This document shows positions 1 through 64,000 of a stretch of DNA of 64,000 nt, piece after piece; position 1 is the stretch's first letter, and each line of letters begins with the position of its first letter. The notes beneath the pieces were generated by a model. It had not been told where the DNA came from. It did not search any database and saw only the letters and a program-made list of their open reading frames with translations. The stretch is taken from contig NIVC01000249.1 in assembly GCA_002269645.1 (NCBI GenBank), positions 62,001 to 126,000 on the forward strand. Direction: 5' to 3'. The position numbers and the translations under genes were made by a program. The stretch is from Macrostomum lignano (taxonomy: Eukaryota).

Positions 1-1116
<1,116 letters not shown>

Positions 1117-1431
1117 CACACTGGCCGACCGCTGAGTCTGATTAGAGCGCTTCAACTTCTGAAAGCATCTTCTATTGGGAAAAATTTTTTGCTGCACTTT
1201 TAGCTTTGAAACTGTTGGTTTTATCGCATTTTATCGGTGAATTTCAAGAGACTTTCTGGACACTTTGGACCATAGACATTACGCTGTGACCTCATGATCA
1301 CTCGAGCATCCCTCACAGAAACCGTAGAACCCATTGCTACATTCGGCTTCTGATCTCCCCTACCGACACCTACATCCGGTATCTGATCTTACTTGCTCTA
1401 CCCCTACCGATAATTTTAACCGGTGCAACAG

Positions 1432-1593
1432 AGTGGTGACAGGGTGGTGACAGGGTGTGACAGGGTGGTGACAGGGTGGTGACAGGGTGGTGACAGGGTG
1501 GTGACAGGGTGGTGACATGGTGGTGATAGGGAGGTGACAGGGTGGTGACAGGGTGTTGATAGGGTGGTGACAGGGTGTTGATAGGTTGGTGAC
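1432..1593. repeat. 11-bp minisatellite
   Basis: GGTGACAGGGT. Confidence 0.92.
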
Positions 1594-1656
1594 ATGCTCG
1601 CTGAAGTCATTTTCAAAGCAACACATCGAATTTGCGTTCATAAGTTCATGACTTTA

Positions 1657-1960
1657 TGAGTGAGTGAGTGAGTGAGTGAGTGAGTGAGTGAGTGAGTGAG
1701 TGAGTGAGTGAGTGAGTGAGTGAGTGAGTGAGTGAGTGAGTGAGTGAGTGAGTGAGTGAGTGAGTGAGTGAGTGAGTGAGTAAGTGATTGAGTGAGTGAG
1801 TGAGTGAGTGAGTGAGTGAGTGAGTGAGTGATTGAGTGAGTGAGTGAGTGAGTGAGTGAGTGAGTGAGTGAGTGAGTGAGTGAGTGAGTGAGTGAGTGAG
1901 TGAGTGAGTGAGTGAGTGATTGAGTGAGTGAGTGAGTGAGTGAGTGAGTGAGTGAGTGAG
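1657..1960. repeat. (GAGT)n microsatellite
   Basis: Direct reading. Confidence 0.97.
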
Positions 1961-2303
1961 CACTGGTGACACATCGTATAGTGAAGAGTCAAACACAGAT
2001 TACCAGTCTGCTTCGAATTGAATCGATTTTCAGCTCAAAAAGCCACTTGAATCTTTTTGTTTATTGTTAAATTTTAAATAACTTTGTATCGATACTGCGC
2101 TCATAGAAATCTCTTCAGCTCAATGCTGATTTACCGTAAATGGTGAAAATTATTTGAAAGCAAAGGTTTTAAGCTAACCTAGCCAATGTCTCGTGCCTGC
2201 GGAAAAACAAAGGGCATGCGACTCATGCTGAAGAGAAAAGAAATGCTCATGGAGAAATCACTAAACATGCTATCATTGTCACAATGAAATTCTCCCCGAT
2301 CCC

Positions 2304-3560
2304 CTAAGCGGCGCCAGCGATTGCCTTCACTGCGACCGTCTCTGTGGCTTCCGTCTTCTGCTTTCCTGATCCAGACTGAGGCCTCGGCTTCGGTTCATCT
2401 TCCGGTTTTGTCATCGAGGGTTTTAAGGCCTCTCTGCAGAAATTGAAATAAACAGTCTTTGTTATAATTTCACTACTGCAGAAAGGTGAGTCAGTGCTGT
2501 GTCAGAGCAAGGAGTAATGTGCTTCAGAGCCGGGAACTAGGGTGTCAGAGCCGGGAACCAGGTGTGTCAGAACTGGGAACCAGGTGTGTCAGAGCCGGGA
2601 ACCAGGTGTGTCAGAGCCGGGAACCAGGTGTGTCAGAGCCAGGAACCAGGTGTGTCAGAGCCGGGAACCAGGTGTGTCAGAGCCGAGAAGCAGCTCCCTC
2701 TCCTACCGTGATAGAACCGCTTTGCCGGCGTCAGGCGTTCCTGACCCCGCAGTTCCGGGAGCCGTGGGCACGGCAGCGTCCTCTGTCGCGAGTTGCTCCA
2801 CTTTTTCCGCGGAAGTCGCCGCCGCGGCCTGCACAGATGAAGGCCGATTGACTCTGGTCGAAGTTCTACCGGCAGTGGCTGCTGTGGAGAGCATTGGGAC
2901 GGGGTGGATTGCTGCTGCACGATTTGAATTTTCAATATTTTTTAAAGAATCTTCAGGAGCACAGTTTAATTTTGAAATCCGGGGCCTGAGAATTTTGGAC
3001 TTCTTGAACTTTAGGTATATAAATAAAATAGTTCATGTTTGATAGGATCATAGCTTTGTCTCCGTGGGGGACTAGGAGTGCTGAATTTGAATTTAATTTA
3101 AGCTTCATTTAAATGTAGCTTCAACCCAAATACATTACACTCTCCACGGTTTACACCCCATGTAACTCAGAAATAAAAAAAAATCAACTCAAGAAGCCAA
3201 TAGTATTTGATGTATACCACCTTAAGCAGGAGTCGGGAAAATTTTATCCTTCAGTTCAGGGCCAGATAGAATATATAGAATATAGGACCCTCCGAGGGCC
3301 AGAGTAGAGAGGCTTAGCGGGCTGCATGTGGTCCTAGGGCTGGAGTTTGCCGACCCCTGACCTAAAGCTTCACAAGGCTGGGATTCTGGCCCATCACTTT
3401 GGCGGTTTTAAGATTGTGGAACCAAGGTGTTGGCTGCCCTGAAGCTGAGGAAGGACTGTGTCAGCTTACCAGTGCCGCCGCTCTTGCAGGCAGAACCGCC
3501 CCGACTCAGCAGGAGCAGCAGAGGCAGGAGAACAAAGGAATTGAAAGCAGTGGCACGCAT
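2304..3560 (-). CDS. Gene B: 142-aa secreted Ala/Thr/Pro-rich low-complexity protein (exons 3560-3470, 2914-2707, 2433-2304)
   Basis: Signal peptide MRATAFNSFVLLPLLLLLSRGGSA. Donors GTAAGC (phase 1) and GTAGGA (phase 2), acceptors GTGCAG and CTGCAG. CDS of 429 nt closes in frame at TAG 2306-2304. AATAAA on the minus strand at ~2060-2065. Confidence 0.7.
2522..2685. repeat. 22-bp minisatellite, gene B intron 2
   Basis: GGTGTGTCAGAGCCGGGAACCA. Confidence 0.92.
3227..3359. mobile_element. 133-bp hAT (Charlie-like) MITE in gene B intron 1
   Basis: Imperfect 15-bp TIRs CAGGAGTCGGGAAAA / GTTTGCCGACCCCTG (reverse complement CAGGGGTCGGCAAAC); 8-bp TSD ACCTTAAG / ACCTAAAG; internal GCGGGCTGCATGTGGTCC subterminal motif typical of hAT MITEs. 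Confidence 0.8.
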
Positions 3561-3825
3561 TTGCAGCACTTCGAAATAAATGATTTCTAAATTTGCTTTA
3601 CACGTACGAGTTAATGGGTTTCTCTTCAAGACAGCCAGCAAGCACAAGAAAGTCACAGGCCCATAGACAGTTTAGAATTACTCGAAGCAATTTCTGGAAG
3701 TTGCTGCAGCTGACTGGTTTTATGAAAATGTTTTAAAAAGTACATCCTTTCCCTCATTTGCTATCAGCGCGACTGCTCAACAAAAATACTCGTATAATAA
3801 TAGAAGGTACGAAACGGGTCTCAGC

Positions 3826-6417
<2,592 letters not shown>

Positions 6418-6721
6418 CTTTGTCCCAACTGGAAGAGAAAACTCAAGAAAAATGCATGCCAAGGACTAGGCAGTTTCTTTTGGTTGTTGCAGAAATTGTA
6501 TTCTGTAGATTTAATATCTTCTGTTTCATAACAATTCTCTGTTTTTCGCGCACCTTTCTCAGCTGAAAAGGCAGAGTGGCACACTGTATGACCTAGATTC
6601 CATTGCATTATTTATAAGTGCCCCTGCTTGCTTGTTAAAAACACTTCATTCAAAAATAAAAGTGTCTCATTTTTAGAACATTAGAATTTTTAACTTCATT
6701 GGATAGCTCCGATTTTTTTCC

Positions 6722-6973
6722 GCTCAAGTAGCGGCACTGCTCAAGTAGCGGCACTGCTCAAGTAGCGGCACTGCTCAAGTAGCGGCACTGCTCAAGTAGC
6801 GGCACTGCTCAAGTAGCGGCACTGCTCAAGTAGCGGCACTGCTCAAGTAGCGACACTGCTCAAGTAGCGGCACTGCTCATGTAGCGGCACTGCTCAAGTA
6901 GCGGCACTGCTCAAGTAGCGGCACTGCTCAAGTAGCGGCACTGCTCAAGTAGCGGCACTGCTCAAGTAGCGGC
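6722..6973. repeat. 17-bp minisatellite, intergenic
   Basis: GCTCAAGTAGCGGCACT. Confidence 0.96.
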
Positions 6974-7386
6974 AAAGTCCAGAATCGAGTAGATGTTGGC
7001 TCACTTGTGTCTTGGCAAGATTTGGCAAAACTTCGGCAAATAAGCAAATCTTATGAGCTAAAAAATCTTTTAATCTCCGCATTGTGTAAGATCACTCGTT
7101 GTTAAAGTCTCCGGCAAGTCTTTAAAGTTCACAAATGCAATCAGTTTTTAAACACAATAAAGTGGATCCATAAAAATAGAAGGCAAAATTCTCAACCAAT
7201 CAGAGAGCGGGAAGCTCGCAGACGAGCTCCTATTGGTCGAGACGCCAGTTTAGAAATGCCTTGCCAGTGCAATCGGGTTGACTTTATTTAGCGGTTGAAT
7301 CGGTCAGCTGGTCTGTTAAGTCATCAGGGCCAGCTGGAATGCCTTCATACTTTGGCGCACTTCAAGTGAGTTGTCTGCTTCAACTG

Positions 7387-10300
7387 ATGCAGCCCCTGCT
7401 GTTGCTGCCGCTTTTGTTGCAGAATTTGCTTCTGCTGGCTTCCGCATTGCGGGCGGACGGGCTGGAGCCCGGCCTGCCTGACGGACATTCGGGCGTCATC
7501 CGGGTGGACCTGGAGAAGCTGAACCACTATAAAGGTGAGCTGCAAGTTCTGGAGGTACTGGGAGGCAGCGGGGAGGGGTCAACAGGGGAGGCAGCAGGGG
7601 GGTCAACAGGGGAGGCAGCAGGGGGGTCAACAGGGGAGGCAGCAGGGGGGTCAACAGGGGAGGCAGCAGGGGGGTCAACAGGGGAGGCAGCAGGGGGTCA
7701 ACAGGGGAGGCAGCAGGGGGTCAACAGGGGAGGCAGCAGGGGGTCAACAGGGGAGGCAGCAGGGGGGTCAACAGGGGAGGCCGCAGGAGGGTCAACAGCG
7801 GAGGCAGCAGGGGGTCGCTCCATCACGGATACTGACTGTCCACCCCGGCAAGCGCAGCGCTGATTCGGCAGGTGAGCCGGCTGCCTCAGCTGTCCAGCTG
7901 TCCGGTCGGTGGCGGCCAGCGGCTTCTACGCTGTCCGGATCGGACGCGAATTTTCGTCCGGTCTGCCGGCGACGATGCGAACGGCTGCAGAGGCGGCGCC
8001 AACGCCACGGGGCGTCCGCTTGAAGATGGCCGCGGCGTCTCGGGCTGCGTCGTCTCCAGGGCTCTGCAGGTGAGCGAATAGGGGATCCGGGAATCTTGGA
8101 GCTCGGCGGTGGCCCAGCAACTGGGGATCTGGGAGGCTGGCCCAGCAACTGGGGATCCGGGAATCTTGGAGGTCGGTGTTGGCCCAGCAACTGGGGATCC
8201 GGGAATCTTGGAGGTCGGTGTTGGCCCAGCAACTGGGGATCCGGGAATCTTGGAGGTCGGTGTTGGCCCAGCAACTGGGGATCCGGGAATCTTGGAGGTC
8301 GGCGGTGGCCCAGCAACTGGGGATCCGGGAATCTTGGAGGTCGGCGGTGGCCCAGCAACTGGGGATCCGGAAGGCTGGCTCAGCAACTGAGGATCCGGGA
8401 GGCTGGCTCAGCAACTTGAGGATCTGGGAGGCTGGCGGCTCAGCAACTAAGGATCTGGGAGCTGGCTCAGCAACTGGGGATCTGGGAGGCTGGCCCAGCA
8501 ACTGGGGATCCGGGAAGCTGGCTCAGAAACTGAGGATCTGGGAGGTTGGCCCAGCAACTGAGGATCTGGGAGGCTGGCCCAGCAACTGAGGATCTGAGAG
8601 GCTGGCCCAGCAACTGAGGATCTGAGAGGTTGGCCCAGCAACTGGATTTGGGAGGCTGGCCCAGCAGCTGAGGATATGAGAGGGCGGTGGTGCGCCCAAA
8701 AGCTTCTGTCTTCATCAGTTCTTTTCCCCATCCATTTTCTCGTCAATAGAATTGCCTGCCAATAAATCTATAATGAATGGTTGTTTGTGCAGGTTTGCGC
8801 TGTTTGCCGCTCGAGAGCGCCCAGCAACACAGGTGCGAAACTTCGCGCTTCGTAGATGAGTCCTCAGGGATTCGGGTGTGGCTATGGTGAGGCTATAAAA
8901 GGCTTGGTGAGGCTATAAAAGGCTTGGTGAGGCTATAAAAGGCTTGAGGGTCCGGCTCTTGAAATCCTAAATGGAAAGAAAAATTAATAGAGCAGCTCTC
9001 CGCTTCTGTCTTTGTCGGCTTTGCAAAAATGCAAAAATTACAGTTGAGGGGGTTTTTATCTTCTAATAGTGCAATCTGCTTTCGAAACTCGAATAGTTTT
9101 ATCGCTTGTTTTTTGTCTTCCTGTAAAAATTTTCTTACAAAGTTTTCTACCATGCTTCTCATAACTGAGTTTGTTTTTTTCAAACTTCATATCGCTCGTA
9201 ATAAATCGTTGCGCGAAAACTCAGGCTAAGTCGGAGAATTTTGTGAGAATATTTCTCATCGCTACAGGCTGTGGGCGGTCAAGCCATTTCCATTCTCAAT
9301 GCATTTTTATTCTCTCCAAGCGCATTGGCGCATGGCGCTTTCCACTGTGGCTTCTTGGGTGCGTTAAAGTGCGCTTGTTGAAAATTTTTGAGTGAACATT
9401 CTTCTGACTTGAGGCAGGTGGTCTAGTGCTGAGTCGGAGCTCAATTATGCTGAGTCGGAGTTCATTTGTGCTGAGTCGGAGCTCATTTGTGCTGAGTCGG
9501 AGCTCATTTGTTCTGTGTCGGAGCTCATTTGTGCTGTGTCGGAGCTCATTTGTGCTGAGTCGGAGCTCATTTGTGCTGAGTCGGAGTTCATTTGTGCTGA
9601 ATTGGATTTCATTTGTGCTGAATTGGATTTCATTTGTGCTGAGTCGGAGCTCATTTGTGCTGAGTCGGAGCTCATTTGTGCTGAGTCGGAGTTCATTTGT
9701 GCTGAATTGGATTTCATTTGTGCTGAATTGGATTTCATTTGTGCTGAGTCGGAGCTCATTTGTGCTGAGTCGGAGCTCATTTGTGCTGAGTCGGAGTTCA
9801 TTTGTGCTGAATTGGATTTCATTTGTGCTGAATTGGATTTCATTTGTGCTGAGTCGGAGCTCATTTGTGCTGAGTCGGAGTTCATTTGTGCTGAATTGGA
9901 TTTCATTTGTGCTGAATTGGATTTCATTTGTGCTGAGTCGGAGCTCATTTGTTCTGTGTCGGAGTTCATTTGTGCTAAGTCGGAGCTCATTTGTGCTGAG
10001 TCGGAGTTCATTTGTGCTGAATTGGATTTCATTTGTGCTGAATTGGATATCATTTGTGCTGAGTCGGAGCTCATTTGTGCTATTTTGGGAAGAAGTTTCG
10101 AACTCTCATCCTTCCTGAGAGCTCGCTAAGTTGTACTTCGATATCGCCATGCCTTTATTCTGAGCTCAGGAAAATTTCCAGATCATCCACTGAGGCACTG
10201 CTTTGAGCAGTGGCGGCGGCCGCGGCGGCGGCTGCTGGGCTTTGAGTCGCGGCCCCAATCTGCCCTCATTACTCATGCATTGCGCCGGGTTCCGCATGCG

Positions 10301-13300
10301 CACTGTTAGAGAGGGAGGGAGGGCGATGCACAGCATTGAAGATAAGAATCTGCAACTACAAGCGCTGGGTGCGCAGAGAGAGAGAGAGAGGCGCTTATGA
10401 CCGGGCAAAGCGCCTCTCTGGCTCTGTTAGACTGCCGGCGTCTCCTCCCGCCAGCCCGTCCGACCGTCTGTTTGGCCAAGGAGACCCGGATGCAGAACCT
10501 GGACTGGCCAACTCGTCGCTGAAGTCCGCCATTTTCAGTAAAATCTCAATAGGCTGACTGCTGCAGGTAGCTTTCGAGTTTCGAGCTTTCGAACTCCTAT
10601 CAACACTAACTCAAAGGCTATCGCTCTAGATCGCGTATATTTTTTACGCGAGGTCAGGAGAGCCCTGACTCTCCAGGTTCCGGCTCTGAGACCTCCTGGG
10701 TCCATGCATCGCGCCGGGAGGGGGGCTGTGCTGGGGTGCAGGGCCCGTGGAGCTTCCCCCCTGGCCTCCAACCCCAACTGCTGCCCCCAGCTCCCCTGGC
10801 GCCAATATCTGATCGGCTCTGGCGCAGCTCGCCGAGCAGCAAAATGTTCCGCTAGAAGGAACAGTATAGACAATTCACGGAGCTTCAAAAGCTTTGGCGA
10901 GGGCTGGGGTGGAAGAGAAACTACTCGGAGTATGCGTTTCATATCTGCCGTCCGGTTGAGCATGAGCTTGCGTGTTGGGTGCCGCGGACCCCTGCCGCTC
11001 ACGCTTTTATGAGTCTAACCCCCTAAATTTACTGCCGGGCCTTGAGCTGGAGGGTTGGAAATGTCTGTTTGAGAACTTTTTGTTTCTTAACCGGTTTTGA
11101 ACTTCTTGACAGCGCTTGGGCATGTGGTTCCATCCCTCCTAGTGGCGTATGCAGAGGGTGCAGGGGGGGGGGTGGCCCCCCAATCGCCCCCGCAAGAACC
11201 TTGCGCTCCTCAAAAAACTGAATGAAAAAAATGAAAAAAAATATGACAGGAGCTCAACTTTTCGCCAACTCTTAGAGACCTGGATGACAGGGGGCGGCGC
11301 GACCACCAAGAGGCAGGGGCGCCAACCTAAGAGACAGGGGCGCCAACCTAAGAGACAGGGGCGCCCACCTCATAGACAGGGGCGCCCACCTCATAGACAG
11401 GGGCGCCCACCTCATAGACAGGGGCGCCCACCTCATAGACAGGGGCGCCCACCTCATAGACAGGGGCGCCCACCTAAGAGACAGGGGCGCCCACCTAAGA
11501 GACAGGGGCGCCCACCTAAGAGACAGGGGCGCCCACCTAAGAGACAGGGGCGCCCACCTAAGAGACAGGGACCCCAACCAAAGAGACAGGGGCGCCAACC
11601 TAAGAGACAGGGGCGCCAACCTAAGAGACAGGGGCGCCCACCTAAGAGACAGGGGCGCCAACCTAAGAGACAGGGGCGCCCACCTCATAGACAGGGGCGC
11701 CCACCTAAGAGACAGGGGCGCCAACCTAAGAGACAGGGGCGCCCACCTCATAGACAGGGGCGCCCACCTAAGAGACAGGGGCGCCCACCTAAGAGACAGG
11801 GGCACCAACCTAAGAGACAGGGGCGCCCACCTCATAGACAGGGGCGCCCACCTAAGAGACAGGGGCGCCCACCTCATAGACAGGGGCGCCAACCAAGACA
11901 GCGAATATTGGCATCTCTTATGGTTGCTGCCGCTCCAATAAAAACTCCTTGCGCATATCTGCCTCTCTTTCACATCTTAAGCCATTTCATTCATCCCACT
12001 CCATCTACTCTTCCTGATTCGCAGCTAGAAATTCTTTCTCTGCTACAAACACACAATAATCATTCAGAACTGTCTTATATAGATTGTATTGGTAGGCAAG
12101 AATCAGTCAAGCTAGCAAGATTATTCGTATCAAAATGATGAATTGCTCAATACTCAGGACTAGGGTAAGGATTAAAGGCTGACCCGTGAATATTTTCCCA
12201 TCGGAGGTCAAATTAAATCTCTTCAATTTTACAACGCAAACTTCAAAGCGCCCCCGCCCTCCCCCCGGTTTGTAAAACAAGTTAATTGTTCGGGCAGCTC
12301 ACAGGCCAATAAATATCCATTAGGCAGTCATTTGGCAGTGATAAAACCGTCTGCTCTGTCCCCGGATGTGGATTTTCAATAAAAATTGATCCCATAACTG
12401 TTGGAGCAGGCAAACTCTGCTCACTGTAAAAGCTATCGTGTAAAACAACATTTTTGCAGAAGTTATAACTGCCGTAGCCGACTGCTTTCCGGGTCACACT
12501 TGGCTGCAACCAATTGCTGCAACAGCACCTGCTTTGACCTTCTGCTACTGAAGATAAACTAAACTATATAGCCAAGCAATTCACAATGCAGCAGATTTGC
12601 TTAGTCATATTCCAACGAGCCGGGATTTTTCAATAGGGGAAGAAAGAAATTGTGCACAAAATAAGTTTGTTCTGCGCACAGAAAATAATGGCTCACCACT
12701 TCTGCTGCTGCAGCCGCTCTGCAACAGGAAAGAAATCCGAGAGGCAGATAATGGGAGAGGGCGATGGTCACTAAGGCCTGTTGGTGCAGGCACAAACATT
12801 TTGATGGCAAGCAGGTGACCAGTACGCGTACGGGGGGCGGGCGAGGCTGGAAAGAATTTCCCACAGACAAATTGGCGTCGGGATTCCGAATTGGGAAGAG
12901 ATGGATGGGAGTTGCGCTCTCCACCCTAACTGAATTGAGGTCAACAGGGGCAACAAGCTGACTGAATATCAGTTTTGTCCGTCTGGGGAGAGTGGGTGCT
13001 GGGGAGAGTGGGTGTTGGGGAGAGTGGGTGTTGGGGAGAGTGAGTGTTGGGGAGAGTGGGTGTTGGGGAGAGTGGGTGTTGGGAGAGTGGGTGTTGGGGA
13101 GAGTGAGTGTTGGGGAGAGTGGGTGTTGGGGAGAGTGGGTGTTGGGAGAGTGGGTGTTGGGGAGAGTGGGTGTTGGGGAGAGTGGGTGTTGGGAGAGTGG
13201 GTGTTGGGAGAGTGGGTGTTGGGGAGAGTGGGTGTTGGGAGAGTGGGTGTTGGGAGAGTGGGTGTTGGGGAGAGTGGGTGTTGGGAGAGTGGGTGTTGGG

Positions 13301-15222
13301 AGAGTGGGTGTTGGGAGAGTGGGTGTTGGGAGAGTGGGTGTTGGGAGAGTGGGTGTTGGGAGAGTGGGTGTTGGGGAGAGTGGGTGTTGGGAGAGTGGGT
13401 GTTGGGAGAGTGTGTGTTGGGGAGAGTTGGTGTTGGGGAGAGTGGGTGCTAGGGAGAGTGGGTGCTGGGGAGAGTGGGTGTTGGGGAGAGTGGGTGTTGG
13501 GGAGAGTGTGTGTTGGGGAGAGTGGGTGTTGGGGAGAGTGTGTGTTGGGGAGAGTGGGTGTTGGGGAGAGCGGATGTTGGGGAGAGCGGATGTTGGCAGT
13601 AGTTGGACCGAACTACGGCTAATTAGGCTCGCTTCATTCTCGATTCCACCCGCAGGCCGCCAAGCTGAAGTGCGAGGAGTCGAGCCGGTGCAACCTCACT
13701 CAGCCGATGCTGCCGCCCGACGCCGAGGACCCGCTGAAGCTGGCGCCCTGCTACCGGCTGCTGGACCGGCTGAAGGTTTCTTACCAGTGCGAACCGGGTG
13801 AGCCGTGGGTTCGACTCTCGGTCGGGTGCTCAACTGGTTGCCAAAGGAAAATGGAGATACGAATTTACCTGAGAACCTTGGGGGAATGAGCTAAGAAATA
13901 TCCCACTTTGGGATTTGGGAGCAGGGAAATTCCTAGAAATCCCACTATGGAATTTGGGAGCAGGGGAATTCCTAGAAATCCCACTCTGGTATTTGGGAGC
14001 AGGTGAATTCCTAGAAATCCAATTTCCCCAGGGATTTGGGGGCAGGAGAATTCCTAGAAATCTCTCTATGGGATTTGGGTTTCTAATTAAAAGCAAACAG
14101 TTTAGTTTTGCACAATAAAAGTCTTCAGAACGGTTCCCCAGTTGAGCGGAGCAGCTTGACTTTGAGCACTCCAGCTGAATAGAAGGAACAAAGACCTGTC
14201 GCGGAGGATTTGCTGCTTTCAAAGGAGAAAAAAGCAACCCCCCCCCAGTCAGTCAAACAAAGACCAACTGAGCGGCTGACTGACACCCTTTCCTGGAATG
14301 GCTCGAAGGCAGAGCTGCAACAACAATGGGAGTGACTGGGGGGGGGGGTGACGCGAGGTGTCAGGAAGAATTGTTGAAAATTGGGCTGAAGTCGCGGGTT
14401 GCTTTTTATCCGACCAGAACAGAAATGGCCGTTGGGGAAGCGGCACAGTTTGCTTCTGCGGCCCATCCTGAACTCAATCTGAGGACAAACTGATCGTCAT
14501 CCTGTTGTGGAAAAAAAGGAAAATAAAAAAACTGAATTGTGATTAAGTGTGCAAGAGCTTTTTGCCTTTGTAATTGATAAAATTAATTTAATAGAAAGAT
14601 TATGGATAGCTCATGACTGCTCATGGCTGCTCATGGCTGCTCATGGCCGCTCATGGCTGCTCATGGCTGCTCATGGCTGCTCATGGCTGCTCATGGCTGA
14701 TCATGGCTGCTCATGGCTGCTCATGGCTGCTCATGGCTGCTCATGGCTGCTCATGGCCGCTAATGGCTGCTCATGGCTGCTCATGGTATGGTTTCTCATG
14801 ATTGCTCATGGTATGGTTTATCATGACTGCTCATGGTATGGTTTCTCATGATTGCTCATAAGTGCTCATGGCTGCTCATGAGTCACTTCCAGTTGTACTT
14901 CGTATTACCTGGAAAAAATGATGCTAATCTATCCCAATCAGTAAGACTCTGGCCTCCCCATGGCAACCATTGTGACCACGGCCACTGCTGATGACTGCTG
15001 ATCGTTGCCCGTTCATCCTCTGCCCGATCAGTTATCAGGAGCCGGCTGATCTGCGCCGACACCTACACCACTCTGTCCTGCGGGCGGCGCGGCAGAATCC
15101 TGACTCTGGACGCTGTGCTGACAAGTCGCTACCTGCTGCCGCAGCTGCTGGACTCGGCAGAATTCGAGCCTGACGATGTTCTTGGCAGCCCCGATGGCAT
15201 TCAGGGACTGGTGAGGACTGGC

Positions 15223-15281
<59 letters not shown>

Positions 15282-18200
15282 CGTTTGTCCGTCCATAAAC
15301 ATGCGTCTGTCCACCCTGTCAGCAGGGCCGCACTCAGCGCTGCCCGGACACGGCCCGGCCCGAGTCAAACGCAGCCAGATGTCCCGACTCGCAGGCGAGC
15401 GTCTTCGGCGAAGTGAAGCGACGCTGTGACGGGCGGCACTCGTGCACCGTGCTGGCCGACGCCCAGCTGCTGATGGCGGACATGCCGGGCTGTGCGAGGC
15501 CGCACCTGCTGCTGCTGTTTGCCTGCCGTGAGTCTGGGGGCGGGCGGAGCAGGGCGGAGCAGGGCGGAGCAGGGCGGAGCAGGGCGGAGCAGGGCGGAGC
15601 AGGGCGGAGCAGGGCGGAGCAGGGCGGAGCAGGGCGGAGCAGGGCGGAGCAGGGCGGAGCAGGGCGGAGCAGGGCGGAGCAGGGCGGAGCAGGGCGGAGC
15701 AGGGCGGAGCAGGGCGGAGCAGGGCGGAGCAGGGCGGAGCAGGGCGGAGCAGGGCGGAGCAGGGCGGAGCAGGGCGGAGCAGGGCGGAGCAGGGCGGAGC
15801 AGGGCGGAGCAGGGCGGAGCAGGGCGGAGCAGGGCGGAGCAGGGCGGAGCAGGGCGGAGCAGGGCGGAGCAGGGCGGAGCAGGGCGGAGCAGGTGACCTC
15901 AAACTCAGCGAAGAGCACTAATGCACTCTGCCTTCTTGACTCATTCCCCAGTGCCCATCAAGGTCTCAATCAACGCAGACAATCCATCGGAGCTTCCATT
16001 TCCAAACCTGCCGCCACCGCCGCCGCCACCGCCTCCAGCGCTGCCACCGTCGTTGTCAGGCGACGAGGACGACGACAAGAGAGGCGACAAGTCTCGGGAA
16101 GCGCCGTCACCCTCTGTGATTCTTCCAGAGGGGGTCGACAGCTCCGAACAGAATTCCGGACGAATGAACTCAGGTGAGAGCCGGGCAATCATGAGCTGTG
16201 GAGGCGGTCTGCAGAGCTGATTTGTCGCTGCTGAATCATTTATTCGTGGCCGCTCTGCCACGGGCTGATAAACTCAGCTGACCTCAAACTCTGTGCGCGA
16301 ACAGTTGGGGTGCTCGTAGAGCTCATTCTGAGCAAAATAAAATATACCGTATTGGCGCGCTTGTATGTGCTCAGGAATCGCCTCAGCGTTGCTCCAGGGC
16401 GGCGACTCTGCGACCGTGTCGTTCACCCTGCAAGCGAAGTACGTGTACAGTACATGAGTATCATGTCACGTGATACTGCACTGTAAGGGTCTGGAGCCCG
16501 CAGCGCCGCTTTGGATGTCAGGGATGCAGAAGAATCGAGTGCAGTTTCAAACAGATCCTAAAAAAATCCTAGAATTGTTGCGTCATCCCTCAGGCGGGGA
16601 AACCGGGCCTTAGACAAGCGACTAAAAGTAAGCTGCTAGGAAATGAGAGAATTTCTCTATCGCTGGAGAAAATATGCGGCACAGACTTCCCAAAGCCCGG
16701 CCGGTCTTCTCTAATTAGCTGTGCCTGCGACTCGCGACTTGCGGATCCGGAAATCCTGTTTTGCGCCCCGAGCCCTCCTGCTAATCCGCCCCCAGCTGCG
16801 CCACACGCGCTCCCCGGGCCGCTAATCCGCGTCCAGTGAAAGGAATTGCAGCAGAGGCATCAGACCTGCTTGCTGGCTACTTGAAAGACACTTGCTGTCC
16901 GACCCTGCAATCTCTGCGCAAGATAAACGGCGGCCTCCCCGGTCTCGGCCACGCCGATGACTCATTCGCATTCGTCCTTCAGCAACGCGTTGCAGACCTG
17001 CTTGAGGGCAGGGCATGAGGCAGCAACCGTGATAGTGGCGTTGCTGCCTCCAACACAACCGGCGAGAGGCATTGGTGCCCATTCCGCCGACTCCCCTGAG
17101 CAGGCACACGGATGAGTTACTCGGGCACAAGCTCACAGGTGTACAGCCGCACTGGCTTTGTGTGCTTGGGGATTGGCTCACGTGGGCGCGACTACGGAAT
17201 GAGTACGGAATGAGTACGGAATGAGCTACGGAATGAGTATGGAATGAGTATGGAATGAGCTACGGAATGAGTACGGAATGAGTATGGAATGAGTATGGAA
17301 TGAGCTACGGAATGAGTACGGAATGAGTACGGAATGAGTATGGAATGAGCTACGGAATGAGTACGGAATGAGCTACGGAATGAGTATGGAATGAGTATGG
17401 AATGAGCTACGGAATGAGCTACGGAATGAGTATGGAATGAGTATGGAATGAGCTACGGAATGAGTACGGAATGAGTATGGAATGAGTATGGAATGAGCTA
17501 CGGAATGAGTATAGAAACAGGGCAAAGTAGCCTAATTTTCAGTATGATTTGTCTACCGAGTTGTCGCAAGCAACCTCAGGTACAATACTCAACCGGCTAT
17601 TGAGACAGTTTGGCTTTTTGTGCTATTGCCTATGAGCAGTATCAGACACTTCCATTAATCAGCATCATCAATGCCATTCCAGCAGCGCCGACTGCGACAT
17701 CGAAATCGACGTCCACATCGACAGCGGCGGCGGCGGCGGTGCCCCCGTCGGACTCCGGCGCCGGTTTCGTCCTGCTGGCCGTCGGCGCTGCGGTCGGCGC
17801 CGGCGCCCTTCTGATTGCCGGCCTCGCCGTCTGCGCCGCCTGCCTGGCCGCGCGTCACTGCCAGCGCCGGCGAGAGCAACGGGCCGACGAGCGCCGAGCC
17901 CGCGCCGCCCTCAGCAAGCAGCTGCCGCCGCCCGCCACCTGCCTGCCGCTGATGAAGCATCCGCCTCCGCCGGCGATGCCGCCTGCTGGCACGCCGAGGC
18001 ACAACCAGCAGCACCAGCTGCAGCACCTGCTTCAGCAGCATCACCAGCATCACCAGCATCACCAGCATCCTCAGCATCCGCAGCAGCAGCAGGACAGCCA
18101 GTCTTCATCAGCGGGATCAGCGGCTGCCACCGTCCTGACGGGCAGCAGCAGCGGCGGGTGCGGCGCCAGCTCGGTCGGGCATTCGTCGACGTCACCACGG

Positions 18201-18299
18201 GAGTCCGTGGTCACCTACTCGGCGCACGCGAGGCAGCGGGGAGACGCGACCTCCGTGCTGGAGGTGCTGACCCAGGAGCTGGGCAGGGGACTGCTGTAG
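7387..18299 (+). CDS. eva-1: EVA-1/EVA1C-like type I membrane protein: signal peptide, two SUEL (Gal/rhamnose-binding lectin) domains, Pro-rich stalk, TM, Gln/His-rich tail (~574 aa)
   Basis: Exons 7387-7534, 7858-8069, 13656-13797, 15032-15210, 15323-15527, 15952-16173, 17683-18299 total 1725 nt and are in frame. SUEL-like Cys patterns: C..GGGQRLLRCPDRTRIFVRSA...SRALQ/AAKLKCEESSRC...LKVSYQCEP and ICADTYTTLSC...EVKRRCDGRHSCTV...LLLLFAC. TM FVLLAVGAAVGAGALLIAGLAVCAACL followed by basic residues. The architecture matches the known EVA-1 family; the exon-2 and exon-7 acceptors are inferred from phase. Confidence 0.8.
7562..7814. repeat. 24-bp G-rich minisatellite, eva-1 intron 1
   Basis: GGGGGTCAACAGGGGAGGCAGCAG. 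Confidence 0.95.
7858..8069 (+). CDS. eva-1: eva-1 exon 2: first half of SUEL lectin domain 1
   Basis: ALIRQVSRLPQLSSCPVGGGQRLLRCPDRTRIFVRSA...CVVSRALQ; CAG|GTGAGC donor at 8070. Confidence 0.7.
8079..8675. repeat. 42-bp minisatellite decaying into ~30-bp variants, eva-1 intron 2
   Basis: GGCCCAGCAACTGGGGATCCGGGAATCTTGGAGGTCGGTGTT. Confidence 0.92.
8886..8945. repeat. 20-bp tandem repeat, 3 copies
   Basis: GGTGAGGCTATAAAAGGCTT. Confidence 0.85.
9426..10082. repeat. 21-bp two-variant minisatellite
   Basis: GTGCTGAGTCGGAGYTCATTT alternating in blocks with GTGCTGAATTGGATTTCATTT. Confidence 0.97.
11300..11897. repeat. 21-bp minisatellite
   Basis: AGGGGCGCCCACCTAAGAGAC. Confidence 0.97.
12984..13595. 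repeat. 15/16-bp G-rich minisatellite
   Basis: GGG(G)AGAGTGGGTGTT. Confidence 0.96.
13656..13797 (+). CDS. eva-1: eva-1 exon 3: second half of SUEL domain 1
   Basis: CCCGCAG|AAKLKCEESSRCNLTQ...LDRLKVSYQCEP|GTGAGC. Confidence 0.8.
13880..14060. repeat. 39-bp degenerate minisatellite, eva-1 intron 3
   Basis: GGGAGCAGGGAAATTCCTAGAAATCCCACTATGGAATTT. Confidence 0.85.
14609..14880. repeat. 10-bp minisatellite
   Basis: GCTCATGGCT. Confidence 0.93.
15032..15527 (+). CDS. eva-1: eva-1 exons 4-5 (15032-15210, 15323-15527): SUEL domain 2
   Basis: VIRSRLICADTYTTLSCGRRGRILTLDAV... and ...VFGEVKRRCDGRHSCTVLAD...PHLLLLFAC; canonical splice sites. Confidence 0.8.
15223..15280. repeat. (CTGT)n microsatellite, eva-1 intron 4
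   Basis: Direct reading. Confidence 0.93.
15540..15891. repeat. Perfect 10-bp minisatellite, eva-1 intron 5
   Basis: GGCGGAGCAG, ~35 copies. Confidence 0.98.
17055..17160. repeat. Dispersed repeat copy 1 (shared with 26046-26140)
   Basis: CAACCGGCGAGAGGCATT...CCGCCGACTCCCCTGAGCAGGCACACG...GTGTACAGC present at both loci in the same orientation. Confidence 0.75.
17195..17512. repeat. 10/11-bp minisatellite, eva-1 intron 6
   Basis: GGAATGAGTAY / GGAATGAGCTAC. Confidence 0.95.
17683..18299 (+). CDS. eva-1: eva-1 last exon: TM and cytoplasmic tail
   Basis: Hydrophobic stretch of ~27 aa, then RHCQRRREQR, a Gln/His-rich tail and stop TAG at 18297-18299. Confidence 0.8.
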
Positions 18300-18597
18300 T
18301 TCGGCGGCCTCTTGTCCCCCCCCGAAAAATGTCCCTATTTTCTACTATAAGTACATGAAATGAATATTATAATTGTATCTGGCCATGGAGGGCTTGCTAA
18401 TCAGCTCTCGTCGCTCTGTACAGACCATGCCGCCGCTTTGCCGACTCAAATTTGGCCTAATTGAATGCTGCTCAAATTATTGTGTTTATTAACTGTAGTT
18501 TTTTCATTATGCTTTAGAAATACACATGTCATTCATTGAATATGACTTTAACCAAAGCGATTTGTAATCAATAATTATTCGGAGCAGTAAAACAGCT

Positions 18598-19183
18598 TCA
18601 TTTACGCTATTACAGAGGGAGTTTACACTACTGCAGAGAGAGTTTACACTATTGCAGAGAGAGTTTACACTACTGCAGAGAGAGTTTACACTATTGCAGA
18701 GAGAGTTTACACTATTGCAGAGAGAGTTTACACTATTGCAGAGAGCGTTTACACTACTGCAGAGAGAGTTTACACTATTGCAGAGAGAGTTTACACTATT
18801 GCAGAGAGAGTTTACACTACTGCAGAGAGAGTTTACACTATTGCAGAGGGAGTTTACACTATTGCAGAGAGCGTTTACACTACTGCAGAGAGAGTTTACA
18901 CTATTGCAGAGAGAGTTTACACTATTGCAGAGAGAGTTTACACTATTGCAGAGAGCGTTTACACTACTGCAGAGAGAGTTTACACTATTGCAGAGAGAGT
19001 TTACACTATTGCAGAGAGAGTTTACACTACTGCAGAGAGAGTTTACACTATTGCAGAGGGAGTTTACACTATTGCAGAGAGCGTTTACACTACTGCAGAG
19101 AGAGTTTACACTATTGCAGAGGGAGTTTACACTATTGCAGAGAGCGTTTACACTACTGCAGAGAGAGTTTACACTATTGCAGA
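18598..19183. repeat. 21-bp minisatellite between the convergent 3' ends
   Basis: GAGAGAGTTTACACTATTGCA. Confidence 0.97.
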
Positions 19184-19478
19184 GGCAACAAAAAGCCAAT
19201 TTCCAGGATCCTGCTATAAGCCTATTTCAGCAGTTCAACGGCCAGGAAAAATGAGTATTTCAATCAATTAATGGTTAGTGCAGCGCCCCATGTGTCTCTG
19301 ACAGAGTTCAATCGGGATCCAATATTTACCCGTGCTGTGCCGTCTGATAAACGACTCAACTACCCATTTTAAATTGCTGCACTGACGAGCTAAAAAGCTT
19401 TGTTTTAGTGTAAGTGCTCAGAACAGTATCAGAGTGGATTTCGATTTGATTTATTTTTGTTTAAATGAGACAAATGAA

Positions 19479-19981
19479 GCCCAGCTCTGTCACTCTGTAC
19501 CCCAGCTCTGTCACTCTGTACCCCAGCTCTGTCACACTGTAGCCCGGCTCTGTCCCACTGTAACCCAGCTCTATCACACTGTACCCCAGCTCTGTCACTC
19601 TGTACCCCAGCTCTGTCACTCTGTACCCCAGCTCTGTCACTCTGTACCCCAGCTCTGTCACACTGTACCCCAGCTCTGTCACACTGTACCCCAGCTCTGT
19701 CACACTGTAGCGTAACCCAGCTCTGTCATTCTGTAGCCCAGCTCTGTCACTCTGTAGCCCAGCTCTGTCACTCTGTAGCCCAGCTCTGTCTCTCTGTAGT
19801 CCATCTTTGTCACACTGTAGTCCAGCTCTGTCACACTGTAGTCCATCTCTGTCTCTCTGTAGTCCATCTTTGTCACACTGTAGTCCAGCTCTGTCACACT
19901 GTAGTCCATCTCTGTCACACTGTAGTCCAGCTCTGTCACACTGTAGTCCAGCTCTGTCACTCTGTAGTCCAGCTCTGTCAC
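19479..19981. repeat. 21-bp minisatellite
   Basis: CCCAGCTCTGTCACTCTGTAC. Confidence 0.96.
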
Positions 19982-20319
19982 AGGAGCTTTCAAAATGCGA
20001 AATTACAAGTTAGTACCTGAAAGAAATAGTCGAACAAGAAAGCGATTTACAATTGCAAAACACGGGAAGAACCGTGTTTAAACACTAACTAGGTACCTGA
20101 AGCATTGAAGAGCCATATACTTTGCCATTGGTCCGTGAGAGGTAGGCATTGCTGGGCGTATATTTGCTTAGACATTGTGACGCTTTAGAGTGACAATTTA
20201 CCATTTCGTTGTGTACGAATTACTAAAAGCTACTAAACAAACTACTGATGCATCGATTCGATGAGCCTAATCCATGATCAGATTGCATGCAGAAATACTG
20301 AAATACATGTGTTCGATTA

Positions 20320-20745
20320 GACTGGGTCTGGCATGACTCAGACTGGGACTGGCATGACTCAGACTGGGTCTGGCATGACTCAGACTGGGTCTGGCATGAC
20401 TCAGACTGGGTCTAGCATGACTCAGACTGGGTCTGGCATGACTCAGACTGGGTCTGGCATGACTCAGACTGGGTCTAGCATGACTCAGACTGGGTCTGGC
20501 ATGACTCAGACTGGGTCTGGCATGACTCAGACTGGGTCTGGCATGACTCAGACTGGGTCTGGCATGACTCAGACTGGGTCTAGCATGACTCAGACTGGGT
20601 CTGGCATGACTCAGACTGGGTCTGGCATGACTCAGACTGGGTCTGGCATGACTCAGACTGGGTCTGGCATGACTCAGACTGGGTCTAGCATGACTCAGAC
20701 TGGGTCTGGCATGACTCAGACTGGGTCTAGCATCGTTCAGACTGG
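20320..20745. repeat. 21-bp minisatellite abutting the Fat-like stop codon
   Basis: ATGACTCAGACTGGGTCTRGC. Confidence 0.97.
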
Positions 20746-21105
20746 GCCGAAGCCACCGAAGACGCGGCCACGGACGTGGTGACGGCAGCTGTCTTGCCAC
20801 CGAGAGGGACGCCACCCAGCTCGGAGCCCGGAGACGCCATCTGACCTCCCGAGGAGCCGCCACTGCTGGTCGCCGCGGTGCCGCTGCCGCCGCTGCCGCG
20901 AAAAGTCGATGTTGTCGATGCGGTCATGACGCCACCGGCGGATCTGGCGGCAACTTCAGAGGCCGACTGCGAGACGTCAACCTCTTCAAAGTCGTCGACT
21001 TCGTCGGTGGCTCCTGCTGCATTCGCCGACGTTCTGGTGGCGGCGCCAGCTCGCTGAAGCTGCAGCCGCTGCTGCAGGCTGACGAGACGACGAACTCCGA
21101 CAGGT

Positions 21106-21148
<43 letters not shown>

Positions 21149-24043
21149 AGGCGCTGCTGGCACAGCTCGGCAGCGACTCCTGCGAGTGCGGCGAAGGTGA
21201 CGATGCAAACAGATGATGCTGCTGCGGATGCTGCTGGCACTGCGGCAGACGGAGAGTCGCAGCGGAGCCTCGGCCGTACACCTGCGGTTGCTGCTGATGC
21301 TGGTGATGGTGACAGAGGTGCGAAGGCGAGCTCAGGCCAGACGATGAGCAGCAGCTGTGCTGGCAGTAGTGGTGCAGCTGCTGGCTGCCGCCCAGGAGGC
21401 AGTAAAACGGATTGTCCTGCAGCAGGTCCGGCTGCTGCGGGTTGCCCGGCGTGGCAGCAGCGGCGGTGCCAGCAGCTCCGTGCCAGTCGGAGGTGTCCCA
21501 GTGAAAGCCTGCAGTGAAGCGAAGGGCAGGCTGGAGTCACTGGCGTTTATACGACACTACTATTAGTAACGTTTTGCAATACGAGCTGATCGTTCGGATT
21601 GAGCTTTGTGCGGTCTCACCGATTTAGTCAGGCACTGTTTATGCTACTTGTCAGTAGGATTGCAAGCGTTTTTAGTAAGGCTGAATTTCGATGAATAAAA
21701 CTACATTGTTAATTAAATTTTTAAATTGTTCAAGGAGCCGAAATCAAATCTGGGGCGATGGCGCCAAAATCACGTTTGGAATGGCGCTAAAATCTAATTT
21801 AGAGTGGCGCCAAAATCTAATTTAGAGTGGCGCCAAAATCTAATTTAGAGTGGCGCCAAAATCTAATTTAGAGTTGTGCCAAAATCTAATTTAGAGTGGT
21901 GCCGAAATCCATTTTAGAGTGGCGCCAAATTCTATTTTAGAGTGGTGCCAAAATCTAATTTAGAGTGGCGCCAAAATCAATTTTAGAGTGGCGCCAAAAT
22001 CTAATTTAGAGTGGTGCCAAAATCCATTTTAGAGTGGTGCCAAAATCTAATTTAGAGTTGTGCCAAAATCTAATTTAGAGTTGTGCCCAAAATCTAATTT
22101 AGAGTTATGCCAAAATCTAATTTAGAGTGGCGCCAAAATCAATTTTAGAATGGCACCAAAATCTAATTTAGAGTGGCGCCATAATCCATTTTAGAGTGGC
22201 GCCAAAATCTAATTTAGAGTGGCGCCAAAATCTAATTTAGAGTGGCGCCAAAATCTAATTTAGAGTAGCGCCAAAATCTAATTTAGAGTGGCGCCAAAAT
22301 CTAATTTAGAGTAGCGCCAAAATCTAATTTAGAGTGGCGCCAGAATCTAATTTAGAGTGGCACCAAAATCTAATTTAGAGTTGTGCCAAAATCTAATTTA
22401 GAGTGGCGCCATAATCCATTTTAGAGTGGCGCCAAAATCTAATTTAGAGTGGCGCCAAAATCTAATTTAGAGTGGCGCCAAAATCTAATTTAGAGCAGCG
22501 CCAAAATCTAATTTAGAGTGGCGCCAAAATCTAATTTAGAGTTAGATTTAGCGCCAAAACGCGCAGCTCCCGATTGTGTGAGAGATTTCACCGTGAATCC
22601 AGTAAATTAGTAGTTTTTGAAGGGATCAATATGCATCGATTCGGTTTGTTTTAGTAGTTTAGTATGTCTGCATCAGTAGATGTTTTTTTAAACCTTGCTG
22701 AGAATATCCGAAGCTGGGTGCAAAGATCCAGCGCGCGTTGTAGTATCCTGGAAATTGCAAGTCAATAAAAGTTCAGTACTGCTAGGAGTGGATGACACAA
22801 TCGGAGTGAGTGACACAATCTGAGTGACACAGTCGGAGTGAGTGACACAATCGGAGTGAGTGACACAATCGGAGTGAGTGGCACAATCTGAGTGAGTGAC
22901 ACAATCTAAGAGAGAGACACAATCGTAGTGAGTGACACAGTCGGAGTGAGTGACACAATCGGAGTGAGTGGCACAATCGTAGTGAGTGACACAATCGGAG
23001 TGAGTCACACAATCGGAGTGAGTCACACAATCGTAGTGAGTGACACAATCGGAGTGAGTGACACAATCGGAGTGAGTGACACAATCGGAGTGAGTGACAC
23101 AATCGGAGTGAGTGAGTGACACAATCTAAGAGAGTAACACAATCGTAGTGAGTGACACAATCTGAGTGACACAGTCGGAGTGAGTGACACAATCGGAGTG
23201 AGTGACACAATCAGAGTGAGTGACACAATCGGAGTGAGTGAGTGACACAATCTAAGAGAGTAACACAATCGTAGTGAGTGACACAATCTGAGTGACACAG
23301 TCGGAGTGAGTCACACAATCGGAGTGAGTGACACAATCGGAGTGAGTGACACAATCGGAGTGAGTGACAATCTGAGTGACACAGTCGGAGTGAGTGACAC
23401 AATCGGAGTGAGTGACACAATCGGAGTGAGTGACACAATCTGAGTGACACAGTCGGAGTGAGTGACACAATCGGAGTGAGTGACACAATCTGAGTGACAC
23501 AGTCGGAGTGAGTGACACAATCGGAGTGAGTGACACAATCGGAGTGAGTGACACAATCGGAGTGAGTGACACAGTCGAAGTGAATGACACAATCGTTCAC
23601 TCACCCTGTTCGTCAACGTCGCTCAGCGGCACCCCGGCGACGCCCTGGCAGCAGCCGTAGTGACCGCCGCCCAGCCCGGAGTGCTGGTGCTGGTGCGGCA
23701 GCCGAGCTGCTTGCATCCTTCGAGTGCCGGCGCTGCCGAGGCCGCTGCTGCTACTCGGCGTCAAGCAGCGAGTCGGCGTGCCGCCCGATGCAGCTGCCGC
23801 GGCTGCAGCAGCAGCCGCCGCCGCCACCGCCGCTGAAGACGTTGAAGCCAGCGAGCAGCAGGAAGCTCGACCGCCGACGCCTCCGCCACCGACACTGGCA
23901 GCGAGGCCCGGTGTCGGCTTCTCGAAGCAGGCGTAGGTTGGCGTCGCGGGCGACAGCACGCAGTCCAGCTCGCGCTGCGGCACAATGCGAGTCTCCCCGC
24001 TGGCCAGCGTGACCAGCGCCAGCGCCTCCGAGGGGTCGCCCAG
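20727..24043 (-). CDS. Fat-like exons w15 (24043-23605) and w16 (21508-20727): cytoplasmic domain with FHWDTSDW
   Basis: Splicing joins DVDEQ-G-FHWDTSDW (21506-21483). The stop at 20729-20727 lies in the edge of a minisatellite, so the true C-terminus is uncertain. Confidence 0.78.
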
Positions 24044-27000
24044 CTGCGCAAAGTGCAGGTTGGGGTGGTGGGTGATTGTCTAGGGGTGCAGGTTGGGGTG
24101 GCGGGTGATTGTCTAGGGGTGCAGGTTGGGGTGGCGGGTGATTGTCTAGGGGTGCAGGTTGGGGTAGCGGGTGATTGTCTAGGGGTGCAGGTTGGGGTAG
24201 CGGGTGATTGTCTAGGGGTGCACGTTAGGGTGGCGGTTGGTTTCCGAGATCTGAGTGTTGTGTGTGCTCTGTCAAACTGTGACAGGCAGCTCACCATCTG
24301 CTGACAGCCATCAAAGTCGGTGCCATCGTCAGACTGCCTCCGTCGTCGTTGCAGCTGCTGCTGCTGCTGCGCCAGCTTGCCATTGGCGGCGCCGTTGACG
24401 CAGCGCCCGCGCCTCTGCCGACGGCGCAGGCAGCAGGAGACGCAGAGGAAGACCATCAAGGCTAGCAGGAGAATGATGGCGCTGGCTCCAGAGATGGCGA
24501 CAAGCTCCACCGTGCTAAGCCCGCTGCCGAGAATGCCACCGCCTCCGTCGCCGCTGCCGGCTCCGATGCTCAGAACTCCGGGCAGGCGAAATGTTTCGCA
24601 GTTCCGGCCGCTGTAGCCCAGGGTGCAGTTGCACCTGGATTGCGGGCGGCAACGCGGTGGTTGCTCTGTGAGTCTGATTGGTGCGGCAGAGTGTGCAATG
24701 TGAAGGGTCTGCTGTTTGCTCAACAAACTCACCTGAAACTACCCGGCAGGTTGATGCAGATGCCACCAACGCCGCAAGGCGGCGTCGCCGACGCTCCAGC
24801 GTTGCACTCGTCGACGTCCTCGGAGCAGGATGGCCCGGTGAAGCCAGTGCCGCCGCAGTGGCAGACGGCCCCGGCTGGCGACTCCTCGCAGCGGCCGCCG
24901 TGCTGGCAGGGCGACACGTCGGGGCCGCAGAAGAGGCCGGACTGGCAGTGGCTGCCGCCCAGGCCGGCGGGACATTCGCACCTGGACAAAGGTAAACAAA
25001 CCGGTGGGTGAACTCTTGAACCTCTTGCCTTTGGAAAACTATGACCCTGACCCTCTCAGTGACACCATGACCCTCTCAGTGACACTATGACCCTCTCAGT
25101 GACACTATGACCCTCTCAGTGACACCATGACCCTCTCAGTGACACTATGACCCTCTCAGTGACACTATGATCCTCTCATTGACACTATGATCCTCTCAGT
25201 GACACTATGACCTCTCAGTGACACTATGACACTCTCAGTGACACTATGACCTCTCAGTGACACTATGACCCTCTCAGTGACACTATGACACTCTCAGTGA
25301 CACTATGACCCTCTCAGTGACACTATGACCCTCTCAGCGACACTATGACCCTTTCAGCGACAATATGACACTCTCAGTGACACTATGACCCTTTCAATGA
25401 CACTATGATCCTCTCAGTGACACTATGACCATTGTCTCACTTGTATCCGGCCCCAGCGCCGCCCAGCGGATGGCAGGTGCCGCCGTTCAGGCAGGGGTTC
25501 TCGCCCCCAGCGCAGGGCTCCGTGTTCACCTCGCACTGCCGGCCAGCGAACGGTGGCCGACAGTCGCAAACGAAGTCGCTGCCGCCTTCGCCGCCGACGT
25601 CCCTGCAGGCGCCGGCGTTCTGGCAGGGCCCCCGTCCGCAAGCCGACGTCAGGAAAGCGTCGGAGCAGGCGGCGCCGCTCAGCCAGCGCGGATCGGAGCG
25701 GACAATCAGCGGCGTCGCCAGCGGGCGGCCGGAGGACTCGCCGGCTCGCAGACATCCCGTGAAGCCGCCGCCCAGCGCGACCTCGCGTTGGCGCGAGTTT
25801 AAAAACAGCCGCGCCGAGTCGGGGAGCAAGTCCCAGTAGACGGGGTCGGCGGAGTCCACCGTGAGCTCCATGGTGACCGTTGAACTGCTGTTGTATTTTG
25901 ATGCACGGGTGGGGGGCGGGTTTACTTGTGCATAGCACTGATTTCCAGTGAATAGTCCTATCGAATCTAAGATGGAGGTTAATTCCCCATTTAGCTATAT
26001 GACAGGAGGCTGTGTGCACCCTGGTGCACTTTAAGCGACATTGTCACAACAACCGGCGAGAGGCATTAATTGCCAATAACCGCCGACTCCCCTGAGCAGG
26101 CACACGCTCACACAGGAGTGTACAGCGGCCCTGACTTTCCAATTGACAGGCATGTGCACTTCACTGTGCCTTGGTCACTAAATACCGGTAACTCCTTTTA
26201 ACATAAAGACTAAAATTCCCCCGCTACCCTCGCACAGCCAACAGCTCACTTTGCATTGCTCATTTCCGGCAACGCTCTCAGCTCCACCAAGTGCCACTGG
26301 CCGTCGCTAACCACCGACCCGACCGAGCCTGGTCTACCGCCGGAATTCGACACCAGACGACCTTCAGCTGTCAGCCTGAGTTCGATTCCGCTGTCCGGCT
26401 CTGTTGCCAGCGTAGCCGTCTCGTCACCGGGCCACGACACGCGCAAGAGCTGACCCGCCGACTCCTGTGGGGCGGAGGGTGGCGGGAGTTCAGAGGGCTC
26501 AAACTTGACCAGTTTAAATTCCATAAAACAGTCGCTTGTCTGACACTAAATCCTCCCCTGACCCTCTCAGTGACACTATGACCCTCTCAGTGACACTATG
26601 ACCCTCTCAGTGACACTAGACCCTCTCAGTGACAATCGCTATAGTTCTCTCCGAAAAAGTATCTATGACTTTTTTAACGACCAAGCAACCCATGATCACG
26701 GGGCTGCAGCCTCAGGCCAGCAGGCTGTTCCCACCTGAACGGTGCGCAGTTCGAGTCGCAGCAGCTCGAGCGGCCGCCAGCCGTCGCCGGCCAGCACTCG
26801 CCAAACCGCCGGCTCGCCGATGCCGGGCCCGCCGCCGCTGCGAACTCGCATCGAACTCGAGCCCGACATTGCAGTCGGCGACACGTCGCAGCCGCTCGTC
26901 GAGGTCGAACCGACGGCGAATCGCGGCGACAGGAAGGCGACTCGAGCGGTTGCTAGGCGCGTTTCCGGCTCGCCGGGTAGAGGCCGAATAGTTGACGGGC

Positions 27001-30000
27001 AACCCAGCTTGCCGTCGCTGGTTTCCATGGCAACGCTGTAGCCGAGCTGAGCGGACAGCCGGCCGGCCCGAATGCGAGAGGCCAGCTGCTCAGGCGCCAA
27101 GAACTTGCGGCTGGCCCGGTCGTAAACTGAGAGGATGACCTGGCGATGGGGATGCGGCGGCCGTTCTGAGCTACTGACGGCTGTTTGCTGCCCCAGTACT
27201 CATCTTCTGACCTACCAGAGATCAGAAGGCAGGACCTGCCTACAAAATATCTTCTGTCCAACAGCTATGACTTATCTCTGTGACCCATCTCCTGACCCAT
27301 CTCCTGACCCATCTCCTGACCCATCCCCTGACCCATCCTCTGACCCATCTCCTGACCCATCTCCTGACCCAGATCTTCCGACCCATCTCCTGATCCATCT
27401 CTTGACCCATCTCCTGACCCATCTCTTGACCCATCTCCTGACTCATCTCCTGATCCATCCTTTTTCGCATTATTGGACCCATCCCCACCTCACCATCAGG
27501 TCATCAGGCTGTGTCTGGGCTGCTTGAATTCCCAGCAGCTGAACGTCGTCCACCTGTCCGCCCAGCTGACTGGCCACCGCCTCCACCAGCCTGGTGTCCA
27601 GGCCAGCATACAGGAACACCGGGCCGCTCTGATTGGCTATGCGGATGGCCACTGCCCCTCTTAGCGCGGCCTCGGTTGCCATGACAACCCGCAGCCGAGC
27701 CTCCTGCCAGGCGCGCAGGCCGGACCTCTCGGTCTCCACGCGGACTCGGCGGAGAGCCGGGCTGCTGCTGGCTACCCGGTTGCCATTGGCAACCAGCAGG
27801 GCGCCGCTCGGGGACACATCGAACAGATCGGCGTGCGAACGTAGCCGGATTCGAACCCCGGGACCAACGCCGATGCCGTCGCCGTCTAGCAGAGACAGGT
27901 CGGCGAGGCGGACGCCGCGTTCCGGCGGTCGGAGGAACACGGCGGTGGCGTTCAGCGGCTGAAGACGAGGCGGGGCGACGTTGGAGCGGATGGCGCGGAC
28001 GATGACCGTGGCGGTGTTGCACAGGATGGAAGCGCCGCTGTCGCACACCTGAGGGGGGGCCAGTTCAGGTCAGAGGGTGGGTTAAAGGATGGGTCAGAGT
28101 ATAGGTCAGGGGATGGGTCAAGGGATGGGTCAAGGGATGGGTCAAGGGATGGGTCAAGGGATGGGTCAAGGGATGGGTCAAGGGATGCGTCAGGAGATGG
28201 GTCAAGGGATGGGTCAAGGAATGGGTCAGGGGATGGGTCAGGGGATGGGTCAGGGGATGGGTCTGATATGGAAACATCTCAGAAGATTGGCTAAGATAAA
28301 CTCTAATGTGTGTTGGTAAAATTGACGAAAGAAGCGCATCAGAGGGATCACGCAAGACCATGCGATAACTGAGAAGTTAAATACGAATAGATACGAATCT
28401 TTACATATTCCTCATTTGCTACTCATAAGTAGACAAAAAGAATTTAAAAACTCACCTGCACCCTGAGCCGTTCGGCCCCTGGCCGAAACTGGGTGTCCTG
28501 ACCGACGCTCAGCCGGCCATCGTTGAGCCGGTAGCGCAGGTTGTCGCCCTCCACTATGGTCCACAGAAATGGAGGCCCGCCAGTGCCGGGCAGATCGCGG
28601 TCCGTCACCCGGATGGCGCTGGGCGGGCTGTCGCTGCCCATACTTTCTGGACCGGCGGGCGGCAGCGAGAGGGTCGAGTCCTCAGAGTCCTCCTGCTGGA
28701 TGGGCATGAGCATGCCAAATTTTGTTCTCTTCGTCCAGTTCATCTTCCTCTCATCTCCTCCAATCTCCTCTCCTCTCCTATTCTCTAATCTCCTTTTCTA
28801 TCTTCTTCTCTCATCCTCTTCTCATCACCTTTCCTCTCATCTCATCTCCTCACCTCTCCTATCCTCTTATCTCCTCTCTTCTCATCTCCTCTCTTCTCTT
28901 CTCCTCTCTCCTCTCCTCTCCTCATCACCTTTACTCTCCTCACCTCTCCTCACCTCTCCTATCCTCTTATCTCCTCTCTTCTCGTCTCCTCTCTTCTCTT
29001 TTCTCCTCTCTTCTCTTTTCTCCTCTTTTCTCTTTTCTCCTCTCTTCTCTTTTCTCCTCTCTTCTCTTTTCTCCTCTCTTCTCTTTTCTCCTCTCTTCTC
29101 TTCTCCTCTCCTCTCTTCTCTCTTCTCGTCTCGTCTCCTCTCCTCTCATCTTATCTCATCTCATTTCCTCATCTCTCTTCTCCTCTCATCTCCTCACCTC
29201 TCCTCTCCTCTCATCTTATCTCATCTCATTTCCTCATCTCTCTTCTCCTCTCATCTCCTCTGCTTTCTTCTCATCTCCTCTCTTCTCTTATCTTTTCTCC
29301 TTTCCTCTCATCACCTCTCATCTACCCTCATCTCCGCTCCTCTCTGCTCATAGTTAGTTAATTCAATTTGAGTCTACAACAGTCATTTCAGTTCACTCCA
29401 ACCAGCCACCTACGGCACTAAACTGCACTAATTGTTCTCACTGATACTCAGCGCATCAAACCGCATTGCATATCTGCATCATAATTTCCTGAGTAAGCTG
29501 TCAATTCTAATTAATTATTGAAACACTTGAGTAGCGTGCCTGCGTAGACATTACGATGTCGTACAAAAAATGCAATTGCATTGCGTAACAAAATTTCCCG
29601 TGTCTGAAGCAATTGCCACGATTACGCAATCTGTTTCGGAAATCCAACCAAAACTGCGAACACAAAAAAATTCAATTAGTGCTCATAGATGAGCTCAGAA
29701 CTCACCAGGTAGGGCTGCTGAGTCGCATTGCCGGATTCGTCCAACTAAATGGGGATAAATAGGGATTGAAAAAATCATTAACAAAGTGGTGCAACTGTGT
29801 TTTAACAATTATTTGTTAGACTTCACAAGATAGTCTGAGATTCCCTAGAGAGGCTGTGTCCAATTAGAGTGCTCTATCGGGACTACGCTTTGAAATACTC
29901 GTAGGAATGAGTCATTGGAACAATTTGAGTCATAAGAGAAAATGAGTCATAAAAATGAGTCATAAGAAATAAATGGGTTATAAGAAATTTAGCAAGTCAT

Positions 30001-33000
30001 AAAACAGAAATCGTCATGAGAAAAAATGAGTCATAGATATTGAGTCAAGATAGAAATGAGTCATACTAAAGAAATAAGTCATGAGAAAAATTTACGTCAT
30101 TAGAAAGAAATGAGTCATTAAAAGGAAATGAGTCATAAAAAGAAAATGGGTGATAAGAAGGATATGAGTCATAAGAAGGAAATGAGTCATGAGAAAAATT
30201 TACGTCATTAGAAAGAAATGAGTCATAAGAAGGAAATGAGTCATGAGAAAGAAATGGGTCATAATAAGGATACATGTATGAGTCTTTAGAAGGAAATGAG
30301 TCATGAGAAGGATATGAGTCATAAGAAGGATGAGTCATAAGAAGGAAATGAGTCATGAGAAAGAAATTGGTCATAAGAAGGATATGATTCATGAGAAGGA
30401 AATGGGTCAATAGAAAGAAATGAGTCATGAGAAGGAAATGAGTCATACAATCTAAATATGAAGCCGAACGCACCGGCAGAACAAAGGTGTACTCCCGCCG
30501 GTCAAACTGGGGCCTGCAATCGTTCTCATCGAGCACCAGGACTCGCACAGCGGTGCTGGCGCTCCTCTGCGGCCGGCCGTGGTCCCTGGCCGACACAGTC
30601 AGGGTCAGGCGGTCGCGAGTCTCCCGGTCCGGCGGCACCCGCACGAACAGCTGGCCGGTGGCTTCGCTGATGTTGAAGAGGCCATCCGGGTCGCCGGACT
30701 CGATCCGGTAGGCCAGCCGGCTGTTCTCGCCGGAGTCCGCGTCGGTGGCGACGACCGCCAGAGACAGGGGAGACCCGGCCTTGGTGTTCTCCTTCACCGT
30801 CACGTTGAAGCCTTCGGCTGGGAACACCGGCGAGTTGTCGTTCTCGTCCAAGACGCGAACGGTGACGACGGCGGTGGACACCAGCGGGGAGGCGCTGAGG
30901 TCGAAGGCGGTCACGGTGAGGTAGTACAGCGACTGCCTCTCGTAGTCTAGGCGCGATTTCAGCGACAGAGTGCCTGAGGCGGTGGGCGGTGGGTGCACAT
31001 GGAGATGGGGACATTGCAGTGGGTCATCTAGAATATGGTCATAGAGGTGCATAAAAATTGCCTTAGGGATTATCCGATGATGACTCATTTTATAATGTTA
31101 AGGTCAGAGAATGAGTCATCAAGCAGATAGTTGGGTCATAGAATGAGTCATCAAGCAGATAATTAGGTCAGAGAATGAGTCATCAGACAGATAGTTGGGT
31201 TATAGAATAAGTCATCAAGCAAATAGTTGGGTCATAGAATGAGTCATCAAGCAGATAGTTGAGCCATAGAATGAGTCATCAAGCAGATAGTTGGGTTATA
31301 GAATGAGTCATCAAGCAGATGGTTAGGTCATAGAATGAGTCATCAAGCAGATAGTTGAGCCATAGAATGAGTCATCAAGCAGATAGTTGGGTTATAGAAT
31401 GAGTCATCAAGCAGATGGTTAGGTCATAGAATGAGTCATCAAGCAGATAGTTGAGCCATTGAATGAGTAATCAAGCAGATAGTTGGGTCATAGAATGAGT
31501 CATCAAGCAGATGGTTAGGTCATAGATTGAGTCATCAAGCAGATAGTTGGGTCATAGAATGAGTCGTCAAGCAGCTAGTTGGGTCATAGAATGAGAACGC
31601 GGTGCAAAGTACAAGTCTGCAATGCTTGAGTCCTAATATTTGAAAACTCTACCGAGTCGGGCAGTCAGTCATCTACTGAAAAGTTCTCGAATCAATCCAA
31701 TTAAGTTCACTTGGAGCTCGGGCAGAGCTTCACAAAGAGAAATTTTCTCGGCCCCATTAAATCCAGATCAATGAGTGGAAAGCCACTTAAGAGATTGGTC
31801 ATTGATAGAGAAAAATCAATGACGAAAAGTGTTCCAAACTGTTTTCAAAGTTTATCTTAGTCAATAAAATTCAAATCACTCACATATGTTTACCAGAAGT
31901 CTAACAGATATCTTACAGGTATCCAATAGCTACCTAACAGATATCTAACAGGAATCCAATAGCTATCTAACAGATATCTAACAGACACCCAATAGCTATC
32001 TAACAGATATCTAACAGGCATCCAATAGCTATCTAACAGATATCTAACAGACACCCAATAGCTATCTAACAGATATCTAACAGACACCCAATAGCTATCT
32101 AACAGATATCTAACAGACACCCAATAGCTATCTAACAGATATCTAACAGACACCCAATAGCTACCTAACAGATATCTAACAGACACCCAATAGCTACCTA
32201 ACAGATATCTAACAGACACCCAATAGCTATCTAACAGCTATCTAACAGGCATCCGATAGCTACCTAACAGATATTTAACAGACACCCTACTCACCATGCA
32301 CTGCGTCCACAGAGAACAAAGCGTCATTGTCCATCAGGCGGTACCTCACAGCGCCATTGAGTCCGGCATCTCTGCTGGTGGCCCTGAGCTGGGCGATTCT
32401 GTAGTTCACCGGCGTGTCCTCGGACAGGCTGAAGTCCAGGCTGGACGGCTCGAACACCGGCGGATTGTCGTTGACGTCCATGACGGTAAGCAGCACGGCG
32501 TGAGTTGAGCTCCTAGGCGGCTGTCCAGAGTCCCTGGCAACCACAGGTATCCGGTGGACCTCGGACAGCTCCCGGTCAAGCCGACTGTGGCCGAGGGTCA
32601 CCAGGCCGGTCTGAGGGTCCACTCGGAATCGGTCGGACAGCGGCCCAGACTCGGCGGGCAGGCTGTACACAATGCGGCGATTCGCACCTGAGATTGCGGC
32701 AGGCGATTTCGAAGCCAGGGTTGAAGTTGGCACAGCGCAGGTTTCGAGGGAAGCCCGCCAAAACTTCTGAGCCGATTTTGGCTTTTTCTTCGGGCGCGCT
32801 GATTTCTCGCCTCGGCTCTCTAATTGGCTCCGGCTGAACTATAGCCAGCGGGATAAGTATTATAGTTGGTGAAGGCTCTAAATCTAAACCTGATTCTCAC
32901 GGGTCACTGCGCCAAGTCCTTAGGAGGCGAAGGAAGAACTGAGTCGCAGTCGCAGCAGATGAAGAAGAAGAAGCTCAAGAAAACTCCAAGCGATTTGCCA

Positions 33001-36000
33001 TCGAAGGGCTTCCTCTGGCAGAAGACGGTTTGCCGTGTGGGGGGGGGGGAGTTCATGGCCCACTGCGCACCTCATGGGGTGACCGAAGCTTTTATGGCTT
33101 TCTTCCCCCAACTCCCAAATGGGCACCACGCGACCACCTGGACAGGCATGGCAGCGGATTTCACGGCAGGTTTTAGAAAGTTTATGAAGGGGCCAATGGG
33201 AATGAAAAAATGAAAATGAAAACGATTGATTATGAGTGAGAGATAGTTGCTAGGGGAATAACGATAGGTAAATTTGGTAAACTATGATCAGTGATGAAAG
33301 GTTAAGTGCAGATGTAGGATGCAAGGAGACTGAAAGAGATGCAGAGAGGCTGGTAGACATGCAGAGAGGCTGATAGAGATGCAGAGAGGCTGGTAGACAT
33401 GCAGAGAGGCTGATAGAGATGCAGAGAGGATGTCAGAGATGCAGCGAGACAGATAAGATTATTGCCCTTTGGTGTACCCTAGACCCGCCCAGCCTCTGCT
33501 TAAATGGATGGTGTGCCTTGATCTGGGCCATCATAAACTCTGCGAGTTAATTACATCCAATATCCGGTGCGACAGACTATCGCCAGTCCCATTCAATTTA
33601 AAACGGAAATTATTGCAATCACAATTTTCTTAATTACAATCCAGTCACAGTTGCTATTGGCCTAGCTAATTCAAGCATTCCTGGAAATATTCATTAGTTT
33701 CCACAATTGGTGCCAAAAATCAACTCAAAATTAAACTAATCGTCTTTTTTGAACCTTGTCTGACCTTGAAAAAATATGAAAATTTGAATTCGCCATACTA
33801 AGCTCCTCCACTGCCAAAGACCACCCACCTCCTAAGCTCCTCACTCTCGAAGTCTACCCCCCCCCCACCAAGCTCCTTTTCTCTCGAAATCCGCCCCCTA
33901 CTAAGCTTCTCCATTCTCGTAATCCGCCCCCTACCAAGCTCCTCCGCTGTCAAAATCCACCCCCAACCAAGCTCTGCGTATTAATTCATGAGCAAACCAA
34001 AAACTCTGATACTGATACTCAAACAGCGCTTAACCCAATGCAAAAATTAATATGCAATTATTTTTTTATTCAATCCGCATCGGCAGCAGCAGAACGAGAA
34101 ACTGATCGATTAAAGAAGTGGCCTAAGGCAGCAAGAAGTTCGCCATCAGCAGCTCCCATAAATACATTCTAATCTGCCGTCTTGTCTCTCTGTATCCCTC
34201 CCAGAGGGCAGAGGCGGTAGGGGGCGACCCACCTCAGCGAAACAGAGCGGGCATATCAAATCAACTTTTTACTAAACATTAATATACGAACTAAACTGCG
34301 CCGATATGAAGCATCACGGATGTGCTTGCGGCCTAATATTGCCTAGAACTAGCTAGATATCCAGTCTATATACATATTGGCATTTTTCGCTGCCTGCGCA
34401 CACTGCGGTCGGTCCCCTTCGCGGGCATCATTATCAAGTTGCCGAAAAATAGCAGCATTGCCGCAAAAACCGGCACAAATTGCCACTTAAGGAGGCCGAC
34501 ACCAAGGGGCAAACCGAAGCGGGGAATGAATGTCTATTATTTATTTGCTCGGAACTGGGCCCCGAACTTTGAAGAATTCCCTCAGCACTGGCGGGACTGG
34601 CGGAAATGAAGATGGATGCGAGGATGCGGAGGCAGAAAAAAAGCACAAACTGGGTTTGAAGCGATGGTAGCTGACAGTCTCTCTAAGTAGCTGCCGAAGT
34701 CGGGGGTCTTCCTGCGCTGCCTTGTGTCGGGCACTTCTGCGGAAATATGCCTATTCCATTAGTCTAAATTAGTGAAAGCAGAGCTGGCTTGGGAAAGGGA
34801 GACAGAAGGTCGGGGACAAGGATTTGAAATGGACTGATGCAGAGAGACTGGGGACTGGGGATATTGGGGTTGAAGATTGGGAGACTGGGAGATGAAGGAC
34901 TAGAGGACTGGGAGATGAAGGACTGGGAGACTGGGGAATGAAGGACTGGGAGACTGGGAGATGAAGGTCTTGGAGACTGGGAGATGAAGGACTAGAAGAC
35001 TGGGAGATGAAGGTCTGGGAGACTGGGAGATGAAGGTCTGGAAGACTGGGAGATGAAGGAATGGGAGACTGGGAGATGAAAGTCTGGGAGACTGGGAGAT
35101 GAAGGTCTAGGAGACTGGGAGATGAAGGACTAGAGGACTGGGAGATGAAGGACTGGGAGACTGGGGAATGAAGGACTGGGAGACTGGGAGATGAAGGTCT
35201 TGGAGACTGGGAGATGAAGGACTAGAAGACTGGGAGATGAAGGTCTGGGAGACTGGGAGATGAAGGTCTGGAAGACTGGGAGATGAAGGAATGGGAGACT
35301 GGGAGATGAAAGTCTGGGAGACTGGGAGATGAAGGTCTAGGAGACTGGGAGATGAAGGTCTTGGAGACTGGAAGATGAAGGTCTGGGAGACTGGGAGATG
35401 AAGGACTGGGAGATTGGGAGATGAAGGACTGGGAGACTGGGAGATGAAAGTCTGGGAGACTGGGAGATGAAGGTCTAGGAGACTGGGAGATGAAGGTCTG
35501 GGAGACTGGGAGATAAGGTCTGGGAGACTGGGAGACCAGCAACCGTACCAAATCCGCTCAGGTGTCAATTTCCAAGAAAACACCAGACAAGCAGAGATCC
35601 TCAGCCAACCGAGCACGCGGGGATCGCAAAGATGGGGCTCCCGCCGAGCCGGGGTTCCACCCCGCCGGGTCGCAGCTCGCGCATGACGTAGGCGGCCATT
35701 TGCAGCGATTGCGCAATCAATAATGCAATCAACTCGGTGCACCATGGGAGCCGCTGCCGTCAGGCCTGGACGGTGCATCCCCGCCACTCTTCAAGCCTTC
35801 AGCATTCCCCATCACGCAGTGGCTAGTGGGGATCAGCAGAGACACAGGGGATAAACTGGGATGGCTTGGAGAGAAAGAAGGCAGATTGACAGACAGGCAA
35901 GCAAAAGGATTTCAGCTGACAGGTGAATCAAGGCAGCGGCATCATCTTGAACATTCGAGGGGATACAAAAGGCTATCAGGCGATCGCTTCTTAGAGAAAT

Positions 36001-39000
36001 TTTCGGGAAAGTTTCTGTGACCAAACAGAAAGAAGAAAAATTAGATTGCAGTTTATGGAGTCGCTATGCCGCAGAATCCCCACCCCATCCCAATAATTTA
36101 CACGCATCAATCACTGGGGGCAATATATCGTGCTTGTCAATCTTTCGGCAACTCCGAAGTTTTATGTCTCCCCCCCGTCCACAGGTTTCCAGCACGGAAC
36201 TTCAAGTGCGGACAATTGAAGCTGGCCGAATGTTTCAAGGGGGTGAATGTTTTAACACTGGCTCACTGAATTCTAAGGTTGGTTGCTGACAATTAGGCCT
36301 CGCTAATGTGGCTATCTATCCACCTGTCAATTAGGTGGTTTGCTGCTTTCTAGGCATAATAGATCCCAGATACTCAGCCTACATGACAAATCCCAAACTA
36401 GATATCCTAGCTACCAGATCCTAGAGATCCTAGATCCTAAAAATCCCAGATTCTAAAAATACCAGATCCTAAAAATCCCAGATCTTAGAGATCTCAGATC
36501 CTAGAGATTCCACATCCTAGAGATCTCACATCCTAGAGATCCCAGATCCTACATATCCCACATCATAGAGATCCCAGATCCAAGAGATCCCACATCCTAG
36601 AGATCCCAGATCCTAGAGATCCCACATCCTAGAGATCCCAGATCCTACATATCCCACATCCTAGAGATCCCAGATCCAAGAGATCCCAGGTCCTAGAGAT
36701 CCCACATCCTAGAGATCCCAGATCCAAGAGATCCCAGATCAAAGAGATCCCACATCCAAGAGATCCCACATCCAAGAGATCCCACATCCAAGAGATCCCA
36801 GATCCTAGAGATCCCACATCCAAGAGATCCCAGATCCTAGAGATCCCAGATCCCAGAGATCCCAGATCCTAGAGATCCCACATCCTAGAGATCCCACATC
36901 CTAGAGATCCCACATCCTAAAGATCTCACATCCCGCATCCAAGAGATCCCAGATCCAAGAGATCCCAGATCCAAGAGATCCCAGATCCAAGAGATTCCAG
37001 ATCCTAGAGATTCCACATCCTAGAGATCCCACATCCTAGAGATCCCACATCCTAGAGATCCCAGATCCAAGAGATCCTACATCCTAGAGATCCCAGATTC
37101 TAGAGATCCCACATCCTAGAGATCCCACATCCTAGAGATCCCACATCCTAGAGATCCCACATCCTAGAGATCCCACATCCTAGAGATCCCACATCCTAGA
37201 GATCCCACATCCTAGAGATCCCAGATCCTAGAGATCCCAGATCCTAGAGATCCCAGATCCAAGAGATCCCACATCCTAGAGATCCCACATCCAAGAGATC
37301 CCACATCCTAGAGATCCCAGATCCAAGAGATCCCAGATCCTAGAGATCGCACACCCTAGAGATCCCAGATCCAAGAGATCCCAGATCCAAGAGATCCCAG
37401 ATCCAAGAGATTCCAGATCCTAGAGATCCCACATCCTAGAGATCCCACATCCTAGAGATCCCACATCCTAGAGATCCCACATCCTAGAGATCCCAGATCC
37501 AAGAGATCCTACATCCTAGAGATCCCAGATTCTAGAGATCCCACATCCTAGAGATCCCACATCCTAGAGATCCCAGATCCTAGAGATCCCACATCCTAGA
37601 GATCCCACATCCTAGAGATCCCAGATCCTAGAGATCCCAGATCCTAGAGATCCCAGATCCAAGAGATCCCACATCCTAGAGATCCCACATCCTAGAGATC
37701 CCACATCCTAGAGATCCCAGATCCAAGAGATCCCATATCCTAGAGATCGCATACCCTAGAGATCCCAGATCCAAGAGATCCCAGATCCAAGAGATCCCAG
37801 ATCCAAGAGATCCCAGATCCAAGAGATCCCAGATTCTAGAGATCCCACATCCTAGAGATCCCACATCCTAGAGATCCCACATCCTAGAGATCCCACATCC
37901 TAGAGATCCCAGATCCAAGAGATCCCACATCCTAGAGATCCCAGATCCTAGAGATCCCACATCCTAGAGATCCCAGATCCAAGAGATCCCAGATCCTAGA
38001 GATCCCAGATCCAAGAGATCCCAGATCCTAGAGATCCCACATTCCAGCCAGACAAAAGCTCACCTGAGCTTAGCGATTCCTCGGCTTCAGCTTCAGCTGA
38101 CTCAAACTTGTTGCTGGGGCGGGCAAACTTTGTCAATCATGCCCTGCAGGATTTTATTTATTATGCTTGCCGAGCCCGCAGCTGTCAGTCAGTCAGGCAG
38201 CCGGGTCAGTAGACGGGGGATTGTCTATTTTAAGGTGCCAAGTCAGACAGCAGGACAGAGGGAGGGTTACAAGCAGGTGTAACACGGCCACTTCTAGGGG
38301 TGGGGGCTGGGGTCGGTACGGGAACGCCACAACTCATTGGCTACATTGAAGAGTGGGCTGGAGGCCGCGGAGTTGAGGGGAAATTTCTCCCCTGGGGATG
38401 AAATCTACTGGGGAAGAGAGAACAGGATGAGACGGGCCTGTGAGAAAATGGAGTAAATTGAGGTTGGCTTTCTCTTGTGCTTCAGTTCTTGCTTCTATAA
38501 GGGTTTTGGAGGAGGGGCCCTAATGCCACACAATGTGCGGTCTGCATGCTCGCCCAGTGCTGACTGTCTGTCTGTGTCTGACAGCCAATGAGGGAGCGGC
38601 TGGGCCTCCAGGTCAGACGGACTGTGACAATGCCATTGCTTTAGCCACGCAGGGCTGGCCGAAGGTCGAGGTTTGCTCCCCGTAGTATGCGGTGTAATCC
38701 CTTTTTACAGTTACACTGACTGTCATAGTGCAGCCATAATTATCCCCCTTATCTCAGTCAGGGGATCAGCCAAAGGATTTTTAAGCTTGCGCGAGCAGCG
38801 ATTGTCAATCAAAGCAAACACAGAATTGCCAACTTTTAAAGACAAGCAAGAACTGGCTGGACAGGGGTCAACTTTTAACGGCAAGAAAAAGAGAATCGCA
38901 GGAAATTCTCCGATGCAAAAGTGGACTGGCAGTGCCTGATGGCGAGAGGACATGCTGCTACAGAATGGAAATTGGGAAATTGAATTTGTACCGACAGAGT

Positions 39001-42000
39001 CCCCTTTCTCTCTCTGCGTTCTATTTTGTAACTCTCACTCTTGAGGTGGCAAAAAATCAATACTTACTTGCTCAATCTTCTTCTTTTCTGGCTCATTTCT
39101 CTCTCTCTCACAGAGTCGCAAAGAAAGCTCTTGCTACCGTTCTCCGGCTGTCTGTTGCCAAAGTCCAATGCTTTTTGCCGGGTCAGTTTTTATAGGAATG
39201 CAGGGTGGCTTTTCTAAAGTTGGGTAACGACAGAAGCGCTTGGGGACACGGGATTGCGCTGTGAGCTGCGATTGCAGGCAAGAGGAGGGGCAGCTCAGCC
39301 TGCTGAGCTCTGAAAAGGGGCAGCCAAGGCAGAGGAAAAGAAAGAGGAGCGAAGGAGATGAGAGAAGAGAGAATAGAAGAGAGGAGATGAGATGAAAGAG
39401 AAAGAGGAGAGATTAGATGGGAGAATAGGAAAAGAAAAGAGAGGCGAGACAAGAGAGAGTTGAAGAGAGGAGACCAAGGACAAAGGCATTAGGGGGCAGC
39501 CCAGCACCCGCAGAACTGCTCCAGTTTCCATCATATTCTTCATCGCCCCCCCCCCCCCAAAGTCCCAGCTGAGCCTGTCACGTGCTTGTAAAAAGAGCCA
39601 GTTTTAGCTGACAAAGAGCTGCCGTTATCTCGGGAGCTTCATCAAGCCCCTGTTTGACGCCTTCGGCAAAATTTCGGTGACCTACGCGCGCAATGAATCG
39701 AAGCCCAGCAACTAGAAATATGAATATTTAAAAAACATTTCTGCTCAACCTCTTCACTACTGGCTGCTGGAGTGGCAACTCAATGCCGACAAAGCGGGCA
39801 GGGAAGCCCCTCTGGGAACACCTGGCCGTCTGGGAGAATCTGTGAATGGATTTTTGTTGCGTGAAAATTGAAACTGTCTTTGCGAGTGCTCACTACTCAT
39901 CTGTGTCCCAAGTTTGCATTAGGAAATTCGGCCTCACCGATGGGGAGCAAAGGAGAGAAGAGCGCTGGTCGAATTCAAGCGCGCTGCTCACGCGAGCCAA
40001 ATTTGCAGCTGCCGGGCCCAGCCAAGGAGATCCGGGACCTGAGCCTGGAGTCGAGGATCTTGGCGGCTTCTTTAGTGTCACATCGACAACATTTCACGCA
40101 TTCGCTTTTGGGGAACTTTTTATAAATGTGAAATTTGGATGTTATGAAGGTTCGGCGTTATTGGGTTCTTGGACTCTTGAAACTTTTAGGTGATATGAAA
40201 TTTAGGTCCTAGGAAATTTAGGTCCTGTAAAATTAAGGTGCTAAAGAATTTAGTTCCTAGAGAAATTTAGGTCCTATGAAATTTAGGTCATTTGAAATTT
40301 AGGTTCTAAATCAAAAGAATTTAGTTCCTAGAGAAATTTAGGTCCTATGAAATTTAGGTCCTATGAAATTTAGGTCCTATGAAATTTAGGTCCTATGAAA
40401 TTTAGGTCCTATGAAATTTAGGTCCTATGAAATTTAGGTCCTATGAAATTTAGGTCCTAAAGAATTTAGTTCCTAGAGAAATTTAGGTCACGTGACATGT
40501 AGGTCCTATAGATTCAAGGTCCTACAGAATTTAAATCCCATGAAATTTAGGCTAAATGAAGTTTAGATCTGACTAGCAATCTAGTGCGGCCCCCCTTCGG
40601 GGCGCCCAATAAGAAAGGAGCAAAATTAGTTCATGGAAAACAATAAAAAAGCACATTTTCTTAAACACCCATTCCTTCTTCATTTTTTAAAAATCACCTT
40701 ATTCGTGTAAAATTGTCACGGACAAAGATGATTGCAAAGTGAAAGAATTACTTTTTCTCTAAAATTAACAAACAGACAACAAAATATAGCTTCCCCTAAA
40801 TAGAAAATATTCCCAAGACAGCAAGCACCCCCCTCCAAAAGTAAACAACCACAGATAGCAAGCATCCTCTAGTGCTCATAGCAAGCATCTGCAGATAGCA
40901 AGCATTTGCAGATAGGAAGCATCCCCCAGATAGCAAGCATCACCCCAGATAGCAAGCATCCCCCAGATAGAAGCATCCACCCAGATAGCAAGCATCTGCA
41001 GACAGCAAGCATCCCCCAGATAGCAAGCATTCTGCAGATAGCAAGCATCCCCCAGATAGCAAGCATCCCCCAGATAGCAAGCATCCCCCAGATAGCAAGC
41101 ATCACCCCAGATAGCAAGCATCCCCCAGATAGAAGCATCCACCCAGATAGCAAGCATCTGCAGACAGCAAGCATCCCCCAGATAGCAAGCATTCTGCAGA
41201 TAGCAAGCATCCCCCAGATAGCAAGCATCCCCCAGATAGCAAGCATCCCCCAGATATTGTTGAAGCATCCACCCAGATAGCAAGCATCCTGCAGATAGCA
41301 AGCTAAATTGATTTTTTTAACTTGGAGAATTTGACAGTCCAGATTTTGTGCTCCGGTCGCCTCGACCGTCCCCTCTCATCCTGCAGTCTCCTTCTCGTCA
41401 AGTTTTTTTCCTCAATTGGGGCCGCGCGTGCCTCGCCTTGCACATCCAAACTATTTTCAAGACGCCCCTTCTAACAGTTTTGATGATGAATCGAGGACCG
41501 CTACAATAGACACCTGGACGTTGGAGCAGCGCAACGGAAAGACAAGTGGAGCACCTGTACAGATGGTTCATTCATTCGTACAGCATTGGCGCACTTTTAT
41601 GTGCTCAGGAGTGAGCGGAATGGGCAGAACTGCCGTCAGCGCCGGGTTGTGGGACGATCGGTCCCTGCTGCAATTTTTATTTATTATTATCACTAGAAAG
41701 CAAAGATTTATCCAAGTCCCAACTAAAGCGCAAAGGGAACTGATCTCCGCAGTTGTCGCCCGGCGACCAAACGCTGACACACCGGCGGAACAGAACGAAT
41801 TTTGTTATTCATAAAGTTGCCGACTGTTTGGGTGGCTAGAGGGTTACCGGTGTGACTCACTCTAAGCTGGTGTTCATCAACAGAGTCAAGGAATGCTAAG
41901 AGACAGTGATTCTGGATCTGGGCCTTCTTGTGTTATCCTTGCTGGGAGACGCTACCCTTGGGAGGAGACGCTACCTTTGAAGGGAGAAGCTACCCTTGAA

Positions 42001-45000
42001 GGGAGGCGCTACCTTTGAAGGGAGAAGCTACCCTTGAAGGGAGGCGCTACCTTTGAAGGGAGAAGCTACCCTTGAAGGGAGGCGCTACCTTTAAAGGGAG
42101 AAGCTACCCTTGGGTGAGGCGCTACCCTTGAAGGGAGAAGCTTACCCTGAGGGGGGGCTACCCTTCAAGGAAGAGGGGGGCGCTACCCTTGAAAGGAGAA
42201 GCTACCCTTGGGGGGCTACCCTTCAAGGGAGAGGGGGCGCTACCCTTGAAAGGAGAAGCTACCCTTGGGGGGAGGCGCTCGCTACCTTTGGGGAGGCTCA
42301 AAGGGTGTGATGTAAATTTGAGAGTTTGCGAATCAGCTCCTTTCACCTGGACTGCCTCCATTCCAGCTATCTAGATTTGACATTCCACAACACAGGCCCA
42401 GTGTGTTTATGCCGGCCGTTAAAACAAAGCTGCAAGAGGCTTCCGGGGAAGACAAAATCCGCGGCGATTTGTAAAGCGGACAAAAAAATCAATTTAGAAG
42501 TCGAGGTCAATCCGGGAGCTGCGATTGAAAATCTTGGCGGAATGGCCGAAGAGGTCGCGACCCCTGGCTGCACACCTTCACGCTCTCACCCAAACCGGAG
42601 GCCCACATGCCGACCTGAGCCTCGCCTGAGGAGCGGAGAAGTCGCGGGACACGAGGCGTGAACCAATTCGCCCCCCCCCCACCCCGACAACACGCCGCTC
42701 CTCTCCCAACCCTCCATCAACTTCCCGTAGGTGTTACGTCCGAGCAGCCATCATATCAAAATTCGACCGGAGCCTCTTCCGTGTTCGAAAACAAACCGCT
42801 GACCCTTCGGGAGGCTCGCCGAACCCCACCGCTTCCGCCCGTCTGTTCCCGGGCCAGCAATGCCCCTGCGCCCGGCAAATCCCCCCCCCCCCAATTTTCC
42901 CATTTTCATGTCTGACAGTTGCTTTTTCCCAAGAAATTGGCTGGGAGGCGAGAAAACGAAGATGGGACAGAATGGCGGCAGTCACGGGGGACTTGAGGCT
43001 GCTTTTAAAAGAAACTTCTTTAGTACAAAACATTGCTTGGGATCTTAAGGGATTTCGAGTTTTAGTTAATGAGAGATCTTTGGGAGATTTCGAATTACAT
43101 TCGGTGGGATCTTTATGGAGATTTTAAATCACATTTGATGGGATCTTTGGGGAGATTTTGAATATTACATTGGATGGGATCTTTGGGAGATTTCGATTAG
43201 ATTTGATGGTATCTTTGGGAGATTTTGAATATTAAATTTGATGGGATCTTCGAGAGATTTCGAATATTACATTGGATGGGATCTTTGGGAGATTTCGATT
43301 AAATTTGATGGGGTCTTTGGGAGTTTTCGAATATTAAATTTGATGGGATCTTCAGGAGATTTCGAATATTAGATTTGATGGGATCTTTGGGAATTTTTTA
43401 ATATTAAATTTGATGGGATCTTTGGAAGATTTCGAATATCACATTTGATGGGCTCTTTGGAGAGATTTCGAATATAGCATTTGATGGGATCTTTGGGAGA
43501 TTTCTTATTACATTTGTTGGGAACTTTGGGAGATTTCGAATTACATTCGGTGGGATCTGGGGATATTTTGAATTACACTTGATGGGACCTGGGGATTTCG
43601 AATTCAAGTTTTTCGGCTAGACCACTAAAATCCCCATTCCAAAACGGCATGGCTACTGGGAGAGTTCCAGCAGAGCCAGTCGAAGCCGAAGTTGCCTGGC
43701 GGTTCCGGTCGAGCCGGCGCAGCCCCTGCCCGATCTGCACGGGACAGTTGCGAAATCCTGGCATGGCGCATTCCATTCTGTTCCAAATCAGTTCTGCACT
43801 GCTGCGTCTCCCATGCTCAGCATCCCAAATCCCATTGATCAGTTCCGTTCTATTCCACCCAATCAATTGTAGGCAGCTTGTACATCTCATTACACACATC
43901 CCTTTTTGAACTTCGGGCTTCATAAGTACTTTTAATAAGTCCAATACTACATAAAAAAGGCCCCATAGTAACACGCTGTCGACGGATTCCACTGGTTCGC
44001 AGTAGAGGCAGCGGCAGTCACTTTAATACCGAGAAGAAAAAATGATGACACTTCGATAGCAACTGATGCATTCTGGAACTGAGGGACCAATGGATTCGAG
44101 TCAAGCATTCCAGACAACGGGGAACACGCGGGTCCCCCTGTAGCAACTGCTGCCGTTTGCAATGTCAGTAAAGACAGGCCACTCGAAGCGCTCGCGGTGC
44201 CACCCCACTCTGCCCCGATTCAAGGAGACTTCGAGCCTTGAATCTGGAGTAGCACAATTCTCATTAAAAATCACTGTGATCAGTCTTTGGTGCAGAGTAA
44301 TTCTGTTATTTTATTACCAATCGCATGACAACACAAATTTTCAAGAAGTCGTGGCGCGAGAGTCTCTTTTTTGATTGAGAGCAATCCAGATTGTCGTCCA
44401 AGGCCTCCTTGTACCTCTTATTCCCCCCGGCGCTCGCCGCTCATCATTAGCTCGGCCAGACCAAAACTAAGATCGGCTGTTAAAACTAACGAACACAGGG
44501 AGTCGTATAACACCCCACTCGATAACAGAGAAAGGCGTTGGTGACTTGTCTGGTGTTTGCGTAAGATAGAGTGGGCATGCGGGGTAATGTCGCTGTAAAA
44601 CTGCTGCGCAGATAGGCCGTAAATTTGTTAGAATTGACCGGACCGCGCTTGATGTTAGACAGCGATAACTGCTTTGGTGAGTGTTGAACCCCCAGTATGA
44701 GCTATTGAAGGACGCAAATCAACGCTGGATGCTGAGGTGCCGAAGTCTTAACGCTGGATGCTGAGGTGCCGATGTCTTAACGCTGGATGCTGAGGTGCCG
44801 AAGTCTTAACGCTGGATGCTGAGGTGCCGATGTCTTAACGCTGGATGCTGAGGTGCCGAAGTCTTAACGCTGGATGCTGAGGTGCCGATGTCTTAACGCT
44901 GGATGCTGAGGTGCCGAAGTCTTAACGCTGGATGCTGAGGTGCCGAAGTCTTAACGTTGGATGCTGAGGTGCCGATGTCTTAACACTGGATGCTGAGGTG

Positions 45001-48000
45001 CCGAAGTCCTAACGCTGGATGCTGAGGTGCCGAGGTCTTAAGGCTGGATGCTGAGGTGCCGAGGTCTTAACGCTGGATGCTGAGGTGCCGAGGTCTTAAC
45101 ACTGGATGCTGAGGTGCCGATGTCGTAACGCTGGATGCTGAGGTGCCGAAGTCTTAACGCTGGATGCTGAGTTGCCGAAGTCTTAACGTTGGATGCTGAG
45201 TTGCCGAAGTCTTAACGTTGGATGCTGAGGTGCCGAGGTCTTAACACTGGATGCTGAGGTGCCGATGTCTTAACACTGGATGCTGAGGTGCTGAGATCCT
45301 AACGCTGGATGCTGAGGTGCCGAGGTCTTAACGCTGGATGCTGAGGTGCTGAGATCTTAACGCTGGATGTTGAGGTGCCGAGGATCTGTGTGCTCTAGCT
45401 ATTGTCTCTCTGGATGCTGAGGCCTTGACGCCAGTTACTAAGGCGCCCAATGTTTTTACTGGTGCACCAGAATGCCCAGCCCGCCTACACAGGAAAGCAG
45501 CATATCATTATCGCAGCCCCCAGTTTATTACCATGGTGATAATTAGCGGGTAAACTGATGCCCAGCCAGGTTATTCGCAATAGAAATCGAAAGCATGCAC
45601 ACACCCTCTGCCCCATATACACTCGGAGCAGTTATGAAGCGGAGACCGACAAAACTAATAAGCCAAGTTTACACAACACACACACAGAGATTTTGTTTAG
45701 CTTGGTGACAAGAGAGATATTGCGTCACATCCAGGCTAGGCTATGATACGGGAACCGCCGTCTCCATTGTCCGGAAATGATTTATTGGTAGGTAACTAAG
45801 GGAGGGAGGCGGCTGGAGGTCAGATTACATGCCGGAGGGCCGGAGGGCCAGCGATGTTTGGCTGGGGGCGCATGCGGCAGACTGAGGTCGGTCTGTGAAT
45901 GAGAATTAACAATTAAATTAATATTTCGTAATAATTAACAGAAGGTGCCTTCCAGAGCAGGGAAAAATTATTGTGTAAAAATCATAGCACCAGGGCATCA
46001 ACGCTATTTGTGCGGCCAAACCTCAGTTCAAGGGGATCAAACTGGCTGTCAGAGTCACAAAAAAGGTAAATTTTGTCAATGCTTGTCGAGGGCGCTCAAG
46101 GTACTCGTAGTTGCGATTGATGCCAAAATAGTTGCTAGGGGCACTCAGGTTAGTTGCTAAAATGGTTGTCAAGAGCACCAAAATGGTTGTCAAGGCTGCC
46201 AAAATGGTTGTCAAGGGTGCCAAAATTGTTGTCAAGGGTGCCAAAATGGTTGTCAGTGACGCTCAAGGTAGTTGCTAAGGACGCCAAAAATGGATGCCAA
46301 TGGCACCAATGTACTCGTAGCTGCTAAGTTAAGGTGCTCAAATGGTTGTCAAGGGCACCAAGGTTAGTTGCTAAGGGCACCCAAAATCAGTAAGCATCGA
46401 AATTTGGAGCACCAAAAATGGTAGACAAGTGGCGTCCACAAGAGCACTTACTGCGCACTGCTAGCCGCTGGCCACTTCAAAGCCAGGCAAAAGACCCGAA
46501 TTCGGGAGAAGGCAATTGAAAATCCTCACTCGGAACTCTTCAGAAGAAAAGAAGTCTTGTCCATAATTGGTGCTGCGCCGCCAGTACCAGGGGGTTACAA
46601 ATAGGTTATTGTAAAAGCAGAATAATCTATACTGCAAGACCCATAGGACTGCAACATCAATTTGTGTTTTTATAGCCCTCTTGCAGACTAAAAGAAGACA
46701 GAGATTGACCCGCAAAAGAATCCTTGCGTGTTTTTATTCAAGTGCCGCATTTTTGTTCCTCAACTGCCTGCAAAAGCAACTTTTCGTTGGTTTTTTTATC
46801 ATTTTCGGCTCGCAGTTGCCGGCCGCCCGACTGGCTTTTTTCTTCTCTGCATTGGCTATCGAAATTTTATTGGAATTCGACGTTGTTGGTACTGTTGGAT
46901 CAGATGACTCAGTTTTAGGGAATTTAGCTTTGTCACTGCTACATGTACCTGTATTGGGCCACATAGTCTGGTTTGAGTCAGATGGGTTCAAATTGGGTCA
47001 GATGAGGTCATGCGTTCGACCAGATGAGGTCCTATAGGATAAATTGGATGTAGATTGGGTCAGATGGTGTCAACTTGTGTCAGATTGTATCAGCTTGTGT
47101 CAGATGGTGTCAACTTGTGTCAGATGGTGGCAACTTGTGTCAGATGGTGTCAGCTGGTGTCAGATGGAGTCAAATTGTGTCAGATTGTGTCAACTTGTGT
47201 CAGAGTGTGTCAACTTCTGTTAGAGTGTGTCAACGTGTGTCAGAGTGTGTCAAACTGTGTCAGAGTGTGTCAAATTGTGTCAGAGTGTGTCAAATTGTGT
47301 CAGAGTGTGTCAAATTGTGTCAGAGTGTGTCAACTTGTGTCAGATGGTGTCAAATTGTGTCAGATGGTGTCAAATTGTGTCAGATGGTGGCAACTTGTGT
47401 CAGATGGTGGCAACTTGTGTCAGATGGTGTCAACTTGTGTCAGATGGTGGAAACTTGTGTCAGATGGTGTCAGCTGGTGTCAGATGGAGTCAAATTGTGT
47501 CAGATTATGTCAACTTCTGTTAGAGTGTGTCAAATTGTGTCAGAGTGTGTCAAATTGTGTCAGAGTGTGTCAAATTGTGTGTCAGAGTGTGTCAACTTGT
47601 GTCAAAGTGTGTCAAATTGTGTCAGAGTGTGTCAAACGGGGTCAGCTGAGGTCAGATAGTTCAGATGGGGTCAGGTGAGGTCAGATAGTTCAGATGGGGT
47701 CAGGTGAGGTCAGATAGTTCAGATGGGGTCAGGTGAGGTCAGATAGTTCAGATGGGGTCAGGTGAGGTCAGATAGTTCAGATGGGGTCAGGTGAGGTCAG
47801 ATAGTTCAGATGTGGTCAAGTGAGGTCAGATAGTTCAGATGGGGTCAGATGAGGCCAGATAGTTCAGATGGGGTCAGCTGAGGTCAGTTAGTTCAAATGG
47901 GGTCGGATAAAACTAGGTGAGGTCAGATAGTTCAGATGGGTTCAAGTGAGGTCAGATAGTTCAGATGGGGTCAGCTGAGTTCAGATAGTTCAGATGGGGT

Positions 48001-51000
48001 CAGCTGAGTTCAGATAGTTCAGATGGGGTCAGCTGAGTTCAGATAGTTCAGATGGGGTCAGCTGAGTTCAGATAGTTCAGATGGGGTCAGCTGAGGTCAG
48101 ATAGTTCAGATGGGGTCAGCTGAGTTCAGATAGTTCAGATGGGGTCGGATAAAACCAATAGCTCATTTGTTAGATGCGAAACAAGTCTCAAAAGTAAGTC
48201 GCATAACTACTGTACTGAAATGAATAGAACTCTCACAATACTACTATCTGAGTAGTCAGAATGTACTACAAAACTGTCAATCAAAGAGAAAATCAGCTTT
48301 TTTCTTCAAAATCAGGTTAGCCGCCGACTCACCCGCGTCCCTGTCGACAGCCCGCACCCTGGCCACCGCGGAGCCTTGCGGCGCATCCTCGGAGAGCCGC
48401 GCCTCGGTGTCAGCGACTGCCGTGACCGCCGTCCTGTTGACTGTCGGGCCGGTGTCGATGACGAACTCCGGCGAGCAGTCGTTCTCGTCCAGAACGTCGA
48501 TCTCAACGACGTCAATCTCCGTGTCGAAGTCGGCGTCTTCCTCGTCATCGTATTCGGCAAAAAAATTTTGTCGTCAATTTCGGACACGATAGTCAGCGAG
48601 AGTCTTTGTTCGGCTTCACGATCCAGACTGCCGTTGAGCGCCACCGCGCCAGTTCGCTCGTCCAAGGTGAACATCTTCTCGACGCTGGCACCCGACAGTC
48701 GATAGCGTCGCCGAACACCGGCGGCGAGGCCACCGCCAAACTCCGCCACTGTCGATCCTGGCAACGTCGCCTCTGACAGGCGCAGTCGATGCCGCCGAAG
48801 CCTCCGAGGAATCGCCGAGGTGCCAGCGGCGGTGGCGGCGGCGGCGGCGGCGGCGGCGGCCCAGCGCTTCGATCGCCGCCTCGGCGCGCAGTCGTCCAGC
48901 TCGATCTGCAGCCTCCGCGGCGGTGTGCCGAACACCCCGTCAGTAGCAATGATGAGAAGCTTCAGCGGCCGTCCCCGAAGAAGGCGGCGACGGCGGCGGC
49001 GAATGCGGCGACACGCGTCAACAGCGGCGCCACTGGTTGCCATGGAAACGGCTCCAGTGTCGATGTCGACATCGAATAAGATGTCGGCGTCGCCTTCGCC
49101 GCGGCCGCGGCCGCCGCCAAGAGAGAAGTAGCGAACCGGCGGCCGGTCCTCGGGATCGTCGTCAGCTACGGCGAGCAGGTCGCTGCCGGCGGGCACCAAG
49201 TCGACGGTTGCCGCCGATCCCGACTGCCGGAGCTTTGCCGTGGAGAGTCGAATAGTCGAAGCGGAGGAGGACTCGTAGCTAGGCGCCGCCCACCTCAACG
49301 GCTGGTCGTTGACGTCAAGGACGCGGACTGTCACCTCGGCGGGATGACCGACGGCTCCGGCGGAGTCGGCAGCGAAGGCCAGAAATCGCAGGGTGGCGTT
49401 CGGCAGCGACTCCCGGTCCAGCCGTCGCCTCAGTCGCAGCTGCCCGGTGGCTGGGTTGATGCTGAAGGCCTCGACGCCGCTGCCGGCAACGCTGTCGTTT
49501 TCGATGTTGGCCAGCCGGTAGGTCAGCTGGAAGTCGGCGCCGGGATCCTGGGCGCGCAGCGGCAGCAGCGGCTCGCCCGGCGCGGCGTCCTCGCGGACCA
49601 GCAGCGAGTAGGCGGCGGACTCGAACACCGGCGGCCGGGCGATGTCGACTTCAAGGTTGTAGCCCACTGTCAGCGCCGCTGTCGCTACTGCGATGTCGGA
49701 CTGGGAGGTCGGACTTGTCGATTTGACCCTATTTATTTGGGTCATAGGCAGTTAAGTAGGTCACTGAATTGTGGGTCAATTACTGCTAGCGATTGCGGGA
49801 GATTTCAAGTTGCAGCTGATAGGATCTGTGTAGGAGTCAGCTGGGTCAGGTGAGAGAGTCAGCTGGGTCAGGTGAGAGAGTCAGCTGGGTCAGGTGAGTT
49901 GGTCAGCTGGGTCAGGTGAGTTGGTCAGCTGGGTCAGGTGAGAGGGTCAGCTGGGTCAGGTGAGAGAGTCAGCTGGGTCAGGTGAGAGGGTCAGCTGGGT
50001 CAGGTGAGAGGGTCAGCTGGGTCAGGTGAGTTGGTCAGCTGGGTCAGGTGAGTTGGTCAGCTGGGTCAGGTGAGGGGTCAGCTGAGGGTCAGGTGAGTTG
50101 GTCAGCTGGGTCAGTGAACGGTTCTGCTGCTCAAACCTGACAGTGGCAGCCACGGTCAGGCCATAGGGCGTCGCCGTCCCGTTGAGTCGTCGTCGGAGGC
50201 GCAACCGAAAGCTGCTACCGCCGCCGACGCCGTCCACGGAGTCAGAGGAGTCGCCGGCAGCTTCAAAGAACTCGCCACCAGGGCCGTCGCTGACCCGGAC
50301 CTCCAGCCTGACCGCAGAGGAGGCGGCCACGCGGCAGACGGCGAGACTGGCGCCCAGCGGCGTGGCCTCCGACAGGCGAACGTCGCTCCAGGAGGGCGGC
50401 TGGCAGGTCAGGCCGGCGAGCACCGCGGCGTCGGTGGCGGTGTCGTTGCCGTCGGAAAAGTGCACCGCCAGACGGAACGGCGACGCCGATCGAGAATGGG
50501 GCAGCTCGAAGTCGACGGCGAAGAATTCGAGGATTCGAGTTTTCGGGAGCTGCCGAAATTCGGCCGATGCCGGCACGAATGTCACTCGGCCGCTTGTGGC
50601 GTCGAGCTGGAAGCCTTCGGCGCTGTCTCCGGTGGTCGCGAGTTCGAACCGGCCAACCGGACGGCGCGGATGATCGGCGTCGCGAGCGCGCAGGCGGAAC
50701 ACGTCGACGGAATCTGCGGAGGTCGCCGGCGCCTGCAGGATGACGTCGGCTTGTTGAAAATCGAAGTGAGGCAGGTTGTCGTTAATGTTGGCGACGGTGA
50801 CTACCACGTGGCAGACTTGGCGACGGCTGGCGTCCGCGGTAATGGCGTCAACGAGGACGTCCAGCTGGCGCTCTCGCTCGCGGTCGAGCGCAGACCGGAG
50901 CGTCAGCTCACCTGTGCTCGAGTCCAGGCTGAGCAGGCGGTTCGCCTCGTCGCCGATGAGGCGGTAGACGGCGCTGGAAGCAGCGTGTGGTTGCCAGTTG

Positions 51001-54000
51001 CAGGTAAATTACAGTTGTTAAACAACTTTGACTTGACATTCGACAGGTAAATTCTTGTTGCCAAGTGACCAAATCGATCCTATATTTCACAGGTAAACTC
51101 CCGTTGCTAAGCAACCTAAATCGATCCCATATTTCACAGGCAAACTCCCATTGCTAAGTGACCAAATCGACTTGAAATTCGAATTCTTATTGATACTCAA
51201 CCAAAATCATTCACAGGCAAAAGGCTAAGTCGGGGAATCCCCGTTGCTAAGCAACAAAAACACGGGAATCCCCAGTCGCACCGATTTGAATCATCCGAGG
51301 AGGAGTTCCCAGCGCTAGATGACGCGGGCGCCACGCGCAGGATGCTGAGGCCCACCGGCGCGTTCTCCGGGATCTTGGCGTGCTGAATGAGCCGAGCGCA
51401 CAGAGTCGGAGGCCCCCGGCTGGATGAGGCGAGGCAGCGACTGCCGGCGTTTCGCCAAGGACTGCGACGACTCTGACCGCCGGGCAGCAGGCGGACTCGA
51501 ACTCGCGACCTATCGGAATGCACCGAATCCGTTACCATAGCAACAAAGGTTAGCTCGCTAGGCAGCGCTTGGCAGCCGTCTCCTAGCAACCGGTAGTTAG
51601 GCCGGTATCTAAGCACGCCGGAGCGCGGGTGCAGCAAGAACTGGTCGGCGTCGCCGCCAGGCAACAGCCGGTAAGTCAGCTCAGGATTCGAACCATCGAC
51701 CTCCCCGCGTCCGCCGAGGTCCGGATCCCGAGCTCGCAGCCGGCCAACGAAGGCGCCGTTGCGCTGCGGTTCGTCATCGTCGGAGACGTCGCGCGGCGCG
51801 GCCAGCCGCCATTCGCGCCGGAAGAACCGCGGCGGCCAGTCGTTGGAGTTTACGACCTGGACGCTGACGGGCAGGCGGGCGACGGCCGGTGGGGATTCAC
51901 CGGCCATGGCGGCGGCGACCAGCCAGAACCGGTGGTGCCGGCGAGTCTCAAAGTCCAGCCGGCGACGCAGCCGCAGCTGTCCGTTGGCGGCACCGACGAC
52001 GAAAGCGTCAACATCCTCGGGTGCGCCCTCCAGCCGGTAGGCGACCCCGATGCCGGAGGCTGTCGCCGCTGAAGCCGTCAGGATAACGCGCTGCCGCCAG
52101 GCCGCTGGCGGCTCCGCCTCCGACATCGTCACTGAGAAGCCGCCGGCGTCGGCAGCCGGGCCGACAAATTCTGGAGTGTCGGCGGCTGGCGAAGCTTTCT
52201 AAAAATACATGAAGAAAGAGAATTTTCGCGCAAATCAGCCTACTGAACGAGTAGCTAGACGCATTCTAAACAGATTTTTTTAATTTCAGACGAACATTTA
52301 ATCAGACTGGAAATAACTATTTGCCGATAAATTTTCTCCACCTCTCTACCGAGTCTCACCTGGAGGAACACGGTCAGGTGCAGCTCGGCTGACAGGCCGG
52401 TCACGTGATCGGCAGCGGAGATGAGCAGCTGGTGCTGCGGAGACGCCTCGTAGCTCAGCTTCGCTGCCAGCCGGAGCGCGCCTGGAATGGATTGGAATGG
52501 AATGGATTGGAATGGAATGGAATGGAATGGAATGGAATGGGATGGATTGGAATGGAATGGAATGGGATGGAATGGAATGGAATGGATTGGAATGGAATGG
52601 AATGGACTGGAATGGATTGGAATGGAATGGAATGGACTGGAATGGAATGAAATGGAATGGATTGGGATGGAATGGACTGGAATGGAATGGACTGGAATGG
52701 ATTGGAATGGAATGGGATGGAATGGAATGGAATGGAATGGAATGGAATGGATTGGAATGGAATGGAATGGACTGGAATGGAATGGAATGGAATGGACTGG
52801 AATGGATTGGAATGGAATGGGATGGAATGAAATGGAATGGAATGGACTGGAATGGGATGGGATAGATTGGAATTGAATTGAACGGAATGGAATGGGAAAG
52901 GTAGATACAAAGTCAGATATTCTCAGAAACAATCTAGAATAGATACTATGGCAACACTATTTATTAGATCATACTAAACACAACTTTGACAAAAGGTCAA
53001 CAATATAAACAAATGATAATTAACAAGCTAATAGCTAATCTAGACAACAAAGTCCACTCTCGTATTGATGCACTACAGTTACAGTTAATCACAAAATATC
53101 AGACACAAATGTTGCCCCAAGCATCGGCCAAGCTGCAGACAACAATAATTGACTTTTCTAATAGTCATCCACTGCCATACAGCAGCCATCGGGGATCCAG
53201 TCACCAAGGCCCGCGCAGCAGCCTCTTCCCCACTTCCCCGTCTGCTCCCCAACCAAGGCGAGCCTGGAATCCCATTAGCCCCAACTGCCATATAAAGAAA
53301 CTCCACGAAACTCCACTTTTCCACTTTGCAGCCTGGAATCCTGACCTGACCCTGTCGGTAATAAGCTTTTAGCGTTTTCGGATGAAGCTGCTGGGGACAG
53401 CTGCTTGTTAATGATCCAAACCGCAGGTTGCTATGGAGACCCAGCCAGATAGATAATTATGTCACTATCCCTATTTTAAGATAATTTACAGCTGGTTGAA
53501 TTGTGTTTTTGAGTGACTGCAGTAGCGCCGATGTGGGAAGCAGTGGATAAAAAACTGGGCGAGGTTATTCTGTGTCTAGTTTGCTTCTGAAACATATCTG
53601 CGAATCAGGTGTGCTGCATCTGCTGCCTTCTCTCAGACTGAACTGCCTGCGACTCAATTCATCTGCTCTGGGCCCATCAGCTCCCACTTTATCTCTCTTC
53701 CCCATCTCATATTCTGCCCATCTCTCTTTCCCATCCCATATTCTCCCCATCTCTCTCTCTCTCCTATCCATCCCACATTCTCCCCATCTCTATCTTCTCC
53801 CCATTCCATATTCTCCCCATCTCTCTCTTTACCATCCCATATTCTCCCCATCTCTCTCTTCACAATTTCACATTCTCCCCATCTCTCTCTTCCCCATCCC
53901 ATATTCTCCCCATCTCTCTCTTCACAATTTCACATTCTCCCCATCTCTCTCTCTCTTCCCCATCCTATATTCTCCCCATCTATCTTCCCCATTCCAAATT

Positions 54001-57000
54001 CTCCCCATCTCTTTCTTCCCCATTTCACATTCTCCCCATCTCTCTCTCTCTTCCCCATCCTATATTCTCCCCATCTATCTTCCCCATTCCAAATTCTCCC
54101 CATCTCTCTCTTCCCCATCCTATATTCTCCCCATCTATCTTCCCCATTCCAAATTCTCCCCATCTCTCTCTTCCCCATCCCATATTCTTTCCATATCTCT
54201 TCCCCATCCCATATTCTCCCCATCCTATATTCTCCCCATCTCTCTCTCTTCCCATCCCATATTTTCTCCATTTCCGTCTTCCCAATCCACCATTCTCTCC
54301 GTCTGTCTTACTTCTTCCTTAATACACACAGTTCCTTTTTATCAATCTCTTCAACTTTCAACTTCTCCCTTAATTTTACCACCTGTACTCTTTAAAAATT
54401 CCGGCAGTGTAAAAGCACATTTTGGTGTGAATTAAGAAAAATCCGAATTAAAAACAAACTGTCTACTTAAAGTAGATTAGATATGCGAGCAATTTAAAAA
54501 ATTTCATATGCGCTCAGCCTACCTGATGTTACAGTCCCCGGGAAAAGCTACTTTATACTCACAGTCAGTTCACCTCTCGTCTGACTTGCAGTTGAGGCGC
54601 ACCTTTGTGGCCCAGCCGGAATCCCCTGGCTCTCCCAGAGCTCTGAAGGTGATTAATGAAGACCACCTGGCAACCGCCTGCCCCATCGCTCTCCGCCACA
54701 GCTTCCACCCCCCCGTTTAAGTACAGCCTATACTATCTCTATATCTGTAATAAAATTTTAATTTTCAACTCTTTCAAAGGAAGCTAGCTGTCCCTGGAAT
54801 CGGGGTCTAGAGAATAGACACCTGGATTAGAAAGATGGCGACTTAACTATCGAGGGGGGTCTTTTTTCCTTTATTAGAAATTTCTCAAGAAATCTTTGAA
54901 GTTTTCTAACCCGGTCTAACCAATAGGAACTTAACTGTAATGGGAGAGTTGCGACAATCCATAAAAAAGGGGGAGAACTGGACACAGCCCAGCGTTATAG
55001 CACATGCCCTGTCAGTCAAAAAATGGAAGGCTTACTCGCTTCACTCCAGCAAACCGACTCGCACTGCCTGATTGGAAAGAGAGTTCGGCATCTCATCTTC
55101 TCTCGTTACCCCTGCCAGCTGTGCGTGTGTGCGATGTTAGACTCTGCTGAGTTGGACAGCTGCTACTAATTGAGGCCAGAGGCTGAGGCTGGCTGCGACT
55201 CACGGAGAGTGGATTCGGGATGTTTGGCAAATCAAATTTTTGCCAAACTGGGTGCACTATTGAACTAGGGGGGGGGGTGGGTATGTGCTGTGCTTGTAAG
55301 TACGTTTGCAATGCTTTGTTTAATGTACCTTTTAATATCGCATCTTGCTCAAGCTGCTCGCTAGGGAGTGACGTATGGCGGGTGCGAAGGGTGATTTTGA
55401 GAGGGTAATTTAGGCGAGGGTGCTGGGAGGAGAGTGATTTTGGGAGGGTGCTTTGAGGAGGGTGATTTAGGGAGGATGCTTTGAGAAGAGTGATTTAGGG
55501 AGGGTGCTGTGAAGGGGGTGATTTAGGGAGGGTGCTGTGAAGGGGGTGATTTAGGGAGGGTGCTTTGAGGAGAGTGATTTAGGGAGGGTGCTGGGAAGAG
55601 GGTGATTTAGGGAGGGTGCTGTGAGGAGAGTGATTTAGGGAGGGTGCTGGGAAGAGGGTGACTTAGGGAGGTTGCTGTGAGGAGAGTGATTTTGGGGAGG
55701 GTGCTGTGAAGGGGGTGATTTAGGGAGGGTGCTTTGAGGAGAGTGATTTAGGGAGGGTGCTGTGAAGGGGGTGATTTAGGGAGGTTGCTGTGAGGAGAGT
55801 GATTTTGGGGAGGGTGCTGTGAAGGGGGTGATTTAGGGAGGGTGCTTTGAGGAGAGTGATTTAGGGAGGGTGCTGTGAAGGGGGTGATTTAGGGAGGTTG
55901 CTGTGAGGAGAGTGATTTTGGGGAGGGTGCTGTGAAGGGGGTGATTTAGGGAGGGTGCTGTGAAGGGGGTGATTTAGGGAGGGTGCTTTGAGGAGAGTGA
56001 TTTAGGGAGGGTGCTGGGAAGAGGGTGATTTAGGGAGGGTGCTGTGAGGAGAGTGATTTAGGGAGGGTGCTGGGAAGAGGGTGACTTAGGGAGGTTGCTG
56101 TGAGGAGAGTGATTTTGGGGAGGGTGCTGTGAAGGGGGTGATTTAGGGAGGGTGCTTTGAGGAGAGTGATTTAGGGAGGGTGCTGTGAAGGGGGTGATTT
56201 AGGGAGGTTGCTGTGAGGAGAGTGATTTTGGGGAGGGTGCTGTGAAGGGGGTGATTTAGGGAGGGTGCTTTGAGGAGAGTGATTTAGGGAGGGTGCTGTG
56301 AAGGGGGTGATTTAGGGAGGGTGCTTTGAGGAGAGTGATTTAGTGAGGGTGCTGGGAAACCAGCTGGATACTAATATACAATTAATTCTCTCTAAGAGCG
56401 CCCGTGTCATTTCCACGCGCCTCCCATACGTATGTAAAATCACCGTTTGAATATCAGGCTCCCATTGAACCTCACAGAGACTTGCTGATGAATGCAGCGC
56501 TTTATTACATAACAGAGACTGAAGCTGACAAATACAGTTTTAGGTGGGGCCTGCTGCTAGGCCCACTGATTCTCAGAATTCACAGGTTGCAAGTTTGCGG
56601 CTTGAATGCAGGACAGACAGAGTGGCAGAAGCCCGTGTAGGAATAGCGTGACTCGATGGATATTCGACTGCAGTGGAAACAGAGCGTTGAGTCGTGTTTG
56701 AGCGATAGATAAATCGGAGACGAACCACTTTTGATGGAGCGAATTGCGGGCGAGAGACTGTGACACGCACTGCTCAGGTCCTTGTTGAGCCTTCTTGAGG
56801 CTGAATGCAGGAGTCGGTTGTCATCTGTCTGTCTTATGCTCGATTTTCATATTTAATTTTTACTTCGATATATTTTCCACAAATGCATTTTCCCGTCTGT
56901 GAATCTCATTTTCACATCAGTGATCGTGCATTTCATTCTCCCACCAGTGAATCTCATTCTCCCACCAGTGAATCTCACTCTTCCACCAGTGAATCTCATT

Positions 57001-60000
57001 CTCCCATCAGTGAATCCCACTCTTCCACCAGTGAATCTCATTCTCCCATCAGTGAATCTCATTCTCCCACCAGTGAATCTCACTCTTCCACCAGTGAATC
57101 TCATTCTCCCATCAGTGAATCCCACTCTTCCACCAGTGAATCTCATTCTCCCATCAGTGAATCTCACTCTTCCACCAGTGAATCTCATTCTCCCATCAGT
57201 GAATCTCATTCTCCCACCAGTGAATCTCATTCTCCCATCAGTGAATCTCATTCTCCTATCAGTGAATCTCATTCTCCCATCAGTGAATCTCACTCTCCCA
57301 CTAGTGAATCTCATTCTCCCACCAGTGAATCTCATTCTCCTATCAGTGAATCTCATTCTCCCATCAGTGAATCTCACTCTTCCACCAGTGAATCTCACTC
57401 TTCCACCAGTGAATCTCATTCTTCCACCATTGAATCTCATTCTCCCACCAGTGAATCTCATTCTCCCATCAGTGAATCTCATTCTCCCACCAGTGAATCT
57501 TACTCTTCCACCAGTGAATCTCATTCTCCCATCAGTGAATCTCACTCTTCCACCAGTGAATCTCATTCTCCTATCAGGGAATCTCATAACCACATCAGTG
57601 AATCTTACTCTTCCATCAGTGAATCTCATTCCCCCACCAGTGAATCTCATTCTCCCATCAGTGAATCTCACTCTTCCACCAGTGAATCTCATTCACCCAT
57701 CAGTGAATCTCACTCTTCCACCAGTGAATCTCATTCTTCTATCAGTGAATCTCATAACCACATCAGTGAATCTTACTCTTTATCAGTGAATATCATTCCC
57801 ACATCAGTGTCTCATTACAATTCAATAGACCTCATATTCTCCCAGTTCATCCCATTTCTAGCTCACGAATCCCATACACTTGAGCACTGATTCCACAAGT
57901 GCTCCCCCAAAACAGCTGTCAAATTGAAGACTGAAAGCTCTCAAGATTAGAAAATAAAACTTCTAATCGAGTTGCAGAGGAGTCCTCACGGACCACACTG
58001 GCCCATACTTGCACAGACAGACAAACTCTCGACGGCTTCAATAGCAGTAAAAATTCTGCTGGTCATTTTCAATGAGCCGGGCTTTAATCAGAGCAGCCGC
58101 CAAGCGTGTCATGAGGTTCAGGAGGACACCGCCCGCCCGGCAGTACAGTGCATTTAGATGTGCGGCCGTAAAAGTCCGCTGAACAGGAATAAGAGTGCAT
58201 CAACTTCATACTGCATTATATAGTATTGCTGGCTAATTTGGCATCTGCTAACAATTTGGGCCTTGGCTAAACTCGCCAGCTGCAATTTGCAGGCCCGCGA
58301 CGCTGAGCGAATGCGCATCGCTTCCAATATTTGCTGTTTTGAAGGAATTCCTTTGCGTCCCGGCACTTTTCTTTGGGAAGCTTGTTAGCTTTGCGGAAGA
58401 GGGCTTCTGCTCTCTTGTCTCTCACACTCTATTTCTCCCTCTCTATTTCTCCCTCTCTATCTCTCCCACTCTATCTCTCCCGATAGATCTATCCAACTAT
58501 CTCTCTCTATCTCTCCCTCTCCACTCTTCCACTCTATCTCTCTCACACTATTTCTTCCTCTCTATCTCTCCCACTCTAACTCTCCCACTCTCTCTTCCAC
58601 TATATCTCTCCCACTCTATCTCTCCCACTCTCTCTCCCACTCTATCTCTCCCATTCTCTCTCCCACTCTCTCTCCCACTCTCTCTCCCACTCTATCTCTC
58701 CCACTCTCTCTTCCACTCTATCTCTCCCACTCTATCTCTCCCACTCTCTCTTCCACTCTATCTCTCCCACTCTATCTCTCCCACTCTCTCTCCCACTCTA
58801 TCTCTCCCATTCTCTCTCCCACTCTCTCTCCCACTCTCTCTCCCACTCTATCTCTCCCACTCTCTCTTCCACTCTCTCTTCCACTCTATCTCTCCCACTC
58901 TCTCTCCCACTCTATCTCTCCCATTCTCTCTCCCACTCTATCTCCCACTCTATCTCTCCCACTCTATCTCTCCCACTCTCTCTCCCACTCTATCTCTCCC
59001 ACTCTATCTCTCCCACTCTCTCTCCCACTCTATCTCTCCCATTCTCTCTCCCACTCTCTCTCCCACTCTCTCTCTCCCACTCTATCTCTCCCACTCTCTC
59101 TTCCACTCTATCTCTCCCACTCTATCTCTCCCACTCTATCTCTCCCACTCTCTCTTCCACTCTCTCTTCCACTCTATCTCTCCCACTCTCTCTCCCACTC
59201 TATCTCTCCCATTCTCTCTCCCACTCTATCTCCCACTCTATCTCTCCCACTCTATCTCTCCCACTCTTTCTCCCACTCTATCTCTCCCACTCTATCTCTC
59301 CCACTCTCTCTCCCACTCTATCTCTCCCACTCTCTCTTCCACTCTATCTCTCCCACTCTATCTCTCCCACTCTATCTCTCCCACTCTCTCTTCCACTCTC
59401 TCTTCCACTCTATCTCTCCCACTCTATCTCTCCCACTCTATCTCTCCCACTCTCTCTTCCACTCTATCTCTTCCACTCTATCTCTCCCACTCTATCTCTC
59501 CCACTCTATCTCCCACTCTCTCTCCCACTCTATCTCTCCCACTCTCTCTCCCACTCTCTCTTCCACTCTATCTCTCCCACTCTCTCTCCCACTCTATCTC
59601 TCCCATTCTCTCTCCCACTCTATCTCCCACTCTCTCTCCCACTCTATCTCCCACTCTATCTCTCCCACTCTCTCTCACACTCTCTCTCCCACTCTCTCTC
59701 CCACTCTCTCTCCCACTCTCTCTCCCACTCTCTCTCCCACTCTCTCTCCCACTCTATCTCTCCCACTCTCTCTCCCACTCTATCTCTCCCATTCTCTCTC
59801 CCACTCTCTCTCCCACTCTCTCTCTCCCACTCTCTCTCCCACTCTATCTCTCCCACTCTCTCTCCCACTCTATCTCTCCCACTCTCTCTCCCACTCTATC
59901 TCTCCCATTCTCTCTCCCACTCTATCTCCCACTCTCTCTCCCACTCTATCTCCCATTCTCTCTCCCACTCTATCTCCCACTCTCTCTCCCACTCTATCTC

Positions 60001-63000
60001 TCCCATTCTCTCTCCCACTCTATCTCCCACTCTCTCTCCCACTCTATCTCCCACTCTATCTCTCCCACTCTCTCTCCCACTCTATCTCTCCCATTCTCTC
60101 TCCCACTCTATCTCCCACTCTCTCTCCCACTCTATCTCCCACTCTATCTCTCCCACTCTCTCTCACACTCTCTCTCCCACTCTCTCTCCCACTCTCTCTC
60201 CCACTCTATCTCTCCCTCTATATCTATCCAACTATCTCTCTCTATCTCTCCCTCTTTATCTCTCCCACACTATCTATAGCACTCTATCTCTCCCTGTCTA
60301 TCTATTCCACTCTTTCTCTCCCTCTATATTTCTACCTTTCTATCTCTCCCAATCTATCTCTCCCACTCTCTCTCTCCCACTCTATCTCTCCCATTCTATC
60401 TCTCCCTGTCTATGTCTCCTACTCTATCTCTCCCACTCTATCTCTCCCATTCTATATCTCCCTCTCTATCTCTTCCACTCTTCCTCTCCCTCTATATCTA
60501 TACATCTCTATCTCTTCTAATCTATCTCTCACTCTCTATCTCTCCCTGTCTATATTTTCCACTCCATCTCTCCCTCTCTATCTCTCTTGTCTCTATCGCT
60601 TTCTTCGTACCAACTTTTGCCTCTTTCCACCCTCTCCACCTTCTCTGCATGTGTCACACAATAAGGATATTTAAAGTGATTCTCCATAATTCTCTCTGAT
60701 CCCCAGACAATCTCAACGCTTCCTACTTTGATGTAGCAGCCAAGCTCAAGAAAAAAGGTCTACTATAGCATCTCTTCGCTATTTTTAAGGGACCGCACGT
60801 GAGGCCATGCGGAATAAAAAACACAGAATCCCCACAGACACGCGGCATCATCATACAGCATGGCTATGCCTGGTTGTCCGGCTCGCACTGTGACAGTCTA
60901 ACAGTCCAACCCATGGTCACGCTAGGAAGGCTTCGGCTGTCTCGGCCCCCTCCCGGTCTCGCACTTCCGCCCGGCATTGGGAACAGGGGCTCCGGGGCTA
61001 TTGAAGAGGAAGAAGGGGAGGCCAACAAAGACGGAGCACTTCTAATTCTGGGATATCTTCCTCTCGTCTCGATGCAGCCTCATTTAACAAAGTCCATCAT
61101 GCTTTTTATTTATCAGCTGGGATGTAGGCAGACTCGTGTCAAACACACACTTTAACTTGGGAATCGTGCACGGAATTACAATGTTCACTATCATTGGGAG
61201 GACCAACCATCCCAGATCCGAACATCTTGTGGGTGCTCAGGGGCCAGCAGAATGAAACGGGCCCAGCAGGGGGTGCACGGTGGTCGTGGCCTTTTAATCG
61301 CCGAATCAACTAAACTGTCGGCAACACAAGATAATTGCCCAATTAACTCATCAAGTTCCATTTAACTAAAAGCTTTATTTGCATACAAGCGGAATGGCTA
61401 AGTCAATGAATTCAAGGCTGACAGGGGAAATCGCTGAGATTTCAAGGCTCACATGGAATTTCTGAGATGTCAAGGCTCACAGGGGGAATTTCTGATATGT
61501 CAAGTCTCACGGGGGGAATTTCTGAGATGTCAAGTCTCACATGGAATTTCTGAGATGTCAAGTCTCACGGGGGGGACTTCTGAGTTGTCAAGTCTCATAA
61601 GGGGAATTTCTGAGATGTCAAGGCCAACGGGGGAATCGCTGAGATATCAAGGCTCACGGGGGGATTTCTGAGATGTCAAGGCTGAGGGGGGAATTTCTGA
61701 GATATCAAGGCTCACGGGAAGATTTCTGAGATGTCAAGGCTGACAGGGGGAATTGCTGAGATGTCAAGGCTACCGGGGGGAATCGCTGAGATGTCAAGGC
61801 TGACAGGGGGAATTGCTGAGATGTCAAGGCTACCGGGGGGAATCGCTGAGATGTCAAGGCTGACAGGGGGAATTGCTGAGATGTCAAGGCTACCGGGGGG
61901 AATTGCTGAGATGTCAAGGCTGACAGGGGGAATTGCTGAGATGTCAAGGCTGACAGGGGGAATTGCTGAGATGTCAAGGCTACCGGGGGGAATCGCTGAG
62001 ATGTCAAGGCTGACAGGGGGAATTGCTGAGATGTCAAGGCTACCGGGGGGAATTGCTGAGATGTCAAGGCTGACAGGGGGAATTGCTGAGATGTCAAGGC
62101 TGACAGGGGGAATTGCTGAGATGTCAAGGCTACCGGGGGGAATCGCTGAGATGTCAAGGCTGACAGGGGGAATTGCTGAGATGTCAAGGCTACCGGGGGG
62201 AATCGCTGAGATGTCAAGGCTGACAGGGGGAATTGCTGAGATGTCAAGGCTGACAGGAGGAATTGTTGAGATGTCAAGACTGAGAGGTCAGAAGCAGCAT
62301 GTAGTTTATTTAAAAAATGTATTCCATTCTTTGTTGGCTCCCCAACGGGAGGTGCTGATTGCTAGTAAAGGGCTATTTTTTTATCAACTAAGCTGTAGGC
62401 AGTCAGTCAGGATAATTGCCTAATTAACTCATCAAGATACATTTAACTATATCAAAGCTTTATTTGCATACAAGCGGAATTGGAACTCGACCTTTAGCCA
62501 GAGGCGTCAATAAAAGCGTCAATCTAAAATCGTCAGTCTTCGCGCCAGCAGACCAATTTAAAACACAAAAAAGTTGCGATTAACTCGACTTACATTCCGA
62601 ACTGGCGGCCGGACCTGCGAAATGAAGAAAAAAGGCAATAAACTGCATTTTTATTTGTCTGCATGATGCAGTTGAGTCACAATTAGTAACTGCTTTTACT
62701 GTACTAATATAAAATATAAGGGAAAGTTGGGAAAATCTACGACAGGCGCTAATGGCACGCGATGATGCTGGTCAATTTTGGGCGAGTTGCTACATCCGAA
62801 GACAATCGATTATTTTGTAGTCAAGGAAAGCTAGGATGGAAGCCACTCGGCCCGAATAATCAATCTGACTGCATTAAAACCGCTTTAGAGAAGGGAGAGA
62901 GAGGTGTCGACTTGATAACCGAGACGGGGACGGCAATCTTCAACTGGAGAAATATCACTGGGCACGGCAAAATGTGACTACGTAATGCCCAGACAGTTGG

Positions 63001-64000
63001 AGTGGCCAAAGTGTGCAACTTGTTAACTTGCTAATGAATCAGTAAAATGTACCGGCTGCTGTTAATTCAAGGGCATTCAAAGGCACGGTGCAGTTGCTAA
63101 GAATGTTTCTTAGAAAAGAAATTAGAGAATTAGTAGGATATGTTTCTTAGAAAAGTAATATGTTTCTTGGAGACACAATGTTTCTTAAAAAAGTAATATG
63201 TTTCTTGGAGACGCAATTTTTCTTAGAAAAGGAGACCACAACAATATGTTTCTTAGAAAATTAATGTTTCTTACAAAGAAAAGGAATGTTTCTTAAAAAA
63301 TATGTTTGTTAGAAAATGAATAATTCTTACAAAACAATATGTTTCTTAGAAATACATTATGTTACTTAGAAAAGAAATGTGTTTCTTAGAAAAAAATATG
63401 ATTCTTAGAAAGGAAAAATGTTTCCTAGAAAAGGAATATGATTCTTGGAAAGGAAATATGTTTCTTAGAAAGATGAACGCTTCTTAGATAAGAAATGTGT
63501 TTCTTGGAAAAGGAATATGTTTCTTAGAAAAGAAGTTTCTTAGATAAAGAATATAGTTCTTGGAAAATCTCTCACCAGCGGCGAAGTCCAGCCAGAAGAG
63601 GCCTTCCGGATCTCCGGACTCGATTCTATACGCCAAACTGTTCTCCGAGCTGCCAGCATCGGCCGTCACCATGGCAACCAAACCGTCCACCGGCACCGCC
63701 TCGGAGATTCGAACTCGGCGCCTGTCGGACGGCCGATATGCCGGCCCGGCCTGCGGAGCCACCAGGACGGTTGCCATGGCAACTGCGTTTTTCGCCGGCC
63801 TTCCGGAATCTGAGCAGGAGACGCTGAGCTCAAAAACGCCGACAACAGACGAGCCGGCGCCCCCCAGCCGCAGGCTGATGGCTCCGCTCGTAGCGTCGAT
63901 GCTGAAGACGCCGTCACCGACGCCACTGCTGACGCCGAAGACGCGGCCGACGCTGGTCACGCTGACGATCGAGTAGGTCACGGTGCCGTTCTCGCCGTAG
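20727..64000 (-). CDS. FAT1/FAT3-like: Fat-like giant atypical cadherin (Fat1/2/3 - Drosophila Fat2/kugelei type), 3' portion; 5' end beyond the window
   Basis: 16 exons: >64000-63576, 52481-52360, 52198-51282, 50973-50137, 49728-48333 (frameshift near 48560), 32687-32295, 30973-30474, 28695-28456, 28048-27494, 27139-26735, 26464-26250, 25887-25441, 24981-24733, 24634-24295, 24043-23605, 21508-20727. All junction phases agree. Cadherin motifs LDRE/LDYE, DxND, DxD; Fat-type TARVAFLSPR segment; one LamG; five EGF-like repeats; TM; cytoplasmic GFHWDTSDW matching the Fat1/3 YHWDTSDW hallmark. Confidence 0.92.
21765..22555. repeat. 23-bp minisatellite
   Basis: GAGTGGCGCCAAAATCTAATTTA. Confidence 0.96.
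22786..23595. repeat. 18-bp minisatellite
   Basis: GAGTGAGTGACACAATCG. Confidence 0.96.
24052..24232. repeat. 33-bp minisatellite filling Fat-like intron w14
   Basis: GTGCAGGTTGGGGTGGCGGGTGATTGTCTAGGG. Confidence 0.95.
24295..25887 (-). CDS. Fat-like exons w12-w14 (25887-25441, 24981-24733, 24634-24295): end of LamG, EGF repeats, TM
   Basis: GGGFTGCL; CQNAGAC..CDCRPPFAGRQCE; CLNGGTC; CQHGGRC; EDVDEC (Ca-binding EGF); TM LVAISGASAIILLLALMVFLCVSCCL followed by RRRQRR. Confidence 0.9.
25045..25430. repeat. 20-bp minisatellite (same unit as 26560-26634)
   Basis: GACACTATGACCCTCTCAGT. Confidence 0.96.
26046..26140. repeat. Dispersed repeat copy 2 (shared with 17055-17160)
   Basis: Same blocks as copy 1. 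Confidence 0.75.
26250..27139 (-). CDS. Fat-like exons w10 (27139-26735) and w11 (26464-26250): Fat-specific region and start of laminin G domain
   Basis: TARVAFLSPRF...LRLELRTVQ / ...VSDGQWHLVEL (LamG signature). Confidence 0.85.
26560..26634. repeat. 20-bp minisatellite (same unit as 25045-25430)
   Basis: GACACTATGACCCTCTCAGT, ~4 copies. Confidence 0.9.
27281..27460. repeat. 12-bp minisatellite
   Basis: TGACCCATCTCC. Confidence 0.94.
27494..28695 (-). CDS. Fat-like exons w8 (28695-28456) and w9 (28048-27494): last cadherin repeats and Fat-specific membrane-proximal region
   Basis: IRVTDRDLPGTGGPPFLWTIVEGD...; VRSNVAPPRL...GAVAIRI...DDVQLLGIQ; phase-0 junctions. Confidence 0.85.
28086..28264. 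repeat. 12-bp minisatellite, reverse complement of 27281-27460
   Basis: GGGATGGGTCAR. Confidence 0.94.
28745..29350. repeat. CT-rich low-complexity tract
   Basis: TCTCC/TCTTC units. Confidence 0.93.
29905..30447. repeat. Degenerate ~18-bp A-rich minisatellite with ATGAGTCAT core
   Basis: ATGAGTCATAAGAAGGAA. Confidence 0.88.
30474..30973 (-). CDS. Fat-like exon w7, cadherin repeats
   Basis: LDYERQSLY...VLDENDNSPVF...ATDADSGENS...VLDENDCRPQF. Confidence 0.92.
31105..31595. repeat. 32-bp minisatellite with ATGAGTCAT core
   Basis: GAATGAGTCATCAAGCAGATAGTTGGGTCATA. Confidence 0.94.
31893..32285. repeat. 33-bp minisatellite
   Basis: TATCTAACAGACACCCAATAGCTATCTAACAGA. Confidence 0.95.
32295..32687 (-). 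CDS. Fat-like exon w6, cadherin repeats
   Basis: FRVDPQTGLV...LDRE...ARDSGQPP...VMDVNDNPPVF. Confidence 0.92.
33335..33450. repeat. 20-bp tandem repeat
   Basis: GAGATGCAGAGAGGCTGRTA. Confidence 0.85.
34845..35535. repeat. 23-bp minisatellite with 230-bp higher-order duplication
   Basis: GACTGGGAGATGAAGGTCTGGGA; block starting 34881 recurs at 35111. Confidence 0.95.
36415..38042. repeat. 16-bp minisatellite (1.6 kb)
   Basis: GATCCCASATCCWAGA. Confidence 0.97.
40195..40550. repeat. 16-bp minisatellite
   Basis: GAAATTTAGGTCCTAT. Confidence 0.92.
40855..41303. repeat. 18-bp minisatellite with 162-bp higher-order duplication
   Basis: GATAGCAAGCATCCCCCA. Confidence 0.94.
41948..42292. repeat. 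~19-bp minisatellite
   Basis: GCTACCYTTGAAGGGAGRM. Confidence 0.9.
43075..43590. repeat. Degenerate ~34-bp minisatellite
   Basis: GATGGGATCTTTGGGAGATTTCGAATATTACATTT. Confidence 0.88.
44720..45383. repeat. 29-bp minisatellite
   Basis: TCTTAACGCTGGATGCTGAGGTGCCGAAG. Confidence 0.96.
46128..46420. repeat. Degenerate 21-bp minisatellite
   Basis: CCAAAATGGTTGTCAAGGGTG. Confidence 0.8.
47055..48150. repeat. Adjacent 20-bp (47055-47638) and 29-bp (47639-48150) minisatellites
   Basis: TGTGTCAGATGGTGTCAACT; GTCAGATAGTTCAGATGGGGTCAGGTGAG. Confidence 0.95.
48333..49728 (-). CDS. Fat-like exon w5, cadherin repeats; 1-nt frameshift at the T7 run 48559-48565
   Basis: RRRLDRES...VLDVNDQP...LNGSLDREAE; a second frame continues IDVLDENDCSPEF...VRAVDRDA to a GTGAGT donor at 48332. 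Confidence 0.85.
49845..50115. repeat. 22-bp minisatellite, Fat-like intron w4
   Basis: GTCAGCTGGGTCAGGTGAGAGR. Confidence 0.94.
50137..50973 (-). CDS. Fat-like exon w4, cadherin repeats
   Basis: LDSSTGELTLRSALDRERE...VANINDNLPHF...ARDAD. Confidence 0.88.
51014..51255. promoter_or_regulatory. Intronic cluster of RFX X-box-like palindromes within a ~46-bp degenerate repeat
   Basis: GTTGTTAAACAAC 51014, GTTGCCAAGTGAC 51057, GTTGCTAAGCAAC 51103 and 51243, ATTGCTAAGTGAC 51150. Confidence 0.45.
51282..52481 (-). CDS. Fat-like exons w2 (52481-52360) and w3 (52198-51282), cadherin repeats
   Basis: GALRLAAKLSYE...; LRLRRRLDFETRRHH...VVNSNDWPPRF...LRARDPD. Confidence 0.88.
52483..52897. repeat. (GGAAT)n pentamer satellite abutting the exon w2 acceptor
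   Basis: GGAAT with GGATT/GGACT variants. Confidence 0.97.
53427..53440. promoter_or_regulatory. Consensus RFX X-box in Fat-like intron w1
   Basis: GTTGCTATGGAGAC. Confidence 0.45.
53690..54290. repeat. CT-rich degenerate repeat
   Basis: ATTCTCCCCATCTCTCTC units. Confidence 0.88.
55395..56355. repeat. 28-bp G-rich minisatellite containing TTAGGG
   Basis: GTGATTTAGGGAGGGTGCTGTGAAGGGG. Confidence 0.96.
56925..57800. repeat. 21-bp minisatellite
   Basis: ACCAGTGAATCTCATTCTCCC. Confidence 0.97.
58400..60600. repeat. 2.2-kb CT-rich 10-12-bp satellite
   Basis: TCTMTCTCCCAC. Confidence 0.97.
61330..61396. repeat. ~70-bp direct repeat, copy 1 (copy 2 at 62411-62480)
   Basis: ATAATTGCCYAATTAACTCATCAAG...AAGCTTTATTTGCATACAAGCGGAAT. 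Confidence 0.8.
61412..62285. repeat. 30-bp minisatellite
   Basis: CTGAGATGTCAAGGCTGACAGGGGGAATTG. Confidence 0.96.
62411..62480. repeat. ~70-bp direct repeat, copy 2
   Basis: Near-identical to 61330-61396. Confidence 0.8.
63105..63572. repeat. Degenerate ~20-bp A/T-rich minisatellite with TTCTTAGAA core
   Basis: TATGTTTCTTAGAAAAGGAA. Confidence 0.88.
63576..64000 (-). CDS. Fat-like exon w1 (cadherin repeats)
   Basis: YGENGTVTYSI...FSIDATSGAISL...SDSGRP...LAYRIESGDPEGLFWLD; GTGAGA donor at 63575. Confidence 0.9.

Follow-up and report, generated by a model that had tools for sequence, protein, structure and literature searches.

The host gene and its palindromes

The window analysed here, a stretch of 64,000 nucleotides from the flatworm Macrostomum lignano, contains the C-terminal part of a Fat-like cadherin gene, which extends beyond the window edge at 64000 and has its 5' end outside the window.

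23600..63999, minus strand: host gene, coding for cadherin repeats, EGF domains, a single membrane-spanning segment and a tail, with a weak LamG signal

The combination of cadherin repeats and LamG/EGF modules with a single transmembrane segment and a tail is that of the Fat-like cadherins, among which the predicted protein can be placed. Pfam Cadherin matches were recovered in at least six exons; four open frames bearing the palindromes described below have such matches and are followed by EGF matches (3.9e-7 and 6.3e-6) and a single-pass tail, the only hydrophobic segment being AIILLLALMVFLCV, and the LamG match is weak (E = 0.22). Among PDB structures, the protein matches CELSR1, protocadherins and Fat4 best, and M. 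lignano relatives of the protein are named 'Cadherin-related tumor suppressor' in UniRef. The gene matches an annotated M. lignano protein model (P0028, A0A1I8JEC0 in UniRef) with 99% identity. The exon set is approximate, and the top windows of a scan for rare-codon clusters probably represent intron edges of this set. Exons, which are GC3-rich (0.65-0.77), make up about 19% of the gene span, and the introns are almost wholly filled with unrelated minisatellites.

The sequence-only reading had described eight near-perfect X-box palindromes, of the type bound by RFX transcription factors, in these exons. All eight strings are present where it placed them, in minus-strand open frames of cadherin exons, and its translations (VAMET, VVMAT, VANGN, VSMAT, VAMVT, LLGD, VAMVT and VAMAT) are correct. 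Six of them are strong, one is a good variant (27779), and one (51578) is doubtful and could possibly be a chance occurrence. The sites, numbered s1 to s8, and one intronic match are as follows:

63770..63783, minus strand: s8, GTTGCCATGGCAAC, a perfect 14-nt palindrome read as GTT GCC ATG GCA AC (VAMAT), on the G strand of a cadherin repeat
63665..63678, minus strand: s7, sense GTTGCCATGGTGAC, plus strand GTCACCATGGCAAC, VAMVT, in a B strand directly ahead of the D-x-G...N calcium motif, with a start-to-start distance to s8 of exactly 105 nt
51578..51590, minus strand: s6, weak, sense GTTGCTAGGAGAC, string GTCTCCTAGCAAC, 1-nt spacer, in another reading frame (LLGD)
51531..51544, minus strand: s5, sense GTTGCTATGGTAAC, VAMVT, at an F-strand position, including GTA (3% of Val codons)
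49036..49049, minus strand: s4, sense GTTTCCATGGCAAC, VSMAT, the exact reverse complement of s1
27779..27793, minus strand: s3, GTTGCCAATGGCAAC, VANGN, in which 3 nt separate two perfect half-sites, within the annotated model A0A1I8JEC0 (...GALLVANGNR)
27675..27688, minus strand: s2, sense GTTGTCATGGCAAC, VVMAT, exactly 105 nt from s3 when measured from start to start
27021..27034, minus strand: s1, sense GTTGCCATGGAAAC, VAMET, past the cadherin repeats in a region without a Pfam domain
53427..53440, no strand assigned: GTCTCCATAGCAAC, a weak fit to GTHNYY-AT-RRNAAC, 3 mismatches from the ideal palindrome, with no ORF around it

The last of these is intronic and did not figure in the earlier reading. 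The strong sites are internal to coding exons, 108-606 nt from exon ends, and are not promoter-proximal; no promoters are evident near these exons, which apparently belong to one Fat-like gene as internal, constitutively included exons. Being at least 100 nt from exon ends, the sites are not splice signals. As had been claimed, they occupy non-equivalent positions, namely G, B, F and E-like strands of different domains and the post-cadherin region, and hence were not inherited by domain duplication. Their flanks have nothing in common beyond the 14-16 nt motif; on the strength of these unlike flanks and the different structural positions, we reject a duplicated domain or mobile cassette.

Excess over chance expectation

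We defined as strong those sites with at most 2 mismatches from GTTGCCATGGCAAC, namely those at 27021, 27675, 49036, 51531, 63665 and 63770. Dinucleotide shuffles of the window yielded 0.24 such sites on average, and none of 100 reached six; shuffling the codon order of the CDS yielded 0.026. Comparison with codon-shuffled CDS, which the earlier reading had proposed as a check, was run within the gene, with synonymous codons shuffled and the protein fixed. The excess stood, both at ≤1 mismatch (4 observed against 0.185 expected) and at ≤2 mismatches (6 against 1.31), and none of 2000 shuffles matched either observed count. With all three null models exceeded, chance or composition is ruled out as the origin of these exonic motifs. 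No further site with ≤2 mismatches exists in the window, in agreement with the earlier statement that its other genes lack a full site, and the 32 kb of introns contain no copies except the weak match at 53427. Thus, all six strong sites are exonic, even though exons occupy only about a fifth of the gene span (p about 5e-5).

Palindromes in general show no excess in the CDS (5 against 4.9 expected), which rules out palindrome-rich exons as such, and isolated half-sites are near expectation. The excess is therefore specific to the dimeric X-box.

Codon and peptide constraint

The palindromes are held in place by unusual codons. The earlier reading had noted the use of GTT and GCA against the codon bias of the gene, and these account for 19% of Val and 10% of Ala codons of the CDS, respectively. 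The Val of all seven in-frame sites is coded by GTT, as against 33 of 208 Val codons elsewhere (p = 5e-6), and where Ala follows the Met of a motif its codon is GCA in 3/3 cases, as against 27/301 elsewhere (p = 9e-4). A preference for the GTT-GCC codon pair is ruled out, because V-A dipeptides use GTT in 5/5 cases inside motifs and in only 2/25 outside (p = 1.5e-4). At the peptide level, V.M.T occurs six times against 0.076 expected, an 80-fold excess over composition, and 6 of the gene's 20 Met residues (30%) are found only within motifs. Within the gene, then, synonymous positions are constrained beyond the requirements of the protein; the synonymous shuffle and the uniform use of GTT and GCA bear out that the constraint acts on nucleotides rather than on the peptide. 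The coding sequence thus probably also carries a second, nucleotide-level signal.

Match to RFX specificity

The classic palindromic Rfx site is GTTGCCATGGCAAC itself (PMC3414849), and the RFX4 SELEX consensus is CGTTGCCATGGCAACG (PMC5449588), so that the motif is indeed a textbook RFX palindrome. The consensus then given for it, GTNRCC-N0-3-RGYAAC, describes four of the eight sites and fails for the other four; a related form from the literature is RTNRCC-N1-3-RGYAAC (PMC2375033). The nematode DAF-19 consensus, GTHNYY-AT-RRNAAC (10.1101/2020.08.21.260547), fits all six strong sites; in the window, where 0.31 would be expected, it matches 7 loci (12 strand matches). The seven departures from the ideal palindrome all belong to classes that are degenerate in the DAF-19/RFX consensus (p about 5e-4), and four of the seven are at its least constrained pair, positions 4 and 11 (p = 0.01). 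By sequence, the sites qualify as candidate RFX X-boxes: inverted half-sites fitting published consensus patterns.

Outside the gene, three copies of GTGGCCCAGCAAC that were absent from the earlier reading also fit GTNRCC-N0-3-RGYAAC; those at 8305 and 8347 are units of a 42-nt minisatellite, and that at 8109 is located just ahead of this array.

Constraint on codons and peptides indicates that the nucleotides matter, and not which factor reads them, so the same palindrome could serve a non-RFX protein, for instance a lineage-specific factor. We know of no other factor family with this palindrome specificity. Furthermore, the half-sites, the AT spacer and the tolerated variants match RFX exactly (PMC3414849, PMC5449588), and we regard such a reader as distinctly improbable.

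Distribution among paralogues

At two sites, s2 and s3, the peptides are retained in some paralogues only. In P0030, which is 44% identical, LVMATE is kept at the s2 position and LLVSNGN occupies that of s3 (VSNGN for VANGN), these being the two peptides of A0A1I8J7E7. In P0038 and P0042, at 34% identity, SVAMAT aligns with the LVANGN of s3, SVAMATT being the peptide of A0A1I8F9K6/A0A1I8FBM3. NGN is the translation of AATGGCAAC and MAT that of ATGGCAAC; VANGN of s3 and VAMAT of the paralogues would thereby be one half-site read one base out of frame. These peptides, from which conservation of the DNA is judged, are as expected if both half-sites were kept with spacers of 2 and 3 nt, and RFX sites tolerate spacer variation of N1-3 (PMC2375033). 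Being common to paralogues only 34-44% identical, the two positions must be old.

The locus of the paralogous Fat-like gene L005 (Mlig029076g3) contains no X-box and its introns are equally filled with minisatellites. None is seen in P0032, which has the same fold and, alone among the M. lignano paralogues recovered, has DNA on record. Together with the window's other genes, L005 contradicts the earlier suggestion of a general gene-body or exon mark in a satellite-swamped genome; from these sequences a genome-wide exon mark appears unlikely, and the feature looks specific to the gene or to a subgroup of paralogues. Searches for homologous proteins returned no close relative and no orthologues from other species. 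P0029 and the other matches whose sources were looked up proved to be cadherin-like or Ig-like proteins of bacterial or metagenomic origin, and P0031 (A0A1I8F478) was set aside, its s3 region being out of frame through what we judged to be homopolymer indels of an older assembly. Cadherin contigs of the TARA metagenomes were also rejected as an outgroup: they contain weak consensus matches only, explained by cadherin peptides, and local synonymous conservation between two of them (L001 and L004) is unremarkable.

These contigs do bear on a protein-level explanation, according to which V-x-M-x-T suits cadherin beta strands and the codons reflect local context or luck. Their unrelated cadherin genes encode VTMVT at the B-strand position that s7 occupies here and, where the canonical x-x-G-T motif lies, VAIGT; the DNA of either peptide matches a loose X-box consensus. 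The paralogues keep a hydrophobic-x-hydrophobic-x-T pattern at the s2 position. Since beta-strand peptides of this kind give weak matches in unrelated cadherin genes, the peptide bias could partly originate in the protein. As a full account, however, a protein-level preference is very improbable: the synonymous shuffle with the protein fixed still leaves 4 sites against 0.185 and 6 against 1.31, GTT codes all seven motif Val residues as against two of the 25 other V-A dipeptides, and the 80-fold surplus of V.M.T is spread over structurally non-equivalent positions and is missing from P0032 despite its common fold. Moreover, NGN and MAT, chemically unlike, stand at one aligned position and would have their DNA in common.

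The age of the shared positions is equally relevant to a non-adaptive mutational origin, in which gene conversion, template switching or transposon footprints placed a short cassette in the gene repeatedly, where it has so far escaped decay. In favour of this, the core is identical between sites, s4 reverse-complements s1 exactly, and two site pairs have the same 105-nt spacing. Against such copying, nothing beyond the 14-16 nt motif is common to the sites, palindromes in general are not in excess in the CDS, the sites replace residues within domain strands with no insertions, two positions are old, being common to paralogues only 34-44% identical, and 32 kb of introns have received no copy apart from one weak match. 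We accord this explanation the smallest probability of all, a very low one.

Pairing in the transcript

An RNA-level role is the other alternative that exonic location brings up. Copies of a self-complementary 14-mer would pair in the sense transcript, the likeness to RFX sites being incidental. Within an exon, pairing would give 16-bp stems with about 90 nt enclosed. Exons that lie 10-20 kb of intron apart, or separate mRNA molecules, might also pair, which could help in splicing the huge repetitive introns or promote multimerisation or localisation of the mRNA. The exonic location of all six strong sites (p about 5e-5, taken over the gene span) means that mature mRNA retains them. In minimum-free-energy folds, s8 is paired with s7 (z = -3.4) and s3 with s2 (z = -2.3), and predicted sense duplexes between any two of s1-s5, s7 and s8 reach -14 to -25 kcal/mol, stronger than their antisense counterparts because five of the seven substitutions are G.U-compatible on the sense strand. 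The two non-wobble substitutions, one in s1 and one in s4, complement each other exactly.

The folds are, however, not independent evidence, since two copies of any palindrome pair by construction. The strand asymmetry comes down to 4-5 transitions, which are also the coding-favoured A-to-V or synonymous changes, and is not significant (roughly p = 0.03-0.1); nor is the complementary transversion pair of s1 and s4, together with the five wobble-compatible transitions, significant as covariation. Pairing gives no reason for the exact RFX palindrome among 16,384 possible 14-nt palindromes, or for mismatches that track RFX degeneracy. Hairpins of single sites are weak (0 to -6.5 kcal/mol) and no Rfam family matches. 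Confinement to exons is the pattern expected of a mature-RNA element, and the minisatellite nature of the introns offers a DNA-level reason for it too. On balance, we consider an RNA-level function unlikely.

A proposed intragenic role for RFX

The explanation that we favour, and whose chance of being right we put at about even, is that the exons of this gene carry a cluster of candidate high-affinity X-boxes, kept by selection at the nucleotide level and read by dimeric RFX. Its basis is what the sequences show: an excess of the motif, its place in exons, constraint on codons, mismatches that follow RFX degeneracy, and peptides retained at two sites in some paralogues. The sites would be the inverted-repeat target of dimeric RFX winged-helix factors, each accommodated by the protein in the one frame that gives harmless beta-strand residues (GTT-GCC-ATG-GCA-AC as V-A-M-A-T), at the cost of rare codons and otherwise rare Met residues. 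An RFX dimer might bind the intragenic sites in RFX-expressing cells, which by analogy with other animals would be ciliated types. The bound sites may then act as gene-specific intragenic cis-regulatory elements, either in enhancer-like activation or as a DNA-bound roadblock modulating elongation and splicing across the very long repetitive introns. Occupancy by RFX, the cell type involved and the effect on transcription are the inferred parts of this account. An rfx3-like flatworm gene is listed in a tapeworm study (PMC6225667), and Fat/Dachsous are discussed in a study on planarian ciliary-rootlet polarity (10.1101/324822).

Relationship to known regulatory systems

Functional X-boxes known so far are promoter-proximal and outside coding exons (PMC2375033), and our literature search turned up neither a description of X-box clusters in exons nor one of RFX motifs in Macrostomum. 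The sites described here resemble the promoter X-boxes of RFX/DAF-19 targets (ciliary genes of C. elegans, Drosophila and vertebrates) in having the palindrome GTTGCCATGGCAAC with its allowed variants, and in the arrangement of the two half-sites, which are inverted and 2 nt apart (3 nt in one site here). The promoter elements are usually single and within about 0.2-3 kb upstream of the ATG; in contrast, 6-8 copies here lie deep in coding exons over 37 kb, where they dictate amino acids, and the host is a Fat-like cadherin rather than a recognised ciliome gene.

Three further systems invite comparison. Exonic enhancers or 'duons' likewise have transcription-factor motifs overlapping codons, with codon choice biased towards the motif. 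Reported duons are mostly single low-information sites inferred from footprints, whereas here a homotypic cluster of a 14-bp high-information palindrome occupies one gene, imposing whole pentapeptides and supplying 30% of its Met residues. CTCF sites lie in the variable exons of clustered protocadherins, where they serve transcriptional control; the present case would be similar in placing sites of a DNA-binding protein, here a putative one, in coding exons of the cadherin superfamily. In the protocadherins, each alternative first exon has its one CTCF site, linked to the choice of promoter, whereas here a different factor would be involved and the exons are apparently constitutive internal ones, with no evident promoters. 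Finally, long-range pre-mRNA pairing elements (docking/selector and intron-bridging types) also consist of mutually complementary segments, comparable to the predicted 14-16-bp duplexes. Most known elements of this type lie in introns, and their complementary sequences are arbitrary; here one self-complementary sequence, exonic and matching a transcription-factor consensus, is used throughout.

If RFX or another reader does use these sites, they would present an unusually clean case of dual coding, with a 14-bp palindrome imposed six to seven times on one protein and determining whole pentapeptides, the use of rare codons and almost one third of the methionines. It would imply that coding sequence can maintain strong transcription-factor sites, that exons can shelter regulatory DNA when introns are unstable satellite arrays, and that cis-regulatory needs can shape protein sequence. 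In a flatworm, it may also connect the RFX (ciliogenic) programme with a cadherin of planar-polarity type, and M. lignano is a transgenic-competent species.

Companion motifs and a possible composite module

Motifs resembling the Pol III B-box, or tRNA T-loop, were observed near several of the X-boxes:

63705..63715, minus strand: B-box-like AGTTCGAATCT, between s8 (55 nt) and s7 (27 nt)
51684..51694, minus strand: possible companion motif, second exact GGTTCGAATCC, 94 nt from s6, in another frame (D-G-S-N-P)
51493..51503, minus strand: B-box-like AGTTCGAGTCC, 28 nt from s5
27847..27857, minus strand: possible companion motif, exact B-box/T-loop GGTTCGAATCC, 54 nt from s3, coding G-V-R-I-R

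Two exact copies of GGTTCGAATCC and three near-copies were found, the looser pattern having been defined after seeing the data. No tRNA relic or known RNA family was recognised: ARAGORN predicts no tRNA gene at GGTTCGAATCC, Rfam gives no match, and inspection of the flanks by eye revealed no T-stem. Of the A-box, B-box and cloverleaf that make up a tRNA gene, the 11-mer GGTTCGAATCC is all that is present. Extra-TFIIIC (ETC) sites are B-boxes without a tRNA gene. The motifs here, putative TFIIIC sites at most, resemble them in lacking both a tRNA gene and a T-arm stem, and differ in residing in coding exons next to X-boxes.

These motifs raise an extended and rather unlikely version of the RFX explanation, in which the exons preserve a composite DNA module older than the split of the Fat-like paralogues, serving as an intragenic mark for RFX and possibly TFIIIC. 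The module would consist of paired X-boxes exactly 105 bp, or about ten helical turns, apart, with GGTTCGAATCC-like motifs 27-94 nt away, and might mark some giant genes with satellite-filled introns, either for architecture or for the control of elongation. Under the composite-module reading, VANGN and VAMAT, taken as one half-site in different frames, would show the protein to be subordinate to the module, which, if real, would constitute a class of exon-embedded regulatory code not described before.

Host gene and exon context

The minus strand carries the C-terminal part of a Fat-like cadherin gene (~23600-63999), which extends past the window end and was analysed for the part within the window. 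Its motif-holding open frames are GC3-rich (0.65-0.77), and Pfam Cadherin matches fall in the following exons.

Cadherin matches in the host gene
48312-49745, minus, long exon, above threshold
51197-52132, minus, long exon, above threshold
30066-31088, minus, long exon, above threshold
32290-32838, minus, long exon, above threshold
50025-51008, minus, exon, weaker match
63484-63981, minus, exon, weaker match

Downstream of the cadherin repeats lie EGF domains, a weak LamG signal, a single hydrophobic segment and a tail; with one exon as query, the top solved-structure matches were CELSR1, protocadherins and Fat4. Exon 27473-28069, searched exhaustively with HMMER, matched UniRef A0A1I8JEC0 of Macrostomum lignano at 99% identity over a stretch that terminates in ...GALLVANGNR, so that at least one X-box-like site (s3, see below) lies inside an annotated protein model. 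Exon limits are approximate, being taken from open frames trimmed by eye, with one splice junction confirmed by A0A1I8JEC0. Many of the introns (in 23000-63567) each contain a different, unrelated minisatellite; periods range from 5 to 60 nt, lengths reach 2.2 kb, and the arrays often begin a few bases from the exon edge (e.g. 25048-25430, 27281-27459, 28068-28263, 49836-50114). The same intron architecture is seen at L005, the genomic locus of the M. lignano paralogue P0032.

Two overlapping open frames are candidates for the cytoplasmic tail. One adjoins the transmembrane segment and contains a 33-nt tandem repeat (24053-24236; 5.6 copies, 96% matches, unit TPRQSPATPTC); the other (23600-24079) is similar to the tail conserved at the C-terminus of the paralogues (...EALALVTLASGETRIVPQRELD...).

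An excess of X-box-type palindromes

All eight X-box-like strings reported in the sequence-only reading are present exactly where it had placed them, and their translations are all correct.

X-box-like sites in the host-gene exons
s1, 27021, strong site, VAMET, after the last Pfam-detectable repeat
s2, 27675, strong site, VVMAT, after the last Pfam-detectable repeat
s3, 27779, 3-nt-spacer variant, VANGN, after the last Pfam-detectable repeat
s4, 49036, strong site, VSMAT, E-like strand
s5, 51531, strong site, VAMVT, F strand
s6, 51578, weak site, LLGD
s7, 63665, strong site, VAMVT, B strand
s8, 63770, strong site, VAMAT, G strand

The six strong sites lie within two mismatches of GTTGCCATGGCAAC, against 0.24 expected from dinucleotide shuffles of the window (0/100 reach six) and 0.026 from codon-order shuffles of the approximate 7.7-8.0 kb CDS. 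All six fit the nematode consensus GTHNYY-AT-RRNAAC (quoted in 10.1101/2020.08.21.260547), for which 12 strand matches (7 loci) were observed versus 0.31 expected. The consensus proposed earlier, GTNRCC-N0-3-RGYAAC, yields seven loci versus 0.55 expected; it fits four of the eight sites, but the other four fall outside these loci. The remaining three loci, overlooked in that reading, are copies of GTGGCCCAGCAAC at 8109, 8305 and 8347, the latter two being units of a 42-nt minisatellite and the first lying just before the array; they are probably a low-information match to GTNRCC-N-RGYAAC, amplified by tandem duplication. The 42-nt and 28-nt minisatellites of 8109-8683 have units containing TGGCCCAGCAAC.

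Site s3 is credible, with both half-sites perfect around a 3-nt spacer, whereas s6 is weak, lies in a different reading frame and may be a chance match; an additional weak match at 53427 is intronic. All statistics derive from one gene, and the 105-nt spacing described next, the wobble asymmetry and the B-box-like motifs are post hoc observations.

The two X-box pairs that each share an exon, 63783/63678 and 27793/27688, have an identical start-to-start spacing of 105 nt (35 codons, ~ten helical turns); in the paralogue P0030 the peptides matching the second pair are 34 residues apart, and the spacing is thus not strictly conserved. An exactly palindromic 16-mer, TCGATGTCGACATCGA, is found at 49060-49075, 10 nt away from s4, and encodes D-V-D-I-D; the palindrome scan of the CDS also returned GCGGCCGCGGCCGC (49101-49114).

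Constraint on nucleotides rather than on the peptide

The windowed part of the gene contains 20 Met codons, six of them within V-x-M-x-T versus 0.076 expected from composition. The proposal that the constraint is not on the protein is supported when synonymous codons of the host-gene CDS are permuted with the protein fixed: four sites with at most one mismatch are seen versus 0.185 expected, and six with at most two versus 1.31, neither count being reached in 2000 permutations. The suspected preference for GTT and GCA is also evident, as GTT opens all seven in-frame motifs versus 33/208 Val codons elsewhere (p = 5e-6; 19% of Val codons), and GCA encodes Ala after the motif Met in three of three cases (p = 9e-4; 10% of Ala codons). 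GTA, with 3% of Val codons, is used at one site. Fairly clearly, then, the constraint on the motif acts on nucleotides and not on the peptide.

A GTT-GCC codon-pair habit was ruled out, GTT occurring in only 2 of 25 V-A dipeptides outside the motifs. Palindromes as a class are not in excess in the CDS (5 versus 4.9 expected), and isolated half-sites are near expectation. The motifs do occupy non-equivalent positions, on different strands of different domains, and comparison of the site flanks found nothing common outside the motif; given these unlike positions and unshared flanks, neither domain duplication nor a mobile cassette explains the sites. One reading frame is used, the other two requiring C-H-G-N or L-P-W-Q, whereas a beta strand accommodates V-A-M-A-T without harm; this bias in frame does not help to choose between the models.

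Fit to RFX recognition and the possibility of an RNA element

The sites were gathered by plain Hamming distance and not by RFX degeneracy. Each of the seven deviations from the ideal palindrome occurs at a position and in a base class that is free in the DAF-19 consensus (about (1/3)^7 = 5e-4), with positions 4 and 11, the least constrained pair, taking four of them (p = 0.01). Judged from the sequences, this pattern is the one that RFX recognition predicts; the human RFX4 SELEX consensus is CGTTGCCATGGCAACG (PMC5449588). The M. lignano sites agree with the X-box in sequence but differ in position, since known X-boxes are promoter-proximal and these lie in coding exons; the most fitting term for them is X-box-type sites in a new setting, not canonical X-box promoter elements. 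Transcription factors are known to have sites within exons, and enhancers can also be exonic; CTCF sites, too, occur in protocadherin variable exons. Our literature search turned up no earlier description of X-box clusters inside coding exons.

All six strong sites lie in exons, which make up only ~19% of the gene's span (p about 5e-5), as would be expected if the motif acted in mature RNA. However, unrelated minisatellites account for nearly all of the intron sequence, which largely restricts stable single-copy DNA to exons and gives the bias a DNA-level reason as well. Predicted folds pair s8 with s7 and s3 with s2 (stems of ~16 bp; z = -3.4 and -2.3), and computed sense-RNA duplexes between any two sites reach -14 to -25 kcal/mol, stronger than antisense. 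Sites s1 (27021-27034) and s4 (49036-49049), separated by 22 kb of the gene, are perfect reverse complements (GTTTCCATGGCAAC, GTTGCCATGGAAAC) and would be able to pair over all 14 bp in the transcript (computed, -22.8 kcal/mol). Yet two copies of a palindrome pair by construction, the strand asymmetry amounts to four or five transitions that coding favours too (A-to-V or synonymous), RNA pairing offers no reason for an exact RFX palindrome, and Rfam gave no match; we regard action in RNA as improbable.

Paralogues and other cadherin genes

Homologous-protein searches found no orthologue from species other than M. lignano.

M. lignano paralogues at the s3 and s2 positions
P0030 (A0A1I8J7E7), 44% identity to exon; s3, LLVSNGN; s2, RLVMATE
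P0038/P0042, 34% identity to exon; s3, SVAMAT, V-A aligned with V-A of LVANGN; s2, RVTLLTEAM
P0032 (PAA47892.1, Mlig029076g3), 33% identity to exon; neither motif at s3 or s2

The P0030 blocks at s3 and s2 are among the best conserved of the alignment. NGN and MAT are translations of AATGGCAAC and ATGGCAAC, which differ not in the half-site but in spacer length (3 and 2 nt), and X-box spacers of N1-3 are tolerated (PMC2375033). Because these peptides are chemically unlike and yet would be encoded by the same half-site, the peptide comparison suggests that the s3 site predates the paralogue split and that DNA rather than peptide was kept. In P0031 (UniRef A0A1I8F478), an older M. lignano model, the s3 region (window 27700-27830) is read out of frame (…RAVPCWLQWQPGSS…), implying GTTGCAATGGCAAC and other 1-nt homopolymer differences, either from a homeologous copy or from indel errors of the older assembly.

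The gene at L005 has no X-box within three mismatches despite its equally minisatellite-filled introns, and X-boxes are likewise absent from the window's other genes. This argues against the generic exon or gene-body mark envisaged earlier, and for a feature of the host gene or its paralogue subgroup.

Cadherin genes are also carried by TARA Oceans metagenome scaffolds of marine animals (37-40% identical, 40% GC); those of L001 and L004 look, by sequence, like orthologues in related species. The weak consensus matches of the TARA genes, VAIGT and VTMVT, are explicable by ordinary cadherin peptides, and only one lies within two mismatches of the palindrome; VTMVT occupies the same B-strand position as s7. 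As a caution, cadherin sequence somewhat favours the loose X-box consensus.

Weak X-box-consensus matches in cadherin exons of the TARA scaffolds
L001, 1450-1463
L001, 9030-9043
L004, 6824-6837

Proposed function

Given the excess, codon-level constraint, RFX-like degeneracy, gene specificity and partial peptide conservation among paralogues, the best-supported reading of the sequence is a homotypic cluster of candidate RFX sites maintained in coding exons. An RFX dimer would bind these sites, which would serve as gene-specific intragenic regulatory elements, acting either like enhancers or as a bound roadblock that affects splicing or elongation through introns 10-20 kb long. Since ciliogenic programmes are under RFX control, analogy alone makes a connection with ciliated cells plausible. 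Fat/Dachsous are discussed in a planarian ciliary-rootlet polarity study (10.1101/324822).

A possible B-box-like companion motif

The cadherin exons contain two exact copies of GGTTCGAATCC, the canonical B-box of Pol III (tRNA T-loop), versus 0.03 expected, together with near-copies.

B-box and B-box-like motifs in the window
27847-27857, minus
51684-51694, minus
63705-63715, minus
51493-51503, minus
26379-26389, plus
50640-50652

The pattern RGTTCGANTCY, defined after the data were seen, has six matches in the window versus 0.54 expected. No tRNA gene accompanying these motifs was found, and L005 has no B-box-like motif. The motifs occur in at least two reading frames (G-V-R-I-R, D-G-S-N-P) and are possibly putative TFIIIC-type sites; of the five copies in exons, four are 27-94 nt away from an X-box (p about 0.004).
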